Virus record (IMG/VR): IMGVR_UViG_3300035666_000007
Location: 1-64,000 of that record
Direction: 5' to 3' (one strand)
Origin: a virus
Length of the DNA: 64,000 nucleotides
Made by a program: the position numbers and the translations under genes. Below the pieces are notes generated by a model, which was not told where the DNA came from, did not search any database, and saw only the letters and a program-made list of their open reading frames with translations. Position 1 is the first letter of the stretch; the number at the start of each line of letters is the position of its first letter. Shown here piece by piece: positions 1 through 64,000 of the stretch.

Positions 1-708
1 TTCCAGGACTCCCCGTATCGCTGGTCGAAAATGACTGGGGAAACTGGGGGAGTTTTTTATCTTGGCGAGGGAAATCCAGCCGCTGATATTAGCAGAAACC
101 AAACAGCAAGGTTTCAGCTTGAGACGTTCGTTGAGACACAGCCGGCGGCATTTAGTATCAGCGCAGCACTAATTCGTCACTCAAATCTTGGAGCCACCGT
201 TGGCTCTCCAAATCTTGCATTTTGCAGATCACGCGGCTCTGCCGTTGGTTCTAGAGCTATCTGCCAGGCGGATGACCGCCTGGGCACTCTTCTATTTCAA
301 GGGGCAGACGGGGTAGCTTTTATATCTGCTGCCTGGATTCGAGCACATGTAGACGGGGCTCCGATAATCGACAACGTTCCCGGCAGGCTTGATTTTTTCA
401 CTCGCCCCGCAGGAGGTGCAGAAACCCTGCGGCTCAGGCTCAATTCGTCAGGCAATCTACTTCTCGGAAATACCACCGGTACCGAGCGTTTATCTGTTAC
501 CGGAAACGCTCAGCTTACGGAGTCGGCTAATTCCTACATGATTGGCAGCAATAACGTTGTCGGATCTCGCAAAACTGGATGGGCCGTGCCAACCGGCACT
601 GCTACTCGAACCGCGTTTGACACATCCTCTGTCACCCTTCAGCAACTGGCTGAACGCCTCAAGGCCCTCATCGACGACCTGACCTCTCACGGCCTTATCG
701 GCGCTTAG
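1..708 (+). CDS. Tail fibre/tail spike protein, C-terminal part (start probably upstream of window)
   Basis: 'ETLRLRLNSSGNLLLG...ERLSVTGN' fibre-like repeat and C-terminal 'LKALIDDLTSHGLIG' typical of phage fibre ends; lies before lysis genes. Confidence 0.75.
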   Translation, partial: FQDSPYRWSKMTGETGGVFYLGEGNPAADISRNQTARFQLETFVETQPAAFSISAALIRHSNLGATVGSPNLAFCRSRGSAVGSRAICQADDRLGTLLFQGADGVAFISAAWIRAHVDGAPIIDNVPGRLDFFTRPAGGAETLRLRLNSSGNLLLGNTTGTERLSVTGNAQLTESANSYMIGSNNVVGSRKTGWAVPTGTATRTAFDTSSVTLQQLAERLKALIDDLTSHGLIGA

Positions 709-750
709 TCGAAAAACCGCTAAACTGCACCAATTGCCGCGTAAACTCTC

Positions 751-1101
751 ATGTCACAACCGACAATCACGTACAACTGGAAAATCGAGCGCCTTGACTG
801 CGCCCCCTCCGTAAATGAACTCAGCAATGTAGTTCGCAAGATTCACTGGAGACTGTTCGCCAGTGACGGGATCAACACTAGCGACTTGTACGGCGACATT
901 CTTCTTGGTGACGCCGACCCGGAGGATTTCACGGCCTACGAATCACTGACCGAAGTTGAGGTAGTCGCCTGGCTGGAGGCCGCGATCGACGCCCGTGCCG
1001 GCGAGGAGGAACCGTCCGTGGCCCAAATGCGCAGCGGCCTGGCTGGCATTCTGGCCGCCAGGCGGGCGCCAACGGTGGTAGCAACGCCGCTGCCCTGGTG
1101 A
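751..1101 (+). CDS. Conserved tail-fibre-associated phage protein
   Basis: 'YNWKIERLD...VVRKIHW...FTAYESLTEVEVVAW...LPW' pattern commonly found next to tail fibre genes. Confidence 0.65.
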   Translation: MSQPTITYNWKIERLDCAPSVNELSNVVRKIHWRLFASDGINTSDLYGDILLGDADPEDFTAYESLTEVEVVAWLEAAIDARAGEEEPSVAQMRSGLAGILAARRAPTVVATPLPW

Positions 1102-1259
1102 TCGCCAAAGCTGGCCGCTGTTTTTATCGCAGTGGCCAGCAACACAATCAGTGACACAGTTGATAACTTAAAGCTTAAGAGGAGTCTGTCACCAGCTCGC
1201 TAGACTAACCTAGGCGATCAAAGACCAAGATCGCCACGTTTTTACCTGGAGCCAAGTAA

Positions 1260-1763
1260 GTGATTCAGCTTGTCAACTCCGTTCTTAAGTCCAGCACAAC
1301 TGGATCAGTGATCAGAGGCAGCCACGCCGGCTTATCAAAAGCCATGCCATCCGTCGCTTTCGGCGGATCCATGGTTGCTGGCATTGCGTCGATGATCGTC
1401 AGCGGCTACAAAATTGTTGACTGCATTCGCTACCAAACAAGACAGGGGCAGTGCGATATAATTATCGAAAACAATCTGCCTGGTGTGATCGCTGGCGGAG
1501 GAGTGCTTGCCGGTTGCTGGGGCGCTTTCAACACCTACAACCCAGGATTGCGCAAGGATGAGCAGGTAGGCGAGGTCGCGACAAGGGGGCTTGTTGCTTC
1601 CGCGAGGCCAGCTGCGCGAATCAACAGGTCGAATGTTAATCGTGTCATGCAGTTAAAAGAAGAGGGTAAGACTCAAAAAGAAATTGCCGAAGCATTGGGC
1701 ACAACCGTGTACGAAGTGCGCAAGTTGTTGCGATACGCAGAAGTCAGAGGCAGAGGCCGCTAA
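1260..1763 (+). CDS. Membrane protein (holin-like position) with C-terminal HTH-like tail
   Basis: Two hydrophobic segments; C-terminus 'GKTQKEIAEALGTTVYEVRKLL'; directly upstream of endolysin. Confidence 0.5.
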   Translation: MIQLVNSVLKSSTTGSVIRGSHAGLSKAMPSVAFGGSMVAGIASMIVSGYKIVDCIRYQTRQGQCDIIIENNLPGVIAGGGVLAGCWGAFNTYNPGLRKDEQVGEVATRGLVASARPAARINRSNVNRVMQLKEEGKTQKEIAEALGTTVYEVRKLLRYAEVRGRGR

Positions 1764-1828
1764 GCATTGGCGTAGCCCTGCTGCTCGGCTCTACGATATG
1801 CGTATTGCAACAGACAGGGCTTTGCGGC

Positions 1829-3073
1829 ATGAGCGAAGAAATTACCGCCAGTAATTACGCCAAGCATTTCGACCCGAGCAAGGCCAATCATCTGGCTTTT
1901 TTTCAGGCTCTTCTTGATCGAGTCAGCGAACTCGACCCGAAAGCGCTGCAAGAGGGGGGCGATCTCAGAGGGATCTGGACGGCGGCTGTAGGAACCAGGG
2001 CTCCATCAACGCCTGGAGCGGAATCAGAGGGCCCAGCGGGGCAGCAGGGACAGGCTGGCGGGACCTGGGCGAGCGTCGAGAGAATGGCCAAGGCGGCTGG
2101 CGCCAAGTATCCCGAGCTGGTGGCGGCCCAATGGGCGCTGGAATCGGGCTGGGGGAAGCACACCAGCGGGCGCCACAACTATTTCGGCCTCAAGGGTGGT
2201 GGAAGCGCAAAGAAAACAACCGAGTACGTGAACGGCAAGCCGGTGACTATCACCGATGAGTTCTTGAATTTCGCCTCGCTTCAGGAGTGTGTTGCCTACC
2301 TTGTCGATCGCTGGTACAAAGATTTCAAAAATTACAAAGGCGTGAACAGAGCGCCTAGTCGGGACGAGGCAGCAAAAATGCTCCAGGCGGAAGGATATGC
2401 GACCGACCCTGAATACAGCGACAAACTTGTAAAACGAATGAACAAGCACTCACCCGTCAAAAAGCTGGTAACACAACAGCCTTCTGTGTCTCCCGCAAGC
2501 GCTGTTAAGGCCGATGCGTCGCAGTGGAAGGCGAGAGTCAGTGCGCTGAATCTCTCCCAGCCCAATGCTTCCACGTGCCAAGCGGCTTGCATTGCAATGG
2601 CGGTAAGCGACAAAAACATCATTGGCATCAGAAACAAGCTGATTGCGACTGGGCGATCAGCCGGTGATCCATCCGCGATGGCTCAGGTGATCAGAACGTA
2701 CAAAAACGTCAATTACGTTTACGACGGTGACGCATCACTGGAAAAAGTTTATGGATGGCTTAAGGAAGGCGAACTCCTCATCACCCACGGCTGGTTTACG
2801 GTGTCCGGGCATGTCATCATTCTTGACGGCCTCGTCCAAAATCCTGCCAGCAAAAATTACTCCTTGGATGTAAAAGATCCCTGGTCGGAATTTGACGGCC
2901 CAAGCTGGAGCTACAACAAAACAAGTAAGTTTTTTGACGGATTCTACAGTGAAAACATTATTTACGCCGCCTGTGTCGCCGGAACAAGTGCGATCAATGC
3001 AGCGTCTGTTTACAGGTCGAAAGCGCTAAACAGGAAGCGTGGCGGCATGTGGGTGCATCGCTTTAAGCCCTAG
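1829..3073 (+). CDS. Endolysin: GH73 glucosaminidase domain plus C39-like cysteine peptidase domain
   Basis: 'AAQWALESGWG...NYFGLKG...GYATDPEY' (GH73); 'QPNASTCQAAC...GHVIILDG...VKDPW' (C39-like). Confidence 0.85.
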   Translation: MSEEITASNYAKHFDPSKANHLAFFQALLDRVSELDPKALQEGGDLRGIWTAAVGTRAPSTPGAESEGPAGQQGQAGGTWASVERMAKAAGAKYPELVAAQWALESGWGKHTSGRHNYFGLKGGGSAKKTTEYVNGKPVTITDEFLNFASLQECVAYLVDRWYKDFKNYKGVNRAPSRDEAAKMLQAEGYATDPEYSDKLVKRMNKHSPVKKLVTQQPSVSPASAVKADASQWKARVSALNLSQPNASTCQAACIAMAVSDKNIIGIRNKLIATGRSAGDPSAMAQVIRTYKNVNYVYDGDASLEKVYGWLKEGELLITHGWFTVSGHVIILDGLVQNPASKNYSLDVKDPWSEFDGPSWSYNKTSKFFDGFYSENIIYAACVAGTSAINAASVYRSKALNRKRGGMWVHRFKP

Positions 3074-3969
3074 CGGCCAAAGGACAAGCCAATGCTTCTT
3101 TGGGCTTCTATTGTTGCCTTGCACAGTGTGACACCCTTTCTCTCGGCGTCTTGCAGTTGATGCCTGGAAAGGCCTGTTGCGTCTTGCAAATCCTTCCAGG
3201 TGGTAGGAACTTCTCTTGATCTCTCGATGACAACATACCTTGTCAAGTCGTCAAGATAATTCTCAAGGGCAAAAAACAGCTCTTCCAGCATCGTGTCGAA
3301 CTCAAGGCTTTCCACCGTATTGATATTAGTACAATCTTCTATTTTGTCGCCCATGGAGAACTGCCCTTCATCGCCCTCCATTTTAATGTCGAGGCTGGAA
3401 GGGGGTTGCGCTCTCTGAAGCGCTGCAATCAATTCGTCAACCGAAATTCCAACTAATTCCGAAATCTCCTTAAATGTCGGACGGCGATTAAAATTTCGAG
3501 TAAGCTCCTCAGCCGCTTTATTGATCTTTCCGAGCAGATCGTGGAAACTGGTCGGAAGGCGAATCGATGAATCCGACAGCTTGATCGACCTTTGCATTGC
3601 CTGCCTGATCCACCAGTAGCAATAGGTTGAAAATTTGTAGCCCCTGCTAAAGTCAAACTTTTCTACGGCCCTGATAAGGGCAACATTGCCGTCCTGGATT
3701 AAATCAATCAGCTCAAGTGTCTTGCACATGTGATGATACTTTGTTGCGATATTTACCACCAATCGCAAATTGCAATTTATAAACTTTTGCTTTGCTTTTT
3801 TGCAGACGACAATTTCGATCTGCTCGCTCGTGTCCAGTGATTCTTTTGCCTCCAGTTCGTTAAGCCTTGCGACACGGCGCCCCAGCTCAATCTCCTCCTC
3901 GGGGCGAAGGAGGGGGTATCTGCCGATCTCGTTGAGATAGCGCTTGATTGAGGGGTCGGTCTTGGCCAC
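3070..3969 (-). CDS. RpoD/sigma-70 family sigma factor (no region 1.1)
   Basis: 'YLNEIGRYPLL', 'NLRLVVNIATKY', 'DLIQDG...AVEKFDFSRGYKFSTYCYWWIRQ'. Confidence 0.95.
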   Translation of the reverse strand: MAKTDPSIKRYLNEIGRYPLLRPEEEIELGRRVARLNELEAKESLDTSEQIEIVVCKKAKQKFINCNLRLVVNIATKYHHMCKTLELIDLIQDGNVALIRAVEKFDFSRGYKFSTYCYWWIRQAMQRSIKLSDSSIRLPTSFHDLLGKINKAAEELTRNFNRRPTFKEISELVGISVDELIAALQRAQPPSSLDIKMEGDEGQFSMGDKIEDCTNINTVESLEFDTMLEELFFALENYLDDLTRYVVIERSREVPTTWKDLQDATGLSRHQLQDAERKGVTLCKATIEAQRSIGLSFGR

Positions 3970-4129
3970 CGCCAGATACTACCTGCGGACGGTGCGTTTT
4001 CCGCGTCACGCGCCTCACGGATCCCAGCGGGCAACCCATTTCGGGCGGAAAAGTGCCGATTGGCCACTATTGGACCAAGGTAGATATATTCAGCAAACCC
4101 TGTTAGAGTTGGGCACATGCCTCTTTCTG

Positions 4130-4354
4130 GTGAACCAACCAAGCTATCGCCCCGAAGACGAATTCATGGAAGCCTCCAATGCCATGAGGCTAAAACAGCT
4201 GCACAAAGAAAAGGATTACAACGGGCTTCTTGAGCTGGCCTTAATGCTTAACCACGAAGCGGCCTACAATCACAGCAGAATGATATATTTCATGCACGAG
4301 GCATCGTCGCAATCGGCGTGGACACCTGAAAAAGCGCAAAAAAATGGTCACTAG
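4130..4354 (+). CDS. Hypothetical protein
   Basis: In-frame GTG start, helical protein-like ORF divergent from sigma gene. Confidence 0.5.
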   Translation: MNQPSYRPEDEFMEASNAMRLKQLHKEKDYNGLLELALMLNHEAAYNHSRMIYFMHEASSQSAWTPEKAQKNGH

Positions 4355-4391
4355 GTCCAGCAAGGCCTCCAGTGACCACCGACAACCCCGA

Positions 4392-4904
4392 TCAGCCCAT
4401 GCTTGCCTGCACGCTACCGCAGTTGTTGTATCTGCCAACAAGCGAGTAGTCCTTCGACGGGGCTGACTTCATTTCGCCAAATACCATTTGCCCAATTGGC
4501 ATTCCGCTCCAAATTGGCACAGAGTGAAATCTGCGAATAGAGTGAAGCTCAAGCGTCATGCTGCTATTCGAGAAGCCTGGATCACCAAATCCTGCCAGCG
4601 CATGAGAAATTCCCTCACGACCCCTGCTTGATTTCAAGCAAAACCAGGCAGCAAGTACGGGCGGAATGAAGAACTTCTCAACCGTGTGCGCAAGAATGAA
4701 TTCTTGGGGGGCTAACTGGTAAGGGCTCTCTCTGCTTGTGTGCTCAATAGAGAGGCACTTAAGATCTGGCGAATCTGATGTTTCCACCATAATTGTTTTG
4801 CCAAGACGGACATCGATGGATGCCGGACCAATAAGACTGTCGTCATAATTTTGGATCGCTCCATCCAGGCATAATTTGCGAATTTCGTGGTCGGGAAGAT
4901 ACAT
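4392..4904 (-). CDS. dcd: dCTP deaminase
   Basis: 'PASIDVRLG', 'EFILAHTVE', 'LKSSRGREG', 'AGFGDPGF', 'GMPIGQMVF'. Confidence 0.93.
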   Translation of the reverse strand: MYLPDHEIRKLCLDGAIQNYDDSLIGPASIDVRLGKTIMVETSDSPDLKCLSIEHTSRESPYQLAPQEFILAHTVEKFFIPPVLAAWFCLKSSRGREGISHALAGFGDPGFSNSSMTLELHSIRRFHSVPIWSGMPIGQMVFGEMKSAPSKDYSLVGRYNNCGSVQASMG

Positions 4905-4906
4905 TG

Positions 4907-5134
4907 CTATTTGTCGCTCATTAGTGAGTCTAGCCTGATCAAAAATAGGCCACCAAGACACAGGACGAGAGGAACAAGTGTCGGAAGCGCAACTTGCCAC
5001 CATCGCCAATCGATGTATCCATCAAGCTTTAAGACTACCAAGAGAACTTGAACCAATGTTGCCGACAAGCAAGAAGCTGTTGTCGGCAAGCCAGTCACTG
5101 AAGTCTTTGACGGTCTTCGCGTGATTCCCCTCAC
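4907..5134 (-). CDS. Small membrane protein
   Basis: 'VLLVVLKLDGYIDWRWWQVALP' two-TM motif common in phages. Confidence 0.6.
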   Translation of the reverse strand: MRGITRRPSKTSVTGLPTTASCLSATLVQVLLVVLKLDGYIDWRWWQVALPTLVPLVLCLGGLFLIRLDSLMSDK

Positions 5135-5278
5135 TGTCCTGCGTCCTGCGATTGAACATGTTGCCGGTAGAGCCCAGTGTAGGAGCCGTGCATCGGATGA
5201 TCTCGTTTGTCGCGCCCCTGCTCAAAGTAAAGACGTTCCATGAGTTCAATCTTTTGATTTTCGGTCGTGGGATGACAA

Positions 5279-5683
5279 TCAAGCATCGCTCTTGTTGACT
5301 AGATCAGAAAGGGTAGGGGGCTTGTAGAGCGCCCCTTTCAAGATTTTACCATCCTCTCTCCTGACGGGCCTTCCGTCTTCGCCGAGCTTGCTCATGTTGC
5401 TTTCAAAAACTCTTTTCATCGCCTCGTCAAGATCCCAGCCCATGAACGCCGCCATTTGAAAGCAAACAAAAACAAGGTCGGCAAGCTCTTTCAGGAGATT
5501 TTGCGCCAGGGCGTCGCTGGTAGATTCAGGCGCAGAAGAATAAAGCGCGCAAGCCTCGATGGTTTCAATGAATTCTTCAGTGATCAGTCGTTGCTGAAGC
5601 TCGAAAGCACCAGGGCGGTGGCAACTCCAGGGGCTGAATTCAAATGCTTCCCTGAATTCGATCGCGTCTTGATAGTGAGACAT
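5279..5683 (-). CDS. MazG-like/all-alpha NTP pyrophosphohydrolase
   Basis: 'LITEEFIE...LLKELADLVFV...RVFESNMSKLGEDGRPVRREDGKILKG'. Confidence 0.88.
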   Translation of the reverse strand: MSHYQDAIEFREAFEFSPWSCHRPGAFELQQRLITEEFIETIEACALYSSAPESTSDALAQNLLKELADLVFVCFQMAAFMGWDLDEAMKRVFESNMSKLGEDGRPVRREDGKILKGALYKPPTLSDLVNKSDA

Positions 5684-5708
5684 TGAGTGCAGTTGTTCGT
5701 GCAAAATA

Positions 5709-5731
5709 AAAGCCCCGTCTTTCGGCGGGGC
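5709..5731 (-). terminator. Intrinsic terminator after abrB
   Basis: GCCCCGCC-GAAA-GACGGGGC followed by TTTT on minus strand. Confidence 0.7.
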
Positions 5732-5755
5732 GCAGTGGTTAATCGAATCGACCAA

Positions 5756-6310
5756 TCACAGGTCGAGGTCGTCGCCAGAATCAGTAGCGTCAGCTTCGCC
5801 AGCGTAGGGGGTCAGCACGATTCGCCCGGCCTTGGACTGCACATGCACTTGAGCGCCAGGCTCGAAGCCAGCAATGGTGCTGTGGCGAACGCCCACGACG
5901 ATGTTGCCGTTTTTCACCACGGTCACGACAGGCTTGCGACCGGCACGAGCGCTGTAAGCACGCTTGGTCGGAGCAAACTCCAGTTCAGGGTTGGAAGCGG
6001 CGCTGATGGCTGCCCAGAACTGCGGCTTGTGCAGCGTCACCTTGACCTCCTCCGTGACGGGGTCGGTCTTCTTGGTGTAGTAGCCGGCGTTGTAGATCAC
6101 GTCGTCCAGAGGCTGAGCCTTGTTCGCCTTGGCGAAGTCCAGCAGCTCCTGGCCTACTTTGCGCTCGCCCTTGACAACGATGAGCTTGGGCTTTTGGGCT
6201 TCGGCAGAAGCTTCGACGGTTTCAGCGGCTTCGACGGTTTCGGTAGACATTTCGGTTGCGGATTCAGGTTCGAGAATAGCGGTGGCTTCTGCTTGCTTGC
6301 GGCGAGGCAC
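5756..6310 (-). CDS. abrB: Cyanobacterial-type AbrB (cyAbrB) transcription regulator
   Basis: 'GQELL...AGYY...FWAAISAA...RAGRKPVVTVVKNGNIVVG...GFEPG...GRIVL' matches cyAbrB architecture. Confidence 0.8.
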   Translation of the reverse strand: MPRRKQAEATAILEPESATEMSTETVEAAETVEASAEAQKPKLIVVKGERKVGQELLDFAKANKAQPLDDVIYNAGYYTKKTDPVTEEVKVTLHKPQFWAAISAASNPELEFAPTKRAYSARAGRKPVVTVVKNGNIVVGVRHSTIAGFEPGAQVHVQSKAGRIVLTPYAGEADATDSGDDLDL

Positions 6311-6334
6311 GGCGAGAATGGGTGGAACTCCTTA

Positions 6335-6363
6335 ATAGTAGGCGCACGAGGCGGTTTTTGCAA
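6335..6363 (-). promoter_or_regulatory. Sigma70-type promoter for abrB
   Basis: TTGCAA-N17-TACTAT, followed by TAAGGAGTTC (same as after the 43.4-kb promoter). Confidence 0.7.
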
Positions 6364-6384
6364 GCCCCCCTCTTATGTACCGGC

Positions 6385-6933
6385 TCATGGCAGAAGCTCA
6401 ATGGCCAGTTGCGATGCGTGCTCTTCGTCAAGCCTTGCAACAGAGATCCAGGCCCCCGCCTGGCGCCCCTCCGGCGTGAAAACCTTCATGGCACTGCCGG
6501 AAACGATCATTGCGTCGTCTTGGTAACAGACGCCAGTGAGCGAGTCGCCAATCGCCCTGAGCAGTTTGTCGTAATCTTTTTTTTGTGAATGGAAGACGGG
6601 TGAACTTGGCTTGACGCGGCCAAGACTCGTGTAGTGAAGCTTTGGCCGAGGAAGGTAAAACAGAACCCTTAAGACAAAAAGTCCTTCCATCTCCCAGTCG
6701 CTCGGAAGCATTAAGCGTGCGACGTTCCCAACACTTGCCCGCCAAGAGCTGAGATTTTTGTCCTGTTCAACCATGTTGACGACAACTTTGAGCTTGCCAG
6801 TGTTTTTATCTTTGACAGCCCGCCCAAATGCCGTCTTGCTGCCTTGACAAGCTGGGGTACCGGCAACAAAGAATTCATGCTTTTTTATCGTTGCCTGCCG
6901 CAGCGCTTCGCTCAGGGTGGCTTTCGATGGCAT
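6385..6933 (-). CDS. rusA: RusA-family Holliday junction resolvase
   Basis: 'FFVAGTPACQGSK', 'FYLPRPK', 'KDYDKLLRAIGDSL...YQDDAMIV'. Confidence 0.9.
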   Translation of the reverse strand: MPSKATLSEALRQATIKKHEFFVAGTPACQGSKTAFGRAVKDKNTGKLKVVVNMVEQDKNLSSWRASVGNVARLMLPSDWEMEGLFVLRVLFYLPRPKLHYTSLGRVKPSSPVFHSQKKDYDKLLRAIGDSLTGVCYQDDAMIVSGSAMKVFTPEGRQAGAWISVARLDEEHASQLAIELLP

Positions 6934-7624
6934 CGTTCAGCTTGTAGACTTCTATTAGCCTAGCTATTAAGATACGAGTCTTGTACTTGTCAAGGCGAGA
7001 GTAAAGCTCTCTGGCCAGCTTTTCGATTTCGCTAACGGTTGGATACTGAAAAAGCTTAATTGGCGTCAATACTTTTCTGACGTGCGGCTTTATTATTTCT
7101 TTGTAGGCCTTGGGTAAGCTGTTATATTTTCTGTTTGGACCAATATACTTTAACTCATCAGGAGAGTTGAGGTAGATGAGTTTAAGCAAGTTAAGGTAGT
7201 GATATTTTTTTTCCGTTGGTCCGCTCATTTTTGAAATTGCTATCCTGAGACGGCGAAACTCCCAATATGAATCTGGAAACTCAAAGGAGTCCGGGTCCTC
7301 TTCGTGCAGCCATTGAATAAATCGCCTGATCTGACCGTCTCTTGATTTGCCATCGGCATCCAGCCTTGCGCACGTTGCCAAAAAGTCAGGCAAGTTCTTG
7401 ATCCCAAGGCCATAATGAAAGTTGTAAAAAAAATCCTTGACGCCCCCCAGCCTTGCTTGTCTTCCGTTGATTGTCGTATATCCAAGGTAGACCTTTCTTT
7501 TAATTATCTCCTCCATCGCTTCAAAAAAAAGCTCTGACATATTTCCGTTAACTACGTTAGAGAGATGCAGCCTGGCGTTGGCGACCAGGACTGCATCGTG
7601 CTCTTCTGATCTTCCTCCTTTCAT
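6875..7624 (-). CDS. Hypothetical protein
   Basis: 249-aa ORF in operon. Confidence 0.65.
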   Translation of the reverse strand: MKGGRSEEHDAVLVANARLHLSNVVNGNMSELFFEAMEEIIKRKVYLGYTTINGRQARLGGVKDFFYNFHYGLGIKNLPDFLATCARLDADGKSRDGQIRRFIQWLHEEDPDSFEFPDSYWEFRRLRIAISKMSGPTEKKYHYLNLLKLIYLNSPDELKYIGPNRKYNSLPKAYKEIIKPHVRKVLTPIKLFQYPTVSEIEKLARELYSRLDKYKTRILIARLIEVYKLNDAIESHPERSAAAGNDKKA

Positions 7625-7626
7625 CG

Positions 7627-8166
7627 CTACTCAATTAAAAGCAGGGCTTTCTTGCGCAATTCGTCAAGACTGCCGTTGTTGGTAATTACACAATTAAAAT
7701 CAAAATTATCTAGCAAGCCCTCTGATTCATGGCTTTCCTTTTTGCTCCTCAGTGCCCGCCTGCTTTCAATTTTTACAATTATCCCACCGCGCCGACGAAT
7801 GGCCTCGTATTCGTTGGGAAATCGCAGATCATCAGCAACGACGTGCGAGAAGAGCCGCTGCCTGGCCTCCCACATCTTGATCCAAACATCTTTGTGGATC
7901 GTCTTGCGCCCCCAGTCGGTCCCAAGGAGCTGCATAACATCCCTGACGCGCAGATCGATCTCGCCAATGACAAAATCCTTGTCTTTGATGACCCTCTCTG
8001 CGTCGCCCTTGCTATACCCAAATCCCATCAAAAAACGAACAACCATGTCCTTGAGTGGCTTCGCAAAGCTCACTGTCTTGTAACCATTCCCCTCAAGGAT
8101 CTCCGCAACAGTTGTCTTGCCGGATTGCGGGACTGGCGAATAAAGCGCAATCAACTTTGGCTTCAT
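7627..8166 (-). CDS. Deoxynucleoside monophosphate kinase
   Basis: P-loop 'QSGKTTVA', 'SFAKPLK', 'MQLLGTDWGR', 'DDLRFPNE', 'HESE', 'ITNNGSL'. Confidence 0.9.
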   Translation of the reverse strand: MKPKLIALYSPVPQSGKTTVAEILEGNGYKTVSFAKPLKDMVVRFLMGFGYSKGDAERVIKDKDFVIGEIDLRVRDVMQLLGTDWGRKTIHKDVWIKMWEARQRLFSHVVADDLRFPNEYEAIRRRGGIIVKIESRRALRSKKESHESEGLLDNFDFNCVITNNGSLDELRKKALLLIE

Positions 8167-8171
8167 GAGGC

Positions 8172-8391
8172 TCAAGCTTCGACTACAAGTTTAATGGTCC
8201 ATGGATTTACACTATCTTGAACCCTGTAAGGCAGGCCAAGAAATCGTGACTGGGGCGATGCTACGTTAAACCTTTGCAGTAAATGCTGGTAGGCTCTTAC
8301 GCCAAAAACCCACTCGATCGGCTTTGCTTCAAGCTTGGCGCAATACTCCATCTCTTCTGCTGCGAGTGCTAGGGGCGTCGAAGTCGTTCAT
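8172..8391 (-). CDS. Small hypothetical protein, possibly frameshifted near its 5' end
   Basis: 59-codon ORF MEYCAKLEAKPIEWVFG...; the upstream ATG (8391) joins it only if the C4 run were C3. Confidence 0.4.
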
Positions 8392-8635
8392 AGGTCAAAA
8401 AAGTTGAATGCCCTCTTTTTACGGAGGGCCAGCCTGGACTTACTAGCGAGTCTCTTCTTGATGCCGCCCAGAAGCCTTAAAAGACTGGGAACCACGGCAT
8501 TCCATGACTGGACCGACAAGCATGTCTCGATCTGTTCGACGCACCGCTTGGCCCGAGCAGTGCTAGGCCTCGACATTCGGAGAAGAGCGCTGCCCCACCC
8601 CATGAGCTGGGGTCGCTACGCCAGAGTCTCACCCC

Positions 8636-9007
8636 TCAGAAGGGAACCTCCTCTTCGCTGGGCGGAGCGGGGCTCGCCGGTTTTGCGGCCCCGGCCAGTT
8701 GGGGCTGCCCTCGATTTGGAAGCGAAAAATTGCTGCCAGTTCCGTAAAATGCGCTATACTTGGTGCCGTCTTTTTTGGTTTTCTCAACCGCAAGGGCAAG
8801 AGAGCAGGCAATAGTAACCTGATCGCCGTCTTCGATAAACTTTTCGATTACAGCCATTTGCTTTCCGAAGAACTTGGCGTTCACGTAAAAAACGTGCTTG
8901 CCACCCTGCCCTTTGCAGCGAAGGCCAATGGTGCAGCTATCGCCATAGTCGCTTGACTGAATTGTCGGCTTGCCAGTGACGTAGCCTGTTGCGGTGAGAT
9001 TAAGCAT
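8636..9007 (-). CDS. ssb: Single-stranded DNA-binding protein
   Basis: OB-fold-like 'LTATGYVTGKP...AKFFGKQ...IEDGDQV'; acidic tail ending 'EEEVPF'. Confidence 0.88.
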   Translation of the reverse strand: MLNLTATGYVTGKPTIQSSDYGDSCTIGLRCKGQGGKHVFYVNAKFFGKQMAVIEKFIEDGDQVTIACSLALAVEKTKKDGTKYSAFYGTGSNFSLPNRGQPQLAGAAKPASPAPPSEEEVPF

Positions 9008-9036
9008 TTGTTCGATTTTGTTGTGACCGACTTGAC

Positions 9037-9843
9037 CTAAAGGGCCAAATCGACCAGTTGTTGCTGGCGAGTCGCCTGAATCGACCCGATGGGGCGAGGG
9101 AAGGCGACCTCCATCAGCTCACAGTATGCCGCAAAGCGCTTCACAAAATCAAGTGCCGCACCCCTGAGCTGCTCAGCATCGAGAATGTGCAGCTGAGGCT
9201 CGCGCCAATCGTAACATACGCAGATCACACCTTGCTTGATCAAAGCAGGGGCTTGTCCGTTTTTATGCAAAATGTTATTCGCAAGAGCGTATGCTCCAAT
9301 CTGAAGAAAAGCTTCATCGTACTTTGACTTCGGCTTGGTTTTCTTTCCTCTTTTTTCGTCGTCGTACTCCTTGTAAGATCTGACGGTTTTCCAGTCCCAA
9401 ATAGTGTACTTACCTTCCCAAAGGAATCTTCCATCGGCTGTTCCCGCGTAACCATGAGGGCAAAACAAGACGCCCTCCAGGGAGAAGTCTTTTCTTATAT
9501 TGCCATTGTCATAATTTTCGTTTTTAATCAGCTCTAGCAGGGGCGCCAAGTGAGTGATGTATTCATGAATATTGTGTTGCAGAATTTCTTCATACGAAGC
9601 CTCGTCCTCGTGCCCCTGCGTTGTCGTATTTAGCAGCGTTGTCTCAACTTCTGCGTGAATAATCTTTCCACGCCTTTGGGCCCTTGCAACAATATCCTCC
9701 CAGTCTGGTTCGTTTCTTCGCCAAAACTCCAATCCTTTAATTTTTCCAGGATTGAATAGTTCATTTGTCGCGCCAAGAACGGAGCTTACGGAAACGTACT
9801 CGTGATCATCCTTGACGTAAAATCCTGAGGTTGGGTGAGCCAT
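9037..9843 (-). CDS. PD-(D/E)xK exonuclease (phage recombination nuclease)
   Basis: 'YVSVSSVL', 'RGKIIH', 'GYAGTADG...IWDWKT', 'QIGAYALA'. Confidence 0.88.
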   Translation of the reverse strand: MAHPTSGFYVKDDHEYVSVSSVLGATNELFNPGKIKGLEFWRRNEPDWEDIVARAQRRGKIIHAEVETTLLNTTTQGHEDEASYEEILQHNIHEYITHLAPLLELIKNENYDNGNIRKDFSLEGVLFCPHGYAGTADGRFLWEGKYTIWDWKTVRSYKEYDDEKRGKKTKPKSKYDEAFLQIGAYALANNILHKNGQAPALIKQGVICVCYDWREPQLHILDAEQLRGAALDFVKRFAAYCELMEVAFPRPIGSIQATRQQQLVDLAL

Positions 9844-10179
9844 CTATTGAATCGCGGAATCGCTCATGGGCTCAGTCTTCTTGGCTCGAATAAATTGCCT
9901 CTCTGCTGTTTCAATCCGAATCAACGTTACCTCCGCTCGTCGAATGTCATTCTCTATTTCCAGGATACGATCCAATGCACGATGCCGTATGTCCAAGTTT
10001 TGCTCGATCTGCAAGTCAAGTTTTCGGTGCTCCAGAAACCAGGCCAATAGTTGCTTAGGGGAAGGGCCCTCGATGATTTGAAGTTGAGCACTAATCAGAT
10101 GGCAGAGCAGGCGGGCGCCTTTCTTCGCGTCCTCATTGCGCTCGCGACTCAGGTACGGCTCCGGTTCGTAGCAGGGCAT
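9844..10179 (-). CDS. Hypothetical protein (MPC...LLC...W..H type)
   Basis: ORF in operon; loose resemblance to 22290..22695. Confidence 0.55.
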   Translation of the reverse strand: MPCYEPEPYLSRERNEDAKKGARLLCHLISAQLQIIEGPSPKQLLAWFLEHRKLDLQIEQNLDIRHRALDRILEIENDIRRAEVTLIRIETAERQFIRAKKTEPMSDSAIQ

Positions 10180-10224
10180 TTGACTGTTGGAATGATGTTC
10201 TTGGTTGAGACAGGCTTTGAATTT

Positions 10225-10464
10225 CTAAATTATTTCAACAACCTCTACTTGGTTTTGCACACCATAAAAAACATTACCTTTTACGATTTTCTCGTGCATC
10301 TCAAATTCACACAACTCCACGCTTTTCCCTTCTACTTTTACCAAAAAATTAGCAGGCTCAAACGCCTTTTCTTTCGCCTCCTCTTCGGAAGTGGCTTCAA
10401 TCTGAACACAGAAAGTCATTGTGCAAGGAACAGTAACGCTATAAAGTGACATAGCACAAAACAA
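10225..10464 (-). CDS. Hypothetical protein
   Basis: 'VQIEATSEEEAKEKA' motif common in small phage proteins. Confidence 0.6.
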   Translation of the reverse strand: MFCAMSLYSVTVPCTMTFCVQIEATSEEEAKEKAFEPANFLVKVEGKSVELCEFEMHEKIVKGNVFYGVQNQVEVVEII

Positions 10465-10476
10465 ACAAAGGATGTA

Positions 10477-10500
10477 AAAATGGGGCCTTAACGGCCCCGT
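10477..10500 (-). terminator. Intrinsic terminator after erf
   Basis: GGGGCC-GTTAA-GGCCCC-ATTTTT. Confidence 0.65.
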
Positions 10501-10505
10501 ATTAG

Positions 10506-11276
10506 CTATTCGTCGTCGCCAAACAGTGAAGCAGCAGAGCGCTCAAGGTCCTCGATGCTTCCCGCGCCTGCTTCAGCGAGAGTGACAGGCGCAGAAATGA
10601 TCACCTGATTTTTGCTATTCTTGCCTGCATTGAACTTTTTGACAAGCTCGGGGGTGATGGCATCATAGATCTGCTTTGCTTTTCCATCCTCGATCGACTC
10701 GATTGATTCAGCCTTGCAGATCGTGAGAATGGTCTTGACGCCAAATGGCGTGATCCCCATGTCGTGCGCCTTGATCTCCAGGAGGCGCTGCACCGACTCT
10801 TCGACGGCCGGGGCTACCGAGTCACCAGGCCTGAATGACCGCCGCCCCTGGGACACCTTCTCTGGCCCAGCGGGAGCCTTCGCGGAGTCTTTCGGAGCCC
10901 CCAGTGTCGCATCCAGCTCGTCGTGCTCAACGATCTCCATTGCCGTCACCCATAGATAACGCCGAAGATAGGTTTGCACTGCGCCCAGATTCTGAATGTC
11001 GTGAGCACCTCTAAGTGCTGCGCTCGACATCGGAGTTTTAATTGCAATAGAGCTTTCAGGCTTTTCGGTATCAGTAATTACAAGAGCAGCCTCTTCTGAG
11101 CCGTACGAAACTACGCCGCAAAGACCAATTTGTGCAAAAATCTCCTGAACAACAGGAAGGAAGTCGCCAAGCTCGAAATAATTGTAACCAGCAAATTTGT
11201 TTCTTCCTGACTTTTTAAGCTCTCGACGCTGAAGCTCTGTGCGGGCGGCATTGAGCTTGGTGTAGACGTTTGACAT
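10506..11276 (-). CDS. erf: ERF-family ssDNA annealing recombinase
   Basis: 'KKSGRNKFAGYNYFELGDFL...QNLGAVQTYLRRYLW...EHDELD'. Confidence 0.92.
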   Translation of the reverse strand: MSNVYTKLNAARTELQRRELKKSGRNKFAGYNYFELGDFLPVVQEIFAQIGLCGVVSYGSEEAALVITDTEKPESSIAIKTPMSSAALRGAHDIQNLGAVQTYLRRYLWVTAMEIVEHDELDATLGAPKDSAKAPAGPEKVSQGRRSFRPGDSVAPAVEESVQRLLEIKAHDMGITPFGVKTILTICKAESIESIEDGKAKQIYDAITPELVKKFNAGKNSKNQVIISAPVTLAEAGAGSIEDLERSAASLFGDDE

Positions 11277-11328
11277 TGGTTTTACCGTTACCCAGCGAGT
11301 GTAGCGATTTTGCTCCTGGGCCGTTGGT

Positions 11329-11357
11329 ACAATACAGTATCCAAAACAATTTGTCAA
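11329..11357 (-). promoter_or_regulatory. Sigma70 promoter for the recombination genes
   Basis: TTGACA-N17-TATTGT. Confidence 0.75.
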
Positions 11358-11370
11358 GAGCCCCCAGCAA

Positions 11371-11652
11371 ATGGCAGCCAAAGGAGGTGCAAATCTCAAT
11401 CGAATCCTAAAAATAACCGCTCACTTGCTTTTCGAGAAAGGGCAAAGCGTGTCAGATGTTTTTGGGCTGATGCAGGGATTTGTTGATCGTGCAATGCTGG
11501 AACGATGGTTTCGTGCATACTGCGCCTTGCACGGCAATGTGAGCGACGCCGGGGAGGGTCGCCACCGTTTGCCGATGCCGCCAATCGACTGGGACGCTGT
11601 GACGGTGGACCAACTCAACGCTCGAACGCAGTCCGCCCAGGACTGGTTCTGA
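11371..11652 (+). CDS. Hypothetical protein, possible HTH-like regulator
   Basis: Divergent from erf promoter; helical ORF. Confidence 0.45.
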   Translation: MAAKGGANLNRILKITAHLLFEKGQSVSDVFGLMQGFVDRAMLERWFRAYCALHGNVSDAGEGRHRLPMPPIDWDAVTVDQLNARTQSAQDWF

Positions 11653-11938
11653 GTGCTGCCCCGCGTGGCTACGGTGCCTTAGCACCCCTCAGAGAGCGCC
11701 AGCCATGGCAGTCACGCTTGCCGCCAAACAGGAAGTTGAGCGGAACGGCGAAAGCGCGGGAGGCGCTGGATCGGAAAACATTCCACCCATGATCAAAAAT
11801 TTACTGCAAGATTTAAGCAATATTCGGACGGCGATCTTACTCAAGTCACCGCAATCGCTTCCCTTGATCGCCCCTTCGTTAATCGAGGCAGAAGTTCACG
11901 TTCGCCAGCTGTGGCAATCTCAAATTTGAGGCACTGAA

Positions 11939-12202
11939 ATGGCCGTCAAAAGAAAATCTGCCAGGTATTACGCAGAAAACCCAGAGGCGGCCAAGAAGAA
12001 AGCTGCGTATCAACGAAAGTACAACAAAAAACCTTCTGTCAAAAAAGCATCGCAAGAGCGATGGAAGGAACGAAGAAGGCGCGGAATCGACGGGAAAGGT
12101 GGAAAAGACTTAAGTCACACCAGTGATGGTCGCATGGTGCTTGAAGATCCCAGCACAAATCGAGCAAGAAACGGAGCAGGCGGAAAAAAGGTAAAAAAAT
12201 AA
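11939..12202 (+). CDS. Small basic protein, degenerate HNH-like
   Basis: Very basic; 'GKDLSHTSDG...STNRARNG'. Confidence 0.6.
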   Translation: MAVKRKSARYYAENPEAAKKKAAYQRKYNKKPSVKKASQERWKERRRRGIDGKGGKDLSHTSDGRMVLEDPSTNRARNGAGGKKVKK

Positions 12203-12217
12203 CCTGGCGCCCAAGCC

Positions 12218-12685
12218 TCAAGTCGCTTTGTTGTATTTATCTATTGGCGTTGAGATAACCTGAAATTTGCCAGCCATTACCTTTCTGTAGCCATAAAGAA
12301 AAAGCCTGAAAGAGCCGTAGTTCAATTTATTGCGCTCTGCCCAGGACTTCCGCTGGTTAATTAGTACGATTTCTCGCTCGCCCGTCTCTATGTTCTTAAT
12401 TGTCCAGGAGGGGGCCTGTAGTCGATCTGGGCGATCTTTTGCAGTTTTTTTGACCCACCAAATAAAACTGCCACCCTTGCCGTAAGTCGTCATCTCTATT
12501 AGCTTCTTTTTCTGCAGTCGCCTCAAAGTTTGCGAAGTCGAATGAGGCTCAAGCCCAAGCTGCCTGGCAAGCTCTGGCTGACTCGGCCACCAATTGGGAA
12601 CAACTTGCTCAAGCTGAACAAGCAAAAGAACGTCTTGAGCGTTGTTTTTGGTTCTAAGAAAAGCGAGATATTCGGGATCAATCAC
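12218..12685 (-). CDS. Winged-HTH DNA-binding protein
   Basis: 'PSQPELARQLGLEPHSTSQTLRRLQKKKLI'. Confidence 0.7.
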   Translation of the reverse strand: MIDPEYLAFLRTKNNAQDVLLLVQLEQVVPNWWPSQPELARQLGLEPHSTSQTLRRLQKKKLIEMTTYGKGGSFIWWVKKTAKDRPDRLQAPSWTIKNIETGEREIVLINQRKSWAERNKLNYGSFRLFLYGYRKVMAGKFQVISTPIDKYNKAT

Positions 12686-12999
12686 CCTTCGCCATCCTCC
12701 TCGCCATCCTCCTCGCCATCCCCCTCGCCATCCCCCTCGCCATCCTTGTCAAGTTCACTGGAGTAGAACAATTCAATCTTCCCCATGACAATCCCGCCGC
12801 CCTCCAGGGCTGCTACCTCTTTTGCAGCGCTCTTGAGCTGGTCTTCTGTCGGGAAAAACCTACAATCTGCAGTAATCACCTCCCCTGCTTCGATATGAAG
12901 AGACAGGGCGTTGACGCTTATCCCTTCGAGTCCGAGGCTGTTTGCGATTCGAGATGCAAGCTCGCTGTCTCCGGTTAGAAACGCTTTTCCCTCTGACAT
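12682..12999 (-). CDS. Hypothetical protein with acidic repeat tail; paralogue of 14827..15084
   Basis: 'TGDSELASRIANSLGLEG' vs 'TGSSEIATRIANALGFEG'. Confidence 0.65.
   Translation of the reverse strand: MSEGKAFLTGDSELASRIANSLGLEGISVNALSLHIEAGEVITADCRFFPTEDQLKSAAKEVAALEGGGIVMGKIELFYSSELDKDGEGDGEGDGEEDGEEDGEG
12684..12745. repeat. 12-bp coding tandem repeat (~5 copies; DGEG/DGEE)
   Basis: CCTCGCCATCC(C/T) units. Confidence 0.9.
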
Positions 13000-13148
13000 G
13001 ATCCTGGAAGCAGGTAAAACCACTTTAGCATTGACCAGACATCGGAACGCAACGATAGATCATCGCAGGGCCCGTGCGACGACTGTATTCGGCCTCGCAC
13101 TTGGCTTTGACTTTCTCAAGATCAGGCCAAACTGGAAGCCATCGAAAG

Positions 13149-13679
13149 TCACCATTCTTCGTAGGGCTCGCGCTCTTCTGACCGCATCAACCTCGCTGGC
13201 GCCGGCTGGTGGTGAGGGTGCCCCGCAGGCAAAGAATTGGCAGAGGCCAGATACGACCACGGAGCTTGAATCATCTCCATCTCGTCGGCGGTGAATTCCG
13301 GCTCGGGCTGAATGGTGGGGCGGGTCCACAGAGGGACAGGTTCTTTATTCCCCGATTTGAAGCGGGCCAACTTTTCGTCAAGCGTTACTTCCCAGTTCTC
13401 GCGCCAATTTTCTCCGTCAAAGTCTGCCTCGCCCCGGTACATCCATGCCTTCACCTCCTCCGGCTCGGGCTGGGATTCAGCTGCAGCGTGTGAGCAGCCA
13501 GCAAGGAACGCCTCGCGTATTGCCCAGCCATGCCAGGCGGGAATGCCAGGAGCGGCTTGAATGTCGGCTGTGTGCGATACCCAATCGACGTAGGCGTAGG
13601 AGGCCCTCACCTCTGGATGGAGGTCGTTGTCCATGATCCTTGCTGTGTGCTCGGGGGTGATGTCCATGCTGGCAATCAT
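13149..13679 (-). CDS. Mosaic hypothetical protein with two QPEPE linkers
   Basis: 'SQPEPEEV', 'RPTIQPEPEFT'. Confidence 0.65.
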   Translation of the reverse strand: MIASMDITPEHTARIMDNDLHPEVRASYAYVDWVSHTADIQAAPGIPAWHGWAIREAFLAGCSHAAAESQPEPEEVKAWMYRGEADFDGENWRENWEVTLDEKLARFKSGNKEPVPLWTRPTIQPEPEFTADEMEMIQAPWSYLASANSLPAGHPHHQPAPARLMRSEEREPYEEW

Positions 13680-13876
13680 GAGGGTGGGATTAGTGGTGGT
13701 CGCTAGAGGATCCGGGATCGGCTTCGGTTTCGGGCCTGCCGATCATTGCGGCAAATAGCTCCATAGCCTCGAAGTCGTCAACTGATGAGTTACCCATGAT
13801 TTAGCGGGGCAATTGAACAATCGCGGAATGTTGCAAGGCCGGCAGCACGACAGGCGCCCGCCGCAATATTAAGAGC

Positions 13877-14314
13877 ATGGCAGGCGGCGGCAAGAACCAG
13901 CAAGGCGGCGGAGGCAGCGGTATCGACCTTTTGATGCGCTTGCGTGGCTGGAGCTTCAGGGAAGCAATTCAAAGGATTGAGGGCTACTACTACAGCCTAC
14001 CATTCCAGCCCACCGTAAAGCAAGCGACGCCTCTCCCAAAGCCATCGACCTCTAACTACAAGCACTCAGAGCTTGAGCGCTTCTTGCTGCTGGAACTTGC
14101 TTGCCAGCTTATTGGTGATGAATCATTTTCACCGGCACAGGCAAGGCAGCGGACTTACTCCAAGCGCTGGGCGGTCTACGCATCGACTAACCACGACCTG
14201 GCCTGCTCAGTTGCCTTGCAATTTGAGACAGAGCGTGGTATCGTGGATGAGTTGGGAATGTGTCCAGACGGCTCCATTCCGACAATGCCGAAGATTTTCG
14301 CTCTCAACCCATGA
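13877..14314 (+). CDS. Protein starting with the C-terminal half of a primase Zn-ribbon domain
   Basis: 'GGKNQQGGGGSGIDLLMRLRGWSFREAIQRIE'; the CxxC pairs normally preceding this are absent. Confidence 0.55.
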   Translation: MAGGGKNQQGGGGSGIDLLMRLRGWSFREAIQRIEGYYYSLPFQPTVKQATPLPKPSTSNYKHSELERFLLLELACQLIGDESFSPAQARQRTYSKRWAVYASTNHDLACSVALQFETERGIVDELGMCPDGSIPTMPKIFALNP

Positions 14315-14781
14315 AACGCATGAAACGCGACCCGCACCTACCATCGCCCGAAGTTTGCGACTGGCTACTAAGCCAAGAGTGGTCAACCCCCGAAACCTTA
14401 CGTTTTGAAGGCAAGCACTCTAAGGGCTATATAAATGACTGCTGCGAGGCGTCAGCCGCTATTGGCCGTAACGAGATAATAAACCTGTATCTGCCGGCAT
14501 TTGGCTTGCGAGTCCTTCGCGATGATGCGGCAGCCCGCAAGGCTGGCGAATATGAAATAGGGGCGAACTTTGCCGAGCGAGCCGACTTGGAAGGCAAAAA
14601 AAAGCCTAAGGCCGGCAAAGTTGACGAGGACCAGCAATTAGTAATAGACATCAATGGGGTGATCGAGTCCGCCAACGTTTCCGCTACAGCAGCCGTGGGG
14701 GCTTGTACGATGGTTGCCATCGCGCTTACTAGCCAAATTTACGACCTTGCAATGCAAGAAAGCAAAGCACAGGTTCCCTAA
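14311..14781 (+). CDS. Hypothetical protein
   Basis: ATGA overlap with upstream stop. Confidence 0.55.
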   Translation: MKRMKRDPHLPSPEVCDWLLSQEWSTPETLRFEGKHSKGYINDCCEASAAIGRNEIINLYLPAFGLRVLRDDAAARKAGEYEIGANFAERADLEGKKKPKAGKVDEDQQLVIDINGVIESANVSATAAVGACTMVAIALTSQIYDLAMQESKAQVP

Positions 14782-14826
14782 GGCTTAGCTAGCGCAATTC
14801 TTGTTTTTCATCTTTACCATTCCAAA

Positions 14827-15084
14827 ATGTCTAGCAAAAAACTTGTTACAGGCTCGTCGGAAATCGCTACACGCATCGCAAATGCGCTAGGCTTTGAGGG
14901 GCTTTTTGTCAAGTCAGTCAACATAAAAATTGCCGCCGACGAAGTAATTAGTGTTGTCGCTGTAATCTATCCGACCAAAGAGCAATGCGAAGCGCTTGGC
15001 GGAGAAATTGAAAAGTTCAAGCAATTTGGCGCTGTTCACGGCGTTGTTGAATTTACTTACACCGAGGAAAACGATGGCGAGTGA
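14827..15084 (+). CDS. Hypothetical protein; paralogue of 12682..12999
   Basis: Shared N-terminal motif and 'PTxxQ'. Confidence 0.65.
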   Translation: MSSKKLVTGSSEIATRIANALGFEGLFVKSVNIKIAADEVISVVAVIYPTKEQCEALGGEIEKFKQFGAVHGVVEFTYTEENDGE

Positions 15085-15132
15085 GACGGTCCTTACCCTG
15101 GCGCTGGCCGTTCTAATTATTGAGCACAAATT

Positions 15133-15498
15133 ACGAAAGCAACTTACCTTGACCTAAAGACTGGCAAAACAGCTCAGGAAGAAGGACTCACAAAATGGGA
15201 CATTACGGAGGGGAACTGGTCATGCGACTGCAACAGATCTCTTGCTTTTGGCTTAATACGAAGTGATCATCGCAAAGACTTTTGCGTTTCCCAGCGCTTT
15301 ATTGTTATTGCAGTCGAGACTGAGCCTGGTGACTGCTTGCTGATTGACAAATGCCGAACAATTGCCGACGCGAACAGGGAATACCTGGGTTCAATTGTTG
15401 AAGCAACCAATTGCGGACGGGAAGCCGCTTACAACGAGGATCACCAAGGCGCGTATATCGTAAAAACTCTAAATAAAGCATTCGGAGAACCTGAATGA
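15133..15498 (+). CDS. Hypothetical protein ('EGNWSCDCNR' motif) lacking a canonical start; missing from ORF track
   Basis: 121 open codons ACG-AAA-GCA-ACT-TAC..., stop overlaps next ATG (ATGA). Confidence 0.6.
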   Translation, partial: TKATYLDLKTGKTAQEEGLTKWDITEGNWSCDCNRSLAFGLIRSDHRKDFCVSQRFIVIAVETEPGDCLLIDKCRTIADANREYLGSIVEATNCGREAAYNEDHQGAYIVKTLNKAFGEPE

Positions 15499-15713
15499 GA
15501 CTCTTTGATCCCGAAGCCCTTCTTGGGTTTGGAATGATACTTGCCTTAGTGCTGGCTGTCCTGGCTATTACCGCGCCAGAGCCAGAAGGCTGCAAACGAA
15601 CTGGAGCCACTCGCTCAACTGCCTCAGTTATAGCTATCGGGCCAGTGATTATACCATATACTTCCCAGGAGCCGGTGTATAAGTGCTTAAGAAAAAAGAA
15701 CAGCAATGATTGA
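15495..15713 (+). CDS. Small membrane-anchored protein
   Basis: N-terminal TM helix and two cysteines. Confidence 0.55.
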   Translation: MRLFDPEALLGFGMILALVLAVLAITAPEPEGCKRTGATRSTASVIAIGPVIIPYTSQEPVYKCLRKKNSND

Positions 15714-16128
15714 GCCTGACTTCCTTGCCTATCTTCGCCAGCACCACAGAATCGTTCCAGCCTTGCTCTCGATCATCGGGGCTTGATCCTTCCCAATGCT
15801 CTAGACGGAGCTTGCCTAGATCTGCAGCAGCTTTGAAGGCGGCGGCGAGTTTGACTTTGGGCGTCGAAAACCCAATGTCGTGGGCCTCCAGGACTTCCTC
15901 AGCGGTCAGTGAAAGTTCCATTGGCATCCAATGCGTCGGCGGATAGGCCCTGTCGTCGGTCTTGCTGGGACTAAGTAACCAAGAAGCCCAGTATGGGCGT
16001 GGCTTCGGCGCAAATCTGCAGTCGTCGTACCTGCCAGGGGCAATAGCGTACGAGTGAAGGCGATGGCCAGGCCGATACAGCAGGATGATTTTATCCTTCG
16101 GCGCTGTTTCAATCGGTTGCCAGTTCAT
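15649..16128 (-). CDS. DUF551-like protein
   Basis: 'WQPIETAPKD...PTHWMP'. Confidence 0.7.
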   Translation of the reverse strand: MNWQPIETAPKDKIILLYRPGHRLHSYAIAPGRYDDCRFAPKPRPYWASWLLSPSKTDDRAYPPTHWMPMELSLTAEEVLEAHDIGFSTPKVKLAAAFKAAADLGKLRLEHWEGSSPDDREQGWNDSVVLAKIGKEVRLNHCCSFFLSTYTPAPGKYMV

Positions 16129-16143
16129 TAGTGTGTTCCTCTA
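16126..16143 (-). repeat. Gene-junction motif A, copy 1 (TAGAGGAACACACTAATG); other copies at 17436, 18059, 18283, 20294, 36731
   Basis: Six near-identical copies, each between two minus-strand genes. Confidence 0.9.
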
Positions 16144-16350
16144 ATCAAGTGGAGTCAGGGATTGAATCACCAGTTGGCTAGCAATGGCGGGGCTGCCATC
16201 GTTATCTGCAATCTTTTGGCAAAGCTCAATAAGGAAGTTCCGAGACGAATAAGATGTCTCCATTTCAAAGATTCCACTGAAATAGCGCAGCTCGCCAGGG
16301 GCTTTCTGCATGAAAGCACAGTAGAAGTAAGAGCGCTTGGGATTGAACAT
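16141..16350 (-). CDS. Hypothetical protein; near-duplicate of 20309..20518
   Basis: MFNPKR.YFYCAFMQKAPGELRY.SG...IASQLVIQSLTPLD in both. Confidence 0.8.
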   Translation of the reverse strand: MFNPKRSYFYCAFMQKAPGELRYFSGIFEMETSYSSRNFLIELCQKIADNDGSPAIASQLVIQSLTPLD

Positions 16351-16357
16351 GAGTTGA

Positions 16358-16630
16358 TTAGCCTCCTTTGTTAACGGGAGATTGCAACGCTCGCCACTCT
16401 GCCCATGACGGATCGGCATCTTCGTCAGGCCAAAGGTCGCAACCATGACAGTCGTCCTTGTCGCCTGCGCAAAGGCAACGAGTTTCCGCTTCCTGCGGGG
16501 TCATGGCGCCGCATTCCTGACACGGCGGGAACTGGCGCAGGTAATACCAAATTTCGTCAGCCAGGGGATGATCGCCAGGCAGTGAAACGGCTAGTCGCTG
16601 GATCAGGTTGAGGGCGGCAGGATCACTCAT
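16358..16630 (-). CDS. Cys-rich hypothetical protein
   Basis: CxxC...CxC...CxxC. Confidence 0.55.
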   Translation of the reverse strand: MSDPAALNLIQRLAVSLPGDHPLADEIWYYLRQFPPCQECGAMTPQEAETRCLCAGDKDDCHGCDLWPDEDADPSWAEWRALQSPVNKGG

Positions 16631-16898
16631 GGATAGTCGATGGGTTGTAGGTCTTCTCGAAGATGTCGGGCTTGCACGGGTAGAACTCACCTTTTACGTC
16701 TTTGATGATCCAGTCGCCAGGGCTGGCGCGGTGGTCTCCTTCCAGTGTTGGGATAATCAAAGAGTTGTCCGCTGCGTAAATGGGTTTGCGATCCGAACCA
16801 CACTCAGACATCCAGAATGAAATGCGATCAACAGAGAAGGGCGATCCTTCAAACTGACGGGCTTCGATCCTGACGGGCTTCTTGGTAAAAAAAGGCAT
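16623..16898 (-). CDS. Conserved phage protein (PGDYG-like)
   Basis: 'KKPVRIEARQF...TLEGDHRASPGDWII...GEFYPCKPDIFEKTY'. Confidence 0.8.
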   Translation of the reverse strand: MPFFTKKPVRIEARQFEGSPFSVDRISFWMSECGSDRKPIYAADNSLIIPTLEGDHRASPGDWIIKDVKGEFYPCKPDIFEKTYNPSTIHE

Positions 16899-16901
16899 TG
16901 T

Positions 16902-17438
16902 TTAGATCTCCTCACTAGCGGGGGTATAAGCTGAAAGCATGGCCACCAGTTGCCTGGCTGACTGCCTGGCATCCATTAGGGGGTGATGAGCTGGCAGCTC
17001 GTCGGACAGTCGCTCTGTGGTAGCCAGCGGGTCAGTCCCCAGCGCCAACGCAACGCTGGCGAGATCGTGCAGCGGATACGGCCCTTGCCATTCGCGCTCG
17101 TGAGGGTTCATCCGAATGCAGGCACTGAGGAATCCGGTCTCTACGGGCCATGCACAGTCAGCCACCAGAACGGCTCCCTGATCGGCCCAGTGCCGCCACA
17201 CATGCCAGAAGGCGTTGCGGACGTGCTGTGGAGTAGGGCTGGTCCGGGCCAGCTCTGGCACGTTTGCAGCAACCCAGGCGCGGCTGTCCTCGGATCCCTT
17301 GCAGAGTGCCGGGTCGCAGGACAGCAGCCCTTCGTCAAGCCGTTCACCTTGGCGACTCACGACAACCCAGGCGGCTGCAAATCCTTCACCGTGGAGGCCA
17401 ATGCTCTCCACATCGAAAACCATGAACAGTTCAGTCAT
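16902..17438 (-). CDS. DEDDh 3'-5' exonuclease
   Basis: 'FDVES...' and 'HHPLMDARQS' catalytic motifs. Confidence 0.8.
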   Translation of the reverse strand: MTELFMVFDVESIGLHGEGFAAAWVVVSRQGERLDEGLLSCDPALCKGSEDSRAWVAANVPELARTSPTPQHVRNAFWHVWRHWADQGAVLVADCAWPVETGFLSACIRMNPHEREWQGPYPLHDLASVALALGTDPLATTERLSDELPAHHPLMDARQSARQLVAMLSAYTPASEEI

Positions 17439-17450
17439 TAGCGTGTTCCT

Positions 17451-17735
17451 CTAGAACAGGGTACATTGGTCTGGGTTTGGTGGAGAGATCGCGCCACGAC
17501 GCGCAATGCAGGCGTTGCCGGATGGATTCAGTTGTCTGCGAATCTCATCCCGCCAGATGCGGTAGGGGTGATAACGACGCTCCCCAAATGGGTACGCCTC
17601 AAGCAGTGCTCGACGCAGTGCTTTGGGGTCATCGGTGCCGACGCGGGCAATCACCTTGGCGATAATTGGTGCGGCGATCTTGCGCCAATAACTGGTGGAA
17701 TAGACGACGGCCATGGCCTTAGCCTTGCTCGCCAT
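17451..17735 (-). CDS. Hypothetical protein
   Basis: 'AYPFGERRYHPYRIWRDE' motif; stop lies in junction motif A. Confidence 0.65.
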   Translation of the reverse strand: MASKAKAMAVVYSTSYWRKIAAPIIAKVIARVGTDDPKALRRALLEAYPFGERRYHPYRIWRDEIRRQLNPSGNACIARRGAISPPNPDQCTLF

Positions 17736-18054
17736 CAGGTGTGCATCTACCAGCCCAAGCCCTGCGGGTATCGGCGTGAATACCTTCAACGTCGATCGAA
17801 TCGCAATCCGAAAAAGCGTGCATCAGTGCAGCATCTAGCAAGACGCCGGCCTTGTGCGGCGGCAATCGCAGATCGCAGATCACGCACTCCCACCAGCCTT
17901 GGTCCCATTGCGTGCAGACCTGGGCCCCTGCTCGCTGAAGTGGTTGGTTCCAAAGCATCAGTGCAGGATCGTCGTGGCATGGCTCGCGTTCTGAAGCGCG
18001 GGCTCGCATAGTTTCTTCGTGCAAACAGCATGGGCAGGCGATTGGTTGGGCCAT
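17719..18054 (-). CDS. Hypothetical protein with CxxC motifs
   Basis: Start preceded by junction motif A. Confidence 0.55.
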   Translation of the reverse strand: MAQPIACPCCLHEETMRARASEREPCHDDPALMLWNQPLQRAGAQVCTQWDQGWWECVICDLRLPPHKAGVLLDAALMHAFSDCDSIDVEGIHADTRRAWAGRCTPDGEQG

Positions 18055-18084
18055 GGTGATTAGTGTGTTCCTCTAGTAGGTCGG

Positions 18085-18285
18085 TTAAAGAAGTAAATCG
18101 TCAAGGTCTTTAATAAATTGCTGGACTTTTTTGTCAATAGGGGCAAATCCTTCGTCTACTTTTGTTCCGTCTGGGTAGTAGCTTGGCCAATATGTGTGGA
18201 GAATGCCGCGAAGCTCTCCCTTTGCTCGCTCCCAAGCCATCATCCGAATTGACGTGGCCAGGTTACGGTTTGAAACGTCGCCCAT
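18085..18285 (-). CDS. Hypothetical protein
   Basis: 'MAWERAKGELR'; flanked by junction motif A on both sides. Confidence 0.7.
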   Translation of the reverse strand: MGDVSNRNLATSIRMMAWERAKGELRGILHTYWPSYYPDGTKVDEGFAPIDKKVQQFIKDLDDLLL

Positions 18286-18584
18286 TAGTGTGTTCTCCTA
18301 AGAGATCGAGATAGACAGTTCAGCACTTCTAACTGCTCTGAGTTGAGCATTGCCTCCGTAATAGAGTGATCCATGTCCACGTATGCGAAAGGCCGACCGC
18401 GAACATTTCGGAAAGACAGCCACGAAGGTGGGCGAATGATCAGATCGTTACGGCCAAGGTCACTTGCGAGCCGTCGCGGGTAAGACAGGCAACTGTTGCG
18501 CCACACAAACGTCGCGCCCTGTGGAGCCGCAAGCATTTGGCGTGTTGTGCGGCCCGTTTGCCTGTCAGAGTGGTTTGGAATCAT
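18285..18584 (-). CDS. Hypothetical protein
   Basis: 'RQTGRTTRQMLAAP'; flanked by junction motifs B and A. Confidence 0.6.
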   Translation of the reverse strand: MIPNHSDRQTGRTTRQMLAAPQGATFVWRNSCLSYPRRLASDLGRNDLIIRPPSWLSFRNVRGRPFAYVDMDHSITEAMLNSEQLEVLNCLSRSLRRTH

Positions 18585-18587
18585 CTT

Positions 18588-19043
18588 TTAGCCTCCTTCA
18601 CTTGCAGGAATAACTTCTCCCATTTCCATTTCCGTAACAGTGCGGACTTGATGCCTGCGGATAATCAGCTTGTGCGGCCCATCTCTTGAGTAAACAGTCA
18701 GGTAGTGCATACCTTCCTGGCGCACTGCGCTTTGGTCGTTAGCCGATCCACCGGCAACCCATTCGCCGCTGGAATCTTGCAGCTCCCATTCGTAGTGCTC
18801 ATCCGTCTCATCAGCCGCAGCTCCCTTCGCTTCAGCCTGCGACTCAAGCCGCTCCACCACCTCAGGGTGCATGGAGGTATGGCGCTGGAGATAGGTAATC
18901 ATTAGGCGATGAGCCATTCCGGCATCTTCAATTAACTCGCCTCGGTAGTAAAACCCTTGGTCGTCAATGCGAATGACCTCCGAGATGGGTGAATCCCTAA
19001 AAATGATGAAATTATTTGACTGAGGCGGGATGAAATCGGTCAC
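18588..19043 (-). CDS. Two-module hypothetical protein
   Basis: 'EVIRIDDQGFYYRG' and 'YEWELQD...AGGSAND' modules; ends in junction motif B. Confidence 0.55.
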   Translation of the reverse strand: MTDFIPPQSNNFIIFRDSPISEVIRIDDQGFYYRGELIEDAGMAHRLMITYLQRHTSMHPEVVERLESQAEAKGAAADETDEHYEWELQDSSGEWVAGGSANDQSAVRQEGMHYLTVYSRDGPHKLIIRRHQVRTVTEMEMGEVIPASEGG

Positions 19044-19834
19044 GTTTGGAGGGGGATTGGTTGAGTGATCAAGACGAGCAATGCGGAAACGCATGTGGCG
19101 AGCCATTAGTCTACCAGCTAATTTGCAAATTATCCGCATTGCCCCTGCACGCAAGGCCTGGCGTTTGATGGCAAAACCACTGCTTGGAAAGATGCACCTG
19201 TTCTTCGGGGCCGGCAGTCCGAAGGGCTTCGCTGTAATCCAGGTAAAATCCACAAACCACAGCACAATCGTCACAGGCCTTGCCGCGAAGGGGGCGCGGC
19301 TGAATCGGGGTGCGCTGCTGAAGTGACTTCAACATTTCTTCAAGGCCGGAATCGGGATCAGCCAATTGATTAAAGCCCACTGCCAGGGTATGGATTGATT
19401 GGCCTTTTGCGGGTGTCATAAGGATGCTCGAAACAGGGGCTTGATGGCTGCTGGGACGCGGGAGGCAACGTGCATTCATAATGGAACGGTTCCCCTCCAA
19501 CCCAGGTCAGTCGATCGGACAATCCATGGCCGGCAATGGGTCGTCCACAATATTTACAGCGAATGGCTGAGCCTGTTGAAATGGTCATAGCGATGTGATT
19601 AACGATAGTTGTCAAGAGCGAACACGGGCGAGGTATGTAGGTCGCATCCGCCCGTGCTCGATACGCTGGGGGCAAAACCACGAGGCCACCCCGACTGAGG
19701 AGGCGTGCGGTTTTCGGGATGCTGGCACCAGCCGCCATCGCCACGTCCATCAGTTGGACGCAGGAGGCGAATGCAACTTCCGCATGTGGGCTCCCAGTTA
19801 GGATTCCGCCCACCGCTAACTCTATTATTCAAGT

Positions 19835-20296
19835 TCATCGGGCTTCCTTGCTGACAAGGTTGACGCTCTCTAGCTTAGCAGCAATTTGCTCAATCGCATC
19901 ATTATGTTTGTCAGCTCCGCAGTTACATTCATCACCTTCGCTGTCGTTGGCGCAGCCGTCTGGCGATTTCGGGCAGGAATACCAAGGGTCCTCGCATGAA
20001 TAGTGCTGGCGCCTAGCTAGGCGGACAAGTTCGGCTATTAACTCTTTCGCCCCTGGCTCGGGCTGGGCCTGGGTGACTCGCGCCTCTAGCGCCTCGACAT
20101 AGCGACGCACCTCCGTTTCCTCGGGATCACCAACGAAGTCCATGGCGAAGTCAAAGCACTCGGGGCGGGTTAGCGGCACCGGCTCGGGCTGGGATAGGAG
20201 GATGCGCATCTGGCTGATGACGCTCTCCATGTCGCAATCAGCATCCCAGAGTTCAACAGCAATGGCGCACAGGGCGCGGAAGTTAGTTTCGGTCAT
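19835..20296 (-). CDS. Mosaic 'FRALC...QPEP' protein
   Basis: N-terminus like 35365..36054; two QPEP linkers; Cys/His-rich C-terminus. Confidence 0.65.
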   Translation of the reverse strand: MTETNFRALCAIAVELWDADCDMESVISQMRILLSQPEPVPLTRPECFDFAMDFVGDPEETEVRRYVEALEARVTQAQPEPGAKELIAELVRLARRQHYSCEDPWYSCPKSPDGCANDSEGDECNCGADKHNDAIEQIAAKLESVNLVSKEAR

Positions 20297-20308
20297 TAGT
20301 GTGTTCCT

Positions 20309-20518
20309 CTAGTCAAGTGGAGTCAGGGATTGAATCACGAGTTGACTGGCAATACTTGAATCGAAATGCTTCTCCGCAATCTTTTCGCAAAGTTCATGAA
20401 GGAAATTGGGAGATGCGTGAGATGTTTCCATTTCAGTAATCCCACTCAGATAGCGAAGTTCGCCAGGGGCCTTCTGCATAAAGGCACAGTAGAAGTAAAA
20501 GCGCTTAGGATTAAACAT
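20309..20518 (-). CDS. Hypothetical protein; near-duplicate of 16141..16350
   Basis: Very similar 69-aa sequence. Confidence 0.8.
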   Translation of the reverse strand: MFNPKRFYFYCAFMQKAPGELRYLSGITEMETSHASPNFLHELCEKIAEKHFDSSIASQLVIQSLTPLD

Positions 20519-20525
20519 GGATTAA

Positions 20526-20909
20526 TTAGTCTCCTTCACTTGTGGATTGAGGTGCGGCGTTGCCGGTTGCGTTGCACCGCTGACAGTCTCGATAGCGAGT
20601 GCCGTCAGCCTTGCTCCATCCGGCCCAGACCTGTCCGGTTCCTTTGCAGTCCCAGCATTTGCCGGTTTCTGCTTCGTAAGCGGTGGCCCTGGCCTGAAGC
20701 TCAGCCTTGGTGACAATCAGCTTGCGCCCAAGCCCCTTGAATCGAGGCTGGCCCTTGCGCTTTCCTGAGCGATAAACGCCATCAGGAACATCACCTGTGA
20801 CGATTGAATCCCCACCGCAATCCTCCCAGCTGTAAGCCTTCCATCCTTCAATGCCGACCTTTGCCTCGGCTGCTTCCATGCAGTCGCTGATGCTGAACTT
20901 GTTTGGCAT
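20526..20909 (-). CDS. Protein with DnaJ-type CxxCxGxG zinc finger
   Basis: 'CWDCKGTG...CQRCNATG'. Confidence 0.65.
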   Translation of the reverse strand: MPNKFSISDCMEAAEAKVGIEGWKAYSWEDCGGDSIVTGDVPDGVYRSGKRKGQPRFKGLGRKLIVTKAELQARATAYEAETGKCWDCKGTGQVWAGWSKADGTRYRDCQRCNATGNAAPQSTSEGD

Positions 20910-21341
20910 CCTCTAGTCCTCCTGAGTTGTGCTGCTGCCACCATCCAGCTTGGCGGTGAGCACGCTTTTGAGGTCGCCACTGTTATAGTTGCGCCACCAC
21001 TGAGACAGCGCGTAATGCTCGATTGAATTTTCTGGAGCAATGCTGAGCACTCCATCTGCACTAATAGTTGCTTTCATTTGTTTAAGTCTCCTGGTTTGCA
21101 GTTGTGCCACCATCCAGCTCGGCGGCGATGGCGAAAAGTTTGCTCCGAAATGTGCGATTGATCACTTCAACAAAACCTTGAAGCTCTGGGTCGCAAAGAC
21201 CTACGGGCAGCGTTTCTGGTGCCACTCGATCAGCAGCAGCGCAGAGGGCGGCGGCGGCAGCCGAAGGTGCATGACACTGCTCAATGTCCAGCTTTTGCAG
21301 GACTGCATCCAAAACCGCCTACGCGGCTGGCGATAGCGCGC

Positions 21342-21989
21342 TCATCGGTCGGCCTCCTGGCGCAGTCGCTGAGCCCAGTACAGGCCGGAGCTATAATCGC
21401 CTTCCGATTCGATCTGCAACCACGCCGCCACCTCGATGAGCGCGGTAGATCCCACCCGCTCCACCAGCGAGCCGGCGGGGGCTGTTGTGCTGATGCAGAG
21501 CCGCTCATCTTCTGGCAGTGGAACAAACGCCTCGCGGTCGTTCGTCGCGTTGTAGGCGCCAAACACGGCGACCTGATCGAGTGGTGAGCCGGCGGGGGCG
21601 GGTGGGGAATCCTTGACGGTTGGCGTAGCGGACTCGGGTACCTCGTGACGCACTTCGCAACTGCACGACTTAGGGAAGCGGCAGCAGTGTGGGTTGTAAC
21701 CGCCTTCGTAGCAGTCGGGCCAGTTGGCAACGCACTCAGGATTGCGCTCCACCAGCGAGCTGGCGGGGGATGGGAACGCACTCGCGGGAACAACTCCCTG
21801 CAGCTCTCCCGCTTCGTTGTAAGCGCCGTACACGGGGGCACCATCGCGCCTACTGGCAGCCTCCAGCGCTTCGACCCGGGCGCGGAGTTCGAGGAGGCAG
21901 GTAGCAGTCAGCCACGGAATCTTGCCTTTTTCCTGGCAAAGCTCAACGACTTCCCACTGCTCCGGCGTGGCCTTGTGCTGTTCATTCAT
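21342..21989 (-). CDS. Mosaic hypothetical protein with repeated 'PAGSLVER' linker
   Basis: 'HKATPEQW...CLLELRARVEALE', three PA(G/S)S(L/P) repeats. Confidence 0.65.
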   Translation of the reverse strand: MNEQHKATPEQWEVVELCQEKGKIPWLTATCLLELRARVEALEAASRRDGAPVYGAYNEAGELQGVVPASAFPSPASSLVERNPECVANWPDCYEGGYNPHCCRFPKSCSCEVRHEVPESATPTVKDSPPAPAGSPLDQVAVFGAYNATNDREAFVPLPEDERLCISTTAPAGSLVERVGSTALIEVAAWLQIESEGDYSSGLYWAQRLRQEADR

Positions 21990-22289
21990 GGTGCCGTTGT
22001 GCGGGTGGACGATGTGCGGTGGTGATCACAGGCGAACTTCCGCTGCGACCAACGGAACAGAGGAGCCTCCCATGGTGAAGCGCTGACCGCACTCAACTCG
22101 CTCTACGGTCAACCCGGTTTGCTCTTGAAAACGAAAAATAGCCCCTTCAATTTCCTGTTCCAAACATTTTTTGGCATTTTGAGCTTCTTCGAGTTTCATG
22201 GCTTTGGATTGGGGCGAGAAATAAGATACGGTTTTGAGTGGGTCGATGACTGCCAGTGCTGCACTCAAGCAGCAGCATCAAGTCGAGAA

Positions 22290-22695
22290 TCAACTATTGG
22301 CTTGCCTGTTGACAGCGGAAGGTGATGGTCGCAAACCCAAAAGCCACTGCTCATGCGCGGTCAGCTTGGACAGGGCCGTCTCTCGCTGAAATGTCAGCGT
22401 GGCAATTGCCGTCTCCTTCTGGATGCGCTCTTCGTCTGCGGCCTGGTGATCACGCCACCAGATCTGCATGTCCAGGCTGAATTGTGAAACGTCTGCGCCC
22501 TGAAGTGCATTGCAAAGCTCGCCAACCAGCTGGTCGCCAAGTTCGCGGGTTGCCTTGCCGTAAACGCGAGGATGGTAGCCAAAGGCGTAGCGACGCTCAC
22601 ACGGCTTGCCAGCAATTTCGTCCAGCAAGCACGCAACCTTTGACAGCTCGCGCTCTAGAGACGTTGCTTCCAAGTAATCAGAATTGCAAGGCATG
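22290..22695 (-). CDS. Hypothetical protein
   Basis: 'MPCNSDYLE...WWRDHQAAD'. Confidence 0.6.
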
Positions 22696-23088
22696 GTGAT
22701 TGGTCGCAAAATGTGTGGACAAAGCTAGTTATTGCAGGGCGCCGTGCCGACGCGATTGGCGAAGTGATAAAAAGCGGAGGCGCTATCAGTCATTCAACCA
22801 ACCGATAAGTATGCCCATCAATCTCCACCGTTTCAGGTGGCAATTGCGAGCGGCGGGCGGCGCGGAGGTCAGCAATGAGATTCGGTGTTGCGCAGGCGAG
22901 GAATACCCCATGCGACCCTGTGATCAACCAGTGCTCTATTGCGTCGCGCTCCTGATCGGCGCTCCATCGGGCGGTGCGGTCTATCAAAAAGTCTTCGCGG
23001 CTAATGCCACTGTCGCGACATTGCGGGGCTTCTTTTCTCCATTGAGCGCGCAGCTCAGTGGATGGAATGATACTGTGCTGATCGCCCA

Positions 23089-23508
23089 TCAAACACCACC
23101 GATCTTGTTGATCACTTGATACAGGCTTGCCTGCAACTGCGACAGTGGCGCACTCAGGTGTAACTTGATTGCGCCAGCCATGGCGCTCAGCAGGCCGTCT
23201 TTCAAGGCGCCCTCAATCAATAACCTGACTTCATCCGGGTTGGCCGCGATCCATTCGTTAATGGCCTCTTTGACCATCGGATCAACGGCAGCCCTGACCA
23301 GGGTGACGAATGGAGCGGGGCCTTCGCTAACTTTGGAGCCGTAAGAGTTGTACTTGATTTCAGGACTCAGCAGGGATTCCTGAATCACCTTGTCAACCAG
23401 CTGCCTGGCTTCTTCTGCGGTCAGCAGCTCTCCAAGAGATTCCTTGACGCGTTCATACATGCGCTCCTGAAAAGAGGAGGCGGCAGCAATGGAAGTGGAT
23501 TCGGACAT
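23089..23508 (-). CDS. Hypothetical protein
   Basis: 139-aa helical ORF in operon. Confidence 0.6.
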   Translation of the reverse strand: MSESTSIAAASSFQERMYERVKESLGELLTAEEARQLVDKVIQESLLSPEIKYNSYGSKVSEGPAPFVTLVRAAVDPMVKEAINEWIAANPDEVRLLIEGALKDGLLSAMAGAIKLHLSAPLSQLQASLYQVINKIGGV

Positions 23509-24263
23509 GGCTCAAAAGGAACTGATGAGAGATGGAGGGAGGCGTGGCCGATCCGCCAATACCACGAATACAGCGAATCACCACGCCAAAACAGATAATT
23601 CTGCTACTGTATTAAACTGATGTTAATCGATTGATCATGCAGCATCCAAATGCTGTCGCCAACTGCGTCATCAAGAACGTGAAACCTAAGATCGTTTTCG
23701 AGGACGACGTAGTTTCCAATGTAATTGACGACTCTACTTTTTTCGCTTGCGAATGCTTCGTTAATGTAGACAACGTTAACCTGGCATCCGACTGGAGGCC
23801 TGCGGTCGCTCACTTTTCTTTGCCCCCGCTTTCTTGTTCGCCTTTGCCCAACGTCTTGAATAAGTGCATAGCAAAGGCAACATGGGTCATGATTGCATGG
23901 TCGCCAGGCAAGCGACCATAGCTGTCCATCCACCAGTGAATGAATTCACCCTTGGCAATTTCTTCGTTCATGTCAGGCATCTGCAAGGTTGCTTTCTGCG
24001 ACCACGGACCAGCGCTTTGATGCGCGATCGTAGACGATTGCTTTTTTGCGCTTAAGGCTTTTGAGCTGATTTTCGACAACAAAGAAAAAACCAACACTGT
24101 TGCTGCGCGAGTACCTAGTGGAGACGTACAAGAAAATGTCATCCATGTCGCCCAGACCCTCTGAGATGCCTCGAACGATCAACTGATCAATGATTTCTGT
24201 TTTGTGAATAGTATCGGATGGAAGTGTCATGATTGATTTGTGCTGAATTTCGACCGCATGAAA

Positions 24264-24677
24264 CTAGGCGCTTTCGAGAGCTTTTAACTGGGCCTCCAGC
24301 TCTTCCAGGGAAGCGGAGGCGAGGCCATCGCGCTTCTTGTTCTCGATGGCTTCGCGAAGTTGCTCGCGCTCCGCCGAGCGCTCAGCTGCTTTGACCTTTT
24401 CGCTGGCCTCCTCTTGACGAGTAGCGATTACGATTTTAAGAATTTCTAGCATAGCCTTAAGGTCGTCCCGACGGGGATTTTTTGACGTTTCAACAAAGCT
24501 CTCCTCTTCCAGCGATTTTAGTTCGTTGTTTACGGAAATAGCAATGTTGTTAACGCTAAAGCCCGAGCGAGAAACCAGGGGAATCTCCCAGAGCTGCTCA
24601 ACAACAAGGTCGCCGCGATCAGAGGGGAAGCGAAATTTTTTGCGAGTAGCGACAAGAAACAGGTTGACTTCAGACAT
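24264..24677 (-). CDS. Conserved phage coiled-coil protein, adjacent to 24711..26675
   Basis: 'ATRKKFRFPSDRGDLVVEQLWEIPL'. Confidence 0.75.
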   Translation of the reverse strand: MSEVNLFLVATRKKFRFPSDRGDLVVEQLWEIPLVSRSGFSVNNIAISVNNELKSLEEESFVETSKNPRRDDLKAMLEILKIVIATRQEEASEKVKAAERSAEREQLREAIENKKRDGLASASLEELEAQLKALESA

Positions 24678-24710
24678 GGCGGTAAATAAAAGTGTGTTCA
24701 GAGGTGATGA

Positions 24711-26675
24711 TCAGAATTTGATTGTAAACGGCCTTCCGTCTGCAATCACCTTCACGGAGTCAGATTTTGTCGAGGAAAATCCGACACCGGAAAGTTGATT
24801 GTTGGTTGGCTGACACTTGGTTTTGCTGGCAAGAATTTCAAACACTTTTCGATGCGGCTCAAGAGAGCTGATCAGGAACTCGTTGAAAATTCCCCTGGCA
24901 GGTTCTGGGTTCAAGCACCCGTCAAGAATGAAGAAATAATGCTTGTTGCCTGTTTTGCTTGAGTTGTCCCAATGGTTTGGCGAAAGCATCATCATGTTTA
25001 CCCTTGCTGGCCTGCCTGTCCTGATGCCCCACTTGTCAACAGAGATACTACTTTCGCCGGAGACTCCATTAAACGTTTTTACGTCAACCAAGGCGCCGTC
25101 TTTGACGACAAGCGTCAAGCAGTGAACGTTTTGGCCAAAGAGAATAGGGCGATCGTAAGCGAAATTGTAAACTTGCTTTTCAAATTCAACCTGAAGCTGG
25201 AAACCCGTATCCTTTCTTTCTCTTTGTCTATAACTGTTGACAGTAATGCTATACTCACCGTCTGCTATCGATTGCCAGCTCAGATTTTCGACTGGCTCCC
25301 TTGAACTGGCTCCGCCAGCGTTCATATCAACATCAAGAATTCCTAACTTGTTGCGGTAGCTGATATGCTGCCCCGAGGGGTCAACGCAGTGAATGTCAAG
25401 ATCGTCATAATTCGACCAGGCGAGAGAGCAGCGCATTTTTGCGTCAACATTGCCACCCGCTTTTTTTACGCGCTCTTTGACAGAGTCAGCGACATCACCG
25501 TCGTAAGCCCAGCCAAACGCATTGTCCCACTTGAACAACGAGGGCGAACTGGAAACAGCCGGGGCCGTGATGCTGACAAAATTACCGAGATGGCTGGGCT
25601 CAATCACAAGATCGATGGCCTTGCTGCGCATGGCGATAAAATCTTCAATGCCGATTTCAACGCCTGCGGCTTTCGGGCTTGACGGACGAACTTCTTGCAT
25701 TAAAAGATCGGCAATCCCGTCTTTCGTTTTGGCAATGACACTGTTGTCAACGAAAATAATATCATTGACGCTAATGTCTTCCACTGAGGCAAAGCGACGG
25801 TTGATGGAATCCTCAAGATCCAGTCGCTTAAGGGTGTCAACCGCTGAATTGATCATCCCCGGCGTAATCAGCGCCTTGGGGCGCTTGTAGTTACCAGGAG
25901 CAACTTTAGCCTCGAAGCTTTTGACGGCTCTTTCAATATCAACAGAGTTTGCGAGGTCAACAGCAAGCGTTCCGATGACAGTATTCTTGAAACGCGCAGA
26001 GGGGGAGTGAATGTGCTCCCAGGCGAATAGCTCGATTTCGGTCGCCTGCGCGTATTTCCTGAGCAGAGAGCGAAATTCAACGACCGACTTTCGATGCTCC
26101 TCTCCCCTGTAGATAGCCCCGTCGTCGATTAGTGAAACGATTTCGTCGAGGTCAGCAACCCTTAATTCATCCAAGCCCCGCTTGAAAACCGAGTAGGCCC
26201 CGTTAATCCTGCCGATTTCTTCGCCTGGCGACGAATGGACACAGGGGCGAGGCGTATTGCCGTGAAAGTGATGCCAAACAATGTCACTGTTGGCGTCCAG
26301 GTTTTTTTCAACACTAAAGCTTCGCTCTTGAGTGCGAAAAACAGACTGAATTGGGCTGTTGCTGACCAGCTCATCCATCGCTGCAGCAACAACTGAATAG
26401 GTCGGGCACAGGTCGCCAATTTCGCCCCAAACAGTGTAAATTTTTTGATCTTTTATCGCAACAATGCGCCCGAGATTGCGAATGAAACTTTTGCAGCACT
26501 GACAGTCGTGCTCAGTGCGCTCGCGAAAGATTGGATTTGTTCCATCCGGGAAAAAGCTCAAATATGCATCAAAAATATTTGGGCAGTCTACTTTGTAAAA
26601 CTCGGTAAAGTTCTCCGACAGCCACTTTAGCCTGTTGCTGACGGCGGCAGAGAATGGTCTGAAATCTGTTTGCAT
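24711..26675 (-). CDS. Large conserved phage protein of unknown function
   Basis: 'ERTEHDCQCCKSFIR', 'YRGEEH', 'APGNYKRPKA', 'SLAWSNYDDLDIHC', 'LDVDMNAG', 'GNKHYFFIL'. Confidence 0.8.
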   Translation of the reverse strand: MQTDFRPFSAAVSNRLKWLSENFTEFYKVDCPNIFDAYLSFFPDGTNPIFRERTEHDCQCCKSFIRNLGRIVAIKDQKIYTVWGEIGDLCPTYSVVAAAMDELVSNSPIQSVFRTQERSFSVEKNLDANSDIVWHHFHGNTPRPCVHSSPGEEIGRINGAYSVFKRGLDELRVADLDEIVSLIDDGAIYRGEEHRKSVVEFRSLLRKYAQATEIELFAWEHIHSPSARFKNTVIGTLAVDLANSVDIERAVKSFEAKVAPGNYKRPKALITPGMINSAVDTLKRLDLEDSINRRFASVEDISVNDIIFVDNSVIAKTKDGIADLLMQEVRPSSPKAAGVEIGIEDFIAMRSKAIDLVIEPSHLGNFVSITAPAVSSSPSLFKWDNAFGWAYDGDVADSVKERVKKAGGNVDAKMRCSLAWSNYDDLDIHCVDPSGQHISYRNKLGILDVDMNAGGASSREPVENLSWQSIADGEYSITVNSYRQRERKDTGFQLQVEFEKQVYNFAYDRPILFGQNVHCLTLVVKDGALVDVKTFNGVSGESSISVDKWGIRTGRPARVNMMMLSPNHWDNSSKTGNKHYFFILDGCLNPEPARGIFNEFLISSLEPHRKVFEILASKTKCQPTNNQLSGVGFSSTKSDSVKVIADGRPFTIKF

Positions 26676-26716
26676 TTGCAAGGTGTTGATTGGGCGGGGT
26701 CTTTCCCCGTCACCAA

Positions 26717-26745
26717 ATCGTACCACGCGGGACAAACGGTGTCAA
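26717..26745 (-). promoter_or_regulatory. Sigma70 promoter with extended -10
   Basis: TTGACA-N17-TACGAT with TG at -15/-14. Confidence 0.8.
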
Positions 26746-27020
26746 GCCGTCAAAATGAACGAGAAAATTTCAGGGCTCTCACTTGCGCCCAGGTCTCGCC
26801 CTTTTCTTCTTCTCTGCCGACTCTTGCGCCTTTCGGTCCTTTGGCTTGACATAGGGATTCTCAAGGCAGCGCAAAAACGTTTCGGCGTACCCAGGCGGAT
26901 CCAGCTCGTGATGGACGCTGAAAATGGCCGTCCAGTTGGGGGGTCGCGACATCTTCGGGGTCTCCATGCTCGACAGCTTCGCCTCAGGGCAGTATAGTGC
27001 CTATTGGTCCGCAAGCGAAC

Positions 27021-27248
27021 ATGAACACCGAAGCGAAGCCCGTGCGTGTAGGCGGCAAAAAGAAGTCCCCCTTGATCGTGAAGATCAGCCTCGATGAAGC
27101 TACCTCGCTCCGGTTGTTGACTTCCAAGCCGAACAGCATCCCAACCAGTGGCTTCTGCGCAATGATGATCGAATACGGCCTCAAGGCCTGGGAGAGAGTT
27201 GAGCAGGACATGGATGCCGAACTCTGTGCGCCCACTGGAGGGGACTGA
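27021..27248 (+). CDS. Small DNA-binding protein, possibly ribbon-helix-helix
   Basis: 'LIVKISLDEATSLRL...SGFCAMMIEYGL'; isolated plus-strand gene. Confidence 0.45.
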   Translation: MNTEAKPVRVGGKKKSPLIVKISLDEATSLRLLTSKPNSIPTSGFCAMMIEYGLKAWERVEQDMDAELCAPTGGD

Positions 27249-27284
27249 CCTCCGCCCCACCACGCCCCAAGGGGGCCGCCCGGC

Positions 27285-27890
27285 TCAGGCCAGGGGAGCC
27301 AGTGGGGCTTCGTCGGGTTGATCAAAGTGCAGCAGTTCATAGTCATAAATGAAGCGCAGCGTTGCATTCATTTTTTCTATCATTGCTCTTGTTTGTTCAA
27401 TATCAATTCCGGTATCAATAAGATACCTTTTGTTCGCGAAAGCGAAATCAGCAAGATCACGAAAACGCGCAAGCAAATTCGCAACTTTCTTTTTGTTTTT
27501 GCGAAACGAATCAAGATCCATCAAATGGTAGCCTTCTGGTCCTTCAATTTTTAGCGAATCAGAAAGCACAGATTTTTCCATCTGCAAAAACAACCTAGAG
27601 AGACGTATGCAATTTTTCCTAAAATCTCTCTTGTCTTCGTAATTCAAGAACTTGTAACTTTCTCCATCGTAAATCGCAAAAGCGTAAGAGTTTTGCGCAA
27701 AGCCGGAACCACAAGAAAAAAGCTTCCACAATTCACCAGCAATTTTTATTTTATCGCCAATCCGAAGATCGAGCGGGGGAGAGAAAGAGTCGCCAATGAA
27801 GCAATAGATCCTTGTGCTACTCCACCTGCACTTATCATCTTTATTTCTACCGCAAACTGGGCACGGATTTCTGCGAGAAGAGTGCTGCAT
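27285..27890 (-). CDS. Protein with primase-type N-terminal zinc finger; no TOPRIM domain seen
   Basis: 'SSRRNPCPVCGRNKDDKCRW...IYC'; follows helicase. Confidence 0.6.
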   Translation of the reverse strand: MQHSSRRNPCPVCGRNKDDKCRWSSTRIYCFIGDSFSPPLDLRIGDKIKIAGELWKLFSCGSGFAQNSYAFAIYDGESYKFLNYEDKRDFRKNCIRLSRLFLQMEKSVLSDSLKIEGPEGYHLMDLDSFRKNKKKVANLLARFRDLADFAFANKRYLIDTGIDIEQTRAMIEKMNATLRFIYDYELLHFDQPDEAPLAPLA

Positions 27891-27894
27891 TGAT

Positions 27895-29319
27895 TCAGAA
27901 GTTAACCAGCCTCTCCGTCATGGCGTAGTTCTCTGCTGCAAACAGTATATTCGATGTACCAGTTGCTCCATGCCTATTCTTAAGAGCAATATATTCGTAG
28001 TCCATTGGATCGTGGTTTTTGTCATAATAATAAGGCCAATAGTTGCCAATGATAACGTCTGCGTCCTCCTCGATTCGCCCTGATTCTCTCAGATCCGACA
28101 TGACAGGGCGCTTGTCAATCCTTGTCTCTACGCCTCTGTTCAGCTGGCAAACAGCAACAATATCAACACCAGCTTTCTTGGAAACCGTTTTAAGCTTTCG
28201 CGTTGCATTACCAATCATTAGCGCCCTTGTGTCCTTGTTACCCGAGTCGGAGTCAAGGTCTAGTAGCGTCAGATAGTCAATGATCACTAGGGTTAAATTT
28301 TTGCTCTTTCGTTTTTCAGATTTGATTCGTGCTACCACTTGCGACGGCGTTACCTCATAGGCATCCACAAAAATTAAATTATTTACCACCTTATCAATCG
28401 GCATTGAAGCAATTCTCAGCCTTTGCTGTTCGTTCATCTCCTGTCTAATGATCGCCCCGTAGCTTAGTGGCTCACCGTGCGAGCGCAAGCACTTCAAGTA
28501 GTCCATGCAAGAAATCATTCGCTGCGAAACCTGCTCGCCCGACATTTCAAGCGAATAAAAAAGAACCTTGCAGTCATTCAGGACGGCATCAAGAGCAAGA
28601 TTCATCGCCCAGGTCGATTTTCCACTACCAGGGCGCCCACAAGTTACGATCAGTCTTCCATCAGAGCCGCTCTCATAATGGTTGAGCCCCCCACCAAGAA
28701 TTGCATTCAGCCCGGAAAGACGAGTTCTGATGACTCGATTTTCAAGTTTTGGGCCAAGCAGTATGTCCCTGGCCTTCAGGATCGGATGAACCTCTTTCTG
28801 GTGCGAATCAGCGCCTTCAATCAAGTCGGCGGCTGCGAGAACAAGCCCGAGGGCGCCCTGGGTATCCTTTTTGCTGCATTTGGACTTAATGATTTCAAGT
28901 GATTTTTTAAGGGAATCCTCAATGCGAGATCTTGAATGATGTAGATACCAGACCGGCAACAACTGATCTTGCCAAACCTGAATATCCCTTTCGATCGCAC
29001 ATGCAGCGATCTGATCGATAAAGTCCTGAGCTGTTGTCGCGTCGCACCCAGAGACATTCCTTAGGCGAGTGGAGACGGTAATGTCATTGGTGGGGGCCTG
29101 GTGAAAAGTCAAATACTCTTCTTTCAAGCATTCAAACAAAAACTTGTTAAAAGGGTCGGAGAAAATATCCTCCCGCGCAGGCAGTGCAATAAATTTATCA
29201 ATCCACTCATTGTCGCCAAAACTAAAGCATAGATGATTATAGGCAGCGGCTAAAAAGTGCTTTTCGATTTCAATTGAATTTTCCTGCAACTCAAAAGCTT
29301 CGATGTCAAGAACAGTCAT
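27895..29319 (-). CDS. dnaB: DnaB-like replicative helicase
   Basis: 'GRPGSGKS', 'FYSLEMS', 'IIDYLTL', 'CQLNRGVE...RPVMSDLRESGRIEEDAD', 'KNRHG'. Confidence 0.95.
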   Translation of the reverse strand: MTVLDIEAFELQENSIEIEKHFLAAAYNHLCFSFGDNEWIDKFIALPAREDIFSDPFNKFLFECLKEEYLTFHQAPTNDITVSTRLRNVSGCDATTAQDFIDQIAACAIERDIQVWQDQLLPVWYLHHSRSRIEDSLKKSLEIIKSKCSKKDTQGALGLVLAAADLIEGADSHQKEVHPILKARDILLGPKLENRVIRTRLSGLNAILGGGLNHYESGSDGRLIVTCGRPGSGKSTWAMNLALDAVLNDCKVLFYSLEMSGEQVSQRMISCMDYLKCLRSHGEPLSYGAIIRQEMNEQQRLRIASMPIDKVVNNLIFVDAYEVTPSQVVARIKSEKRKSKNLTLVIIDYLTLLDLDSDSGNKDTRALMIGNATRKLKTVSKKAGVDIVAVCQLNRGVETRIDKRPVMSDLRESGRIEEDADVIIGNYWPYYYDKNHDPMDYEYIALKNRHGATGTSNILFAAENYAMTERLVNF

Positions 29320-29401
29320 GGCAGCAGAGCGACGTAACGAACTGGGCTCAGGAAAGCGTATTGTGCGACTACCGCCACTGCAATACAGCAAAAACAATCT
29401 A

Positions 29402-30190
29402 TCACAGATTTAGCACAGCAGCTTGGTCATCGTCAAACTTACTTACAAGAGCGACGGCTGAGGGGCGCCCACCCCCCTGAAACTGCTGCCCCCAGGTCGG
29501 TGGCTTGTTTTTTTTGCCAAACTTCTTCCAGTTTGAATAGGTAATTGAAATCCATTTCTTTTCGCCAGCAGTGGATCTCTCAATCGCTTCTCGCAGCTGA
29601 GCCTTAACCTCATCGATTCCGCCATCTGGATCCCTCTCTATCCGAAGAAGGTTGTCAATCAGCCCATCAAACGCAACTTTTGCTTTTGACCCGCCTTTGT
29701 GGCTGTTGAAAAAGCTGCAAATTTGCGTATCAACAGCCTGAAGCTTGACTGGCACAATCGCATTGACGGCTGCGAACTTTTTGGGCGATCCAGTCGAGGC
29801 AGGGAGCCGTGGCGGAATAGGCGCCGGCTCGGAGCAGGGAGGAGGTGCCGTGGGAGCCGGGGCTTTCTCGACCTCCCAAAGCTTCAGCCTGTAGATATTT
29901 TCTGGGCGCCCGCCCTGGTTAAGTTTTACTGTTTTTTCGACAAGCCCTTTTTGTCGAAGCGAGGACACGCAGTCAGCGGCTGTCGCTCTTGAGATATTGG
30001 CGCAACTGCAAATAGCGTCATAGCACGGTTCGACAGAATCGCTACTTCCAGCACCGTCTGCAAAAAATTGCAAAGTGATCAAGACGCACAATTCGTTGTT
30101 ACTAAGCCAGCCACCTGGAGTCTCAAACTGCTTCCGAATAATCCAGTTCGGAATCGCCGTAAACGGATAACGGCTTTCAAAAACAGTCAT
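29402..30190 (-). CDS. Replication initiator-like HTH protein
   Basis: 'FTAIPNWI', HTH 'ISRATAADCVSSLRQKGLV...NIYRL'; directly upstream of dnaB. Confidence 0.7.
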   Translation of the reverse strand: MTVFESRYPFTAIPNWIIRKQFETPGGWLSNNELCVLITLQFFADGAGSSDSVEPCYDAICSCANISRATAADCVSSLRQKGLVEKTVKLNQGGRPENIYRLKLWEVEKAPAPTAPPPCSEPAPIPPRLPASTGSPKKFAAVNAIVPVKLQAVDTQICSFFNSHKGGSKAKVAFDGLIDNLLRIERDPDGGIDEVKAQLREAIERSTAGEKKWISITYSNWKKFGKKNKPPTWGQQFQGGGRPSAVALVSKFDDDQAAVLNL

Positions 30191-30375
30191 TTTCCACCTC
30201 GTGAATAAGCTTAAGTCCAAGCCTTGCGGCCTCAAGCTGCTGCTTTGAGAGTAAGTTGAATTTATTTTTATCGCCCTTACTGGCCGCTAAGATCTTGAGC
30301 ACCGCCAGGGAAGCTATTAGAGACGAAATCTCCTGCTCCTTCTCGGCCTGACCAGCGGTCATGATTGGGCGAATC

Positions 30376-30702
30376 TCAGATAGCCAAATCGCTACTCCAG
30401 TTGGGTCCGAATCTTCGCTCCAGCATTCCCGCGATGATTCGATTGATGTCACTCTCGGTCCTTTCGATAATTTTTCTGAACTTGCGATAAAGGTCAAATT
30501 CCTCCTTGTCCAAAAGGTCGATCTCTCGATGCAATTGATCCATTGCTGGCGAGCCCTCAATAGACTCGGTTGCCTTCATCAACAGTTTCTTTCTTTTTTC
30601 TTTAATTTCATCTGCTTTTTCTTTGTAAATTTCCCTTGCAGAAATTAGAGTCGATCTCGATCTGACAGCTCTTTCGAGATCCACGTAAACAGACTCATCC
30701 AT
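30376..30702 (-). CDS. Coiled-coil hypothetical protein
   Basis: Charged helical ORF. Confidence 0.55.
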   Translation of the reverse strand: MDESVYVDLERAVRSRSTLISAREIYKEKADEIKEKRKKLLMKATESIEGSPAMDQLHREIDLLDKEEFDLYRKFRKIIERTESDINRIIAGMLERRFGPNWSSDLAI

Positions 30703-30704
30703 TG

Positions 30705-31098
30705 CTATTCGTTTTTCGATTTCAACTTGAAAACATTGCAATGCCTCGCAAAAGAAGGGCCTTCTTCGAGAAGCTCTGGAAAGTCAAATTCACATTTCTT
30801 TTTTGTTCTCCATCGACGGAGACTGATTTGACCCAATACAGGCACCTGTAACAGCTGCTAGAGCCAGGCACGGCCCACTTGGCGGGTCGCGGAATCTCAG
30901 GGAGAACACTTTTGTAAGATTTTCCGATGAAAACATTTTGAACCGCCTGGCGACTGGAACCGAGGGTCCTGGCCTTTTCGTGACGCCGACCTTTGCGGTA
31001 AGAATCCATCGAATATTCTCCTCCGTAAACCTGCGATTACCGCCAGCCGTGGAAGGCTCGGGCCGCCTGTGCTCGGTTTTTTCGGATTGCCGGCTCAC
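30705..31098 (-). pseudogene. HTH plus Cys-cluster protein broken by two single-base frameshifts in A-runs
   Basis: Adding one A at 30975-30978 and one at 30799-30804 gives RRFTEENIRWIL..KKARTLGSSRQAV..CYRCLYW..KKCEFDFPELLEEGPSFARHCNVF. Confidence 0.65.
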
Positions 31099-31323
31099 TG
31101 AAAAATGCTTGCGCTGTAAACAAGGTTAGACACGTCGCCAAGTCAAAGCATTGAACCACCAAATCTTACCACCACAAGGACGGTTTGGCACTATGGGTCC
31201 CTGGCTTTGTGCCGCCGAAGACCACAGCAGCGTTACCGCCTCGATCCCTGGTCCTGGCTTCGTGGTGGGGCCTTCACGCCGCTTCTGTACTAATGCCGCG
31301 TAGTACAAGTGTCACAGCAGTCA

Positions 31324-32325
31324 TCACTGCCCCACTCCCCTGACATAGACAGGGCGATACCACTGAACGGACCTCTCCGAGCGCTTGGGACCGCGCAAGA
31401 CCGTGTGCCAGTGCCCTCGCCGCCAGTGGGCCCTGACGCCGCCAGGAGCCTCACCCTGTCGCTTCCCGGCTGGCTGATGACGCTGATAGTGAAAACTTTT
31501 GCCAATCCAGGTAGCCGGAAGTGGCTGCTTGGACAAGCTTTTTGTAAAACCAAGTCCTTTGGTAATAGAAACGGACTTATCAGTGGTAATCAATTCCGGC
31601 TCGTAAAGATGAACAAGAAGTGAATTGATGGCTACCCTTGCAAGCAAGTCGATCTCTTTCGGGCTCCCTTCCGCCTCTTTCTCCCCTTCTCCGTATCGAA
31701 CATTTTCGTCGTACCAACTTTTTGCTTTTTCGTCTACATAGTCAACCCATAGATAAGAGCCGGTTTCCGAAATCGTCGCAATTTCAATCCCCTTGGCCCC
31801 TTCGAGTTCCTTGGGAATTATCCTGCCCCCTGTTGATTTAGTGTATTTTTCCTGCTGCTCTCTTTCTGCTTGACTTAAGCTTGGATGTATTTGGCCAACC
31901 TTAACAACAAGAGCAATTACCTCTTCTCCATCTTTGTCAAACAGAAAATTTCGCGGTAGCAAGATATGGACAAACGGAAGAATGTCAAGAACATCTTTTG
32001 CTAGCACTGGTGTTGGGGTTTTTGTGAAGGCTTCGCAAAGTTCCTTGCTGATATATCGTGCCGGGGCGTCAGCGAGCAAGGCTTGGCGGCACACCTCACC
32101 AATGACACCTGATTGACAGTCTCCGTGCGCAAACGAAATCTGGGACATGTACTCGGTTCCTATTAGGGAAACCATTTTCAAGTAGTTGTCCCATTTGTAG
32201 TAACCAACAGGAGATCGATATTGACCAACTTTCGACAGGCAAATACTTTTGTATTCACCCGCCTCGCCAATGCCATCAAGAAGACTGCAAAGTGAATTTG
32301 ACAAGAGGACCCTCAGCTCCGTCAT
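31324..32325 (-). CDS. Hypothetical protein with C-terminal HWRRGHW motif
   Basis: 333-aa ORF, 'RAHWRRGHWH...WYRPVYV'. Confidence 0.7.
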   Translation of the reverse strand: MTELRVLLSNSLCSLLDGIGEAGEYKSICLSKVGQYRSPVGYYKWDNYLKMVSLIGTEYMSQISFAHGDCQSGVIGEVCRQALLADAPARYISKELCEAFTKTPTPVLAKDVLDILPFVHILLPRNFLFDKDGEEVIALVVKVGQIHPSLSQAEREQQEKYTKSTGGRIIPKELEGAKGIEIATISETGSYLWVDYVDEKAKSWYDENVRYGEGEKEAEGSPKEIDLLARVAINSLLVHLYEPELITTDKSVSITKGLGFTKSLSKQPLPATWIGKSFHYQRHQPAGKRQGEAPGGVRAHWRRGHWHTVLRGPKRSERSVQWYRPVYVRGVGQ

Positions 32326-32328
32326 CGT

Positions 32329-32916
32329 CTATTGCTCTGCTGCGTTTCTTGAGCCGTATCCAGACCTCGCGTTAGCGCCGTCCACCCAAGCAAGACAAGC
32401 AACTCGGCGAACATGCGACTCCTGATCCTCCCCGACAAGCGGCGATATTCCGCTTCCCTTGTTTTGCCACCAGCGCTCATACAATATACACAACTCTGCT
32501 GCCAGCCCCTGCGGCTCGGGACAAGAGAAGCCGATTTTGATATTTGTTTCAAATGGCACATCGCAGCCATTCCAAAGGTGTGGACCAAAGACGTTCATGA
32601 GGTAAAACATCTGCCACTTGCTCCAGCCGCCTGGTAGCTCTGCGGGTAAATCAATACCCTGAGAACGCAAAACATTGCGGCCTACCGGAGTTAGCCGAAC
32701 GTACACATAGCTATTGATGTTGAAATCAATCACTGGTTTTGCAGTGGGCCCTGCAGTGGCACGCTCGGCAGCCCAGGGCGTCCACCACGGCTGGCCAGGG
32801 ACGATCAGGGTGTGGTGCTGCCACCTCGCAGACCTGGGCACCTGCACCTCCCCATCGCCATTTGCATCCGCCTTTGTCGGCAGCCGGTCTGTGATCCATT
32901 CGCTTGTCATGTCCAT
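32329..32916 (-). CDS. Mosaic hypothetical protein
   Basis: 'WITDRLPT' module, 'FNINSYVYVRLT' module and PEPQ linker. Confidence 0.6.
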   Translation of the reverse strand: MDMTSEWITDRLPTKADANGDGEVQVPRSARWQHHTLIVPGQPWWTPWAAERATAGPTAKPVIDFNINSYVYVRLTPVGRNVLRSQGIDLPAELPGGWSKWQMFYLMNVFGPHLWNGCDVPFETNIKIGFSCPEPQGLAAELCILYERWWQNKGSGISPLVGEDQESHVRRVACLAWVDGANARSGYGSRNAAEQ

Positions 32917-32964
32917 TGGGGTATAAGTGAATGCCGGGATTCAATGGTCTCCCGGCGGGACGAA

Positions 32965-33636
32965 TTAGGCAGAAGCGGCGATCACCGCTTCTGGATCTGG
33001 AAAGCCAAATAGCGGCAAGAAGAAGAATGGCTGATTGTTTGCACGCATAGTAGCAGCGCCTTGAATCTCATTGGAGGCCCTGGCTGCTGCCCAGGCTGCT
33101 TCCCCGGCTGCTTCCCCGGCTGCTTCCCCGGCTGCTTCCCAGGCTGCTTCCCCGGCTGCTGCCCCGGCTGCTTCCCCGGCTGCTTCCCCGGCTGCCGCCC
33201 TGGCTGCTGCCCAGGCTGCTTCCCCGGCTGCTTCCCCGGCTGCCCAGGCTGTCGCACTGGCTGCTGTCCAGGCTGCTGCCCAGGCCGCTGCCGTCATACG
33301 ATCAAGATGCCGCCAAAATGCAAGGACCAGATGCGCCTGATCTCCTAAAACTTGCTTAGGACTGCGAATTACGCTAGAAGGCGCACCTTCCTGTCTGTCG
33401 TTGACAATGCGCAACAAAACCGAATGAGCGACACTGATGCCAAACAGTTCGGCGACTTTCCTATCAGCGGCAGCCTGATCAATCTTGCGCAATTCATCGA
33501 CGGTCATCCCGCTTAAAAAATTCAGCGCCTGACCTTGAGCGCACATGCAAGAGCCGTCGTCACTGACGAGACTTCCTTTGAAAGGAATATTTCCAGGCCA
33601 GTAATCAAGAAGTTCATCAACTGTGGATGGTGTCAT
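32965..33636 (-). CDS. Ala-rich repeat protein (AAWA/AAGE)
   Basis: Globular N-terminus, Ala-rich tetrapeptide repeats, 'EIQGA...FFFLPLFGF' end. Confidence 0.7.
   Translation of the reverse strand: MTPSTVDELLDYWPGNIPFKGSLVSDDGSCMCAQGQALNFLSGMTVDELRKIDQAAADRKVAELFGISVAHSVLLRIVNDRQEGAPSSVIRSPKQVLGDQAHLVLAFWRHLDRMTAAAWAAAWTAASATAWAAGEAAGEAAWAAARAAAGEAAGEAAGAAAGEAAWEAAGEAAGEAAGEAAWAAARASNEIQGAATMRANNQPFFFLPLFGFPDPEAVIAASA
33077..33290. repeat. 12-bp coding tandem repeat
   Basis: GGCTGCT(T/G)CCC(C/A) units. Confidence 0.95.
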
Positions 33637-33698
33637 CGAAAGATGCGAGGGTAAGTGGATGAAGCGGGTTGCCGGGTAGGCTCCGGCGGGCCAAGCTT

Positions 33699-34106
33699 TT
33701 ACTTCTCAATCTGCAGGGTCGGAACCGGCATTCCGCCTTCAGTCGGAACATAAATTGTCCGATTGCCTTTATCCGAACCTTCCTGCAAGCCAACAATATA
33801 AAGATATTGAAGGTAGCGAGGATTGTTTTCAAGGCTCCTGCCGATGATCTTATTCGCCTCGGCTACGCCATTTGCTCTTGCGATCTCAGCAGCTGCCTCA
33901 AAGCTCGCTGAATCCTTCTTGGCCTTTGCCTCAAGCACCTTTACCTGCCTGGTAGACTCGGCCTCCATTAAAGCCGCCTTTCCGCTAGTAGCGCGATAGT
34001 AAACATTTATCTGGGGGATAAGCCAAAAAACGCCCGCGACACACAGCAAAAGTGTCAAAACAACAATTGCGATCTTGCGAAAATCGTATTCGTGTGGAAA
34101 TTCCAT
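33699..34106 (-). CDS. Membrane protein, SPFH/band-7-like C-terminal coiled coil
   Basis: TM helix, then 'AEIARANGVAEANKIIGRSL...YLQYLYI...IYVPTEGG'. Confidence 0.7.
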   Translation of the reverse strand: MEFPHEYDFRKIAIVVLTLLLCVAGVFWLIPQINVYYRATSGKAALMEAESTRQVKVLEAKAKKDSASFEAAAEIARANGVAEANKIIGRSLENNPRYLQYLYIVGLQEGSDKGNRTIYVPTEGGMPVPTLQIEK

Positions 34107-35364
34107 GAGATTTAGAATAGATTAAAATTGTTAGAACTTGGCAAGCCGCGACTCTAGGACTGGCGACTTTCCATTTTTTGATAAGCAATAGCCAGTAGTT
34201 CGTTGACAGATAGAGAATCTGCATTGCGGAAGGGTTTGATGCCCTCCTCAAACGGAACAGACTGTACGCTACGGGCTTTGATCTCAACTGTCACTTCTGG
34301 CTGACGGGAGACCATCTCCGCAAACTCGCCCCCGTAACCCACAAACCCTGCAGTCGGCTGGTAAAAGGAGATTCCAGTTGCGTAGTAATCAGAAAGAAGC
34401 CAAAGATTCCGGTCTTTCTTGTCGTGAGCGAATTGCGGAAGGCTGATGGCCATTCGCTTGCCATCAGCAATAACAAAGCCTCTCTTGGCGAACAGGTCCA
34501 TCAGCTTTCCGTCAGCATCAGGATTTCAGACTGGTCATGCTTAAGCAATTCGGCTAGATCAGCCTTCGCCTTGGCAAGCATAAGCTCAAGCCTTTTGATT
34601 TCAAGAAGGCGATTTTTGATAATTTTCTTCACCTCGCTTTGCTCATCAGCCTCCAGCTCAAGCATCGCTTCTTGAAGCAACGCCTTGTTATCGCCTGACA
34701 GCTCAATATCAGTGAAAGTGGTTTTAAGGGCAATCATTGACTGTTGGGAATGATAGGGATCTGCCAAATTGGGTGCGGCTTTGGCGGGCCGCGTTATCTA
34801 CATGGCGGCCTTAAGATCAGGTGATATTCGCCTTGATGATCGAATGACATTGCTGCACGGTGAGTATATCCGGATCGGACTGAGACAGAGCAACATCAAG
34901 GGCCGCAATAGCGGATGACAGACGCGGACTCTTCCATCCCTGTCCGGGAGGCCCTTCGTCACAGTGACTTTCAGCGGCTTCGAGAATTACTTGCCACTGA
35001 TCGCTGGCCAGGGTGATCGTCTTGGTAGGGATGGTCATGGAAGGGGCTCCTGAGGCGCCGGCAACTCAACGCGCTCAACGGTGAGCATCTCGCCCTTGCG
35101 CTTGAACCGATAAAGTTGGCTTTCGTCAGGATTTGCAAAAGTCCGAAACAAGGCACCATTATACCTGACTCCATGAATCAGATAAGTATCGGTCCACACG
35201 TCGTAGTGGTTAGGACGAGAAAGAAAGTGGCCAAGCATTTCCCGTGGAAACAGCAAGGTACGCAAGCTCACTGCCCACCATGGCAATATACGGCCTTCGG
35301 GCACGTATTGATGAACCACTGAATTAAAAAGGTTAGAGCGAGATCGGAAAAAGTTCATGATAGC

Positions 35365-36054
35365 TCAAGAATTGTTTTGCGGCACCGGCAGGGCGTTGTG
35401 AGGAAGGGAGTGGGAGTCATGAACCGGCTCCTCATCGCGGTTGGGCGTGTCGAGGACCCATCTGCGCAGCGTCGCATTTGCAAGTCGGCACGGGATTTCC
35501 GCTGGTCGGTAGAGCCAACACCTCCCCTCCGCATCGCACCACCCCTCGCGCTCCCAGGGCCGTTCAGCGACCGGCACCGGCTGGATGGTGGGGCGGGCGT
35601 AGCGGGTGATGGCAGCCAGCAGTAGCTCACTCATCTCGCAATGGGCTGACTCCAGGCATCCTCCGGGCTTCAACCATGTGGCCCAGGGCTCCTTGCTATA
35701 CGCGAAGGCGATCAGGTTTACATGGTCCGGGCTCACCCCCTCCGGCTCGGGCTGGACGGTGGGGCGGCACCAGCGGGACTCCAGCAGATCGCCAGCGGCA
35801 ATCAGTAGTTGCTGCAGAGGGCTTCCTGGCTCAGCCTCAACCGCTGCTTCGTGGCAGCCGACAGCAACGGACGGGGGCCACTGCAATTCCCGCCCTTCAT
35901 CCGTCACCCCCTCCGGCTCGGGCTGGGCTAGCAAGGCGCGGGCGCGGTCTACCAAGGGAATCATGTTTTCATGCAGATCATCGGGGTTTGTTGATCTGCT
36001 CCAGACGAAGATTACCTCAGAGCACAAGGCGCGGTAGTCGTTTGGGGTAGTCAT
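35365..36054 (-). CDS. Mosaic 'YRALC...QPEPE' protein
   Basis: Two QPEPEGV linkers plus 'PTIQPVPVAERPWEREGWCDAEGRCW'. Confidence 0.65.
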   Translation of the reverse strand: MTTPNDYRALCSEVIFVWSRSTNPDDLHENMIPLVDRARALLAQPEPEGVTDEGRELQWPPSVAVGCHEAAVEAEPGSPLQQLLIAAGDLLESRWCRPTVQPEPEGVSPDHVNLIAFAYSKEPWATWLKPGGCLESAHCEMSELLLAAITRYARPTIQPVPVAERPWEREGWCDAEGRCWLYRPAEIPCRLANATLRRWVLDTPNRDEEPVHDSHSLPHNALPVPQNNS

Positions 36055-36079
36055 GATTCATCGGGGGTAGTTGTGGTCT

Positions 36080-36466
36080 CTAGAGGGGTGTCTGCTCGGA
36101 AAGTTTGGCCACCAGCCCTTCCGCGATTCGTATTCCAATTTTTGAGTCTTCGGCTTGAGCCTCTAAAATGGAGATTCTTCTTCGCTGCCTGGCAATAAAC
36201 GAATCTAGTGCCTCTTCCTTAGTGGGGCACGCATAACGCTTTCTGGCGTCCTTGAGAACAAATCTTTCATCCCCTGAGTAGGTTTTAATCCATGCCCCCT
36301 TGGGGGTGTGACGTGAAACCATAAAGTCTCGAACCTCGACTGCAACGCTGTGCCCCGGCAGTGGATCATCAAACTCATCAACTCCGTTGCTATAGCGGAC
36401 TATTTCGTATCTATACCACCGTTCATAACTGGTGTCCAGGTAGCCCGTCGAATAGCCGGTCATCAC
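36080..36466 (-). CDS. Hypothetical protein
   Basis: 'HTPKGAWI...RYACPTKEEALDSF'. Confidence 0.65.
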   Translation of the reverse strand: MMTGYSTGYLDTSYERWYRYEIVRYSNGVDEFDDPLPGHSVAVEVRDFMVSRHTPKGAWIKTYSGDERFVLKDARKRYACPTKEEALDSFIARQRRRISILEAQAEDSKIGIRIAEGLVAKLSEQTPL

Positions 36467-36745
36467 TTCAAGTTCTCCTCTCTAAGGGGTATTTGCGTAG
36501 ATAGCATCAGGGCGCACTTGACACCATGGATACCGGCGAGCACGTGCCTCAGGGAGAAGGTCGATGCAGCCGACTGACTCCAAGGGCCCCAGCTCTTGGA
36601 CGAACTGACCCGTTCCATCTTCGTTATCCCTTAACAGATAAAAGCTCCCAAGATCAAACTCATGTCTGTACCTATGACCTGGAGGGAAAAACGGACTGCT
36701 TGGATCGCGGAGTCGATTGTAATGCATAGCCATTAGTGTGTTCCT

Positions 36746-36958
36746 CTAGTGAAATTGATGCGGATAGCTTTCAGGGTCCAATGGGTTGCACCCTGGCGTA
36801 AAGAAAAATCCTTGCCCTTCGTCGCAGTCATCATCAACCTCTTCGTGCGTCTCGACCTTTTGGCTGTTGATAGCACCGCACGATTCGCACTCGGTATGGG
36901 TGAGCGCACTAAATGGACCACGCCAAGTCACAGTGCCGCCGCAATGAGAGCAATTCAT
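36746..36958 (-). CDS. Small zinc-ribbon protein
   Basis: CSHCGG...CESCGA; flanked by junction motifs B and A. Confidence 0.65.
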   Translation of the reverse strand: MNCSHCGGTVTWRGPFSALTHTECESCGAINSQKVETHEEVDDDCDEGQGFFFTPGCNPLDPESYPHQFH

Positions 36959-37338
36959 TAGTCTCCTTCACTTGTGTGTTGATTCAGCTCGGACATCGAA
37001 GATAAAGCGCACCATTAGCCCTCTTTGTTGGGAGAATCAGGAGTGCAAACAACCCACCTGTCGATCGACTCAGCTCGGTCGGCTTCGTCCAAAAGCCGAT
37101 CCCTGATCTCTCGCCTGGCCAGGTATTTCATCTTGGCCAAGTCGCCAGCGTTGCCGCTGGGAAACTCCTCCTCGGGAACGATGTGGTCAGCCAAGGCCCG
37201 GATCTCGGCAGCATTGCCCTTGGCAATCACATCTAAATCTCTAAGCCCCAGGTCCGTGGCCTTCGCATAGGCGTTAGCCATTATTCGCCATAGCGGTGTT
37301 CTCGGGAATGCCATTGAATCTCCTTGGTAGCGGTGGCT

Positions 37339-37569
37339 TCAAACAAACGAAAACGGAATGTGATCTTCTACGTAAGGCTCGTCCTGGGTTTGCAGATCGC
37401 GCCACTCGCGACCATTCTCAGCACCCTTGCTCCAAGGAAACAGGGCTTGCAGCACGGGAACCATATTTCCATTGCCGTCGCCTCGACGAATCAGGCGATA
37501 GGCAATAGGCGCTGCTGTATGCGAAATCTGAATCTTACCAGTATTGGAGACTGTCATGACGGGGGGCAA
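37339..37569 (-). CDS. Hypothetical protein; paralogue of 38377..38679
   Basis: 'PIAYRL...LQ..F.W...EWRD'. Confidence 0.6.
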   Translation of the reverse strand: MPPVMTVSNTGKIQISHTAAPIAYRLIRRGDGNGNMVPVLQALFPWSKGAENGREWRDLQTQDEPYVEDHIPFSFV

Positions 37570-38066
37570 GAGTGATCACCAAAAAGCACGCAGCAAGACA
37601 AGGCTTCGTTTCTTTTTGCTGCTAATTCAACAGGGTTTCGCATCCGAGACTTGAAACCATCAAACCAGTGACAGCATTCCAGGTAAAAGTATTCAGTATC
37701 AGTTGGGGGCGCCGCAATGTAGCGCCCGTGGTATCTCCACGTGGGTTTTCTCTTGCAGAATGGACAGGGTGCATTGTCAACTCCAATCACCTCCAGCAGC
37801 TCTCTCCCCGCTTTTGGCTCTTCTCCGTTGTACTCGGACCATTCGACTGCCCCCTTCGGCAGTAGCACTCGGTAGCCATCCCAATAGTCAAAACTTGGAG
37901 AAAGGACACTTGCCAATCCCGCGCCACGCAGTCGATACTTTGCGAGAAATACCAGAGTTACGCCTTCAAGAAATTTGTGCGGCAATCGCCAAATGTACCA
38001 ACCTTCAGAAGGGGGCTTTTCCTGCCTATAGTCACGAAACTCGTAACGGGCTGACTGGATGATCAT
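37554..38066 (-). CDS. Protein with C-terminal Lar-like zinc ribbon
   Basis: 'PCPFCKRKP...YFYLECC'. Confidence 0.5.
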   Translation of the reverse strand: MIIQSARYEFRDYRQEKPPSEGWYIWRLPHKFLEGVTLVFLAKYRLRGAGLASVLSPSFDYWDGYRVLLPKGAVEWSEYNGEEPKAGRELLEVIGVDNAPCPFCKRKPTWRYHGRYIAAPPTDTEYFYLECCHWFDGFKSRMRNPVELAAKRNEALSCCVLFGDHSCPPS

Positions 38067-38376
38067 GGTTGTGGGCTTAAAAGATGAATTGACAGCTGTA
38101 GCACGCTCGACCAAGCGTGCTTTTCGCTCAGGTCATGACAATGTGCGGATGCTCGTGAGGGTGGCCTGGTACATCAACAAGAATGTTGAACTCCCTGCCG
38201 GCCCCATCAATCAACCCAGGCAGCTTTCCTGCCGTTCGCATGGCTCGCACATGCTCCCAAATGCGATAGAGAGGCGTATGCGTTGACGCAGAAAATTCGG
38301 CTTGATCATAAAACTTGCCGCTTCGCTTAAAGTAGGTGAGTTTGACAGTGATGCTTTCCATGGTGCCGTCAACTCC

Positions 38377-38679
38377 TCACAGAAGTGGGCCAAAAGGCCT
38401 GTCATTAGCGAGGTCGTGCGCGCTAAGGGTTTCGATGTCCCTCCACTCCGTACCACCTCCCTCGAATCCCTGCTGCCACCTGAAGCAGCCCTGCAAGCGC
38501 AGATCAGTTGAACCATTGTCAGCACAGTCTCGAACCAGTCGATACGCAATCGGAAGCGCATGCTCCATGCGAGGCGCAGCAATGGTGCCGCGCCTCGCAT
38601 CGGAAACTCGCAAACGCCCCCCAGGCTTGTCAGGTATTTCCTTCGCCCAACCTTCTGACCCTTGGTCAACGCGGCTCAT
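38377..38679 (-). CDS. Hypothetical protein; paralogue of 37339..37569
   Basis: Shared motif. Confidence 0.55.
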   Translation of the reverse strand: MSRVDQGSEGWAKEIPDKPGGRLRVSDARRGTIAAPRMEHALPIAYRLVRDCADNGSTDLRLQGCFRWQQGFEGGGTEWRDIETLSAHDLANDRPFGPLL

Positions 38680-38793
38680 TTGTGCTCCGCAGCAAAAGCG
38701 GATCGAAACTGATAGGAGTGTAGCACCATTGGTGCCGATTGGCAAGCCAGTCAGCCGCCGTGGCTACCGTTTGACTAGGCGCGAAACCAAGAA

Positions 38794-39075
38794 GTGGCCG
38801 TCAAAGCAAGCATCCTGAAGAGACTCGTAACACAACTGCGTCGCAATGGACTGGCGGAGGGCGTCGCAAATGCAGTTGCTAGAAAAAAACTACAAGAAGC
38901 TGGCATCCTAAAGAAAGGAAGCGAAGAGCTTACCGAATACGGCAAAAAGCGACAGGCGATGGGTGCATCCGGCAGGGCGAAAGATCGAGCAGCAAAAGCG
39001 AGCAACAGAAAGCCAAGCGAATACAAATACAATTCCAGAACCAATAAGGCTACGCTGAAGAAAAAGAGCAAGTAA
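38794..39075 (+). CDS. Small highly basic phage protein
   Basis: 'ILKRLVTQL...RAKDRAAK...YKYNSRTNKATLK'; isolated plus-strand gene. Confidence 0.7.
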   Translation: MAVKASILKRLVTQLRRNGLAEGVANAVARKKLQEAGILKKGSEELTEYGKKRQAMGASGRAKDRAAKASNRKPSEYKYNSRTNKATLKKKSK

Positions 39076-40420
39076 TTTTATTTCTAGCACAAAAAACAAA
39101 TTTATCTGTATCTATGCAGCACTTCTTGGCGGTTCCGCAGCTCCAAGGCCTCGGATCAGGAGCGGATCCGCAGCGCACACCGTTACTGAGGGGGGTGTGG
39201 GCCACCAGTTGAACCCAGTAGCCCCAATGCTTTTCAAGGGTCCGACGACTCAGGCCGGAGGCTCTTGCAACTTGCCGCTTGCTCCAGGAGGATGCGTCTT
39301 TGATGCTTTTCCAGATACGGGTAAGTCTTGCCTGACTTTGCCTGAAAAGTCGCCTGTTGCGATCCTTGTCACTGCCAATTTTATCTTCAGGCACTCCCTC
39401 GGTGGTTCCAAATTTCTTGCGCAACGACGAACGCGCCCATCGCTCTGCAAGTCCACCAGTTTTTCGCATCAAGTCTTTCTTGGTTGAATGTGATGCGTAT
39501 TCCTCGAAGCCTTCTGTTGCAATAGCTGTTTTACGAATGATGGCGCCCAGCCTGAACGGGCACAGAATGTGGGGGTTGGCGAGTCGAACGGCTGTTGTGA
39601 TTCCCGCCAAAACCCTTTGACTTTGTCCGTGCTGCGTCCATTTTGCAGTAGGCTTAATTTTTTCTACTCTTGCTGCCCCGTTTCCCTTCTCGATGCGCCA
39701 GCCCTTCTTTTTCGCCCTTGCGGTTTCCAGGATTTCACGCCAAGCGTTACAGATTTCTGTATCGCCTATATCTGCAAGTAGCTGAAGGTAAATCAGTTCT
39801 GCATCTTCAATAAATGTTTTGCCTGTAATCAGGGCGCTACCTGTTTGTCCTGGCAGTCGAAAACCGTTGCTGCGAGCACGTTCCGTTTCGCTGTACTCGA
39901 TCTGAGATGGGAACAGCTCGGCTTGGCCTGCTGCTGCCACCATCCCAGAGCGCTCCAGTAGCTCGCGTCCAACCCAGTGGGCCAGCCAGCAAGGGATGGC
40001 GCTGGGCAGGCTCACGTAGGGATGCAGACCGCCTGATGCGCTGCTCCTGAGCAGGGAGACCCGTCCTCCAATCAGCTCGACGTGGCGTTGCAGTTCAAGC
40101 AGTTCGCTGCTTTCCCCGTATCGATCCCAATATTGGCTGCGGTATTTTTTCTTTTGGTCAATATCAAATACGATAACCCTGGTGTTTTTTTCTGGGCGAT
40201 AGCCTGTGATTTTGCTTTCATCTGCAAGGTGTCGCAGAAGGCCTTCGATCCTGTATGGCCTTGGGAGTGATCGCCAGCTGCCACCCTCTCGCTTTTCGAT
40301 CACCTCGTACCACCCCCCGCTGTAGGCCGCCCGCAGCCACTGCTCTTGGGGAGGGGCTTGTCGATTCGGGGGTGGGGCCACTATGATTGGAAGCGAACTT
40401 GAACTTGACTCGTTCACCAC
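39050..40420 (-). CDS. AEP-superfamily primase/Rep-like protein with C-terminal HTH
   Basis: 'VFDID', 'RSSASGGLHPY', 'ELFP', 'FRLP'; HTH 'SKRQVARASGLSRRTL'. Confidence 0.65.
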   Translation of the reverse strand: MVNESSSSSLPIIVAPPPNRQAPPQEQWLRAAYSGGWYEVIEKREGGSWRSLPRPYRIEGLLRHLADESKITGYRPEKNTRVIVFDIDQKKKYRSQYWDRYGESSELLELQRHVELIGGRVSLLRSSASGGLHPYVSLPSAIPCWLAHWVGRELLERSGMVAAAGQAELFPSQIEYSETERARSNGFRLPGQTGSALITGKTFIEDAELIYLQLLADIGDTEICNAWREILETARAKKKGWRIEKGNGAARVEKIKPTAKWTQHGQSQRVLAGITTAVRLANPHILCPFRLGAIIRKTAIATEGFEEYASHSTKKDLMRKTGGLAERWARSSLRKKFGTTEGVPEDKIGSDKDRNRRLFRQSQARLTRIWKSIKDASSWSKRQVARASGLSRRTLEKHWGYWVQLVAHTPLSNGVRCGSAPDPRPWSCGTAKKCCIDTDKFVFCARNKITCSFSSA

Positions 40421-40601
40421 AGCGGCCCTCCCCTCTCAAAAGAAGATCCGCTGTCGAGGCCTGGGGGGTTAACCACTCCCCGGGCCTCACCCCTTTTTGG
40501 GGGTGCCTTGCTTGGACCAGCCTACCCCAGCGGCGAGCATTGGACCAGGCCCCCCAGGGATACGCTCAGCCGTTGCTCGGAATCCGCCTGAGAGTTCTCA
40601 C

Positions 40602-40632
40602 AAAAAAACCTCTGGGCTCCAGCACCCAGAGG
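40602..40632 (-). terminator. Intrinsic terminator/attenuator upstream of the AEP/Rep gene
   Basis: CCTCTGGG-N8-CCCAGAGG followed by T7 on minus strand. Confidence 0.75.
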
Positions 40633-40736
40633 CAACCAACTCTCCAGTTGCATTAAAGCGATTTTGCGCCTTAAAGGCAACATTTGTCTTCAAATGCAAA
40701 TTGTAGCATAAAGCACATCTGCCTTGATGGTACTTG

Positions 40737-41210
40737 CTAATTTGCTATTTTGCTTTTGAAATATATTTTCATGAGTTCCTCGGAAACGTTCAGGTGCTTT
40801 CTACCTGGATTTTCTGCTATTGTTTTATACCACGGCCCCTCTTCGTCGTTTGCTAAGCGTGAAAGCTGAACCAAGTTAAACTTTTTCCCGTACACTTCCC
40901 AGATTACGGACAAAAACGCAACTACGGGTAAAAGGTCATCGCAGTGGTCGGCAGCGCCGGTGGATGAAATATTTCCTGTTCCATATTGCAAGAATTGTTC
41001 TCTTATATCTATACAGACTGGACCGTATCGAAAAGCCTCGATTTTTTCGTCAAACAAGGGTCTTTCGTACATGGCCAGGAACCATCCTTGCGCAAAGTAT
41101 AAAAGTCTTTGCAGCTTTATTGAATTTATTGCCATTTTGTTTTGATGCGATTGATTGATGAACCAATTGGCAATTTGAATCGATGTGTAATCTGGCCGCT
41201 TGTTTTTCAT
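40737..41210 (-). CDS. Panacea (SocA/DUF4065) antitoxin-domain protein
   Basis: 'IANWFI...KLQRLLYFAQGW...LFDEKIEAFRYGPV...GPW'. Confidence 0.88.
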   Translation of the reverse strand: MKNKRPDYTSIQIANWFINQSHQNKMAINSIKLQRLLYFAQGWFLAMYERPLFDEKIEAFRYGPVCIDIREQFLQYGTGNISSTGAADHCDDLLPVVAFLSVIWEVYGKKFNLVQLSRLANDEEGPWYKTIAENPGRKHLNVSEELMKIYFKSKIAN

Positions 41211-41573
41211 GTTTCAAGGTTTATGTCTTTGTGAGTTGACTGGTGCGGAGTCTCTACTCTTGCGATTTTCCGGGGATCTTTACGTCTTCTATCGCGATTG
41301 CATTCTGGATGGCGTCATAAAGCGCCGAAGGGTGCAAGTGGTAGCGCTTTTCGTTGTGAACAAGTGTCACTGGATAGCCAAGTCGAATACATGCTATCGT
41401 GGCTTCAGCTAGGCAATCGTCAATATGGCTGTTAGAACATGCGTCGAGGACAAGTTGTTTGATTTTTGTTTTTTCGAGGATGTTGGCAGTGTTGAGAATG
41501 TTTTTCATTGGCAATTTACTTGTTGGTAGTGATGTTTGGCGAGATTGCTGGATGTTGCGCTTTAGTGGCTGCT

Positions 41574-42455
41574 TTAGAAATGGAAATCGAATTCTGAGCC
41601 ATCATCGAGAAGACTCCAGTCAACCGAAATTGCACGATGAAGCTTGTTGTTGACGATTGCACTGGCAATTCCTTCGTAGCTGCCAAGCTGACAAAGAAGC
41701 TCGACCAGCTCGCCCTCTAGCCGCTGTTTTTGGGTCTGCTCGGTTTTTTCTTGACTGCCTGCCAGCACCTCTGCGACCAGTTCGTTATCAGCTAACGGGC
41801 TTTCCGCTGCTTGATTCCGGGTCGGTGACACGCGCTCCCGCTCTCGGGTCATGGCTTTTTCGGCGCGAAGTTGTTGCAGTTCGGCGCGCTCAGCTTCCTG
41901 AATGCGAAGAGCGTCCAGTGCTTCTTTCAGCTTTTCGGTGATTTCAGACTGAAGATTCTTGCCGGCTGGCGCAAATTCTTCAAGGCTGTCGATGTCGATC
42001 TCAGCAAGCTCTGCTAGCCGTTTTTCGGCCTCAGAAGAAGAGGTAACATTGGCGGCCAGGCCTGCAATCCGTACAAGAACCGACTTGTGTTCGTCGATTC
42101 GAGCTTGCTCTTGTGCTTCGATTGCCTTGATGGCCGTTTCGTGTGGCTCGATCAGTCCCTGAACCGCAGCCTCAAGTAGCTTCGCTTTTTCGTCAACAGC
42201 TTTTCCCCGCTGAACATGAACTGCCTTGGCATTTTTCCTGGCTCGCTCAATTGATCCCTTGATCAGGCGCAATTGATACATCCAGCTACGCGCTTCTTTG
42301 TTGCCGGTTTTGTCTCGATAGTCAAAGCTTTTGCTTTCGGAGTCCTGGGTTGCGATTGCAATTTCTGCTGCAAGCGCCTCCCATTTGCTAAGAGCGCTGG
42401 TCTCCTGTACGGCAACTTGTGTGATTGAGAGCTGATTTTCTGGAGCGGAGGTCAT
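41574..42455 (-). CDS. Coiled-coil hypothetical protein
   Basis: 293-aa helical ORF. Confidence 0.65.
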   Translation of the reverse strand: MTSAPENQLSITQVAVQETSALSKWEALAAEIAIATQDSESKSFDYRDKTGNKEARSWMYQLRLIKGSIERARKNAKAVHVQRGKAVDEKAKLLEAAVQGLIEPHETAIKAIEAQEQARIDEHKSVLVRIAGLAANVTSSSEAEKRLAELAEIDIDSLEEFAPAGKNLQSEITEKLKEALDALRIQEAERAELQQLRAEKAMTRERERVSPTRNQAAESPLADNELVAEVLAGSQEKTEQTQKQRLEGELVELLCQLGSYEGIASAIVNNKLHRAISVDWSLLDDGSEFDFHF

Positions 42456-43398
42456 TTGGTTGGAGCCGTTCGGCTGTAATGTGTAATTTTTGAAATAAAA
42501 CTTTTTGCGCTGAAAGAAAGCAGAGGGAAAGCTTTTTCGGCGAAGTAGTCTTGATGGAGTTTGGACCAGGCGAACCAGTAAATACTACCCCAGCACGCAT
42601 TGAGCAAAGCGTCCATCGGTTCGCCGCTCTTGTTTACCCAGGCAATTTTCCCAATTCGCCCATAGTCCGAGTTGATTGCGATTGGCTGACAGCAGCTGCT
42701 TTTCATGCTTTTGCCAATACTTTCGTTGGGCTGGTTTTTTTGAGCCTCGGATGGGCGGTGACAATTGTTTTTTGTTTTTCCTTGTTCCTCAGTTCTTGCT
42801 GTTCGGCGTGCATGGCCAAATGTTTCTCAAGTGCGTTCATGTGCGGGCACTTGCTTCCGACCTGATGTCGCTTGAAGTATTCGCGCAGATCTGCAAGTAT
42901 TGCGAATTCGTATTCAGATCTTTCCGGCCCCCAGGTTCCATGTGTTTCGTTCAACTTGTGCAAGTCATACCATTCGCTGTCACTCAGGTATCTTCTCTTG
43001 GATGCCCAGAGTAGGTCGGAGAAATGTAGCTTTTGACTCCTTCTTTGTTCTTTTTCGGCCTTTGCTCGTTCCTTCGCTTCTCTGCGTGTTAAAAATGTTG
43101 CCATGGTTTTCTGATTAAAAAAGCGATAACTGTTTTCTGTTGCTGGAGTTCGTGGCTTTTGTTAGTGACCGAGTAGAGAGGTGGATGAGAGGAAAGATCC
43201 AGCTTTGCTCAATCGCATAAAGGGATTGGAGCCGGCAAATGAAATGCGGAACCTTTTGACCGCTGACCTTGCCGGTGACGATAAACTCGTTGTCGCCATG
43301 CCAGCGTGCGTAAACAGTCTCGCCGATTTCAATTTTCTGCGTGGATTTTCGAGTCATCTGACTGGTTCAATAGATAAAAGCAGCGTGTGAACTCCTTA

Positions 43399-43427
43399 AG
43401 TGTACGTGGGACCAATGGTCCTGTCAA
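43399..43427 (-). promoter_or_regulatory. Sigma70 promoter, leftward
   Basis: TTGACA-N17-TACACT then TAAGGAGTTC. Confidence 0.8.
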
Positions 43428-43975
43428 GTGATCAATCTTGTACTACGTCCAGTAGTCGCAAGTGTCACACTACTCATAAGCGTTTTTAATTTGTAAGGAG
43501 ATTCTCGCAGGGCTTCATAATGCGCGACTTGGCCCCGGCCTGCTTGATGGTATATCCTTGTACGTGAATCCTCCACGCAGCGGCGCAGATGGCTGTTATC
43601 GACTGCTCCATTGGCTTCCTGTCTGTCTTGGAGATGGCCATATGCTTGTCCTTGAGCAGCCATTCCAGTTGCTCCAGCTCTTCTGCTCCTTCTTGAAGTT
43701 TTTGCTTGGCCTTCAGATAGCAGTTGTGAATTTCTGCGTTGTCAGAAGAGGATGGGGTAAAGTCGAACATTGTTTTTTTTGATTTTTTTTACGGTTATTG
43801 ATTCAGCTTTTGCGTGAAGCCCGTTAACAAGCTGCAGAGCCTCGACGATGTTTCCGCACTCAACAGTTGCGGCGATCGTCCTGTTTTCTAGGGTGGCTTC
43901 GTAGTGAAAAACCTGGATGGCGTGCATGGCTGAGACGGCATGATTTAGTGTTGCTGGTAGCCCCCAAGCGTTGAG

Positions 43976-44497
43976 ATGGCCAGGAAGTACAGCCAGGATA
44001 AGCCATTTCCATACAAAATTCACGTTTTTGACAAGGAGACTTACGAGGGTGAGCTTCGGAGGCGGAAAGAGTCACGGGTGCGGATGGTCGTGGAAACGAT
44101 TGCGTGGAAGCAAGGGGCCCTGCGCCGAATCAAGTTGCGGTTTGCCCACCAGATCTCAAAAATGAGACAGCAGATCAAGAGGCCATGGTACTGCTACTAC
44201 ACGGTTCATGGCTACGGTGCTTCAAGCGGCGGGGAGTTCATTTGCCCACAAACCTCCATGAGGGCCAGGCGGATAAAGCAGGATTATGCGTTTTTCTTTC
44301 GCCAATACTACGCGAAATGCGTCAAAACTTCGCTGGCGATTCTTGGTTGGCTTTCCGATTTGGAACCTTATGAGTACACCGTTGAACTGCATCATTATTT
44401 GCTTCGACTGGTTGTCGTTCAGTATCCATCAAAGCATTGGATAGAGAGGCATGAGCAGCATTGCCCAGAGGAATTTTCATGTTCGCTTGGGGCCTAG
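43976..44497 (+). CDS. Hypothetical protein
   Basis: 173-aa ORF at the strand switch. Confidence 0.5.
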   Translation: MARKYSQDKPFPYKIHVFDKETYEGELRRRKESRVRMVVETIAWKQGALRRIKLRFAHQISKMRQQIKRPWYCYYTVHGYGASSGGEFICPQTSMRARRIKQDYAFFFRQYYAKCVKTSLAILGWLSDLEPYEYTVELHHYLLRLVVVQYPSKHWIERHEQHCPEEFSCSLGA

Positions 44498-45002
44498 TGG
44501 TTATCCCTACTTCAGCAAAACGCAAACAGTCAATAGATTTGCGTTATGCAAGGAGTCCTTGCTGCATGAAAATGGCATCATTCTTAGATTCAAGAAGATT
44601 TACGGAAGTCTGCGCGATATTGAGCTTTGCGCACTTACCGAGTTTGACTCGATTGAAGAATTATCCGATAGGTACGAAAGACTGAATTCGCTTGGATACG
44701 GAGGCGAATTTTTTAAGCCAGATACGGTTTCGTCACCAGAAGGAGGTCTATATCCATTTCTGAGAGTGAGAGGCAGGAAAAGGTATGAATTTATAGATTC
44801 TGGCTGTATTTGGATTGGCACAAAATTTGAGTATCCGCGTGTGTTCGTGGATAATGAAATCGCCAACTGGTTCTGTCCATACTCTCCTGGCGGCGTTGTT
44901 CGCAGGGAGCCGTTTTTGCCATACGCAAAAGCTATACAAATAATGCCGCGACTGCTGAATAGGAACAGGTATGCGGATCTCGATATTGATGGATTCATTT
45001 AG
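44451..45002 (+). CDS. Hypothetical protein
   Basis: 183-aa ORF. Confidence 0.5.
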   Translation: MSSIAQRNFHVRLGPSGYPYFSKTQTVNRFALCKESLLHENGIILRFKKIYGSLRDIELCALTEFDSIEELSDRYERLNSLGYGGEFFKPDTVSSPEGGLYPFLRVRGRKRYEFIDSGCIWIGTKFEYPRVFVDNEIANWFCPYSPGGVVRREPFLPYAKAIQIMPRLLNRNRYADLDIDGFI

Positions 45003-45090
45003 CTCTTTGGAGCTTGTGAGTGGCCAGCAGCGGGCGATGGTTCCGAGGGATTGCCGATACCGCCGACTCTCCGCCCTTGCGGAAGGCGTA

Positions 45091-45138
45091 AAATTACTTT
45101 TGTATTTCCTTGACAGGCGGGGCTATTAGTGTTACTAT
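45091..45138 (+). promoter_or_regulatory. Early promoter 1
   Basis: AAATT-N14-TTGACA-N17-TACTAT. Confidence 0.88.
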
Positions 45139-45166
45139 TAAATAGTAAATCAGCTCATCCAGCTAA

Positions 45167-45610
45167 ATGAATCAAGTGGTTGCACCTTATTCGTTTCAGG
45201 AAACAATCAAGATTGAACCTCGCAATAAAACCCTGCATGAGCAAATGTGCTTTATTGCTGACGAAGTTGTTCGCCATAACTTTTCAGACGTGGCTGTTCA
45301 TGACGCAAGGATTCTGCGTCGCATGAAGCGAGGGGAAGTGAGGCTTTGGATCGTTAGCGAGCTTGGCAGTCAGTTTTTGCCAATGTATTGCCGCTTGACC
45401 GAAGTCGCTCGACAAGGCGATTACGAGTATGTGTTGTCGGCAGTCGAGGTAACAATTATGCGCCTTCTTCAGAGTGACCCGTTGAGCATGGCGCGTCAAA
45501 AGCAGTTTTTTGATACGGCAAGATTTTATTTTGTCACCAAAGGCGTTGGCGCTTGCGATGGTTCGATTGAATCTGCTAGCTTTTGTGACGTTGTCAACCT
45601 CGTGCGCTGA
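45167..45610 (+). CDS. Hypothetical early protein
   Basis: ORF immediately after promoter 1. Confidence 0.65.
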   Translation: MNQVVAPYSFQETIKIEPRNKTLHEQMCFIADEVVRHNFSDVAVHDARILRRMKRGEVRLWIVSELGSQFLPMYCRLTEVARQGDYEYVLSAVEVTIMRLLQSDPLSMARQKQFFDTARFYFVTKGVGACDGSIESASFCDVVNLVR

Positions 45611-46288
45611 GGCGGCGGAGGCTTTCTTCTGAACCGCCAGACAGGTTTTTGCAGTGTTAGTTTACCTTGAATCATGAAAACTCCAGAGCTTTATGTTTAT
45701 GAGCTGCAGCTGCTTCTTTATTCCCTTCAACTTGATTCCAGCATAATTGAGCAAAAAACGCTAAAAGATCTGAGAAGATCGGAAAGGTGGGCTTTGCTTT
45801 GTTTCTGGAGAAGGCGAAGCATCGTGATGGCGGCTGCAATCAGAGCGGAAGCTGCCATGCAATCGCTGAAAGCGATAGCCGAGCTGCGAGATAAACTCCT
45901 GGAAAGCACAGGGGTTGACGAGGACATGCGCCCGATCACTTTCAAACAAATGCTGAAATTCAATGACAAATGAACAATTGCTGATTGAAGAGTGCAGCAA
46001 GTTTGCTCTTTACATTGCAAACAAAGATGCAAAAACATGGAATGATCTTTGTCGTGACCTGACAATTATCTGGAAGAAAAACTTAAACGATGAAAAGATT
46101 TTCGACTTTCTAGCCTTTGATCGCTGCCACAGGACTGTTGGCGGAATGTCTGGTAAATACCTCCATTCCTGCTGCCCAGCAGAGTTGAAGAATTTGTTTT
46201 ACCGAAACAATCGTGCCGTGATTGCGTTGACTTCGCAAGAGATCATGTTCAGGATCAAGGACGAGCTTAAGATTGGCAATTATTACGA

Positions 46289-46717
46289 ATGAAATCACCC
46301 ACAACAGCCCCAGTCGTTTGCATTGACAATCCAATTCTTCGGTATATGACGGAAGCCTTGTTGTTTTCGTCTATCGTCGAGGATCAGTCGCTCAGCAAGA
46401 ATTACAGCATCTGCGATATTGACCAAGGCTGCTTAAGCAGGCTGTATGCAGATTTTCAGCGGTTCATTGATAGATGTGAGTCGGAGATTACGGCAGCAAT
46501 CGGGGGCGACTGGGAAAGTCTTGAAGCCTTTTATCTTGGCATCCATCAGGAAGGATGCGTTGAAAGAGATTTTATTTATACCAGAAACCATGACGGAAGT
46601 GGATTTTGGGATACGGGTCGATGGGATCCTCGGGTTTCGCAGATTCTCTCCAACGCGGCGCATCGCTTTCCTCAGATTGAGTGCTTTGTAGGCGATGACA
46701 AAAAAATTTACTTTTGA
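46289..46717 (+). CDS. Conserved phage protein
   Basis: 'DFIYTRNHDGSGFWD...VGDDKKIY'. Confidence 0.7.
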   Translation: MKSPTTAPVVCIDNPILRYMTEALLFSSIVEDQSLSKNYSICDIDQGCLSRLYADFQRFIDRCESEITAAIGGDWESLEAFYLGIHQEGCVERDFIYTRNHDGSGFWDTGRWDPRVSQILSNAAHRFPQIECFVGDDKKIYF

Positions 46718-46757
46718 TTGCGCCTAGTGCCGCCTTCTTGACCTTGCCTTAAGGCGG

Positions 46758-46805
46758 AAATTAGTTTTGTATTTCCTTGACAGCTGGCACCATTGGTGCT
46801 AATAT
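46758..46805 (+). promoter_or_regulatory. Early promoter 2
   Basis: AAATT-N14-TTGACA-N17-TAATAT. Confidence 0.88.
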
Positions 46806-46864
46806 TGTAAATGCTGGGGAGTAACCCGCTCTCCTCGCCGATCACTTTTATTCATTCCAGAACC

Positions 46865-47263
46865 ATGGATTACGTCATGCCCGCACTTGTGGATCCGCGC
46901 CCACTTGATCCACCCGAAGAGAATTGGCCTGAAGCTCAGTCAGAGTGTATTGTTGACGGGCTTCATGGTATTTACGTTCCTCAGCAATTCTGTCAACGAT
47001 ACGAGAAAATTGATCGTATCAGTCAAGGGGACTGGGACAATTGCCTTGCCGGTCCAGACAACGAAAGCTACTGGGATTCATGGGATCAGATACTGAGCGA
47101 CTGGACTTTTGAAGAAGCCGATGGCAATGGTGGAGTCTGGAAGATTTCCATTAAGCAAGATGGAGACCTGTTTCAGTGTCGAGAGTTCTTGCGTGCGGAA
47201 AAGCCGGACAGCTCTGATCCGGCTCTAGCTTCTTCGTCAGACGAAGAAACGCTCAGCTGCTGA
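46865..47263 (+). CDS. Acidic conserved phage protein
   Basis: 'DGLHGIYVPQQF...GPDNESYWDSWD...QDGDLF'. Confidence 0.7.
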   Translation: MDYVMPALVDPRPLDPPEENWPEAQSECIVDGLHGIYVPQQFCQRYEKIDRISQGDWDNCLAGPDNESYWDSWDQILSDWTFEEADGNGGVWKISIKQDGDLFQCREFLRAEKPDSSDPALASSSDEETLSC

Positions 47264-48741
47264 TACAGGCTCTTTCCCTTTAAGTGATTCCCCCCTTAAG
47301 CGATTCTTCCCCCCCACCAATGAAAACGATCAAGGCCGCACTGATTGCCACGCTGGCATTTTCTTCGACCACGCTCTTTTCTGCACGCGCACTTGCTGGT
47401 CCCGTATGGGCTGACAGCGTTGCGCGTTCCCATTGCGAATATCTCGCGATGGGAATTGGCTGGAAAGAGTCAATGGACATGGCGTTCAGCGATAACTCCC
47501 ACTGGGCGTCCGAAATCTCATCGGCTGGCAAAAACTCAAGCAGGATTATTTTGTTTTCTATTTTCAATCGCTGCTTGGAAATGAACAACGAAGCCTTCAA
47601 GGTCTACCAAGGTAAATCTGTCATTTGACTATTATGCCCCTTAGAAATACTGTCATTGCCTATTCACGGTTGAATGGTAGCAATCGTCAGCTTGGTTCGC
47701 TTGAAAAAGTTGAAGCCTTGAGGGATGAGCTGCAGTCTGTTCTTGCGGAAGATCAGCGGCAGCATGTAATGGATGAAGAATTGCTGGGGCTAAGCGATGC
47801 AATTGATGAATTTTGCAGCATCGTTGATGCCCATGTGAACTTCGATCGAACACCTCATTTTTTGTATGATAACGATGGAGGTGAGCCAGGCGTTGGCGTG
47901 CGCAATGCAGCAGAGCGGTTAATTTCTTAAAAATTGTTCTTACTTGCTTTCAGCTATGAATTCAAATGCTTCCCTGATTTTACTTGCGCTTGGCCTTCTT
48001 GTTTTATCCGCTGAAACCCTTATGCTTAGGCGAGATGTTAAGCGCCTGACTGGGCGTCTTGATCGTGTCAAGCGATCATTCCCTTTCCGCTCCATGCCGA
48101 ACAAGTAAAGATGGACAAAAGTAGGAAGATCAGAATTCTCTTGATGTCCCTCTCGTATATGTATAAGTATGGGGAGGCCTTTGTTGATCTGCTTAAGGAT
48201 AGCTCTCAAGAGGAAAGCGCGAAAGCGTGGAAAATCTTGAGAGAGCAAATCAAGGCAGTGCATTCCGAGCTGAAAGAAAAGCTCGATGGCGAGGCCAGGG
48301 CGCAGCCGTAGATTGCGCTGAGACGCAGGCAGGGGCGGCTCCAAAGCGCCTCGGGGCAGGATTGGATATGGACAAGCCGTTTTTCGATTTGGCGGCTTGT
48401 GACGGCCTCACGGAGCACGCTTCTCTGCCGCAGTTGCGGAGTTCAATTTTCAACGTGTGAACAATCTATGACAACAAAAAGCACTTCGCTTAGGATTGCG
48501 AGGATCACGGGATACTCTCGCAGGTTTCGGCTGCATGGATACAAGAGCAGATATGTCAAGACGAAAAGCGGCGCCTGCATTTGTTCTCTTTGCTGCGAAA
48601 GTGACATCGAGAGATTTGCACTTGATGATTCCTGGCTAGTCGTCAGGGATGGAGTGAACAAGAGGGATCCATATTTGTTCTGCGACAATTGCCTAACAAG
48701 AATTGAAATTTTCCAACCTTAGGCACGGTTTAGCAGCGCAA

Positions 48742-48789
48742 AAATTAGTATCAGATAAGCTTGACAGCAGGCTAAATATATGAGATACT
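48742..48789 (+). promoter_or_regulatory. Early promoter 3
   Basis: AAATT-N14-TTGACA-N17-GATACT, extended TG. Confidence 0.85.
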
Positions 48790-49420
48790 AAAGGTGTCGG
48801 TGAGCCGTGTGCTCGCTGGCGCCCCATCGCATTAGACGGATGAACATCAATCAGGTAAGCAGTTTTAGGATTCAGACATCAGCCGACGATCTCGTTCGCA
48901 TCTTTTGCCGCAATAATTTTGCGACAAGTGCAAAGGAGGAATTTGTCTTTGTGTGCCAAAATCGCAAAGGCGAGGAAAAGTATAAATTTTTTATCCTCGA
49001 ATCAACGGCTGAGCTTTCATTGAGCAATGCGCTCAAGCTGCAAGAAAAGAATTCCGATCTTGTCCGTGTCGAAGTTACCAAATTGGAGACTGGCACTTCG
49101 TTCAATTACCCCCGTCCTTTTGTTTGATATGGCTGACTATTGCGTCGTCACTCCTTACGGGTTTCCTGTGCTGGGAACAAAGGCAGAGATTATTGATCGC
49201 CTTTGCCATCCTAGATTTGACAACAGCATGAGGTTGATTTTCAAGTTTCCCGGCCATCAAGAGGTTGTCGCCCACAGTTACTCAAATGAGTTTTCTGCTC
49301 TTGAGGCGGCAAGCGATGCTGTCCATGTTTTATGGGCGAAATTGCCGGAGTATGGCTACAGAATCTACAAGGCTGTTTAGGCACTTTGCCTGATTTACTT
49401 GTTCTTTTTAATTTCCCGAC

Positions 49421-49600
49421 ATGAATCAAGATCAAAAAATTCAATTGGTTGAGAACATGCGTCGCTACGGCGGAAATTTTGTTAGCAAGCTTGCAGATGC
49501 GATGATTGCAGCAGATCCGCAAAACTTTCAGCGCATTTGTGATGCTTTCCCTGAAATTGTCAAACGGTTTGAAAGACCATGGATTGCCATCAATGGCTAA
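49421..49600 (+). CDS. Small conserved phage protein (59 aa, below ORF-track cutoff)
   Basis: 'MRRYGGNFVSKLADAMIAADPQNFQRICDAFPE'. Confidence 0.7.
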   Translation: MNQDQKIQLVENMRRYGGNFVSKLADAMIAADPQNFQRICDAFPEIVKRFERPWIAING

Positions 49601-50007
49601 TTCTTAATTCGTTCAATCAGTCAAAACAATGAGCACTTTTACTTCCGAGAAGTCTCTTCTGGTTAGATCCTTTGTCGAAGGAGCCGTTCGAGACTTTGAG
49701 AACACGATTCAACTGCTAGCAGATCAGTATCGAAGCTCTTGCCTAATTCCGTTTTGCAAAAAGTACGGTGTTGAGTTTATCAGAGAAGCGAATGAGTATC
49801 AATTCTGCGGCAGCCGTCCGCCCTTTCTTTTCCGTGTTAAGCCGGAGTCAATAGACATTCCCGATTATCAAGAAATCTGCGCAGTTCTTAATCTTGAGAT
49901 CAGCGCGCTGGGGCTCCCTCCGGTTGCGTTCTTGACGTTTTTCGACAGCGTCAAAGCCGAACATCTTTGAATAGCTTTTTAGTTTTTTTCTTTATCCAAT
50001 CAGAACA

Positions 50008-50796
50008 ATGCTTAGTTTCCTTAAGTGTCAGCAGGCTATCGAATCTCAACTCAAGCGAGGCTTTGACAAGAAAAAGCTTGGACACAATACCTATCTTCGC
50101 AAGCTTACTCAGAACAGGTACGCGATTACGCTGCACCAAACAGATATAATTGTAATCTCTGAGCGGAACGGTGAAACAATTTACTGTCTAAACAGTGGCG
50201 GCTACCGAACGGTTACAACCAAGGACAGGCTTAATTCGCTGTCGCCTGCACGCATCTATCAGAAGCGCGGGGTTTGGTATCTGAGTGAAAACAACGACAC
50301 GAAGAATGATATTCCCTACTTCGACTTTGTCGAAGTTGACGCCCGTGGCATGGTTGTCAATAAAGACTCGGTTCCGGCTGATCTTATCGAAAAGAGAAAA
50401 TTACTTGATCGCCTGATCAATGAATACATTCGCGGCTTTGCAAAGGACGCTGTTGAAAACGGACTTCGCAAGCCCGAGACCGGGGACTGCTTGATGTGCC
50501 GTCTTTATCTTGACAACCAAGACAAAGATGACATGGGGCACGTTTGTTGCCATTTGTACGAAAAATATTACACTCGCATCTTTTTGTATTACTGCCTGAA
50601 GATGCATGGATACAGCAATCCTGGATTTACCTGGGCTCTTATTGCCAAGCACTGCGAGAATGGGCGAGATGAAATGCTAAAGCGCGAGCTGCGTTATGGC
50701 TTCGCAAGAATAAAAGAGCGACTGCTTAATGTCTTTGACATTTCCGAATACAAAGCCGCTCAAGAGCGCTTGAGGGAGCCTGAACTTGTTGATTGA
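50008..50796 (+). CDS. Conserved phage protein
   Basis: 'ITLHQTDII...LNSGGYRTVTTKDRLN'. Confidence 0.75.
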   Translation: MLSFLKCQQAIESQLKRGFDKKKLGHNTYLRKLTQNRYAITLHQTDIIVISERNGETIYCLNSGGYRTVTTKDRLNSLSPARIYQKRGVWYLSENNDTKNDIPYFDFVEVDARGMVVNKDSVPADLIEKRKLLDRLINEYIRGFAKDAVENGLRKPETGDCLMCRLYLDNQDKDDMGHVCCHLYEKYYTRIFLYYCLKMHGYSNPGFTWALIAKHCENGRDEMLKRELRYGFARIKERLLNVFDISEYKAAQERLREPELVD

Positions 50797-50799
50797 TAA

Positions 50800-50847
50800 A
50801 AATTAAATTTGCTTTTGCTTGACAGCAGGTAAAATATATGGTACTAT
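50800..50847 (+). promoter_or_regulatory. Early promoter 4
   Basis: AAATT-N14-TTGACA-N17-TACTAT, extended TG. Confidence 0.88.
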
Positions 50848-51130
50848 TAAGTATGCAAGCGCAGCCTGTGTGCCGCGCTTGTTTTTGTTCTTTTGCTCCT
50901 TAGATCAATGGCAACTTACAAGACAATTCTTTTTCGGTTTGATGGGCCGGACAAGGTTCTTGACCGTGGGCTAACGCTTAAGAAAGCGAAAGAGATTTGC
51001 AGCGATCCTGATACGTCTTCTCGTACTTGCGAGAAAGCTGCAAACTTCAAGGCCTGGGGCGACGGTCCTTGGTTTGTCGGATACGAAAAAGAATAGCTTG
51101 TCTTGATCGCAGTTTTTACAAATTAAATCA

Positions 51131-51535
51131 ATGAAAGCATTACGAATTGCCGAGCGCTTAAACATTTCTCTGTTTGACGCAAACATCGCCTTGAGCATTA
51201 TTCGAGGCAGGACCAACCCAGAAAACTTCGCAAGGCGTTTCCCCCGCACTTACGGTTGGATCAATCAGTGCTATCACAAGCCACGAGCAAGCGAAATCGC
51301 ACTTGAAGCCTTGAATGAATTGCTCGGTACGCATGGAGTTGAAGTAATTCGCGACGAGCGATTTCATTGCCCCTTCGACAGTTACCTTGGAGACATTGTT
51401 GCGAGCTACCTAAACACCGGGGATGCTTACGCAACAACGATTCTCTTGGATCACATTTCCAGCAAGTGGCGACTGATTAGTTGGGGCGATTTTGTGGAAT
51501 CGCTTGACGCAAGGGCGGAGGAAGAAGATGTCTAG
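51131..51535 (+). CDS. Conserved phage protein
   Basis: 'LLGTHGVE...YLNTGDAYATT...SWGDFVE'. Confidence 0.7.
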   Translation: MKALRIAERLNISLFDANIALSIIRGRTNPENFARRFPRTYGWINQCYHKPRASEIALEALNELLGTHGVEVIRDERFHCPFDSYLGDIVASYLNTGDAYATTILLDHISSKWRLISWGDFVESLDARAEEEDV

Positions 51536-51715
51536 TGTTGTTTTTGGTACGCTTAATGCCGCGAGATCAGAAAAGGCAAAACGTAAATATCCGCACGAAA
51601 TCCTGAAGACAGAAAGACACGGGGACTCATGCCTTTATTCAGATGGCACAATTGTTCCCGCCCATCGCTGTACTTGCGGTGGCACCAAGCAGTTCATTTA
51701 TTCACTGAGGCTTAA

Positions 51716-52051
51716 ATGACCAAGACTACCGCGATCACGATTTCCGGTTCTTTTACTATTGACGCGCTTGCGGGCGTAAAAAGCTTTGAGCATCGGAAGA
51801 TTTTGGACGGCGATCAGGTGCTAATCTATTTTGAAAATGGATACGGCGCAAGTGTCGCAAGGCATTCTTATTCGTATGGCGGCCTTGAGGGATTTTACGA
51901 GCTTGCCGTAATTACCAAGCCTGAGAGCGAGGGCGAGGAGTTCACAATAGACCACGATTCTGTAACTGGCTGGCTTAGCACGGCAGAAGTTATCAATAAA
52001 CTCACGGAGATTCAAGCTTTCCAACCCATCAGGCAAAACACCGATGTCTAA
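51716..52051 (+). CDS. Conserved phage protein
   Basis: 'FENGYGASVARHSYSYGG..GFYELAVI...VTGWL'. Confidence 0.75.
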   Translation: MTKTTAITISGSFTIDALAGVKSFEHRKILDGDQVLIYFENGYGASVARHSYSYGGLEGFYELAVITKPESEGEEFTIDHDSVTGWLSTAEVINKLTEIQAFQPIRQNTDV

Positions 52052-52318
52052 TTTTCAAGAATGTCCACGCGCTTACGCAATTGAGCTGGTCGAAGCGGGT
52101 CGCTGCGATGCAAAGCAGTTATTGCTTACTTGCCTAAGCCTTATGTCCGCACGCGATGTCAGGGACGCGCTTGATGACAACGAATTGTCGCCTCGCTTTT
52201 TGGATTCAGTCGATGACGGCGTGGATTCGTTCAGCGAGGATGAGATCGGCCCGGAGGAGCGCAATGCTTGCGATCACTACAACGAACGCTACACTTATCC
52301 TTGTAACGACTAATCCTC

Positions 52319-52573
52319 ATGAATTACTATCGCTTGATCGCCGAAGCCGTTAAGACTCACAAACGGTTGATTCAGTACCAGGACGCCGGAGTTGTGGATG
52401 CGCCCCTGCAGGAGAAAGCGGACAGGATTCATGAAATCTTTTACACAAAGGCTCCGTCCGGTTTCTTTCAGGAATACGTTTTAGCGGTCCACGCTCGCAC
52501 CGGCAGATACACATGGCTTTGCGGCAGGGATGGAGTCAATGAATTCCTGAAGCGCCTTGGGGTTAACTGGTAG
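52319..52573 (+). CDS. Hypothetical protein; paralogue of 58007..58267
   Basis: 'AVK.HK.LI...FY.K.P...YV.AVH..TGR..WL.GR.GV'. Confidence 0.75.
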   Translation: MNYYRLIAEAVKTHKRLIQYQDAGVVDAPLQEKADRIHEIFYTKAPSGFFQEYVLAVHARTGRYTWLCGRDGVNEFLKRLGVNW

Positions 52574-52606
52574 ATTTTGATTCTGTTAAATTCACACATT
52601 AGAACA

Positions 52607-53290
52607 ATGCCACAAACCAATCAAGGCGAAAAAAGACAAAGCTTTTCCTGCCTAATTCCTTTTGACGGCTTTTATTGCACACACCACGCTCAAAGGATTG
52701 ACGACGAAGAGGAGGCGTTGTTCAGGTTTGATGACGGAGAGATTCGATACCCGGATCTTTATGGGTCATTCTGGGAAAAAATTGATTACTTGTCTGTATT
52801 CAGGAAATACGCCAAATGCTACTTGGAGTTGGTTGGCTCAATTCTTGAGGTCGGCTTCACTCTTGAGGAGCTGCTTTGTCCAAGGGAGTACAATTTTTCA
52901 ACAGACAGAATTTTTGCATCTATCAGTAGGGCGGATTTTTGCAAGCTCTTAATCAAGGTTCGCGGAAAAAGCTTTCGAGAGACCGCGCTGGATATGTTTG
53001 CCAGTCGCCCAGGCTTCGCTAGCTTTTACTCGCCCAAGATTTCGAGTTGGGCGCCTATTGCGGATTGGGATCACAACCAGGCCGGTGCAGTTGTTGCGGC
53101 TGCCTTGAAGAGAGAGCTGGCGGAGTCGCGGATCGATCTTGATAGCCAATTAGATGAATTCATTGATTCATCAAGCATCCAGGACTGGCTGTGCAATGCG
53201 GTCGATGATAGCGGTATTCGCGTTCTCAGGATAAATGATTATCTCAGGCTGCGTGATGAAAGAGTAAGCGCTAAAATCAGTTGTAGATAA
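52607..53290 (+). CDS. Conserved phage protein
   Basis: 'IPFDGFY...PREYNFSTDRIF...SRPGFASFYS'. Confidence 0.75.
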   Translation: MPQTNQGEKRQSFSCLIPFDGFYCTHHAQRIDDEEEALFRFDDGEIRYPDLYGSFWEKIDYLSVFRKYAKCYLELVGSILEVGFTLEELLCPREYNFSTDRIFASISRADFCKLLIKVRGKSFRETALDMFASRPGFASFYSPKISSWAPIADWDHNQAGAVVAAALKRELAESRIDLDSQLDEFIDSSSIQDWLCNAVDDSGIRVLRINDYLRLRDERVSAKISCR

Positions 53291-53321
53291 CCTTGACAGG
53301 CAAGCCATTGTATGGCATAAT
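53274..53321 (+). promoter_or_regulatory. Early promoter 5
   Basis: AAATC-N14-TTGACA-N17-CATAAT. Confidence 0.88.
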
Positions 53322-54341
53322 TAAGTGATGCGAGGGCCGGTGTCGGCAAAGCCTCGCTTTTTTGTTCTTTGTTTTTCTTTTCACTAGATCAATGCAAACA
53401 CAAACCCTGACACGTTCTTGCACCTTAAGCTTTGAAGAGCTGCAAAAGAATGAATACCTCTTCAAGCGAATTAACACTTTATGCGGATTGATGGAATACA
53501 AGCTTCACAAGCCGCAACTCGGGAGAGCTGAGTTTGATTATTACGATTTCACAAACGGAACAAATGCTTGGCGCTTCGACGGTTTTATTACCGATGCGCA
53601 ATGGAAGACAATCGCGCAACTGTGCATCAGCTACAAGGCCGACATTGCAGAGGTAATTCGCGGCTTTGTTTTCGAGACCGAAAAGATCTCTGTTGTTGAT
53701 GGCGAGCATAGTTCGACTTATTTTGTTCCAACTTCGATGTGCGGATACATTAAAAATATTTATTTCTTGATCGAGGAGGATGGACGATCTAATACTTGAT
53801 TCGTAAATTTCGGCCACTTTATCCGCAAAAGCCATGACTCTTTTCGACCTGCCTTCAAGTAATAGGATTAGCACCAGCCAAGTTCGGCTGGCGCTCATAT
53901 ATCGGAAAAGCAGCATTATGAAAATATACAAACAGTTTCCTCTCGTTGTTGGGGAAGACTTTTACAACTCAGCAATTGCAGAAATTGACAGCTTTCTGCT
54001 TTATATTGACGGGAGCAAGCAGATTTCAGTTATCAAAGGTGAAGATCCCGTCGCAACCGCAATTGAATTTACGATTTCCGAACTGCAAGACAAAATCGAG
54101 GGACTGCCCGTCGATGGATACTTCGGACGGGACAAGGACGAGCTTTGGTACTATTTTATTTGCAATGATCAAAAAGTCGTAGAGGACAAATACGAAACGC
54201 TTGACATGATGCTTGACGGGCAATGGCGAGCGATTAGCTCAATTGGTACCCTCAACGAACTTTCTCTTGTCGGACAAGAGTTGCGTTACTTAGTTCTCGC
54301 CTAACAGTTTCTTGTTTTTGCAATTTTTATCTATCAAGCCA

Positions 54342-54758
54342 ATGCGCAAAACTTTAACTTTTCACAAATACGGCATGTCTTTCGAGGTCAAGATTTTTCT
54401 TGATGACGACAATCAAAAATTGTCAGTCTTTGGTACTTTGTTTGATCAAAATGGCGATAGTGTTGCGAGCGGACAGGTGTCCGAAGTTGCTCGACTGTTT
54501 GCGCCGGCTCAGCTTTGTGACACTTGGGAGCGTTGGCATTTGAATACGATGCGCGCTGGGACTCCGGCGCAAGAGGAACTGATTAAGTTTGAGAGCAAGC
54601 GTCGCAGGGCTCTGGATCTTTCGCAAATGAGTTAATGGCTCGCCTGTGATTTTCTTGAGGGGCACAACTTGCTCCTGGATGATGGATACAAATATGGCTG
54701 CTCTTGGCTAAAAGAGGAACTGCCACAAGATGTGATTGACTATATTTATTCGCTTTAG
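54342..54758 (+). pseudogene. Conserved phage gene interrupted by in-frame TAA at 54633-54635
   Basis: 'WERWHLNTMRAGTPAQE...S*WLACDFL...GYKYGCSWLKEELPQDVI' is continuous in one frame. Confidence 0.7.
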
Positions 54759-55253
54759 CTTGGTTGGCGAAAATTAGACTCGCAATAAAAAGCGAATACG
54801 GCTCTCGCTCTTTTCAAAAGTTCTTCGTCGCACAACAATGACTGCAATCACTCAGGATCAAATCAATCAAGAAATTTTTCAGTGGCAGGATCTTGGTCGT
54901 GGATTTCATGGGGGCAGGTTTGACTCGAAAGAAATTTGCGTTTTTCACGACTCATCTGAAATATGCAACCTAGATTTTTCCGTTCGTCAATACACTTCAG
55001 ACGAGGAGGATTGCTTTGGTGCAAACTATTCGCGCTGGCGCATTATTGTTTTCATCAAACAACGCAGACATGAACCCAGAACAGACGCGGAAGAGTTCGC
55101 GATTGAGTTTCCAGCAGAAGTGGGAATAAGTTATTCAGAAAAGGAGTTTGCTATGGAGTTCTGTGAGTATGTACTTGCAAGTTTCTTGAAATATCAAAAC
55201 TTATCGCGCTTGCCGTACGTTGACTTGCACCCAAGCGAAATCTGACATAGCTG

Positions 55254-55301
55254 AAATTAGTATTGCATAAGCTTGACATCCGGCGCTATATGTGTCATAA
55301 T
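55254..55301 (+). promoter_or_regulatory. Early promoter 6
   Basis: AAATT-N14-TTGACA-N17-CATAAT. Confidence 0.88.
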
Positions 55302-55907
55302 TAAGTATGCGAGCGCAAGGTGTGTCTCGTTTTGTTCTTTCGTTTTCACATCAGATCCATGGCCATCAAGAAAAATCTTAAAGCGGCTTCCACCGGTTTT
55401 GCCGCGTCGGGTGCCGTTGTCGTTGTTGGCACGCTTCTTGCTTTTGTCATCGCCTCGCTGATTTCGGAAGATCAACGAGCCTATAACAATTGTTTAGTGA
55501 AGCACAAGTCGGTAGATTACTGCCGCCTGATCGTGAGTGGCAGATAGCTTCATTGATCTTTTGTTCACAAGCAGCTTTTTCCATGACTATTTCCTTGCAT
55601 CGTCGCACTTCAAATGGTGTTTATCATTTCATGGGCGACTATTTAACAGACTATTTTGAGTTTGCCTTCAAGGACTGCGTCAATCAACATACCGGCAGTT
55701 ATGTTTGGTTGTCTACTGATGAAAGCATTTCGCATTCTCATTGCCTGGTCGCTTACGACCCGGATCACGACAGATACGAAGATGTCGATGACTGGGACAT
55801 TCTGAAGATGGTTCAAGATGCCAGGAATCGCGGAGACTCTTCCCAGCCTTCCTTGCCGTTTTCCTGACCTGTGAATCGCGAAGCTTAACCTTACACACAC
55901 CAGATCC

Positions 55908-56459
55908 ATGAACGCATCACAACTTTCTGGCAAACTTGCAAAGATTGACACGCAAAGCCTTTGCAGTACCGGCTGCGTTTACCTTGAGTTTGCGGGTAAG
56001 CAGTCTGAATATCGCATTACTTTTAAGCTGTCTTCTGATCCCTACACGAATGTTTTCGATTTTGATTGTTACGGTAGGCTTGAATGGGCGACGTTATGGC
56101 CGCAAGATTTTGATGGCGGAGCGCGAATCATCCAAAGAGATCGGCGCGGCAACTTTCTTTGGTGGCAGCCGTACAAAGACGAAGACGGAAAGATCTACGA
56201 TTCCGATCGCGACCGTTCCATCGTTCGCGATCTTGTTGAGTATGGTTTTTATCAGATAGAGCTAAAGTTTTATGGACCGCTGACCTCTGTATTTGGCACT
56301 CGCGTCGGCATTATCAAAGAAAGTACGCTTTGCGGCCTGGACAGCGACAGGCTAAGCGAAGCGGCAGTGCTTGTTCCTGATATGATTAACGATTGGGTTT
56401 TTGAACTTAACGCAGCTGACAAATCAACTTCGGAGCTTGTTGATGGCACTGCCAGCTGA
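55908..56459 (+). CDS. Hypothetical early protein
   Basis: 183-aa ORF, 'DFDGGARII...WWQP'. Confidence 0.65.
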   Translation: MNASQLSGKLAKIDTQSLCSTGCVYLEFAGKQSEYRITFKLSSDPYTNVFDFDCYGRLEWATLWPQDFDGGARIIQRDRRGNFLWWQPYKDEDGKIYDSDRDRSIVRDLVEYGFYQIELKFYGPLTSVFGTRVGIIKESTLCGLDSDRLSEAAVLVPDMINDWVFELNAADKSTSELVDGTAS

Positions 56460-56760
56460 CAAGCGCTCCCAGCAGGCTTTTTGGGTGATCGGAGCCCTTG
56501 AGCGACTGCAGGGACTTGGTTTCATTTCCGATGTTCAGCTTTATGTCGCACCTGGAGAAATAGATACATGGCAGAGTGTTGACGAAAGAAGGCGTGAAAT
56601 TGTGGACGACAATTCTGTTCGGAGCTTGACTCGTTTTATTTGTGCTCACAGCGGCATGGAAGACAGGGAGAGTATAAATAAAGTAGTTCTTGCCGTCTTT
56701 CACTTTAGGGATCATCGGGAAGACATGGTTAAATTTGCGATGAAAAGAACACTTAGCTAA

Positions 56761-56808
56761 AAATCTCTTTTGCATAAGCTTGACAGGCAAAGCGTTATAT
56801 GGCATAAT
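56761..56808 (+). promoter_or_regulatory. Early promoter 7
   Basis: AAATC-N14-TTGACA-N17-CATAAT. Confidence 0.88.
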
Positions 56809-56933
56809 TAAGTCATGCGAGAGCCGCCCTGCGCGGTTTTCGCGCTTTTTACGCCTTTGATTTTTACTTCAATGATCTAAGTTTTTTTAGTTGAAGTGTA
56901 GTTTCACAAGCCGTATTCACCTCAGATCTTTCG

Positions 56934-57347
56934 ATGAAACTTTCAACAGTTTTGAATCACCAGCGCTGCTTGACAGGGCAACTGGAAAGCATTTACTTCA
57001 ACGCAAGGCTGTGTCGTCCGAAACACAGTCAGATACTTGCTGAAACGCAAAAGCTTTTTACAAGTGAGACGTTTCGGTGATTGCCGCACTGGTCGCGTTC
57101 TGTGATTTTGGCAAGGCGCGAAACGCTCTCGAAAGAAATTTATCAGTATTTGCGTTTTGCGTTTATTGGTGCCGATGGTGTGCCGAGAGGGTTAAATGAT
57201 TTGACAGCGGAAGACCGTCAGGCGGTTTTTGATGGCAAAATCACAGGGCATCATTATTGGATGAGAGAGAAATCAAGATCGGCTTGGATTGAGAATGGAG
57301 AACACAAAGAGCTAATCGTAAAAGAAATCACCACGGAGTTCTACTGA
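56934..57347 (+). pseudogene. Gene interrupted by in-frame TGA at 57078-57080
   Basis: MKLSTVLNHQ...SETFR*LPHWSRS... in a single frame. Confidence 0.6.
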
Positions 57348-57808
57348 TGAACGAATTACTCGCCCTTCAGGTTAAAAACCGCAATCAATTGAATGCAGTA
57401 GCAAACGAGCTGCAAAACAAATTTGGAGATCTTTTTGCTACGCTGATTGGCAAGAAAGCGATCAAGGTTACGCCCTATCGGACGTTTACCGCAAAGATCA
57501 AGGATCAGGTTGCGCAGATTGTTGATTTGCCTGATGGATTTTCGATCGTTTACGATTGCGGTGGCTTGACTCGTGTATTTGCGAGTTTGACGAAAAGATT
57601 TGATTTCGTTGGTCGCACGTACTATTTGCGTACGAGCATTTTCGTTTGCCCTCTTGACAGAGAAAATGTCGCCCCTTTTGAGATTCTTCCCACCGTCAGG
57701 AGAACTGACTTTACCGTGGAAGAGATTGCTTCGGCAAGAGAAAGAATTGCCGAACTCGATCGAGAACTTAGCCAGCTGAAAGGGCTGGTTAATGACTTCT
57801 ATCCCTGA
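57347..57808 (+). CDS. Hypothetical early protein
   Basis: TGATG coupling to upstream stop. Confidence 0.65.
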   Translation: MNELLALQVKNRNQLNAVANELQNKFGDLFATLIGKKAIKVTPYRTFTAKIKDQVAQIVDLPDGFSIVYDCGGLTRVFASLTKRFDFVGRTYYLRTSIFVCPLDRENVAPFEILPTVRRTDFTVEEIASARERIAELDRELSQLKGLVNDFYP

Positions 57809-58006
57809 TTTAGCCATGCATCACATTTGCTTGCTCCAGGATGGCGAGATGAACAGCCTCGCCGAATTCAACAGTTACGAAGACGCGGGTGATCATTACG
57901 ATCAATTCTGCAACAAGCATCCAAACGGCTGGGTTGAAATTGTTTCAGATGCAGATTTCTTGATCACAAAAGCCGGAGCAAAACTTCAGGAGCAACCTTT
58001 CTGAAA

Positions 58007-58267
58007 ATGAACGACCAAAAGTTAATTGACAAAGCTGTAAAAATTCATAAACAGCTGATCGAGAATGCAGGCAAGGATCCTGCTTTGATTGATCTTGCGC
58101 TTGAACGCAGAGCCAGCAAGTTGCATCATTTCTTTTACGAAAAAGTTCCGGCTCGTATTTTTCACAAATACGTCAAAGCGGTTCACGAATCCACCGGTCG
58201 CCCCAATTGGCTCGCCGGTAGGCAAGGCGTTCCTTACGGTTTCTGCCCCGACGATCGTTTGCCCTGA
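58007..58267 (+). CDS. Hypothetical protein; paralogue of 52319..52573
   Basis: Shared motifs. Confidence 0.75.
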   Translation: MNDQKLIDKAVKIHKQLIENAGKDPALIDLALERRASKLHHFFYEKVPARIFHKYVKAVHESTGRPNWLAGRQGVPYGFCPDDRLP

Positions 58268-58285
58268 ATCAATTCAAATACTTAC

Positions 58286-58322
58286 AGCAGTGGTGTGGCT
58301 TTGTCTGCATCACTGCTTTTTT
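58286..58322 (+). terminator. Intrinsic terminator ending the early region
   Basis: AGCAGTGGTG...CATCACTGCT followed by T-run. Confidence 0.75.
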
Positions 58323-58536
58323 GTTTGTTGAGCAAGGTTGCCCCCTTCATCCCGTCCCGCACTTGCCGATCCACAGCAGGCCGCTGAGAGCCGCTGGAAG
58401 GCCTTTGCGGATGTCGATGCCCCTAGGAGACGCTGAAGCGTCGAGAGGCGTCTAGATGAGGCGTTTAGCGCTGTCTCCGTTGGTTTGAGATTGAGCCTTG
58501 ATCGGTTAGCGTGCGAGCGTTCGAGATTCGCAACGG

Positions 58537-59007
58537 ATGCGCAGACAGAGCACGTGCGAGGTGATGACGGTTGCGGAAGTGCATCGAAGATTGCGTGCAG
58601 TCAAACGCAGTCTTGCAAACAAAAGCCAGGTCTTGTATTATCAATCTCTTAATTTAGATTGTCTAAAACTTGACCTTACAGAGGTAGAGAGTTTCTACAC
58701 TTGCCCGATCAGTTTTGACAAAAAGCAGTTTCTAGCATATATCATTAACAAACAGTCTTTGTTCAATCAAGACAACTTTATTCATGCAGATATTCTTGAT
58801 TACGTCTCCAATCGCAAAAAAACAATTTGCAAAAGCTTTGCAGTAACAGCAATGCTTTTTACCAAGTACAGAGATTTTAGCGAAGTTCACAAACACGTTA
58901 TTGTTTGCATTGGCAGCATCTATCACGCCCCCCGACTCTTTTATAAGGATATGGCTAGCGGTCGAATTGTCTACGAGAAGTGCAGCGAGTATATAGACTT
59001 ACTGTAA
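58537..59007 (+). CDS. Hypothetical protein
   Basis: 156-aa AT-rich ORF. Confidence 0.5.
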   Translation: MRRQSTCEVMTVAEVHRRLRAVKRSLANKSQVLYYQSLNLDCLKLDLTEVESFYTCPISFDKKQFLAYIINKQSLFNQDNFIHADILDYVSNRKKTICKSFAVTAMLFTKYRDFSEVHKHVIVCIGSIYHAPRLFYKDMASGRIVYEKCSEYIDLL

Positions 59008-59080
59008 TGTAATTTTGAAAAATTCATTTCGCCCCATTCTCTTCTTTCTTCTTTCTTTTTCTTCTTTTTTCTTTATAGTC

Positions 59081-59761
59081 ATGACTGATTACAACTTTGA
59101 AATTCAAGACAGTAGTTTTGATCTTAATGATGAACAACTTGATTCACTTAATTGTGAAGAACTTAATGTTTTAGAACAAGACACGAATCTTACCTCTCTC
59201 GCGCCCGTTGCTGACAGCAAGCAATCTAATAGCTCTACAGTAATGGATGATACGGTTAACCAATCGTGGCAGTTCAGATCGAAATTAGCTACCAATGAAA
59301 CAGAAAAAGAATACCTTATCTTTAAGTTTTGGTTAGATGCAGGATCGGGACGATCAAAGCAGTACGTATCAAAAGTCTATAATTTAACAGAAAACTCTAT
59401 CTTCAAGGTAGCAAATAAGAATAACTGGGACTTGAGAGCTACGGATTACGACTGTTTTCAGTTGCAGTTAATGACCGCTGCAGAGAACAGCCGTCGTGCT
59501 CAGTTGCATAAACAGAAGCTAGAAGAGTACCGTCAACAACAGGAGTTCATTGGGCGAAGCCTGTCATCCGATGCAGCAAAGTTAGCAGCAATTGTTAGCA
59601 ATACGTTGGATCAGTTTATGTTAAATGATCGGTTGGTGGATATTCGTGATTTACCAGCTGTTTTGAATGCTGCTAACAAAGCAGCAGAGGTTGGTCGTAA
59701 CTTGCAAAGTTCTGCATTAGGCGTTGATCAGTTGCTGACTGCTCTGGAAGAATGCGAGTGA
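59081..59761 (+). CDS. Putative terminase small subunit
   Basis: 'W...NETEKEYLIFKFWLDAGSGRS...V...NNWDLRATDYD' HTH followed by coiled coil resembles a TerS family. Confidence 0.55.
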   Translation: MTDYNFEIQDSSFDLNDEQLDSLNCEELNVLEQDTNLTSLAPVADSKQSNSSTVMDDTVNQSWQFRSKLATNETEKEYLIFKFWLDAGSGRSKQYVSKVYNLTENSIFKVANKNNWDLRATDYDCFQLQLMTAAENSRRAQLHKQKLEEYRQQQEFIGRSLSSDAAKLAAIVSNTLDQFMLNDRLVDIRDLPAVLNAANKAAEVGRNLQSSALGVDQLLTALEECE

Positions 59762-59997
59762 CCGCTGCAATGCAATCAATCATGTGCGTGCGGTTGGCCA
59801 ACCGTATGCATGGGTTGATGTTGTGCTTGCGGTTGAGGACCACCATCGCGGCGGTTGATCGGGCTGTTGGTGTTAGACAATGAGAAGCATAGAGAACGTC
59901 GATTCAGCCCTGTCCACGCCTGGGTTTCTTGATCGGTCAGTCAAGGTGACGTGGACTTAGACGGTGTAGACTCAGCTCCACCACTGGGTCGCCAAAA

Positions 59998-60411
59998 ATG
60001 CCCCCTGTCCCGCCCTCCGCTGCAGATGCCGATGCTGTTGCGGTTGCAAAAACAGATGGCCATTCCGGTTTTTGCATGTTTCATCCGCTGGAAGCAAGGA
60101 AATACTTTGCGCAAATCAAGCGGCGTGAATTGATGCCTCGTGACTTTGCGGTGTTGTTTGCGGTTTTGTCGTTGTGCGATACGAAGACCGGACGGGTTCG
60201 ATTCATCATTCAAGAGCTTGGCGAAGAGTTGGGCATGCACCCCACCGTGGTTAGTAGCTCGATACGGCGACTCAAAAAGCATTTACTGATTGCCAATTGC
60301 GTGGATCCCGATGGGGACCGCTATTACTTAATCAATCCGTATTTGTTGTCGGTTGGGCGTCGGCAGCGTTGGGGATTGTTGCTGAAGCGGTTTGAGCTGG
60401 CGCTGGAATAG
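59998..60411 (+). CDS. Winged-HTH protein, RepL-like
   Basis: 'QELGEELGMHPTVVSSSIRRLKK..LI...YYLINPYLLSVG'. Confidence 0.65.
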   Translation: MPPVPPSAADADAVAVAKTDGHSGFCMFHPLEARKYFAQIKRRELMPRDFAVLFAVLSLCDTKTGRVRFIIQELGEELGMHPTVVSSSIRRLKKHLLIANCVDPDGDRYYLINPYLLSVGRRQRWGLLLKRFELALE

Positions 60412-60623
60412 CCATTCAGGTTGCCTTCATGTTTTCGCATTCACGAAAGCCATTCAGGTTGCATTCAAATGCCCCATTCACGATTTGCATTCATGAAAGC
60501 CATTCACGATGGCCATTCATGCTGCATTCACGATTTGCATTCACGATTTGCATTCACGATTTGCATTCACGAAAGCCATTCACGAAAGCCATTCACGATA
60601 TGGATTCACGAAAGCCAGTCACG
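60410..60623 (+). repeat. Tandem array, ~17 copies, mostly 13-bp period, core CATTCACGA
   Basis: Cores at 60413, 60425, 60438, 60451, 60462, 60475, 60488, 60501, 60514, 60525, 60538, 60551, 60564, 60577, 60590, 60603, 60616. Confidence 0.95.
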
Positions 60624-60694
60624 GATGCGGATGGAAACCGGGCCCGGCGGAGGACTCAGGCTTTGGAGCCGTTGTCGATCGCCCACCCGGCTTG

Positions 60695-61096
60695 ATAGTT
60701 ACAGATAGCGATTCCAGACAAATAGTTACAGATAGCGATTGTCACCTGATAGTTACAGATAGCGATTGTCACCTGATAGTTACAGATAGCAATTGTTGAT
60801 AAATAGTTACAGATAGCGATTGCTATTTAATAGTTACAGATAGCAATTGTTGCATATCAGATAGCAATTGCCAGTAAATAGTTACAGATAGCGATTGTTG
60901 GCTAATAGTTACAGATAGTAATTGTTGCTTGATAGTTACAGATAGCGATTGTTATGTGTTAGACAGCAATGACTGATCAATAGTTACAGATAGTGATTGC
61001 TAGTAAATAGTTATAGATAGTGATTGTTATTTGATAGTTACAGATAGCGATTGCTATTTGATAATAATAAATAGCGATTACTGGTAAATAGTTATC
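60695..61096 (+). repeat. Array of 19-bp direct repeats ATAGTTACAGATAG(C/T)(G/A)ATT with 8-bp variable spacers (27-bp period)
   Basis: Copies at 60695, 60722, 60749, 60776, 60803, 60830, 60878, 60905, 60932, 60980, 61007, 61034; partial or degenerate at 60858, 60961, 61061, 61088. Confidence 0.95.
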
Positions 61097-61303
61097 ACAA
61101 GCCCCGCGTTGGTGTTATCGAACACCAGCACAGTTACCGATACAATTGCCAGTACAGTTGCTAATACAGTTACCGATACAGAGGCGGAAACAGTCCGGCT
61201 GTGGTGTCACCCCTTGTTGACACCAATGGTGCGGATCGGTCCTATCCGTGGTAGGATCGGCAAAGCCGGAGGACCCCCTTTCCTCCCTCCGGCCCTTGGA
61301 CCC

Positions 61304-61933
61304 ATGACCCGCACCACCAGCACCACCACCAGCACCACGGAGCCCGCGCCCTCCGCCCTCATGGCGGAGTTGCTCGCCGCGTTCCATCAAGTCGCCGCCC
61401 AAGGCCCCAGCAAGCGCAGCAGCGCCGCCGCCGCTCCTGTCGATCCTTGGGAGGGTGTGACGCTCACCCTTGAGCAGGAGCGCGCCTTAATCAAGCTGGG
61501 TTGGCATCAGCAAGGCTGGACAGTCCGGGAGAAAGCCAGCCGCCAGGCCTTGCCGCCCCACCTAGCCAAAGCTGGCCCCCAACAGCCCGACGCCCGCAAG
61601 GTGGCGGAAGGCCTGGTAGACGTCCAGGGATTGGCCAACTGGAGCGCCTTAGGCATGATCTGCGCCCGCCTGGCTGCCTACGGCAAACTGCACGTTGGGG
61701 CCGTGGCGCAGGTCTTGGTGGCCACTGGAGCAGCCGGAGATTGGTCCGCCACGCCTGGCAAGTTTGCCTCAAAATTGGGATCCGTGTTGCGGGTGAAGAT
61801 CACGCGAACGGGAGATGGCTACTACGAAGCCACCCCAAACGGCCATCAGCCCATGCACGACGTGCTAGCCCGTATGGCCGATGGCATCCTCAAACCAGCC
61901 CAGCCCGCCAAGCCCGCCAAGCCAGCCGACTGA
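61304..61933 (+). CDS. GC-rich hypothetical protein
   Basis: ATG after extended -10 (TGGTAGGAT) and stem-loop 61265-61293. Confidence 0.6.
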   Translation: MTRTTSTTTSTTEPAPSALMAELLAAFHQVAAQGPSKRSSAAAAPVDPWEGVTLTLEQERALIKLGWHQQGWTVREKASRQALPPHLAKAGPQQPDARKVAEGLVDVQGLANWSALGMICARLAAYGKLHVGAVAQVLVATGAAGDWSATPGKFASKLGSVLRVKITRTGDGYYEATPNGHQPMHDVLARMADGILKPAQPAKPAKPAD

Positions 61934-61999
61934 CCGCGCCCACCAGGGGGAGGACGCCCCTCCCCCACCCCTCCAAACCACACCGCCGCAGCTCCATCC

Positions 62000-62197
62000 A
62001 TGAATCAAGAACTCTTCATCACCCCCAATCACACCCTCTTCATTTTCCAGCCTGTCTTTGATGGTTTTCAGGTTTCCATCCAAACGAACCACGAAAGGCC
62101 AAATGAAAGCGAACCTCTGACGCACTATGTACCAGCGAAAAAAGCCGAGCAGTTGCGATTTAGTCTCCTATTGCAAGGCGCACAAGAAATAACGTAA
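62000..62197 (+). CDS. Hypothetical protein
   Basis: 65-aa ORF. Confidence 0.45.
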   Translation: MNQELFITPNHTLFIFQPVFDGFQVSIQTNHERPNESEPLTHYVPAKKAEQLRFSLLLQGAQEIT

Positions 62198-62495
62198 TAA
62201 CTCAGTCTGGCCCGGTAGTTTGCACCCTACCGGGTCGCACCCTAAAGGTTGGAGGGGGGCAAGCCCTGCCTCCGAAGGGCAATGCGATACCCCCACCCTC
62301 AAATATTTTTTACCCATTACACCAGGCTTATACACTTAACATATTCACCACTCTCTATTTTTAACTATAAAGAGTGGTATGGCTAAAAAATTTTTTGCTC
62401 TATTTTTCTGCAAACGCTGCTTCAATGTTGCCACACGAGACTTGCCCGACTTGAAGCGATCGAGTATTGTCACGGAGTCACTGAATTGACAATCA

Positions 62496-62810
62496 ATGAA
62501 CCCGACTGGCGATCCATCGATCTCTGAGGCCATCGACCCTTGGGCGCACCGCTCTCAGAACATGCGCTGCAAGTCGTGCATGTGGTTTGCACCAAAGAAG
62601 AACGAGCAAGGCGTAATCGACATTGGGCGTTGTCGGCGTCATGCGCCAACCATGAACGGATTTCCTGTTGTGTTTGTAAATGATTGGTGCGGGGACCATA
62701 GGCTAAATGAAAATTATTCAGCCTGCGCCCTTGCTGATGGTGCAACCGTTTTGACGCCCTTGCTGATAGCGAACCCGCTTCACGGAAAGCACTCATCCGT
62801 GAGCCATTAA
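62496..62810 (+). CDS. Cys-motif protein (CxxCxWF...GxCRRHAP...P.V...DWCG)
   Basis: Conserved small phage metal-binding pattern. Confidence 0.7.
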   Translation: MNPTGDPSISEAIDPWAHRSQNMRCKSCMWFAPKKNEQGVIDIGRCRRHAPTMNGFPVVFVNDWCGDHRLNENYSACALADGATVLTPLLIANPLHGKHSSVSH

Positions 62811-62841
62811 CGCAACAATCGATCAACTATCAAATCAAAAC

Positions 62842-64000
62842 ATGGCCATGAAGTCCCCAATTGATTCACGCTTTCGTGTTGAAACTCTTAACGCAACTCT
62901 CAATCCGCAAACAACTGTTTGGTGCGCAATGCACCAAGACTACTCTGAGGAATTTGTTTTTGACGAAACTGCTCCAAGCGAGAAGCGTGCTGGCGAAATC
63001 ATCGTCAAGCGGTTGCTTTCTGGGGAGAAGGGGCATTACGGCTGCTATTCAGCTGACACTGAAGTTCTGACGGCAAATGGTTGGGTTAAGTGGCCAAATG
63101 TTGAGCCTTCAATGGCCTTGGCCGCTGTTGACATCGAAACAGGTGCAATCCGCTTCGAGCATCCGACTGGACTGCAACGCGTGCCATTTGCAGACGGGGA
63201 CAAGCTCTATTGCTTGCAGTCGCAAAAACTTGACATGGCCGTGACACAAGACCATCGCATGGCTGTTTCACACCATCACAAGAGCAATGCTTGGAGCAAT
63301 TGGCATTTCACAACTGCAGCAGAAGTTGCAGGCAGAACCGTTCGCTATAGACTCGCCGGAGAATTGCAAGAGCGCAAAATCCCCGACGACTGCCCTAGCG
63401 GCGTTGATTTGGTGCAGTTGTTCAAAATCGCTGGATTTTTCTTTGGTTATGGCTGCCGCAGCAAGAACCAAGGACCGGGTTGCTTGCGCCTTGGGCTGCG
63501 ACAAGTACGCAAAATTGCCTATCGATACAGCTATGGTTTTGATATTGAGAGCAAGCAAAGTGATCGACTTACGCTGAAAAACAGCAAGGTTGCTGAATGG
63601 GTGCATCGCCACTTTGCGACAGAGAATGGCAAGGCGATCCCATCATTTGTAATGCACTTGCCAGTTGCCTTGTTTGAAGCGTTTGCAGATGGGCTCAGGA
63701 ACAGTGATGGAACGCCCAAAGGAGCCACTTGGGCCCTCGACTCCACCGAGAAAGCCTCTCTCGATATACTGCAGGCTGCTTTTCATCTCAATGGGCAAGC
63801 GGCATCTCTGAGTCTCAATAACCCAAATGAAGACGAAGAACGCGAAAACCACACGCCAAGCTGGAGAATTCATATTTCATGTCACGAACCATTCGCACTT
63901 GCTGAAGTTGGGCAAAAAGGAGGAACCCGAGGAAGCGAACAACTGCTTCCGTATCAAGGAGATGTCTATTGCGCCACCGTGTCAACAGGTGCGCTCCTGG
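62842..64000 (+). CDS. thyX: Flavin-dependent thymidylate synthase ThyX, intein-containing, truncated by window end
   Basis: Open frame 'IDSRFRVETLNATLNPQ...AMHQDYSE...AGEIIVKRLLSGEKGHYG' matches the cyanobacterial ThyX N-terminus. Confidence 0.9.
   Translation, partial: MAMKSPIDSRFRVETLNATLNPQTTVWCAMHQDYSEEFVFDETAPSEKRAGEIIVKRLLSGEKGHYGCYSADTEVLTANGWVKWPNVEPSMALAAVDIETGAIRFEHPTGLQRVPFADGDKLYCLQSQKLDMAVTQDHRMAVSHHHKSNAWSNWHFTTAAEVAGRTVRYRLAGELQERKIPDDCPSGVDLVQLFKIAGFFFGYGCRSKNQGPGCLRLGLRQVRKIAYRYSYGFDIESKQSDRLTLKNSKVAEWVHRHFATENGKAIPSFVMHLPVALFEAFADGLRNSDGTPKGATWALDSTEKASLDILQAAFHLNGQAASLSLNNPNEDEERENHTPSWRIHISCHEPFALAEVGQKGGTRGSEQLLPYQGDVYCATVSTGALL
63043..64000 (+). mobile_element. Intein with LAGLIDADG homing endonuclease domain in thyX
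   Basis: Block A 'CYSADTEVLTANGW', B 'VTQDHRM', C 'IAGFFFGYG', E 'FADGLRNSDG', H 'LDILQ', F 'DVYCATVSTGALL'. Confidence 0.92.

What the first reader, a model, noticed from the sequence alone, without database searches (positions are those of the whole stretch)
13297..35930. In-frame 'QPEP' linker DNA repeat appears to join protein modules into mosaic genes
GGCTCGGGCTG (minus strand CAG CCC GAG CC = QPEP) recurs with the same codons at about 13300, 13462, 20055, 20181, 35744 and 35915. Extended RPT(I/V)QP variants occur at about 13310, 35580 and 35755. It is always in the same frame and separates unrelated 40-60 aa segments in three genes, two of which share an (F/Y)RALC N-terminus. Conservation at synonymous positions suggests the DNA rather than the peptide matters. 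Inference: intragenic module shuffling that generates combinatorial protein variants, a second tier below the intergenic junctions.
Basis: partly seen in the sequence, partly recalled or inferred. Interest (0 to 1): 0.7.

Follow-up and report, generated by a model that had tools for sequence, protein, structure and literature searches.

The report
DNA-conserved linker shuffles phage protein modules
Three small early genes of this uncultured 98-kb phage are built from interchangeable 35-70-residue modules joined in frame by a short proline-rich linker whose DNA is nearly invariant, even at silent positions, in over a hundred related viral contigs, so the linker most likely serves as the crossover point at which phages swap protein modules.

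Summary
GGCTCGGGCTG occurs six times (0.08 expected), always on the minus strand and always read as CAG CCC GAG CC (QPEP), in three genes.

- **Silent positions.** In 52 viral loci found through module peptides rather than linker DNA, the linker keeps the same codons: CAG 35/35, CCC 34/35, GAG 35/35, GGG 20/21. Background use of these codons is 0.29-0.71. Codon identity at conserved residues is 93% in the linker core and 55% inside modules.
- **Module re-assortment.** Every module of all three genes occurs elsewhere with other partners. Among 122 relatives there are 120 different architectures. They follow a grammar of N-terminal cap, internal modules and C-terminal cap.
- **Breakpoints.** Of 187 sharp DNA-similarity breakpoints, 72% lie within 30 nt of a linker (26% by chance).
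- **Recombinases.** The phage encodes an Erf-like annealing protein. Some related contigs encode a RecT-like one nearby.

Best explanation: short-homology recombination within the linker DNA swaps modules in frame. What the proteins do is unknown.

The closest known precedent is conserved-motif recombination in T-even adhesin genes, so I rate this a new variant of a known kind. This scan has noted comparable DNA-conserved linkers, with other sequences, on other phage DNA.

Caveats: all relatives are metagenomic assemblies, and no crossover was observed directly.

The parts
35365..36054 (-). Mosaic gene g35 (P0003, 229 aa): N-cap module, linker, internal module B, linker, internal module C, QPVP linker, C-cap module
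   Evidence: Translation. 723 partial homologues covering 23-100% of the query. Seen on 3 contigs.
35926..36054 (-). g35 module A (aa 1-43), an N-terminal cap of the 'YRALC...RARALLA' type
   Evidence: About 97% DNA identity to L007 from the ribosome-binding site to the linker, unrelated after it. Cluster K9 is always N-terminal and has 5 different right-hand neighbours.
35914..35925 (-). Linker 1 copy, QPEP (CAGCCCGAGCCG)
35755..35913 (-). g35 module B (aa 48-100), 'GRELQWPPSVAVGCHEAAVEAEPGSPLQQLL...RWCRPTV'
   Evidence: The same module follows the N-module of P0001 in P0033 and a close homologue of the N-module of P0002 in P0019.
35743..35754 (-). Linker 1 copy, QPEP, preceded by RPTV
35584..35742 (-). 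g35 module C (aa 105-157), 'PDHVNLIAFA..EPWATWLK.GGCLESAHCE'
   Evidence: Cluster K2 has 17 members, 16 different left and 12 different right neighbours. Against L120 the module is 72.6% identical in DNA while both flanking linkers keep identical codons.
35572..35583 (-). Linker 2 copy, QPVP (CAGCCGGTGCCG), within RPTIQPVPV
35368..35571 (-). g35 module D (aa 162-229), C-terminal cap 'AERPWEREGWCDAEGRCW...LPHNALPVP'
   Evidence: Clusters K0, K1 and K5 are always C-terminal. No Pfam hit. AlphaFold2 model with pLDDT 70 has no structural match.
19835..20296 (-). Mosaic gene g20 (P0002, 153 aa): N-cap 'FRALC' (20192-20296), QPEP (20180-20191), middle module (20066-20179), QPEP (20054-20065), Cys-rich module (19838-20053)
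   Evidence: The middle module sits behind other N-caps and before other C-modules in P0164, P0165, P0167, P0176, P0177 and P0184. The Cys-rich module occurs in more than 100 other proteins.
13149..13679 (-). Mosaic gene g13 (P0001, 176 aa): module 1 (13473-13679), QPEP (13461-13472), module 2 (13311-13460), QPEP (13299-13310), module 3 (13152-13298)
   Evidence: Module 1 recurs in P0033 and P0124-P0130, and is internal in P0137, P0138 and P0145. Module 2 recurs in P0131-P0136 and P0141-P0148. Module 3 recurs in P0054 and P0155-P0157.
18588..19274 (-). Fourth gene drawing on the same module pool but joined without QPEP (P0123; true start uncertain)
   Evidence: aa 82-135 match P0142 and P0147; aa 156-228 match P0133, P0136 and P0140.
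10506..11399 (-). Erf-like single-strand annealing protein, the candidate catalyst of short-homology recombination (an inferred link)
   Evidence: phrog_155 at E = 7.7e-25. It lies 1.75 kb downstream of g13 on the same strand.

Best explanation
The three genes belong to a large pool of small, early-region phage proteins. Each is assembled as N-terminal cap, a variable number of internal modules, and C-terminal cap. Modules are joined by two proline-rich linkers. Linker 1 is ...ALA-QPEP-(E/Q)G-PT..., with DNA consensus GCC CTG GCC CAG CCC GAG CCG GAG GGG CCG ACG. Linker 2 is ...RW.RP(A/T)I(E/Q)PVPV.... The linker peptide is a neutral flexible spacer. The linker DNA, always read in the same phase, supplies a short stretch of near-identity shared by otherwise unrelated genes. 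When related phages or prophage remnants meet in one cell, short-homology recombination within the linker exchanges whatever lies to one side of it. Phage annealing proteins are the likely catalysts (Erf here, RecT-like in relatives), with host RecA or template switching as alternatives. Every product stays in frame and forms a new module combination. Each exchange copies linker sequence, so the linkers are homogenised at silent sites while module interiors drift. Shown here: the repeat, its phase, its silent-site conservation across contigs, module re-assortment, and similarity breakpoints at linkers. Inferred: the enzyme, the crossover lying inside the linker, the setting of co-infection, and the reason for the diversification. 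The likeliest reason is an arms race with host or competitor functions; the function of the proteins is unknown.
For: - **Repeat.** Six exact copies against 0.08 expected, all in one codon phase.
- **Linker codons.** In loci retrieved by module peptides only, the linker codons are CAG 35/35 (background 0.65), CCC 34/35 (0.37), GAG 35/35 (0.71), CCG 31/35 (0.31) and GGG 20/21 (0.29).
- **Silent-site identity.** Codon identity at identical residues in diverged alignments is 93% in the linker 1 core, 82% in the linker 2 core, 72% within 8 aa of a linker and 55% in module interiors.
- **Spread.** In 596 Gb of cellular genomes it has only 50 matches. All but one look like chance or an unrelated actinobacterial conserved motif 'HIAQPEPEG' (which I recognise as FabF/beta-ketoacyl-synthase-like, not tool-checked).
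- **Architectures.** 120 architectures among 122 proteins, with position-specific caps and promiscuous internal modules. All modules of P0001 and P0002 also re-assort.
- **Breakpoints.** g35 and L007 are about 97% identical from the ribosome-binding site to linker 1 and unrelated after it. Of 187 sharp breakpoints among 108 ORFs from 98 records, 72% lie within 30 nt of a linker against 26% at random. Most of the rest are at linkers my pattern missed, at the gene start, or at the CDAEGRCW motif.
- **Recombinases.** An Erf-like annealing protein lies 1.75 kb away on the same strand. RecT-like genes lie 0.8-2.6 kb from family genes in 11 related loci. Rad52-like phage recombinases, Erf included, recombine short diverged sequences, and Red-beta has a minimal pairing segment of 23-27 bp (PMC3945230).
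Against: - **Homology is short.** The exact identity shared through the linker between unrelated records is short: median 17 nt, with only 15% of pairs reaching 23 nt. Most pairs therefore fall below the published minimal pairing length, and exchange would be rare.
- **Breakpoint position is partly built in.** Because the linker is conserved everywhere, a similarity breakpoint must fall at its edge whatever the real crossover position. The breakpoints show that linkers bound the exchanged units. They do not prove that strand exchange happens inside them.
- **Other motifs are conserved too.** Other conserved peptide motifs of the family also show raised silent-site identity of 0.3-0.97. Part of the signal may be recent common descent.
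- **Data source.** All relatives are metagenome assemblies, and a shared 30-nt repeat could create some chimeric contigs.
Confidence: 0.7

Rival explanations
1. Modules are exchanged by some other route, such as illegitimate recombination filtered by selection for folded products, or whole-gene replacement. The linker DNA is then conserved only because the whole pool shares a recent ancestor or a strong local codon preference. On this view the linker marks domain boundaries and is not the crossover substrate.
For: Family ORFs are GC-rich and prefer CAG, GAG and CCC. Other conserved motifs also show raised codon identity. Exact shared runs are mostly shorter than 23 nt. A breakpoint at the edge of a universally conserved block is expected under any mechanism.
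Against: The linker codons include non-preferred ones kept almost without exception: GGG 20/21 against 0.29 background, CCG 31/35 against 0.31, ACG 12/16 against 0.21, and AGT 4/4 against 0.07 in linker 2. Within the same alignments, silent identity falls from 93% in the linker to 55% in module interiors. Random joints would give linkers of variable length and sequence, which is not what is seen.
Confidence: 0.15
2. The linker DNA or RNA is conserved because it carries another signal. Candidates are a recognition site for a nuclease or site-specific recombinase, a restriction-type cut-and-ligate site (CCCGAG fits CYCGRG), a translational pause or internal Shine-Dalgarno-like site (GGAGGGG), an RNA structure, or a protease cleavage site in the peptide.
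For: The conservation covers about 27-33 nt, the size of a protein-binding site. GGAGGGG lies inside linker 1. An HNH endonuclease gene is present in 33 of 171 related loci.
Against: CCCGAG is not avoided elsewhere in the genome (46 observed, 31 expected), although true palindromes such as CTCGAG are absent (0 against 24 expected). The HNH gene is not found in this phage, and in relatives it lies about 2.3 kb away on the opposite strand. All six copies are direct repeats in separate genes, so intragenomic site-specific recombination would delete essential genes. RNA folds of the six copies are no more stable than shuffles (z from -0.9 to +1.7) and share no structure. Linker 2 is equally conserved but contains no GGAGG. 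A protease site would constrain the peptide, not the silent positions.
Confidence: 0.08
3. Much of the apparent combinatorial diversity is an artefact: metagenome assemblers joined reads from different genes through the shared linker repeat.
For: All relatives come from metagenomes, many on contigs of 1-3 kb. The linkers are near-identical repeats of about 20-30 nt.
Against: The three genes studied lie on a 98-kb contig with terminal repeats, rated complete. P0003 was assembled on 3 contigs and P0001 and P0002 on 2 each. By my count of the contigs column, 24 of the 120 listed relatives were assembled independently on 2-13 contigs. Final assembly k-mers normally exceed 30 nt (my own knowledge).
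Confidence: 0.05

Closest known systems
Conserved-motif recombination in T-even long-tail-fibre and adhesin genes (gp37 His boxes; gp38 glycine-rich motifs separating hypervariable segments). Source: Tetart et al. 1996 and 1998 as cited in PMC3157838.
   Same: Short conserved motifs, read in frame, alternate with variable segments. [quoted passage not shown] A population-wide library of interchangeable segments results.
   Different: Those are virion adhesins in which the motifs form a structural core and the variable parts are loops of one domain. Here the genes are small early-region proteins of unknown function. The exchanged units are whole 35-70-aa modules of unrelated sequence and variable number. 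The spacer is a proline-rich linker. Silent-site invariance has been measured across more than 100 contigs.
Mosaic Ea22 and exo-xis-region accessory proteins of lambdoid and Stx phages (PMC10834534)
   Same: These are early genes next to the phage recombination functions, with a mosaic organisation and 'portable' C-terminal domains, including DUF551 in one variant. Three of 56 relatives here carry a true DUF551 C-cap.
   Different: There is no Ead/Ea22 signature or any other Pfam hit in the three genes. The Ea22 papers read here describe mosaicism but not a DNA-conserved linker.
General protein-fragment mosaicism in phages (Smug et al. 2023, PMC10684548) and Botstein's modular theory with linker sequences (Botstein 1980, cited in PMC3157838)
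   Same: Sub-gene fragments recombine among phages. This case is an intragenic instance of the homologous 'linker' that Botstein's theory postulated between modules.
   Different: The survey describes the phenomenon statistically, mainly for receptor-binding proteins, lysins and polymerases (abstract). I have read only the abstract of that survey; I did not find there the kind of single, defined, silent-site-conserved junction sequence reported here.
Relaxed homologous recombination by Rad52-like phage recombinases (De Paepe et al. 2014, PMC3945230)
   Same: It provides the enzymology assumed here: Erf, RecT and Red-beta recombine short and diverged homologies and drive phage mosaicism. This phage has an Erf-like gene.
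   Different: That work concerns exchanges of hundreds of base pairs between gene blocks, not 15-30-nt in-frame junctions inside genes.

Membership tests
Conserved-motif-mediated in-frame segment shuffling (T-even gp37/gp38 type) | Short conserved motifs alternate with variable segments in one reading frame | tested here: met
Conserved-motif-mediated in-frame segment shuffling (T-even gp37/gp38 type) | Natural chimeras whose exchange points lie in or next to the conserved motifs | tested here: met
   g35 against L007. 72% of 187 breakpoints lie within 30 nt of a linker against 26% at random.
Conserved-motif-mediated in-frame segment shuffling (T-even gp37/gp38 type) | Recombinants recovered experimentally from phage crosses | not testable with these tools
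   No culture exists and no isolate phage carries the family (tblastn found no match).
Conserved-motif-mediated in-frame segment shuffling (T-even gp37/gp38 type) | The gene encodes a tail-fibre or adhesin protein | tested here: not met
   No Pfam or PHROG hit. The genes lie in the early replication and recombination region next to Erf, DnaB and a sigma factor. The system works like the gp38 case but is not a member of that gene family.
DUF551 (PF04448) for the C-terminal cap | Match to the Pfam model above threshold | tested here: not met
   P0003 has no hit at E <= 1. Only 3 of 56 relatives match, and they carry a different, longer C-cap type.
DUF551 (PF04448) for the C-terminal cap | Shared fold with a solved member | tested here: inconclusive
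   The model has pLDDT 69.6. Foldseek against the PDB found nothing at E <= 0.001. VIA-align wide found no match with Z >= 2. A profile search of the PDB found nothing significant.
Ea22 / Ead family (PF13935, IPR025153) | Ead/Ea22 coiled-coil signature | tested here: not met
   No Pfam family matches P0001-P0003 or 56 relatives apart from DUF551 and one TPR hit.
Shufflon or invertible-segment systems (site-specific recombinase acting on short repeats) | Inverted repeats flanking invertible segments, with a dedicated recombinase | tested here: not met
   All six copies are direct repeats on one strand in three separate genes 6-16 kb apart. No recombinase was found among the commonest neighbouring gene clusters.
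Diversity-generating retroelement | Reverse transcriptase plus a template/variable repeat pair with adenine-specific differences | not tested
   No reverse transcriptase search was run. The variation seen is replacement of whole unrelated modules, not point changes in a repeat.

The most novel reading that the evidence does not exclude
The linker is not merely a passively homogenised joint. It is a selected 'recombination address': a roughly 30-nt in-frame DNA word maintained across a whole lineage of (probably picocyanobacterial) phages because it lets them draw on a shared library of small effector modules. It would work as a natural combinatorial-library device for early anti-host or anti-competitor proteins, possibly serviced preferentially by the phages' own annealing proteins.
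Probability: 0.25. Interest if true: 0.8.

Novelty: new variant of a known kind. Interest (0 to 1): 0.62.

Why it matters
Botstein's 1980 modular theory proposed that phages exchange modules at short homologous linkers. Later genomics mostly found no such linkers between genes. This finding is a concrete intragenic case: one defined junction sequence, conserved at silent positions, shared by well over a hundred natural contigs, with measurable module re-assortment around it.

That makes a long-debated mechanism directly testable. The test is to recode the linker synonymously and ask whether in-frame exchange stops.

It also flags a very diverse, wholly uncharacterised class of small early phage proteins. 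Their near-unique architectures suggest rapid diversification, perhaps an arms race with host functions; their role is untested. The finding also gives a rule for parsing such proteins into modules. Finally, this scan has noted analogous DNA-conserved linkers with other sequences in unrelated phages, so the device may be general.

Tried and rejected
- **Restriction-type cut-and-ligate at CCCGAG (fits CYCGRG).** Rejected. CCCGAG and CTCGGG are not depleted (46 against 31 expected), although palindromic hexamers are strongly avoided.
- **RNA structure at the linker.** Rejected. z-scores run from -0.9 to +1.7 and there is no common fold.
- **HNH endonuclease as a dedicated partner.** It is common in related loci (33 records) but was not found in this genome, and in relatives it is distant and on the opposite strand.
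- **Codon bias alone.** Rejected.
- **Function from sequence or structure.** Nothing informative came from Pfam, PHROGs, ESM Atlas, AlphaFold2 with Foldseek, VIA-align or the PDB profile search.
- **Isolate phages.** megablast found only a trivial 50-nt Gordonia phage match unrelated to the finding. tblastn of P0003 found nothing.
- **First genome-contig scan with P0003 peptides.** Nothing found.
- **First module clustering by single linkage.** It collapsed into one cluster because of the shared linker flanks. I replaced it with trimmed-core greedy clustering.
- **First breakpoint test.** Loose criteria gave only modest enrichment. I refined it to sharp breakpoints.
- **Literature.** A search for the linker and cap peptide strings found no paper.


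Full report
**1. The observation**

GGCTCGGGCTG occurs exactly six times in the window, at 13300, 13462, 20055, 20181, 35744 and 35915. Dinucleotide-preserving shuffles give 0.08 on average, and none of 100 reached six. The window is the first 64 kb of a 98,034-bp viral record with direct terminal repeats, rated complete. The six copies are the only ones in that genome.

All six lie on the minus strand. They are read as CAG CCC GAG CC(G/A) = QPEP in three ORFs:
- 13149-13679 (P0001, 176 aa)
- 19835-20296 (P0002, 153 aa)
- 35365-36054 (P0003, 229 aa)

The ORFs occupy three different absolute frames, so the shared codon phase is a property of the genes and not of position. The RPT(I/V)QP extensions are at the stated places. 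P0002 and P0003 begin with the (F/Y)RALC motif.

From this genome's own codon usage (CAG 0.54, CCC 0.26, GAG 0.48), the chance that the Q, P and E codons are the same in all six copies is about 1e-6. The one other coding QPEP in the genome uses different codons. The identity among the six copies extends only 11-23 nt.

**2. What the genes are**

None of the three proteins matches a Pfam or PHROG family. No isolate phage has a relative. In the large protein collection, P0003 has 723 relatives, P0001 has 37 and P0002 has 220. Nearly all cover only part of the query.

Marking the linkers in these sequences shows a clear modular design:
- An N-terminal cap, usually 'MT..(F/W/Y)RALCAEL....ARAALA'.
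- Linker 1, 'QPEP(E/Q)G'.
- One or more internal modules, which often begin 'PTDEEL' and end 'ARWGRP(A/T)I'.
- Linker 2, '(E/Q)PVPV'.
- A C-terminal cap, 'SERLPGPEDCDAEGRCW....THWLPHHALPVP'.

Every module of the three window genes recurs elsewhere with other partners:
- P0033 joins module 1 of P0001 to module B of P0003.
- P0019 joins a close homologue of the N-cap of P0002 to module B of P0003.
- P0027 and L007 carry the N-cap of P0003 followed by unrelated modules.
- Module 2 of P0001 sits behind 'FRALC' caps in P0131-P0136 and P0141-P0148.
- Module 3 of P0001 is in P0054 and P0155-P0157.
- The middle module of P0002 is internal in P0164-P0184, and N-terminal in P0026 and P0053.

I split 122 proteins at the linkers, trimmed the linker flanks and clustered the cores. 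This gave 201 module clusters and 120 different architectures. Cap modules are strictly N- or C-terminal. Internal modules have up to 16 different left and 12 different right neighbours.

A fourth window gene, 18588-19274, uses two modules of the same pool without a QPEP joint.

**3. The DNA of the linker**

The 52 viral loci were retrieved with back-translated module peptides. They are therefore unbiased with respect to linker DNA. In them, QPEP is CAGCCCGAGCCG in 29 of 38 instances; several of the exceptions lie in ORFs that do not look like family members, e.g. L013, L022, L046.

Within family ORFs the codon counts are:

| Residue | Codon | Count | Background in the same ORFs |
|---|---|---|---|
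| A (before Q) | GCC | 25/26 | 0.49 |
| Q | CAG | 35/35 | 0.65 |
| P | CCC | 34/35 | 0.37 |
| E | GAG | 35/35 | 0.71 |
| P | CCG | 31/35 | 0.31 |
| E | GAG | 24/25 | 0.71 |
| G | GGG | 20/21 | 0.29 |
| T | ACG | 12/16 | 0.21 |

The DNA consensus is GCC CTG GCC CAG CCC GAG CCG GAG GGG CCG ACG. Linker 2 behaves in the same way, with consensus CGC CCC GCC ATC GAG CCG GTG CCG GTG AGT GAG CGG. It includes the rare AGT codon in 4 of 4 cases.

I then took alignments between genes of different records at 35-85% protein identity. Codon identity at identical residues was 93% in the linker 1 core, 82% in the linker 2 core, 72% within eight residues of a linker and 55% inside modules (per-position view).

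One pair illustrates this. Module C of g35 and its L120 homologue are 72.6% identical in DNA and differ at 17 of 29 same-residue codons. Both flanking linkers keep every codon.

In 596 Gb of cellular genomes it has 50 matches. Nearly all are in high-GC actinobacteria, in unrelated frames or in an unrelated conserved motif, 'HIAQPEPEG', which I recognise as FabF/beta-ketoacyl-synthase-like (my identification, not tool-checked). Only one is a true family gene, on a contig of an uncultured Synechococcus MAG.

That MAG holds two such contigs with the same linker DNA. The C-cap profile is found in 4 of 201 genomes of its order. The host is therefore probably a picocyanobacterium, but this is not shown.

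**4. Where similarity ends**

g35 and the L007 gene are about 97% identical in DNA from the ribosome-binding site through the N-cap to linker 1. About ten bases beyond it they become unalignable.

I took 108 family ORFs from 98 records and collected every place where an alignment of at least 94% identity and at least 90 nt is followed by less than 45% identity. Of 187 such breakpoints, 38% lie within 15 nt and 72% within 30 nt of a linker centre. Random positions give 13% and 26%.

Inspection shows that most of the remainder sit in one of three places: at linkers my strict pattern missed ('RWGRPAI', 'PEPQG', 'ALPVPGAEV'), at the start codon, or in the conserved CDAEGRCW motif. A looser first version of the test gave a weaker but consistent enrichment.

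One caveat applies. Because the linker is conserved in all genes, a breakpoint must map to its edge wherever the crossover really occurred. The result shows that linkers bound the exchanged units. It does not show that strand exchange takes place inside them.

**5. Mechanism**

The genes lie in the minus-strand early region. Nearby are an Erf-like annealing protein (10506-11399), a DnaB-like helicase, a replication initiator and a sigma factor. In related loci the commonest neighbours include a sigma factor, dCTP deaminase, a methyltransferase, an HNH endonuclease and a RecT-like annealing protein. The RecT-like gene lies 0.8-2.6 kb away on the same strand in 11 loci.

[quoted passage not shown] The linker consensus is about 27-33 nt. 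The exact run shared by random pairs of unrelated records is only 17 nt at the median, with an interquartile range of 14-21 nt, and 15% of pairs reach 23 nt. Exchange at the linker is therefore plausible but should be infrequent per encounter. Template switching on microhomology is an alternative route to the same products.

All six copies are direct repeats in separate genes. Recombination between them within one genome would delete replication genes. The productive events must therefore be between genomes, or between the two copies inside one gene, which would change module number.

**6. Rivals**

- **Codon bias or recent descent alone.** This does not explain the retention of non-preferred codons or the gradient from 93% to 55%.
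- **A restriction-type site.** CCCGAG fits CYCGRG, but it is not avoided elsewhere (46 observed, 31 expected). True palindromes such as CTCGAG (0 against 24), GAGCTC (0 against 24) and TTCGAA (0 against 26) are missing.
- **An RNA structure.** The six copies fold no better than shuffles and share no structure.
- **A dedicated HNH nuclease.** It is not found in this phage.
- **A protease site.** This would constrain the peptide but not the silent positions.
- **Assembly chimeras.** These cannot be excluded for individual short contigs. However, the three genes sit on a complete 98-kb contig and were assembled two or three times. By my count of the contigs column, 24 of the 120 listed relatives were seen on 2-13 independent contigs.

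**7. Function of the proteins**

The function is unknown. The C-cap of P0003 resembles DUF551 in its ends ('SERLP...', '...THWLP..LP'). It does not match the Pfam model, and only 3 of 56 relatives, which carry a longer cap type, do so.

An AlphaFold2 model of the cap, built from 51 sequences, has pLDDT 69.6 and two short strands. It has no structural match. ESM Atlas gave nothing above noise.

The Cys-rich module of P0002 is widespread. In another mosaic set, joined by other linkers, it co-occurs with a Lar restriction-alleviation domain. This is a weak hint at anti-defence roles.

Three things support the guess that these are host-interaction or anti-competitor effectors: the early location, the extreme architectural diversity, and the parallel with the mosaic ea22 region of lambdoid phages (PMC10834534). 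This remains inference.

**8. Comparison with what is known**

In-frame exchange at conserved motifs is established for T-even tail-fibre and adhesin genes. [quoted passage not shown] Fragment-level mosaicism of phage proteins has been surveyed (PMC10684548), and mosaic Ea22 variants with portable domains have been described.

I found no description of this family or its linker. A search for the peptide strings returned nothing.

The present case differs from the known ones in several ways. The genes are non-structural early genes. Whole unrelated modules are exchanged, in variable number. The joint is a proline-rich spacer and not a structural core. Silent-site invariance is documented across more than 100 contigs. 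I therefore class it as a new variant of a known kind.

Earlier notes of this scan report analogous DNA-conserved in-frame linkers with other sequences in other phages, and a candidate intergenic cassette system in this same genome. I did not test those.

**9. Verdict**

My confidence is 0.7 that the linker DNA is the site of short-homology, in-frame module exchange. Interest is 0.62.

Noticed in passing
whole genome G000 (window 1-64000 and beyond): Strong avoidance of palindromic hexamers. Eleven have no copy at all: CTCGAG 0 against 24 expected, GAGCTC 0 against 24, TTCGAA 0 against 26, GTCGAC 0 against 18, CCGCGG 0 against 15. GCGATCGC (HIP1) is also absent. This probably reflects restriction avoidance.
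   Followed up: partly
window 18588-19274 (-): A fourth gene built from two modules of the same pool. aa 82-135 match P0142 and P0147; aa 156-228 match P0133, P0136 and P0140. The modules are joined by a different, non-QPEP spacer. The ORF's true start is uncertain.
   Followed up: partly
related loci, e.g. L061:2164-2902, L064:3577-4590, L085:4288-4908: A second small gene family ('HPITPPPEL...AAQWGADQELEACCEWL...RRPKPPSLKEQAL...IRRALEALPDD', phrog_32006) lies beside the mosaic genes in 45 cases across related loci, always on the same strand, with a median gap of 222 nt. In L085 it is fused to an N-cap through a QPEP linker. It was not found in this window.
   Followed up: partly
window 19838-20053 (-); proteins P0166-P0196, P0238, P0260, P0268: The Cys-rich module of P0002 (HY.CED.WYSCPK..DGCANDSEGDECNCGAD) also occurs in a different mosaic protein set joined by other spacers ('AKDEPVA', 'PPQRKPLTDEE'). 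Three of those proteins carry a Pfam Lar restriction-alleviation domain as a separate module.
   Followed up: partly
window 12000-40000 versus 44000-60000: G+C content is 0.48-0.58 in the minus-strand early region that holds the mosaic genes and 0.44-0.47 in the plus-strand block at 44-60 kb. Family ORFs in relatives are also GC-rich.
   Followed up: no
window 16126-37030: An earlier first-reader note on this genome proposes conserved stop/RBS/start junctions between small genes, acting as an intergenic cassette system. In line with it, similarity between g35 and L007 begins abruptly just upstream of the start codon, and several breakpoints fall at gene starts.
   Followed up: partly
L178-L227 (cellular genomes): The linker 20-mer matches an unrelated conserved motif, 'HIAQPEPEG' (which I recognise as FabF/beta-ketoacyl-synthase-like, not tool-checked), in about a dozen high-GC (largely actinobacterial) genomes. 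This is a coincidental identity unrelated to the phage family.
   Followed up: yes

Follow-up and report, generated by a model that had tools for sequence, protein, structure and literature searches.

Repeated junction sequences in two clusters of small genes

The phage genome, complete at 98,034 bp and of freshwater origin, contains small accessory genes that are joined by a few fixed sequences of 18-24 bases. Positions are given in the window, the whole 64,000-nucleotide stretch of this genome. Motif A, the 18-mer TAGAGGAACACACTAATG on the minus strand, occurs exactly at 16126, 20294 and 36731, with one mismatch at 17436 and 18058, and with two mismatches at 18283 (Table 1). This confirms the three exact copies and the 17436 copy reported by an earlier sequence-only reading, as well as its variant at 18283, while the variant it had placed at 18059 was off by 1-2 nt. 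No further copy is present in the whole 98,034-bp genome. Shuffled sequences gave an expectation of 0.03 copies at up to two mismatches, and none of 100 shuffles reached the observed six. Five of the A sites are spanned, with 0-2 differences, by independent contigs that come from other lake samples; hence the repeats are not assembly artefacts.

The mismatch profile of motif A is bimodal, with 3, 2, 1 and 0 sites at 0, 1, 2 and 3 mismatches, respectively, followed by the background level. A Shine-Dalgarno (SD) sequence precedes 12 of the 16 genes of the two clusters, compared with 33 of 147 genes elsewhere in the genome. As the profile is bimodal and most other genes lack an SD, motif A is a discrete motif family and not a genome-wide preferred ribosome binding site (RBS). 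Nor was it found ahead of core genes, the pattern by which the sequence-only reading had proposed to recognise a mere RBS preference.

Each of the six copies is on the coding strand and sits at a gene junction in one of the two clusters, where the motif had been proposed usually to supply the upstream stop, the SD and the downstream start, and the anatomy agrees with this. GAGGA is located 8 nt upstream of the ATG, a TAG lies in the ATG frame and a TAA overlaps the ATG, thus placing stops in two of the three frames; at five of the six sites the upstream ORF terminates within the motif. At linker A' the upstream 66-aa gene stops 10 nt ahead of the linker, and gene 18285-18584 reads through linker A'' to end at the TAA of TAATG, with the tail -RRTH. 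The A sites with their flanks are unstructured (fold z-scores -1.6 to +1.0).

Motif B, CAAGTGAAGGAGRCTAA, is present in three copies at 18588, 20526 and 36958; looser relatives of it are found at 16358 and 37015. The positions given earlier for this second family were correct at 16358, 18588 and 20526 and 1-2 nt off for the remaining two, listed as 36956 and 37013, and all four B...A brackets described around single genes are real (16141-16350, 18285-18584, 20309-20518 and 36746-36958). On the coding strand, every A and B copy carries AAGGAG or GAGGA 4-12 nt upstream of the ATG. Overall, a few linker types recur, namely A, B, B' and C. The 15-codon mini-ORF enclosed by two B-type linkers may be the remnant of a lost gene.

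Table 1. Positions of the linkers, the genes they adjoin and the annealing protein
Feature	Position	Strand	Details
ERF-family single-strand annealing protein	10506..11399	-	PF04404, 43 bits, E 2.8e-12
Linker A, exact	16126..16143	-	TAG ends 69-aa gene 16141-16350; ATG starts gene 15649-16128
69-aa gene, copy 1	16141..16350	-	duplicated along with the SD of B and the entire A
Loose B relative (SD and CTAA)	16358..16372	-	ends gene 16358-16630; serves 69-aa gene 16141-16350
B-type linker	16896..16919	-	encodes tail -SEEI and stop of putative exonuclease; starts gene 16623-16898
Linker A, one mismatch	17436..17453	-	TAG ends gene 17451-17714; ATG starts 178-aa putative DEDD-type exonuclease 16902-17438
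Linker A' (A, then ..TCACC ahead of ATG)	18052..18075	-	starts gene 17719-18054
Linker A'', two mismatches	18283..18300	-	ATG starts 66-aa gene 18085-18285
Linker B	18588..18604	-	encodes tail -SEGG and stop of gene 18588-19274; SD for gene 18285-18584
Linker A, exact	20294..20311	-	TAG ends 69-aa paralogue 20309-20518; ATG starts gene 19835-20296
69-aa gene, copy 2	20309..20518	-	homology to copy 1 from the SD of B to one base past the ATG of A
Linker B, exact	20526..20542	-	encodes tail -SEGD and stop of gene 20526-20909; SD for 69-aa gene 20309-20518
C-type junction	36052..36090	-	precedes gene 35365-36054
Linker A, exact	36731..36748	-	TAG ends 70-aa Cys-rich gene 36746-36958; ATG starts gene 36482-36733
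Linker B, exact, TAATG overlap	36956..36974	-	starts gene 36746-36958; TGA ends 15-codon mini-ORF
15-codon mini-ORF between two B-type linkers	36968..37015	-	read from sequence
Loose B relative with TAATG	37013..37029	-	ends gene 37015-37314; starts 15-codon mini-ORF

The genes joined by motif A had been described as mostly unrelated. This holds for most pairs tested and fails for 16141-16350 and 20309-20518, which are paralogues with 78% amino acid identity; the other flanking-gene pairs tested gave no match, save a weak one between 19835-20296 and 35365-36054. The one duplicated 69-aa gene accounts for two A and two B-type copies, as would be expected if the repeats had no role of their own and were copied along with genes by duplication and ordinary illegitimate recombination, selection retaining only those joints that fall at gene boundaries. 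Against such a by-product, neither flank is paralogous in four of the six A copies.

Portability of the linkers among phages

The exact A 16-mer and a 24-nt form of B are also present in a dozen other phage contigs. For the A 16-mer these are 12 IMG/VR contigs having proteins in common with this phage group, among them five genomes of 36-43 kb (four rated 100% complete and one 87%) whose mutual nucleotide similarity covers 0-3.5 kb. Across the relatives, A precedes at least 12 unrelated gene families. Comparison of 66 pairs of A loci showed that the exact match runs past the motif by a median of 1 nt on the left side and 0 nt on the right, with flanks of 25-27% identity; three pairs have homology on one side and none on both. 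The linkers are therefore boundary sequences in the sense of a short sequence that is conserved at gene boundaries while the DNA to one or both sides of it is non-homologous between phages. The relatives that were checked, five of them in full, carry one A copy each, compared with six here.

Linkers of equal length also replace each other at allelic positions. The 20526-20909 family ends in B here and in A in relative L016, three phages differ in whether a 53-aa family (Z) ends in A, B' or C, and the 66-aa gene with A-type junctions here has B'/C in relatives G004 and L038. Ahead of the 15649-16128 family, the copy at 16126 and that in relative L037 agree at 16 of 16 bases, while the protein is 65% identical; the exact A at this orthologous junction could reflect a sequence-specific function rather than recombination.

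Such conservation would suit a start-associated regulatory sequence, an mRNA-binding or ribosome-loading site kept by selection, which would govern the translation of selected early genes and for which recombination would be incidental. In line with this, the spacer ACACACTA is as conserved as the SD yet unable to pair with the anti-SD, and all copies lie on the coding strand directly ahead of the ATG of non-structural genes, as do the Start-Associated Sequences (SAS) of cluster K mycobacteriophages (PMC3203893). However, where an orthologue has A in one phage, it can have B, B' or a plain SD in another, so that no gene depends on one type, and one copy per relative is not a regulon. A search for a RegA or RegB homologue found none. 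Moreover, a 16-mer ahead of so many unrelated families with random flanks on both sides would still need recombination at its edges. A purely regulatory role thus appears possible, if rather doubtful.

Gene-sized differences between close relatives

Single-gene indels and replacements between relatives that are 87-99% identical end in linkers. Relatives L157 and L166 are 99% identical as far as the ATG of B and unrelated beyond it, and L157 has an additional gene of ~50 aa flanked by two SD-CTAAT repeats. Compared with G003, L161 contains an additional ~75-aa gene between an A-like linker and a B linker, and in G002 an additional 108-aa gene is flanked by a direct repeat of the 36052..36090 junction. 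Relatives that are 96-98% identical across the putative exonuclease diverge within the linker at 16896..16919. A near-identical strain (X4) carries a 31-nt B-type linker at 15919..15921 on the minus strand that is absent here; it splits ORF 15649-16128 into genes of 77 and 90 aa, which form an in-frame fusion in the present genome.

The sequence-only reading had proposed that the junctions are standard crossover points at which synteny breakpoints among relatives should be enriched. Both the occurrence of the same linkers between unrelated genes elsewhere and the indels and replacements ending in them speak for this. Homology breakpoints were found at 8 of 10 linker junctions and at 24 of 217 others, and after clustering and restriction to small genes at 4 of 4 and 14 of 47, respectively (P = 0.012), an enrichment based on small counts, on linker regular expressions set after seeing the data, and on homologous junctions that are not fully independent.

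Other gene-sized changes are consistent with repeats that are by-products of duplication and illegitimate joining. Relatives G001-G004 show at least eight gene-sized indels at ordinary starts with 7-16-nt repeats as microhomology and no A or B linker, and as these make up most single-gene indels among the four, linkers are not required for shuffling. Likewise, the divergence of the relatives L152 and X5 falls at the end of a gene, as expected from selection alone. Random joints, however, would erode or hybridise the junctions, whereas exact cores of 16-24 nt persist across otherwise dissimilar genomes and the linkers fall into a few discrete types of equal length. We therefore consider it improbable that the repeats are by-products alone.

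Across three A sites, contigs of a second lake sample collected four years later show no difference, and hence no sign of rearrangement in progress. Any shuffling still going on in this phage itself would be an inference.

The same array had been likened to an integron, a comparison that does not hold. The observation that no integrase is visible in the window extends to the complete 98-kb genome: PF00589, the tyrosine recombinase family, was unmatched, while 14 of 14 control genomes matched, and no serine recombinase was found. At the six A sites there is no attC-like fold, inverted repeat or shared stem, and the motif is mostly unpaired. These results make it highly improbable that the junctions are DNA sites of a sequence-specific protein, either operators resembling stoperators or the sites of an unrecognised recombinase acting on true integron-like cassettes. 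Like stoperators (PMC3203893), they are short, asymmetric, sequence-discrete junction sites in one orientation, and many of the phage's proteins are without a family assignment, leaving room for an enzyme not recognised as such. Yet every site holds SD, stop and start in working register, and with a single copy in each of the five fully checked relatives there is no partner site.

The enzymes suggested for the exchange, ERF and an exonuclease, fared differently. An ERF-family protein is encoded (Table 1), and Erf-type recombinases act on short or diverged homology (PMC3945230). The 178-aa putative exonuclease matched no Pfam or PHROG family, and a search for a YqaJ-type partner nuclease found none. 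Between 14.5 and 22.5 kb, two promoter-like sites (3.9 expected) and four terminator-like sites (8.2 expected) were found, none of them on the junction motif.

A linker model and its relation to known systems

Taken together, the motifs are probably translational-coupling linkers that double as short-homology crossover points. Each is a portable unit of ~18-24 nt comprising the upstream gene's final codons and stop, an SD, a fixed spacer and the next ATG. Judging from this anatomy, the linkers most likely couple the translation of successive small accessory genes in a long operon. Because the same few types are found repeatedly, between differing genes and across phages, they also provide short stretches of identity; recombination at these could bring in, delete or swap an entire gene with the junction left intact. 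Linker-bounded indels, replacements, allelic linker swaps and islands of identity are the outcomes observed. The obvious candidate enzyme for such short-homology exchange is the ERF annealing protein that the phage itself encodes. The six A copies, compared with one per relative, probably reflect a local spread of one linker type, partly via duplication of a B-gene-A unit.

A dedicated sequence-specific factor, protein or RNA, that recognises the linkers and directs their exchange or copying would explain why discrete, equal-length types are kept exact across phages without other DNA similarity. An integrase-free cassette-exchange system of this kind seems quite unlikely to us.

The origin of phage genome mosaicism is an old open question, and the field mostly favours random illegitimate joining followed by selection, as conserved boundary sequences are usually not seen. 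The linker model here gains a concrete, testable substrate, with short sequences, ERF as a candidate enzyme and natural 'before and after' pairs. For annotation, unrelated proteins can have the common tails -RGTH, -SEGD or -SEEI merely because the linker encodes them, and linker loss can fuse two genes. The linkers could also serve as natural standard connectors for translationally coupled operons.

The sequence-only reading knew of no description of this motif; as a statement about the type of motif this is too strong, with precedents in the SAS (PMC3203893), boundary sequences (PMC3233612) and promoter-early stem-loops (PeSLs; PMC2839356). In integrons, small promoterless genes are similarly arrayed in one orientation, with repeats at the cassette borders, but here there is neither an integrase nor the imperfect palindrome or folded bottom strand of attC, and the 18-24 nt include the RBS and start. 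The PeSLs of T4-type phages, which combine a sigma-70 promoter with a terminator hairpin (Arbiol et al. 2010, PMC2839356; PMC4122927), are likewise small expression signals, repeated in hyperplastic regions between small genes that are not essential, and recombination between them inserts, deletes and replaces genes. They act on transcription, whereas the linkers lack promoter and terminator, and any effect they have would be on translation within a single transcript.

The boundary or linker sequences of lambdoid phages, as described in the modular theory, are short and conserved, flank mosaic segments and were proposed as targets of homologous recombination (PMC3233612). The present linkers share the conservation at gene boundaries, and mosaic breakpoints and indels end in them. 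They differ in being a defined stop/SD/start unit with stops in two frames, in their few equal-length types, and in being common to uncultured phages from freshwater that otherwise have hardly any DNA similarity.

The SAS of cluster K mycobacteriophages, GGGATAGGAGCCC, occur in 11-19 copies per genome (Pope et al. 2011, PMC3203893). Both they and the linkers are short and asymmetric with an SD core a few nt ahead of the ATG, lie in one orientation before non-structural genes only, with different gene families downstream, sometimes contain the upstream stop codon, and have conserved positions unable to pair with 16S rRNA. The sequences, however, are unrelated, the copy number here is six for A and one per relative, and the 17-bp ESAS inverted repeats were not seen upstream in alignments and folds. 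Interchangeable types, and gene indels and replacements ending in them, are not reported for SAS. The linkers are hence an analogue of the cluster K SAS and not a member, and are best read as a variant of the SAS/boundary-sequence type and as a natural example that clearly fits the old 'linker' model for the shuffling of phage genes.

Sequence and composition of the linkers

Linker A, an 18-nt motif combining stop, SD and start, is represented by six minus-strand copies with 0-2 mismatches; the expectation from shuffled sequences is 0.03. It is absent from the rest of the genome, which has 98,034 bp, carries direct terminal repeats and is rated complete, the window being its first 64 kb. At 0-3 mismatches there are 3, 2, 1 and 0 sites for A, and with increasing mismatch 2, 1, 0, 0 and 0 sites for B, the second stop/SD/start linker, with background only beyond. 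Given this gap, A and B are discrete repeats and not the upper tail of a preferred ribosome site. The sequence-only reading had named a mere preferred ribosome binding site as the alternative to cassette exchange; the discrete spectra, together with the fact that none of the replication and structural genes is preceded by the motif, speak against it. Five A sites are spanned, at 0-2 differences, by contigs assembled from other samples, which excludes misassembly as the source of the repeats.

Linker A is arranged as TAG, GAGGA, an 8-nt spacer and ATG, the latter overlapped by TAA. TAG shares the frame of the ATG, while TAA belongs to the next one, hence an upstream reading frame is closed in two of the three frames in which it can arrive. 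Linker B comprises stops in two frames, TGA and TAA, as well as AAGGAG and an ATG 0-10 nt downstream, and encodes protein tails such as -SEGD. In an ungapped comparison, A and B agree at 14 of 20 positions. The mini-ORF between two linkers (Table) may be the remainder of a lost gene. Neither an excess of promoters or terminators nor an RNA structure common to the linker sites was found. A purely regulatory role of the linkers would account for exact conservation at one orthologous junction whose protein is only 65% identical; we consider this explanation rather unlikely.

Table. Features of the window and of related phages (window coordinates unless a genome is named)
Feature	Position	Strand	Remark
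Linker A	16126, 17436, 20294, 36731	minus	TAG terminates the upstream gene
Linker A	18283	minus	upstream gene passes TAG and stops at TAA, tail -RRTH
Linker A	18058	minus	upstream gene stops 10 nt earlier; ATG 9 nt further on
Same-plan linker variants	16896-16919, 20909, 21077, 36463		further cluster junctions
15-codon mini-ORF	36968-37015	minus	squeezed between two B-type linkers
Further junction types	L030, L037, G002:12350-12380, G004:17870-17900		relatives
GC-rich GGCTCGGGCTGG repeat	13297-13470, 20055-20190, 35739-35925	plus	sequence within minus-strand genes
In-frame 12-nt periodic repeats	12692-12745, 33105-33235		inside minus-strand genes

The minus strand carries the genes from about 3 to 44 kb. 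Two clusters among them, at 16-21 kb and 36-37.3 kb, consist of small, closely packed genes, nearly all without family assignment, and the genes flanking the linkers gave almost no Pfam or PHROGs matches. An SD is found upstream of 12 of the 16 genes in these two clusters (75%) versus 33 of 147 elsewhere in the genome (about 22%), and the GC content of the 16-22-kb cluster is 0.53-0.58 versus about 0.45-0.50. Both differences suggest that the linker module was acquired from GC-rich phages.

Lake and freshwater metagenomes of several studies contain the phage. Its terminal direct repeat of ~120 nt (window 1-127 and genome 97908-98034) is visible as shared 11-mers at both ends. The GGCTCGGGCTGG repeat, 11-17 nt long and found inside several genes, encodes QPEP-type peptides, and an array resembling the periodic repeats is located at 30737-30950 of the related genome G003.

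Linkers shared between unrelated gene contexts

A 16-mer of linker A has 32 exact matches in IMG/VR, 12 of them in contigs that share proteins with the phage group; the remaining 20, in low-GC contigs without homology, may be due to chance. Five of the 12 A-bearing contigs are genomes of 36-43 kb with a GC content of 0.53-0.65 (four rated 100% complete, one 87%), each with one copy of A and with only weak mutual nucleotide similarity over 0-3.5 kb. Linker A stands upstream of genes from at least 12 mutually unrelated families, and about the same number of families precede it. For 66 pairs of A loci, the median extension of the exact match is 1 nt leftwards and 0 nt rightwards, identity over the adjacent 40 nt is 25-27%, and homology continues on one side in 3 pairs and on both sides in none. 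The same exact core with unrelated flanks on both sides requires recombination at the core edges. The 24-nt form of B is likewise found exactly in four more relatives, represented by five IMG/VR contigs of which two overlap and are identical there, and once more it precedes different genes.

Within the window, the 69-aa paralogues 16141-16350 and 20309-20518 are 78% identical at the amino acid level. Their DNA homology, nearly perfect over its last 60 nt, reaches from the SD of B to one base past the ATG of A, while the neighbouring genes on either side differ between the copies; thus, one B-gene-A unit occupies two contexts. Of the remaining flanking genes that were tested, only 19835-20296 and 35365-36054 match each other, and only weakly. 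The earlier statement that the joined genes are mostly unrelated holds for the tested genes, with the exception of the paralogous pair and this one weak match.

At orthologous junctions the linker types are exchanged. The terminus of the 20526-20909 family is formed by B in this genome and by A, at equal length, in the relative L016; that of a 53-aa family by A, B' and C in L027, L038 and L008, respectively, B' and C being further linker types. In this genome, the 66-aa gene 18085-18285 lies between two A-type linkers; for G004 and L038 the flanking types are B' and C. Upstream of the 15649-16128 family, A is present in this genome and L037, an A variant in G004, B in L157, and a plain SD-CTAATG in L166. 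As a consequence of these swaps, unrelated proteins share linker-encoded tails.

Among GenBank phages, only 45-52-nt matches in Gordonia phages were found; they fall inside gene 16623-16898 and have no connection with the linkers. A virus search with the 69-aa protein identified no relative, the one with the 178-aa protein 16902-17438 yielded homologues of 52-78% identity whose loci lack A and B even when 3-4 mismatches are allowed, and L152 was the only close fragment in the metagenome search. Relatives also contain two more recurrent junction types, the first marked by CTAGAGATTTCAACTAAT and the second by GTAGAC..GCTCTAAT ahead of ATG, which suggests that the repertoire of linkers is larger.

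Homology breakpoints and gene insertions

In eight genomes, homology breakpoints occur at 8 of 10 linker junctions versus 24 of 217 others (P = 2.5e-6), counts that are small and refer to a motif set defined after inspection; G009-G013 were left out, as their mutual divergence is too great. After clustering of homologous junctions, the ratio is 7/9 to 21/125, and for small, closely packed genes only it is 4/4 to 14/47 (P = 0.012). The breakpoint enrichment expected under the sequence-only reading was thus recovered, also in the strict set, with the motif set being post hoc. Among G001-G004, many indels lie at ordinary starts with repeats of only 7-16 nt.

L157 and L166 are 99% identical as far as the ATG of B and unrelated beyond, the extra gene of L157 (~50 aa) being bounded by two SD-CTAAT repeats. 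Compared with G003, L161 contains an extra gene of ~75 aa, flanked by an A-like linker on one side and a B linker on the other; in the alignment the two linkers share an overlap of 22 nt. G002 has an additional 108-aa gene at the junction upstream of 35365-36054, within direct repeats of that junction. L152 and a strain in sequencing run X5 show 96-98% identity to this genome across the putative exonuclease and diverge from it inside a B-type linker at its stop.

Comparison with Logan contigs of other samples, which in X3-X5 is informative for the covered regions only, revealed a near-identical strain in X4 that otherwise differs at only a few positions in about 1.4 kb. It carries a 31-nt stop/SD/CTAAT B-type linker at window 15919-15921, splitting the minus-strand ORF 15649-16128 into genes of 77 aa (DUF551-like) and 90 aa, whose counterparts are fused in frame here as one 159-aa ORF. 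Since the L037 orthologue, with 79 aa, is similarly short and ends in a linker, the fused form is probably derived. The X5 joints at 18052/18081, 20544 and 20904, whose sides measure just 20-28 nt, were disregarded, and the joint 20313/20521 in X2 is explained by the B...A locus at 36.7 kb of the same genome.

Recombination functions and known systems

The preservation of the core and the discrete types of equal length are best explained by crossovers that would fall within the shared linker sequence, combined with selection that would retain a working stop/SD/start unit. An integron-like, site-specific mechanism, as initially suggested, was not borne out, as no tyrosine or serine recombinase was found in the genome. 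Searches for a YqaJ nuclease and for RegA and RegB were negative. Gene 10506-11399 contains an ERF domain; Erf-type proteins efficiently recombine short as well as diverged sequences (PMC3945230). At its N-terminus, the 178-aa protein carries FDVES, a motif typical of DEDD 3'-5' exonucleases. Homologues with 52-79% identity occur in many contigs from freshwater and soil, but neither Pfam nor PHROGs provided a match.

Among known kinds of element, the SAS of cluster K mycobacteriophages, the boundary sequences of the modular theory, and PeSLs come closest; the present linkers differ from each.

Follow-up and report, generated by a model that had tools for sequence, protein, structure and literature searches.

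Short direct repeats are a feature of several kinds of cis-acting site in phages and plasmids. Plasmid iterons recur with periods of 11 or 22 bp, the TubR partition protein is paired with 12-bp tubC repeats, and T7 carries arrays of short repeats beside its terminal repeat. RepL-driven replication of P1 depends on an AT-rich region (PMC9948254), and the pac site of SPP1, which covers promoters and the first part of the small terminase gene, contains boxA, boxB and boxC repeats (PMC4737164). Here we describe a 0.8-kb repeat region in an uncultured freshwater phage, known from a virus record of 98,034 bp (~98 kb), in which repeat arrays and a RepL-like gene lie between terS and terL. We tentatively read this region, at a probability of roughly 0.45, as an iteron-type phage replication origin with an adjoining unwinding zone. 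The window, a 64,000-nt stretch of the record, contains the following features at and around the arrays:

59081..59761, + strand: TerS-like gene, 226 aa, with its ATG at 59081; an acidic N-terminus is followed by a helix-turn-helix (HTH) at about residues 88-120
59783..59812, + strand: terminator-like hairpin with a 13-pair stem and a partly T-rich tail (GGTTGATGTT), a pattern match from a consensus scan
59998..60411, + strand: wHTH gene, encoding a 137-aa winged-helix protein that resembles RepL/HTH_36; stop codon at 60409-60411
60413..60625, + strand: array 1, CATTCA(CGA) repeated about 17 times with a 13-bp period and variable 4-mers in between, all units on a single strand
60626..60691, no strand assigned: GC-rich unique spacer of 66 bp holding the palindrome CCGGGCCCGG at 60638-60647; part of an exchanged cassette and not conserved
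60692..61103, + strand: array 2, ATAGTTACAGATAGCGATTG repeated about 16 times with a 27-bp period, each copy followed by a variable 7-mer; proposed unwinding zone and/or binding array of a second protein
61130..61181, + strand: array 3, three 15-mers of ACAGTTAC type
61304..61933, + strand: orfD, 209 aa, the first gene past the arrays, heading a same-strand run to thyX, terL and portal

The arrays, the palindrome and the wHTH and TerS features had been described in a sequence-only reading of this DNA, and all of them were recovered where that reading placed them. Array 1 begins 1 nt past the wHTH stop codon and consists of 14 exact CATTCA units and three degenerate ones, mostly 13 bp apart and all on the + strand; nine are exact copies of CATTCACGA. 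Array 2 is built of 13 full units of ATAGTTACAGATAGCGATTG, two truncated units (21-bp steps) and one partial unit, and its 18-mer has 12 matches at no more than three mismatches, against 0.05 expected in shuffles. In array 3, ACAGTTACCGATACA occurs twice, at 61130 and 61166, and a variant lies between the two at 61154. All nine copies of CATTCACGA and all 12 copies of AGATAGYRATTG in the 98-kb genome fall within 60400-61200 on one strand, and a TRF search of the whole 98,034 bp found no non-coding tandem arrays besides those at 60.4-61.2 kb. We rejected a coding role for the arrays, because a 13-bp period cannot hold a reading frame; no ORF of at least 40 aa spans 60800-61100 on either strand. 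A CRISPR-like identity was likewise rejected, because the spacers are just 4 and 7 nt.

Array 2 also stands out by its duplex stability, with values of about -1.11 to -1.17 kcal/mol per bp where the genome averages -1.44. It is the least stable 100-bp window of the genome and contains the least stable 300-bp stretch as well, and in the loci of five out of six relatives the 300-bp window of lowest stability falls on the corresponding zone. Like the AT-rich unwinding elements that adjoin iterons, easily melted DNA here lies beside the repeats.

About 20 related metagenomic phage loci keep the layout, in the order terS, wHTH, CATTCA cluster, AT-rich WGTTA repeat zone, late operon, terL and portal. 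The closest of these by TerL, L005, has 89% identity, the remaining relatives 55%. A CATTCA cluster lies 3' of the wHTH stop codon in all related loci examined except L015, whose contig ends 359 nt past the gene; in most loci the array starts 0-5 nt past the stop, and the spacing of the hexamers varies from 4 to 18 bp across relatives. The hexamer itself is conserved, as is the recognition helix of the wHTH protein, with S88, R91 and L92 invariant; elsewhere the protein drops to 34-39% identity (figures from the alignment and BLASTP). Scanning IMG/VR blind for the array motif returned 16 loci that encode members of the wHTH family (272 clusters) right beside the array; IMG/VR scans with the single proteins P0010 and P0043 gave no matches. 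By its anatomy in about 20 loci, array 1 is a set of iteron-type tandem direct repeats beside a presumed initiator gene, and the wHTH protein is its proposed binder. In the array 2 zone, most relatives share a strand-specific WGTTA core; array 2 of the window is homologous to the L005 array, and at the position of array 3 L005 carries (ACAGTT)x6.7. The CATTCA and WGTTA motifs make the lineage easy to spot in metagenomes.

The TerS-like protein, whose assignment in the sequence-only reading is borne out by a match to phrog_6299 'terminase small subunit' (E 6.7e-11), is 46-74% identical to its relatives, and its gene always lies directly upstream of the wHTH gene. The product of orfD is 64% identical to L005:8664-9368; it has no match in Pfam, PHROG or PDB, and its ESM Atlas model is poor. 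The large ORF at 62842 is not a Rep gene: it is the thyX gene with an insertion, and the RepL-like gene is the wHTH gene. Searches of phage and plasmid collections gave no DNA match to the stretch, and a tblastn search of plasmids with the wHTH protein yielded chance-level matches only. Among the 24 public runs, all of them represented by assembled contigs, none that contains the stretch is recorded as RNA.

Comparison with the closest relative reveals an exchanged cassette, 59754-60691, which comprises the wHTH gene, array 1 and the spacer and has no DNA homology to that relative, whereas homology resumes on both sides, in terS and in array 2. Initiator-plus-origin modules are exchanged in the same way among lambdoid phages. 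As the wHTH gene, array 1 and spacer have been exchanged independently of terS and array 2, the two arrays probably serve different proteins; the earlier proposal of a compound cis-acting site, each array with its own protein partner, gains support from this pattern. The cassette, with its natural boundaries, supplies a defined cis element and its presumed cognate protein as a pair for this lineage. A predicted complex of TerS (residues 60-226) with the wHTH protein (residues 20-137) scored 0.00.

The palindrome, which the sequence-only reading had singled out between the arrays, does not behave as a conserved element. Both it and the spacer are absent in L005, and a near-identical strain has a C>T change at 60645, inside the palindrome. 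The spacer has no conserved hairpin or fold (fold z-score -0.38), and an Rfam search returned nothing above noise.

The wHTH protein resembles RepL (Pfam PF05732) without belonging to that family. Its AF2 model (pLDDT 83.5) is a winged helix of MarR/ArsR/DnaD-N type, and a PDB search by Foldseek/VIA gave generic winged-helix matches only (SarX, DnaD-N, MarR and Cdc6 winged-helix domains), all with Z < 8. Its nearest neighbours in the ESM Atlas are clusters of 135-165-aa RepL/HTH_36 'plasmid replication' proteins (feature scores 0.96-0.97, TM 0.67-0.75), and the structural match covers almost the full length. Sub-threshold RepL matches occur in 19 of 40 family members (best E 4.9e-5), the highest count for any family, shared with HTH_Crp_2. 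P0134, a distant member, does pass the RepL gathering threshold of 20.3 bits, with 41.8 bits; the window's own protein has no RepL match in Pfam. The RepL-like call of the sequence-only reading thus holds as a likeness, in the Atlas neighbours and the sub-threshold matches, and not as membership. Matches to MarR_2 and Crp-type HTH models equal the RepL matches in quality. Distant homologues occur upstream of terL in two T7-like cyanophages, immediately so in S-SRP02 and about 1.1 kb (two genes) away in AP013548. The S-SRP02 homologue lies at a divergent promoter region, opposite an operon that ends in MarR and integrase genes, and has no adjoining array.

If the region is an origin, the RepL-like wHTH protein would bind the approximately 17 CATTCA(CGA) sites head-to-tail and form a nucleoprotein filament, which would help to open the adjoining array 2, the easiest-melting DNA of the genome. 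The strand-specific WGTTA repeats might then be held by a second protein, either an O-like initiator or the wHTH protein in a further role on single-stranded DNA, and the phage helicase would be loaded. It is from the anatomy, conservation, cassette exchange, duplex instability and RepL likeness that we infer this binding, melting and replication function. The genome encodes candidate partners for the later steps:

29405..30235, - strand: O-like replication initiator gene (phrog_270, E 1.1e-7; phrog_8540, E 6.7e-6)
27898-29397, - strand: DnaB-type helicase gene (DnaB_C, E 9e-53), with the O-like gene just upstream

The O-like initiator is a candidate for the second partner of the arrays. No iterons or repeats occur near these two genes, and hhalign found no relation between the wHTH family and the O-like initiator. 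Several observations count against an origin. About 30 kb separate the site, which is inside the terS-terL interval, from the replication genes, and since a canonical initiator is already encoded, a second one is not required. The array periods of 13 and 27 bp depart from the helix-phased spacing of about 11 or 22 bp, and we know of no unwinding element that approaches the length of this 400-bp zone of 16 regular units. GC skew, which the sequence-only reading had suggested as a check, does not point to this site: the cumulative minimum lies at 41-44 kb, not at 60.5 kb, although the skew here tracks the direction of transcription. Furthermore, no relative was found on plasmids (PLSDB) or in 185,579 prokaryote genomes.

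The position of the arrays between terS and terL in every relative, starting 650 bp 3' of the terS stop codon and 3.5 kb upstream of terL, is what would be expected of a pac site in or next to terS. Under this explanation, which we regard as possible if on balance doubtful, the phage would package by the headful mechanism, with TerS bound to the WGTTA repeats of array 2 and the wHTH protein to array 1 as an accessory specificity factor; TerL would make its first cut in or near the spacer, with packaging towards terL. The terS gene is real, and array 2 is inherited with it and not with the wHTH gene. The uniform orientation of the units would set the direction of packaging, and the distant homologues upstream of terL in S-SRP02 and AP013548 are in keeping with this explanation. 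The recognition helix in the TerS HTH differs between clades with different array 2 units; this agreement equals the overall phylogeny and is therefore not independent evidence. The gene that abuts the arrays, however, is the RepL-like one and not terS, and the proposed cut region is conserved neither in sequence nor in fold. We know of no pac site with arrays of about 15 sites each, nor of one that is the least stable DNA of its genome. Should packaging begin here, the lineage would have a two-protein recognition system. The two functions could also be combined: the 0.8-kb region might serve as a replication and packaging hub at the early-late junction, with the RepL-like protein and CATTCA repeats as origin side by side with TerS and WGTTA repeats as packaging start. 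We think this unlikely; if true, replication, late transcription and packaging initiation would be physically coupled in this lineage.

The junction itself invites a transcriptional explanation, in which the MarR-like wHTH protein polymerises along array 1, as does a second factor along array 2, a short way upstream of a late promoter, as a regulatory or architectural element acting as a switch, roadblock or titration timer between early and late transcription. The AT-rich region upstream of the arrays (44-47% GC) ends with terS and the hairpin directly 3' of its stop codon, which may mark the end of an early transcription unit, and orfD beyond the arrays is the first gene of the downstream structural module. 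In relatives, a -10 element of TATAAAATA type is retained about 60-100 nt ahead of the gene in the orfD position, and both the equally good MarR_2 and Crp-type matches and the placement of the S-SRP02 homologue at a divergent promoter region suit a regulator. Several points make such control improbable: about 700 bp separate array 1 from the putative late promoter, the S-SRP02 homologue lacks an array, and, as the array motifs occur nowhere else in the genome, regulation would be confined to this one locus. The number of tandem sites, above 30, also far exceeds that in any operator we know of. A partition centromere of TubR-tubC or ParR-parC type, maintaining a plasmid-like prophage, is suggested by a small wHTH gene beside 13-bp direct repeats, a resemblance to the tubC arrangement; this is very improbable, as the complete record has no ParA, ParM or TubZ motor gene, no ParB gene (PF01656, PF06406, PF00091, PF02195) and no integrase, and the absence of relatives from prokaryote genomes and PLSDB plasmids weakens it further. 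Equally remote is a physical end of the genome, its terminal repeat flanked by arrays, an analogy with T7 that the sequence-only reading had drawn and that fails here. The only end repeat of the record is a 127-bp overlap at 1/98034 and not at the arrays, a length that is also a common largest k-mer setting of short-read assemblers; the 66-bp segment between the arrays occurs once, so it is not a direct terminal repeat, and it is not conserved. The nearest cultured relatives by TerL, cyanophages KBS-S-2A, S-H1 and MED4-184 and enterobacterial phages, are just ~35% identical.

An iteron-type origin thus remains our preferred reading of the region. If it is correct, the locus would be an unusual case of a long, regularly repeated unwinding zone, and the RepL-like protein with its array would be a minimal replicon candidate for cyanobacterial vectors.

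Set against the known systems, the locus shares with TubR-tubC and ParR-parC segrosomes a small DNA-binding protein whose gene adjoins numerous short direct repeats and which would polymerise on them, and differs from these systems in having neither a cognate NTPase gene nor any sign of plasmid or prophage maintenance. With the SPP1/SF6 pac site (pacL-pacC-pacR) it has in common a non-coding position beside terS and a unique segment amid three different sets of direct repeats; those of SPP1 surround the cleavage site (PMC4737164). Here, however, there are at least 15 copies per array over 0.8 kb, the arrays lie downstream of terS, and a separate wHTH gene stands between terS and the arrays. 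Iteron-type origins (lambda O/ori, iteron plasmids, and P1 RepL/oriL with its AT2 region; PMC9948254) have 3-7 helix-phased sites, whereas this locus has about 17 at 13 bp with variable spacing; its AT-rich zone is built of 16 regularly repeated units with a period of 27 bp and a conserved core of their own, its protein fails the RepL model, and the site lies between terS and terL. As in those origins, direct repeats on one strand adjoin an initiator-like gene and have the genome's most easily melted DNA as their neighbour, and protein and site are exchanged as a module.

Both arrays and the GC palindrome described by the sequence-only reading lie where it placed them, and their anatomy was reconfirmed:

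60413-60625, + strand: array 1, 14 exact CATTCA and 3 degenerate units at a 13-bp period, 9 of the units reading CATTCACGA
66-bp GC-rich spacer, containing CCGGGCCCGG at 60638-60647
60692-61103: array 2, ATAGTTACAGATAGCGATTG units (13 full, 2 truncated, 1 partial) at a 27-bp period
61130-61181: third set, three ACAGTTAC-type 15-mers

Array 1 begins 1 nt past the stop codon of the gene for a winged-helix (wHTH) protein, and all of its units are on the + strand. Each unit is followed by a variable 4-mer, and each ATAGTTACAGATAGCGATTG unit by a variable 7-mer. Neither core has a copy elsewhere in the 98-kb genome, and all copies here sit on a single strand (for array 2, 12 matches versus 0.05 expected by chance), and no other non-coding tandem array was found across the genome. 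That the cores stay constant as the spacers vary points to selection on putative binding sites rather than plain slippage. A contig from another lake sample (sequencing run X3) lacks 54 bp at 60877-60932, the length of exactly two array 2 units (depth 3), weakly suggesting that array 2 copy number varies in natural populations. A coding 12-bp repeat, GCCCCGGCTGCT x18 at 33077-33292, lies within a - strand ORF without a family (32965-33636; 223 aa).

TerS searches, wHTH protein searches and a blind IMG/VR scan for three CATTCA at 13-bp spacing yielded about 20 metagenomic loci. They all fall within a single lineage and share the layout terS, wHTH, CATTCA cluster, AT-rich repeat zone, orfD-like gene, terL, portal. 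A wHTH family member is encoded in 16 of the 119 blind-scan loci (hmmsearch, 40-sequence profile), and in most of these the array begins 0-5 nt past the wHTH stop codon. In relatives, the CATTCA units invariably read along the coding strand; their 5-24 copies, spaced 4 to 18 bp apart, comprise most of the hexamer's occurrences per locus. The second repeat zone varies in unit and period: the window and its closest relative (L005) have ATAGTTACAGATAGCGATTG at 27 bp, most loci a TATTTGTTA-type unit, locus L064 GTTATAGTT x24 and locus L091 AGACAAAAG x13. In most loci this zone has a strand-specific WGTTA core (8-40 copies versus <1.6 expected, with few on the opposite strand). Neither the palindrome nor the spacer is conserved (the L005 spacer is AT-rich, and position 60645 is changed by C>T in a near-identical strain); no common fold of the spacer was found.

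In several relatives, an extra small ORF that is missing from the window separates the wHTH gene from the CATTCA cluster (L005:7426-7725, about 99 aa; L006:6393-6560; L011:1137-1400; L015:2154-2460). The polypyrimidine tract (TCTTCTT)n directly 5' of the terS start codon (35 nt, 59040-59074) is replaced in relatives by an (ATTT)n run (L005:5942-5988). By eye, the orfD-leader 19-mer ACCAATGGTGCGGATCGGT (61221-61240) recurs as its reverse complement ACCGATCCGCACCAATGGT at L005:8527-8548, a small inversion between these close relatives. In a distant clade, a conserved GTATAAAATAAACTGATCA element precedes the gene at the orfD position by about 60-100 nt (L006:7270-7300; L013:1640-1665; L016:1400-1425; L017:1295-1320); this candidate late promoter looks like an extended -10 box or a T4 late-type TATAAATA box.

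Comparison with L005 (identity of 89% for TerL, 72% for TerS and 64% for orfD) shows DNA homology over 58380-59753 and then again exactly from 60692, the start of array 2. At the DNA level, nothing in L005 matches the intervening 59754-60691 (wHTH gene, array 1, spacer), and the wHTH proteins share only 39% identity. This segment instead matches a more distant clade, in the wHTH genes (85-92% over 60322-60374) and their arrays, indicating that the wHTH gene and CATTCA array are one exchangeable cassette and that array 2 goes with the flanking DNA. Like the hexamer, the recognition helix of the wHTH protein (residues 82-94) is conserved, with S88, R91 and L92 invariant. Together with the exchange, this is good indirect evidence that CATTCA would be bound by the wHTH protein and array 2 by a different one, as had been proposed.

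The wHTH family comprises 272 representative clusters; the ten inspected are all metagenomic and lack functional names, and searches of 185,579 prokaryote genomes and of plasmids turned up no member. AF2 models the protein (pLDDT 83.5) as a winged helix that has a strand and a helix on its N-terminal side and another helix on its C-terminal side; PDB matches to it are generic (all Z <8). In Pfam, the window's protein has weak MarR_2 and Crp matches and none to RepL. Below threshold, RepL and HTH_Crp_2 are matched by more of the 40 family members examined than any other family (19/40 each; best RepL E 4.9e-5), and a single distant member scores above the RepL threshold. Whether ranked by features or by structure, the closest ESM Atlas clusters consist of RepL/HTH_36 proteins of 135-165 aa. 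The earlier label "RepL-like" is therefore supported as likeness, not as family membership.

The array site is the junction between an AT-richer upstream region, whose last gene is TerS-like as originally called, and the structural module:

about 3-44 kb, - strand: genes including a DnaB-type helicase
27898-29397, - strand: DnaB-type helicase
29405-30235, - strand: O-like replication initiator, just upstream of the helicase (phrog_270 E 1e-7; phrog_8540 E 7e-6)
from 44 kb on: + strand genes
59081-59761: TerS-like (phrog_6299 E 7e-11)
61304-61933: orfD, start of the structural module
62842-64572: ThyX with insertion, structural module
64616-66016: TerL, structural module
66141-67847: portal, structural module, with scaffold and adaptor genes next

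The nearest cultured TerL relatives, at about 35% identity, are those of cyanophages KBS-S-2A, S-H1 and MED4-184 and of enterobacterial siphoviruses. The ThyX gene (window 62842-64000, on to 64572; L002:1842-3572 in this genome's locus numbering) codes for 576 aa, with Thy1 matches split between residues 54-170 and 399-558 and a middle part weakly matching unrelated intein-bearing PHROGs (RNR, PhoH); the L005 homologue has 216 aa and no insertion. The insertion in the window's gene is likely an intein or homing endonuclease.

We favor a replication origin, at a probability of roughly 0.45. The gene of an initiator-like protein abuts that protein's own putative repeats, protein and site were swapped as one module, and array 2 is the least stable duplex in the genome, as is its zone in 5 of 6 relatives' loci. 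P1 RepL likewise requires an AT-rich region (PMC9948254). The O-like initiator (wHTH, Pro-rich linker, C-terminal domain; - strand pair with the helicase at 27898-30235) has, unlike lambda O, no iterons found in or near its gene, leaving the two arrays as the sole iteron-like DNA in the genome. Against an origin stand the position between terS and terL, repeat periods (13 and 27 bp) out of helix phase, the redundancy of a second initiator, and a GC-skew minimum at 41-44 kb, though skew is confounded by transcription direction.

That same position favors a pac region, which we consider a possible but clearly less probable reading. SPP1 pac has three sets of repeats (PMC4737164), as does this site, and array 2 is co-inherited with terS. 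Two T7-like cyanophages also carry distant wHTH homologues a short way upstream of terL, but without arrays. A hub combining origin and pac is improbable, and its odds overlap those of its two parts. Regulation at the early-late junction, controlling the late operon, is an outside possibility that poorly fits the number of sites; the remaining odds go to other readings. Among these, a partition centromere is unlikely because no motor gene is present. The T7-type genome end raised earlier is not supported. The record (98,034 bp, of which the window is bases 1-64,000) is rated complete by CheckV. The length of its end repeat, 127 bp, is also a common maximum k-mer setting of assemblers, so the repeat shows solely that the assembly closes as a circle.

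The element itself, a lineage-wide conserved pair of arrays plus the cognate cassette for a RepL-like protein, is real, and represents a variation on known iteron or pac architectures.
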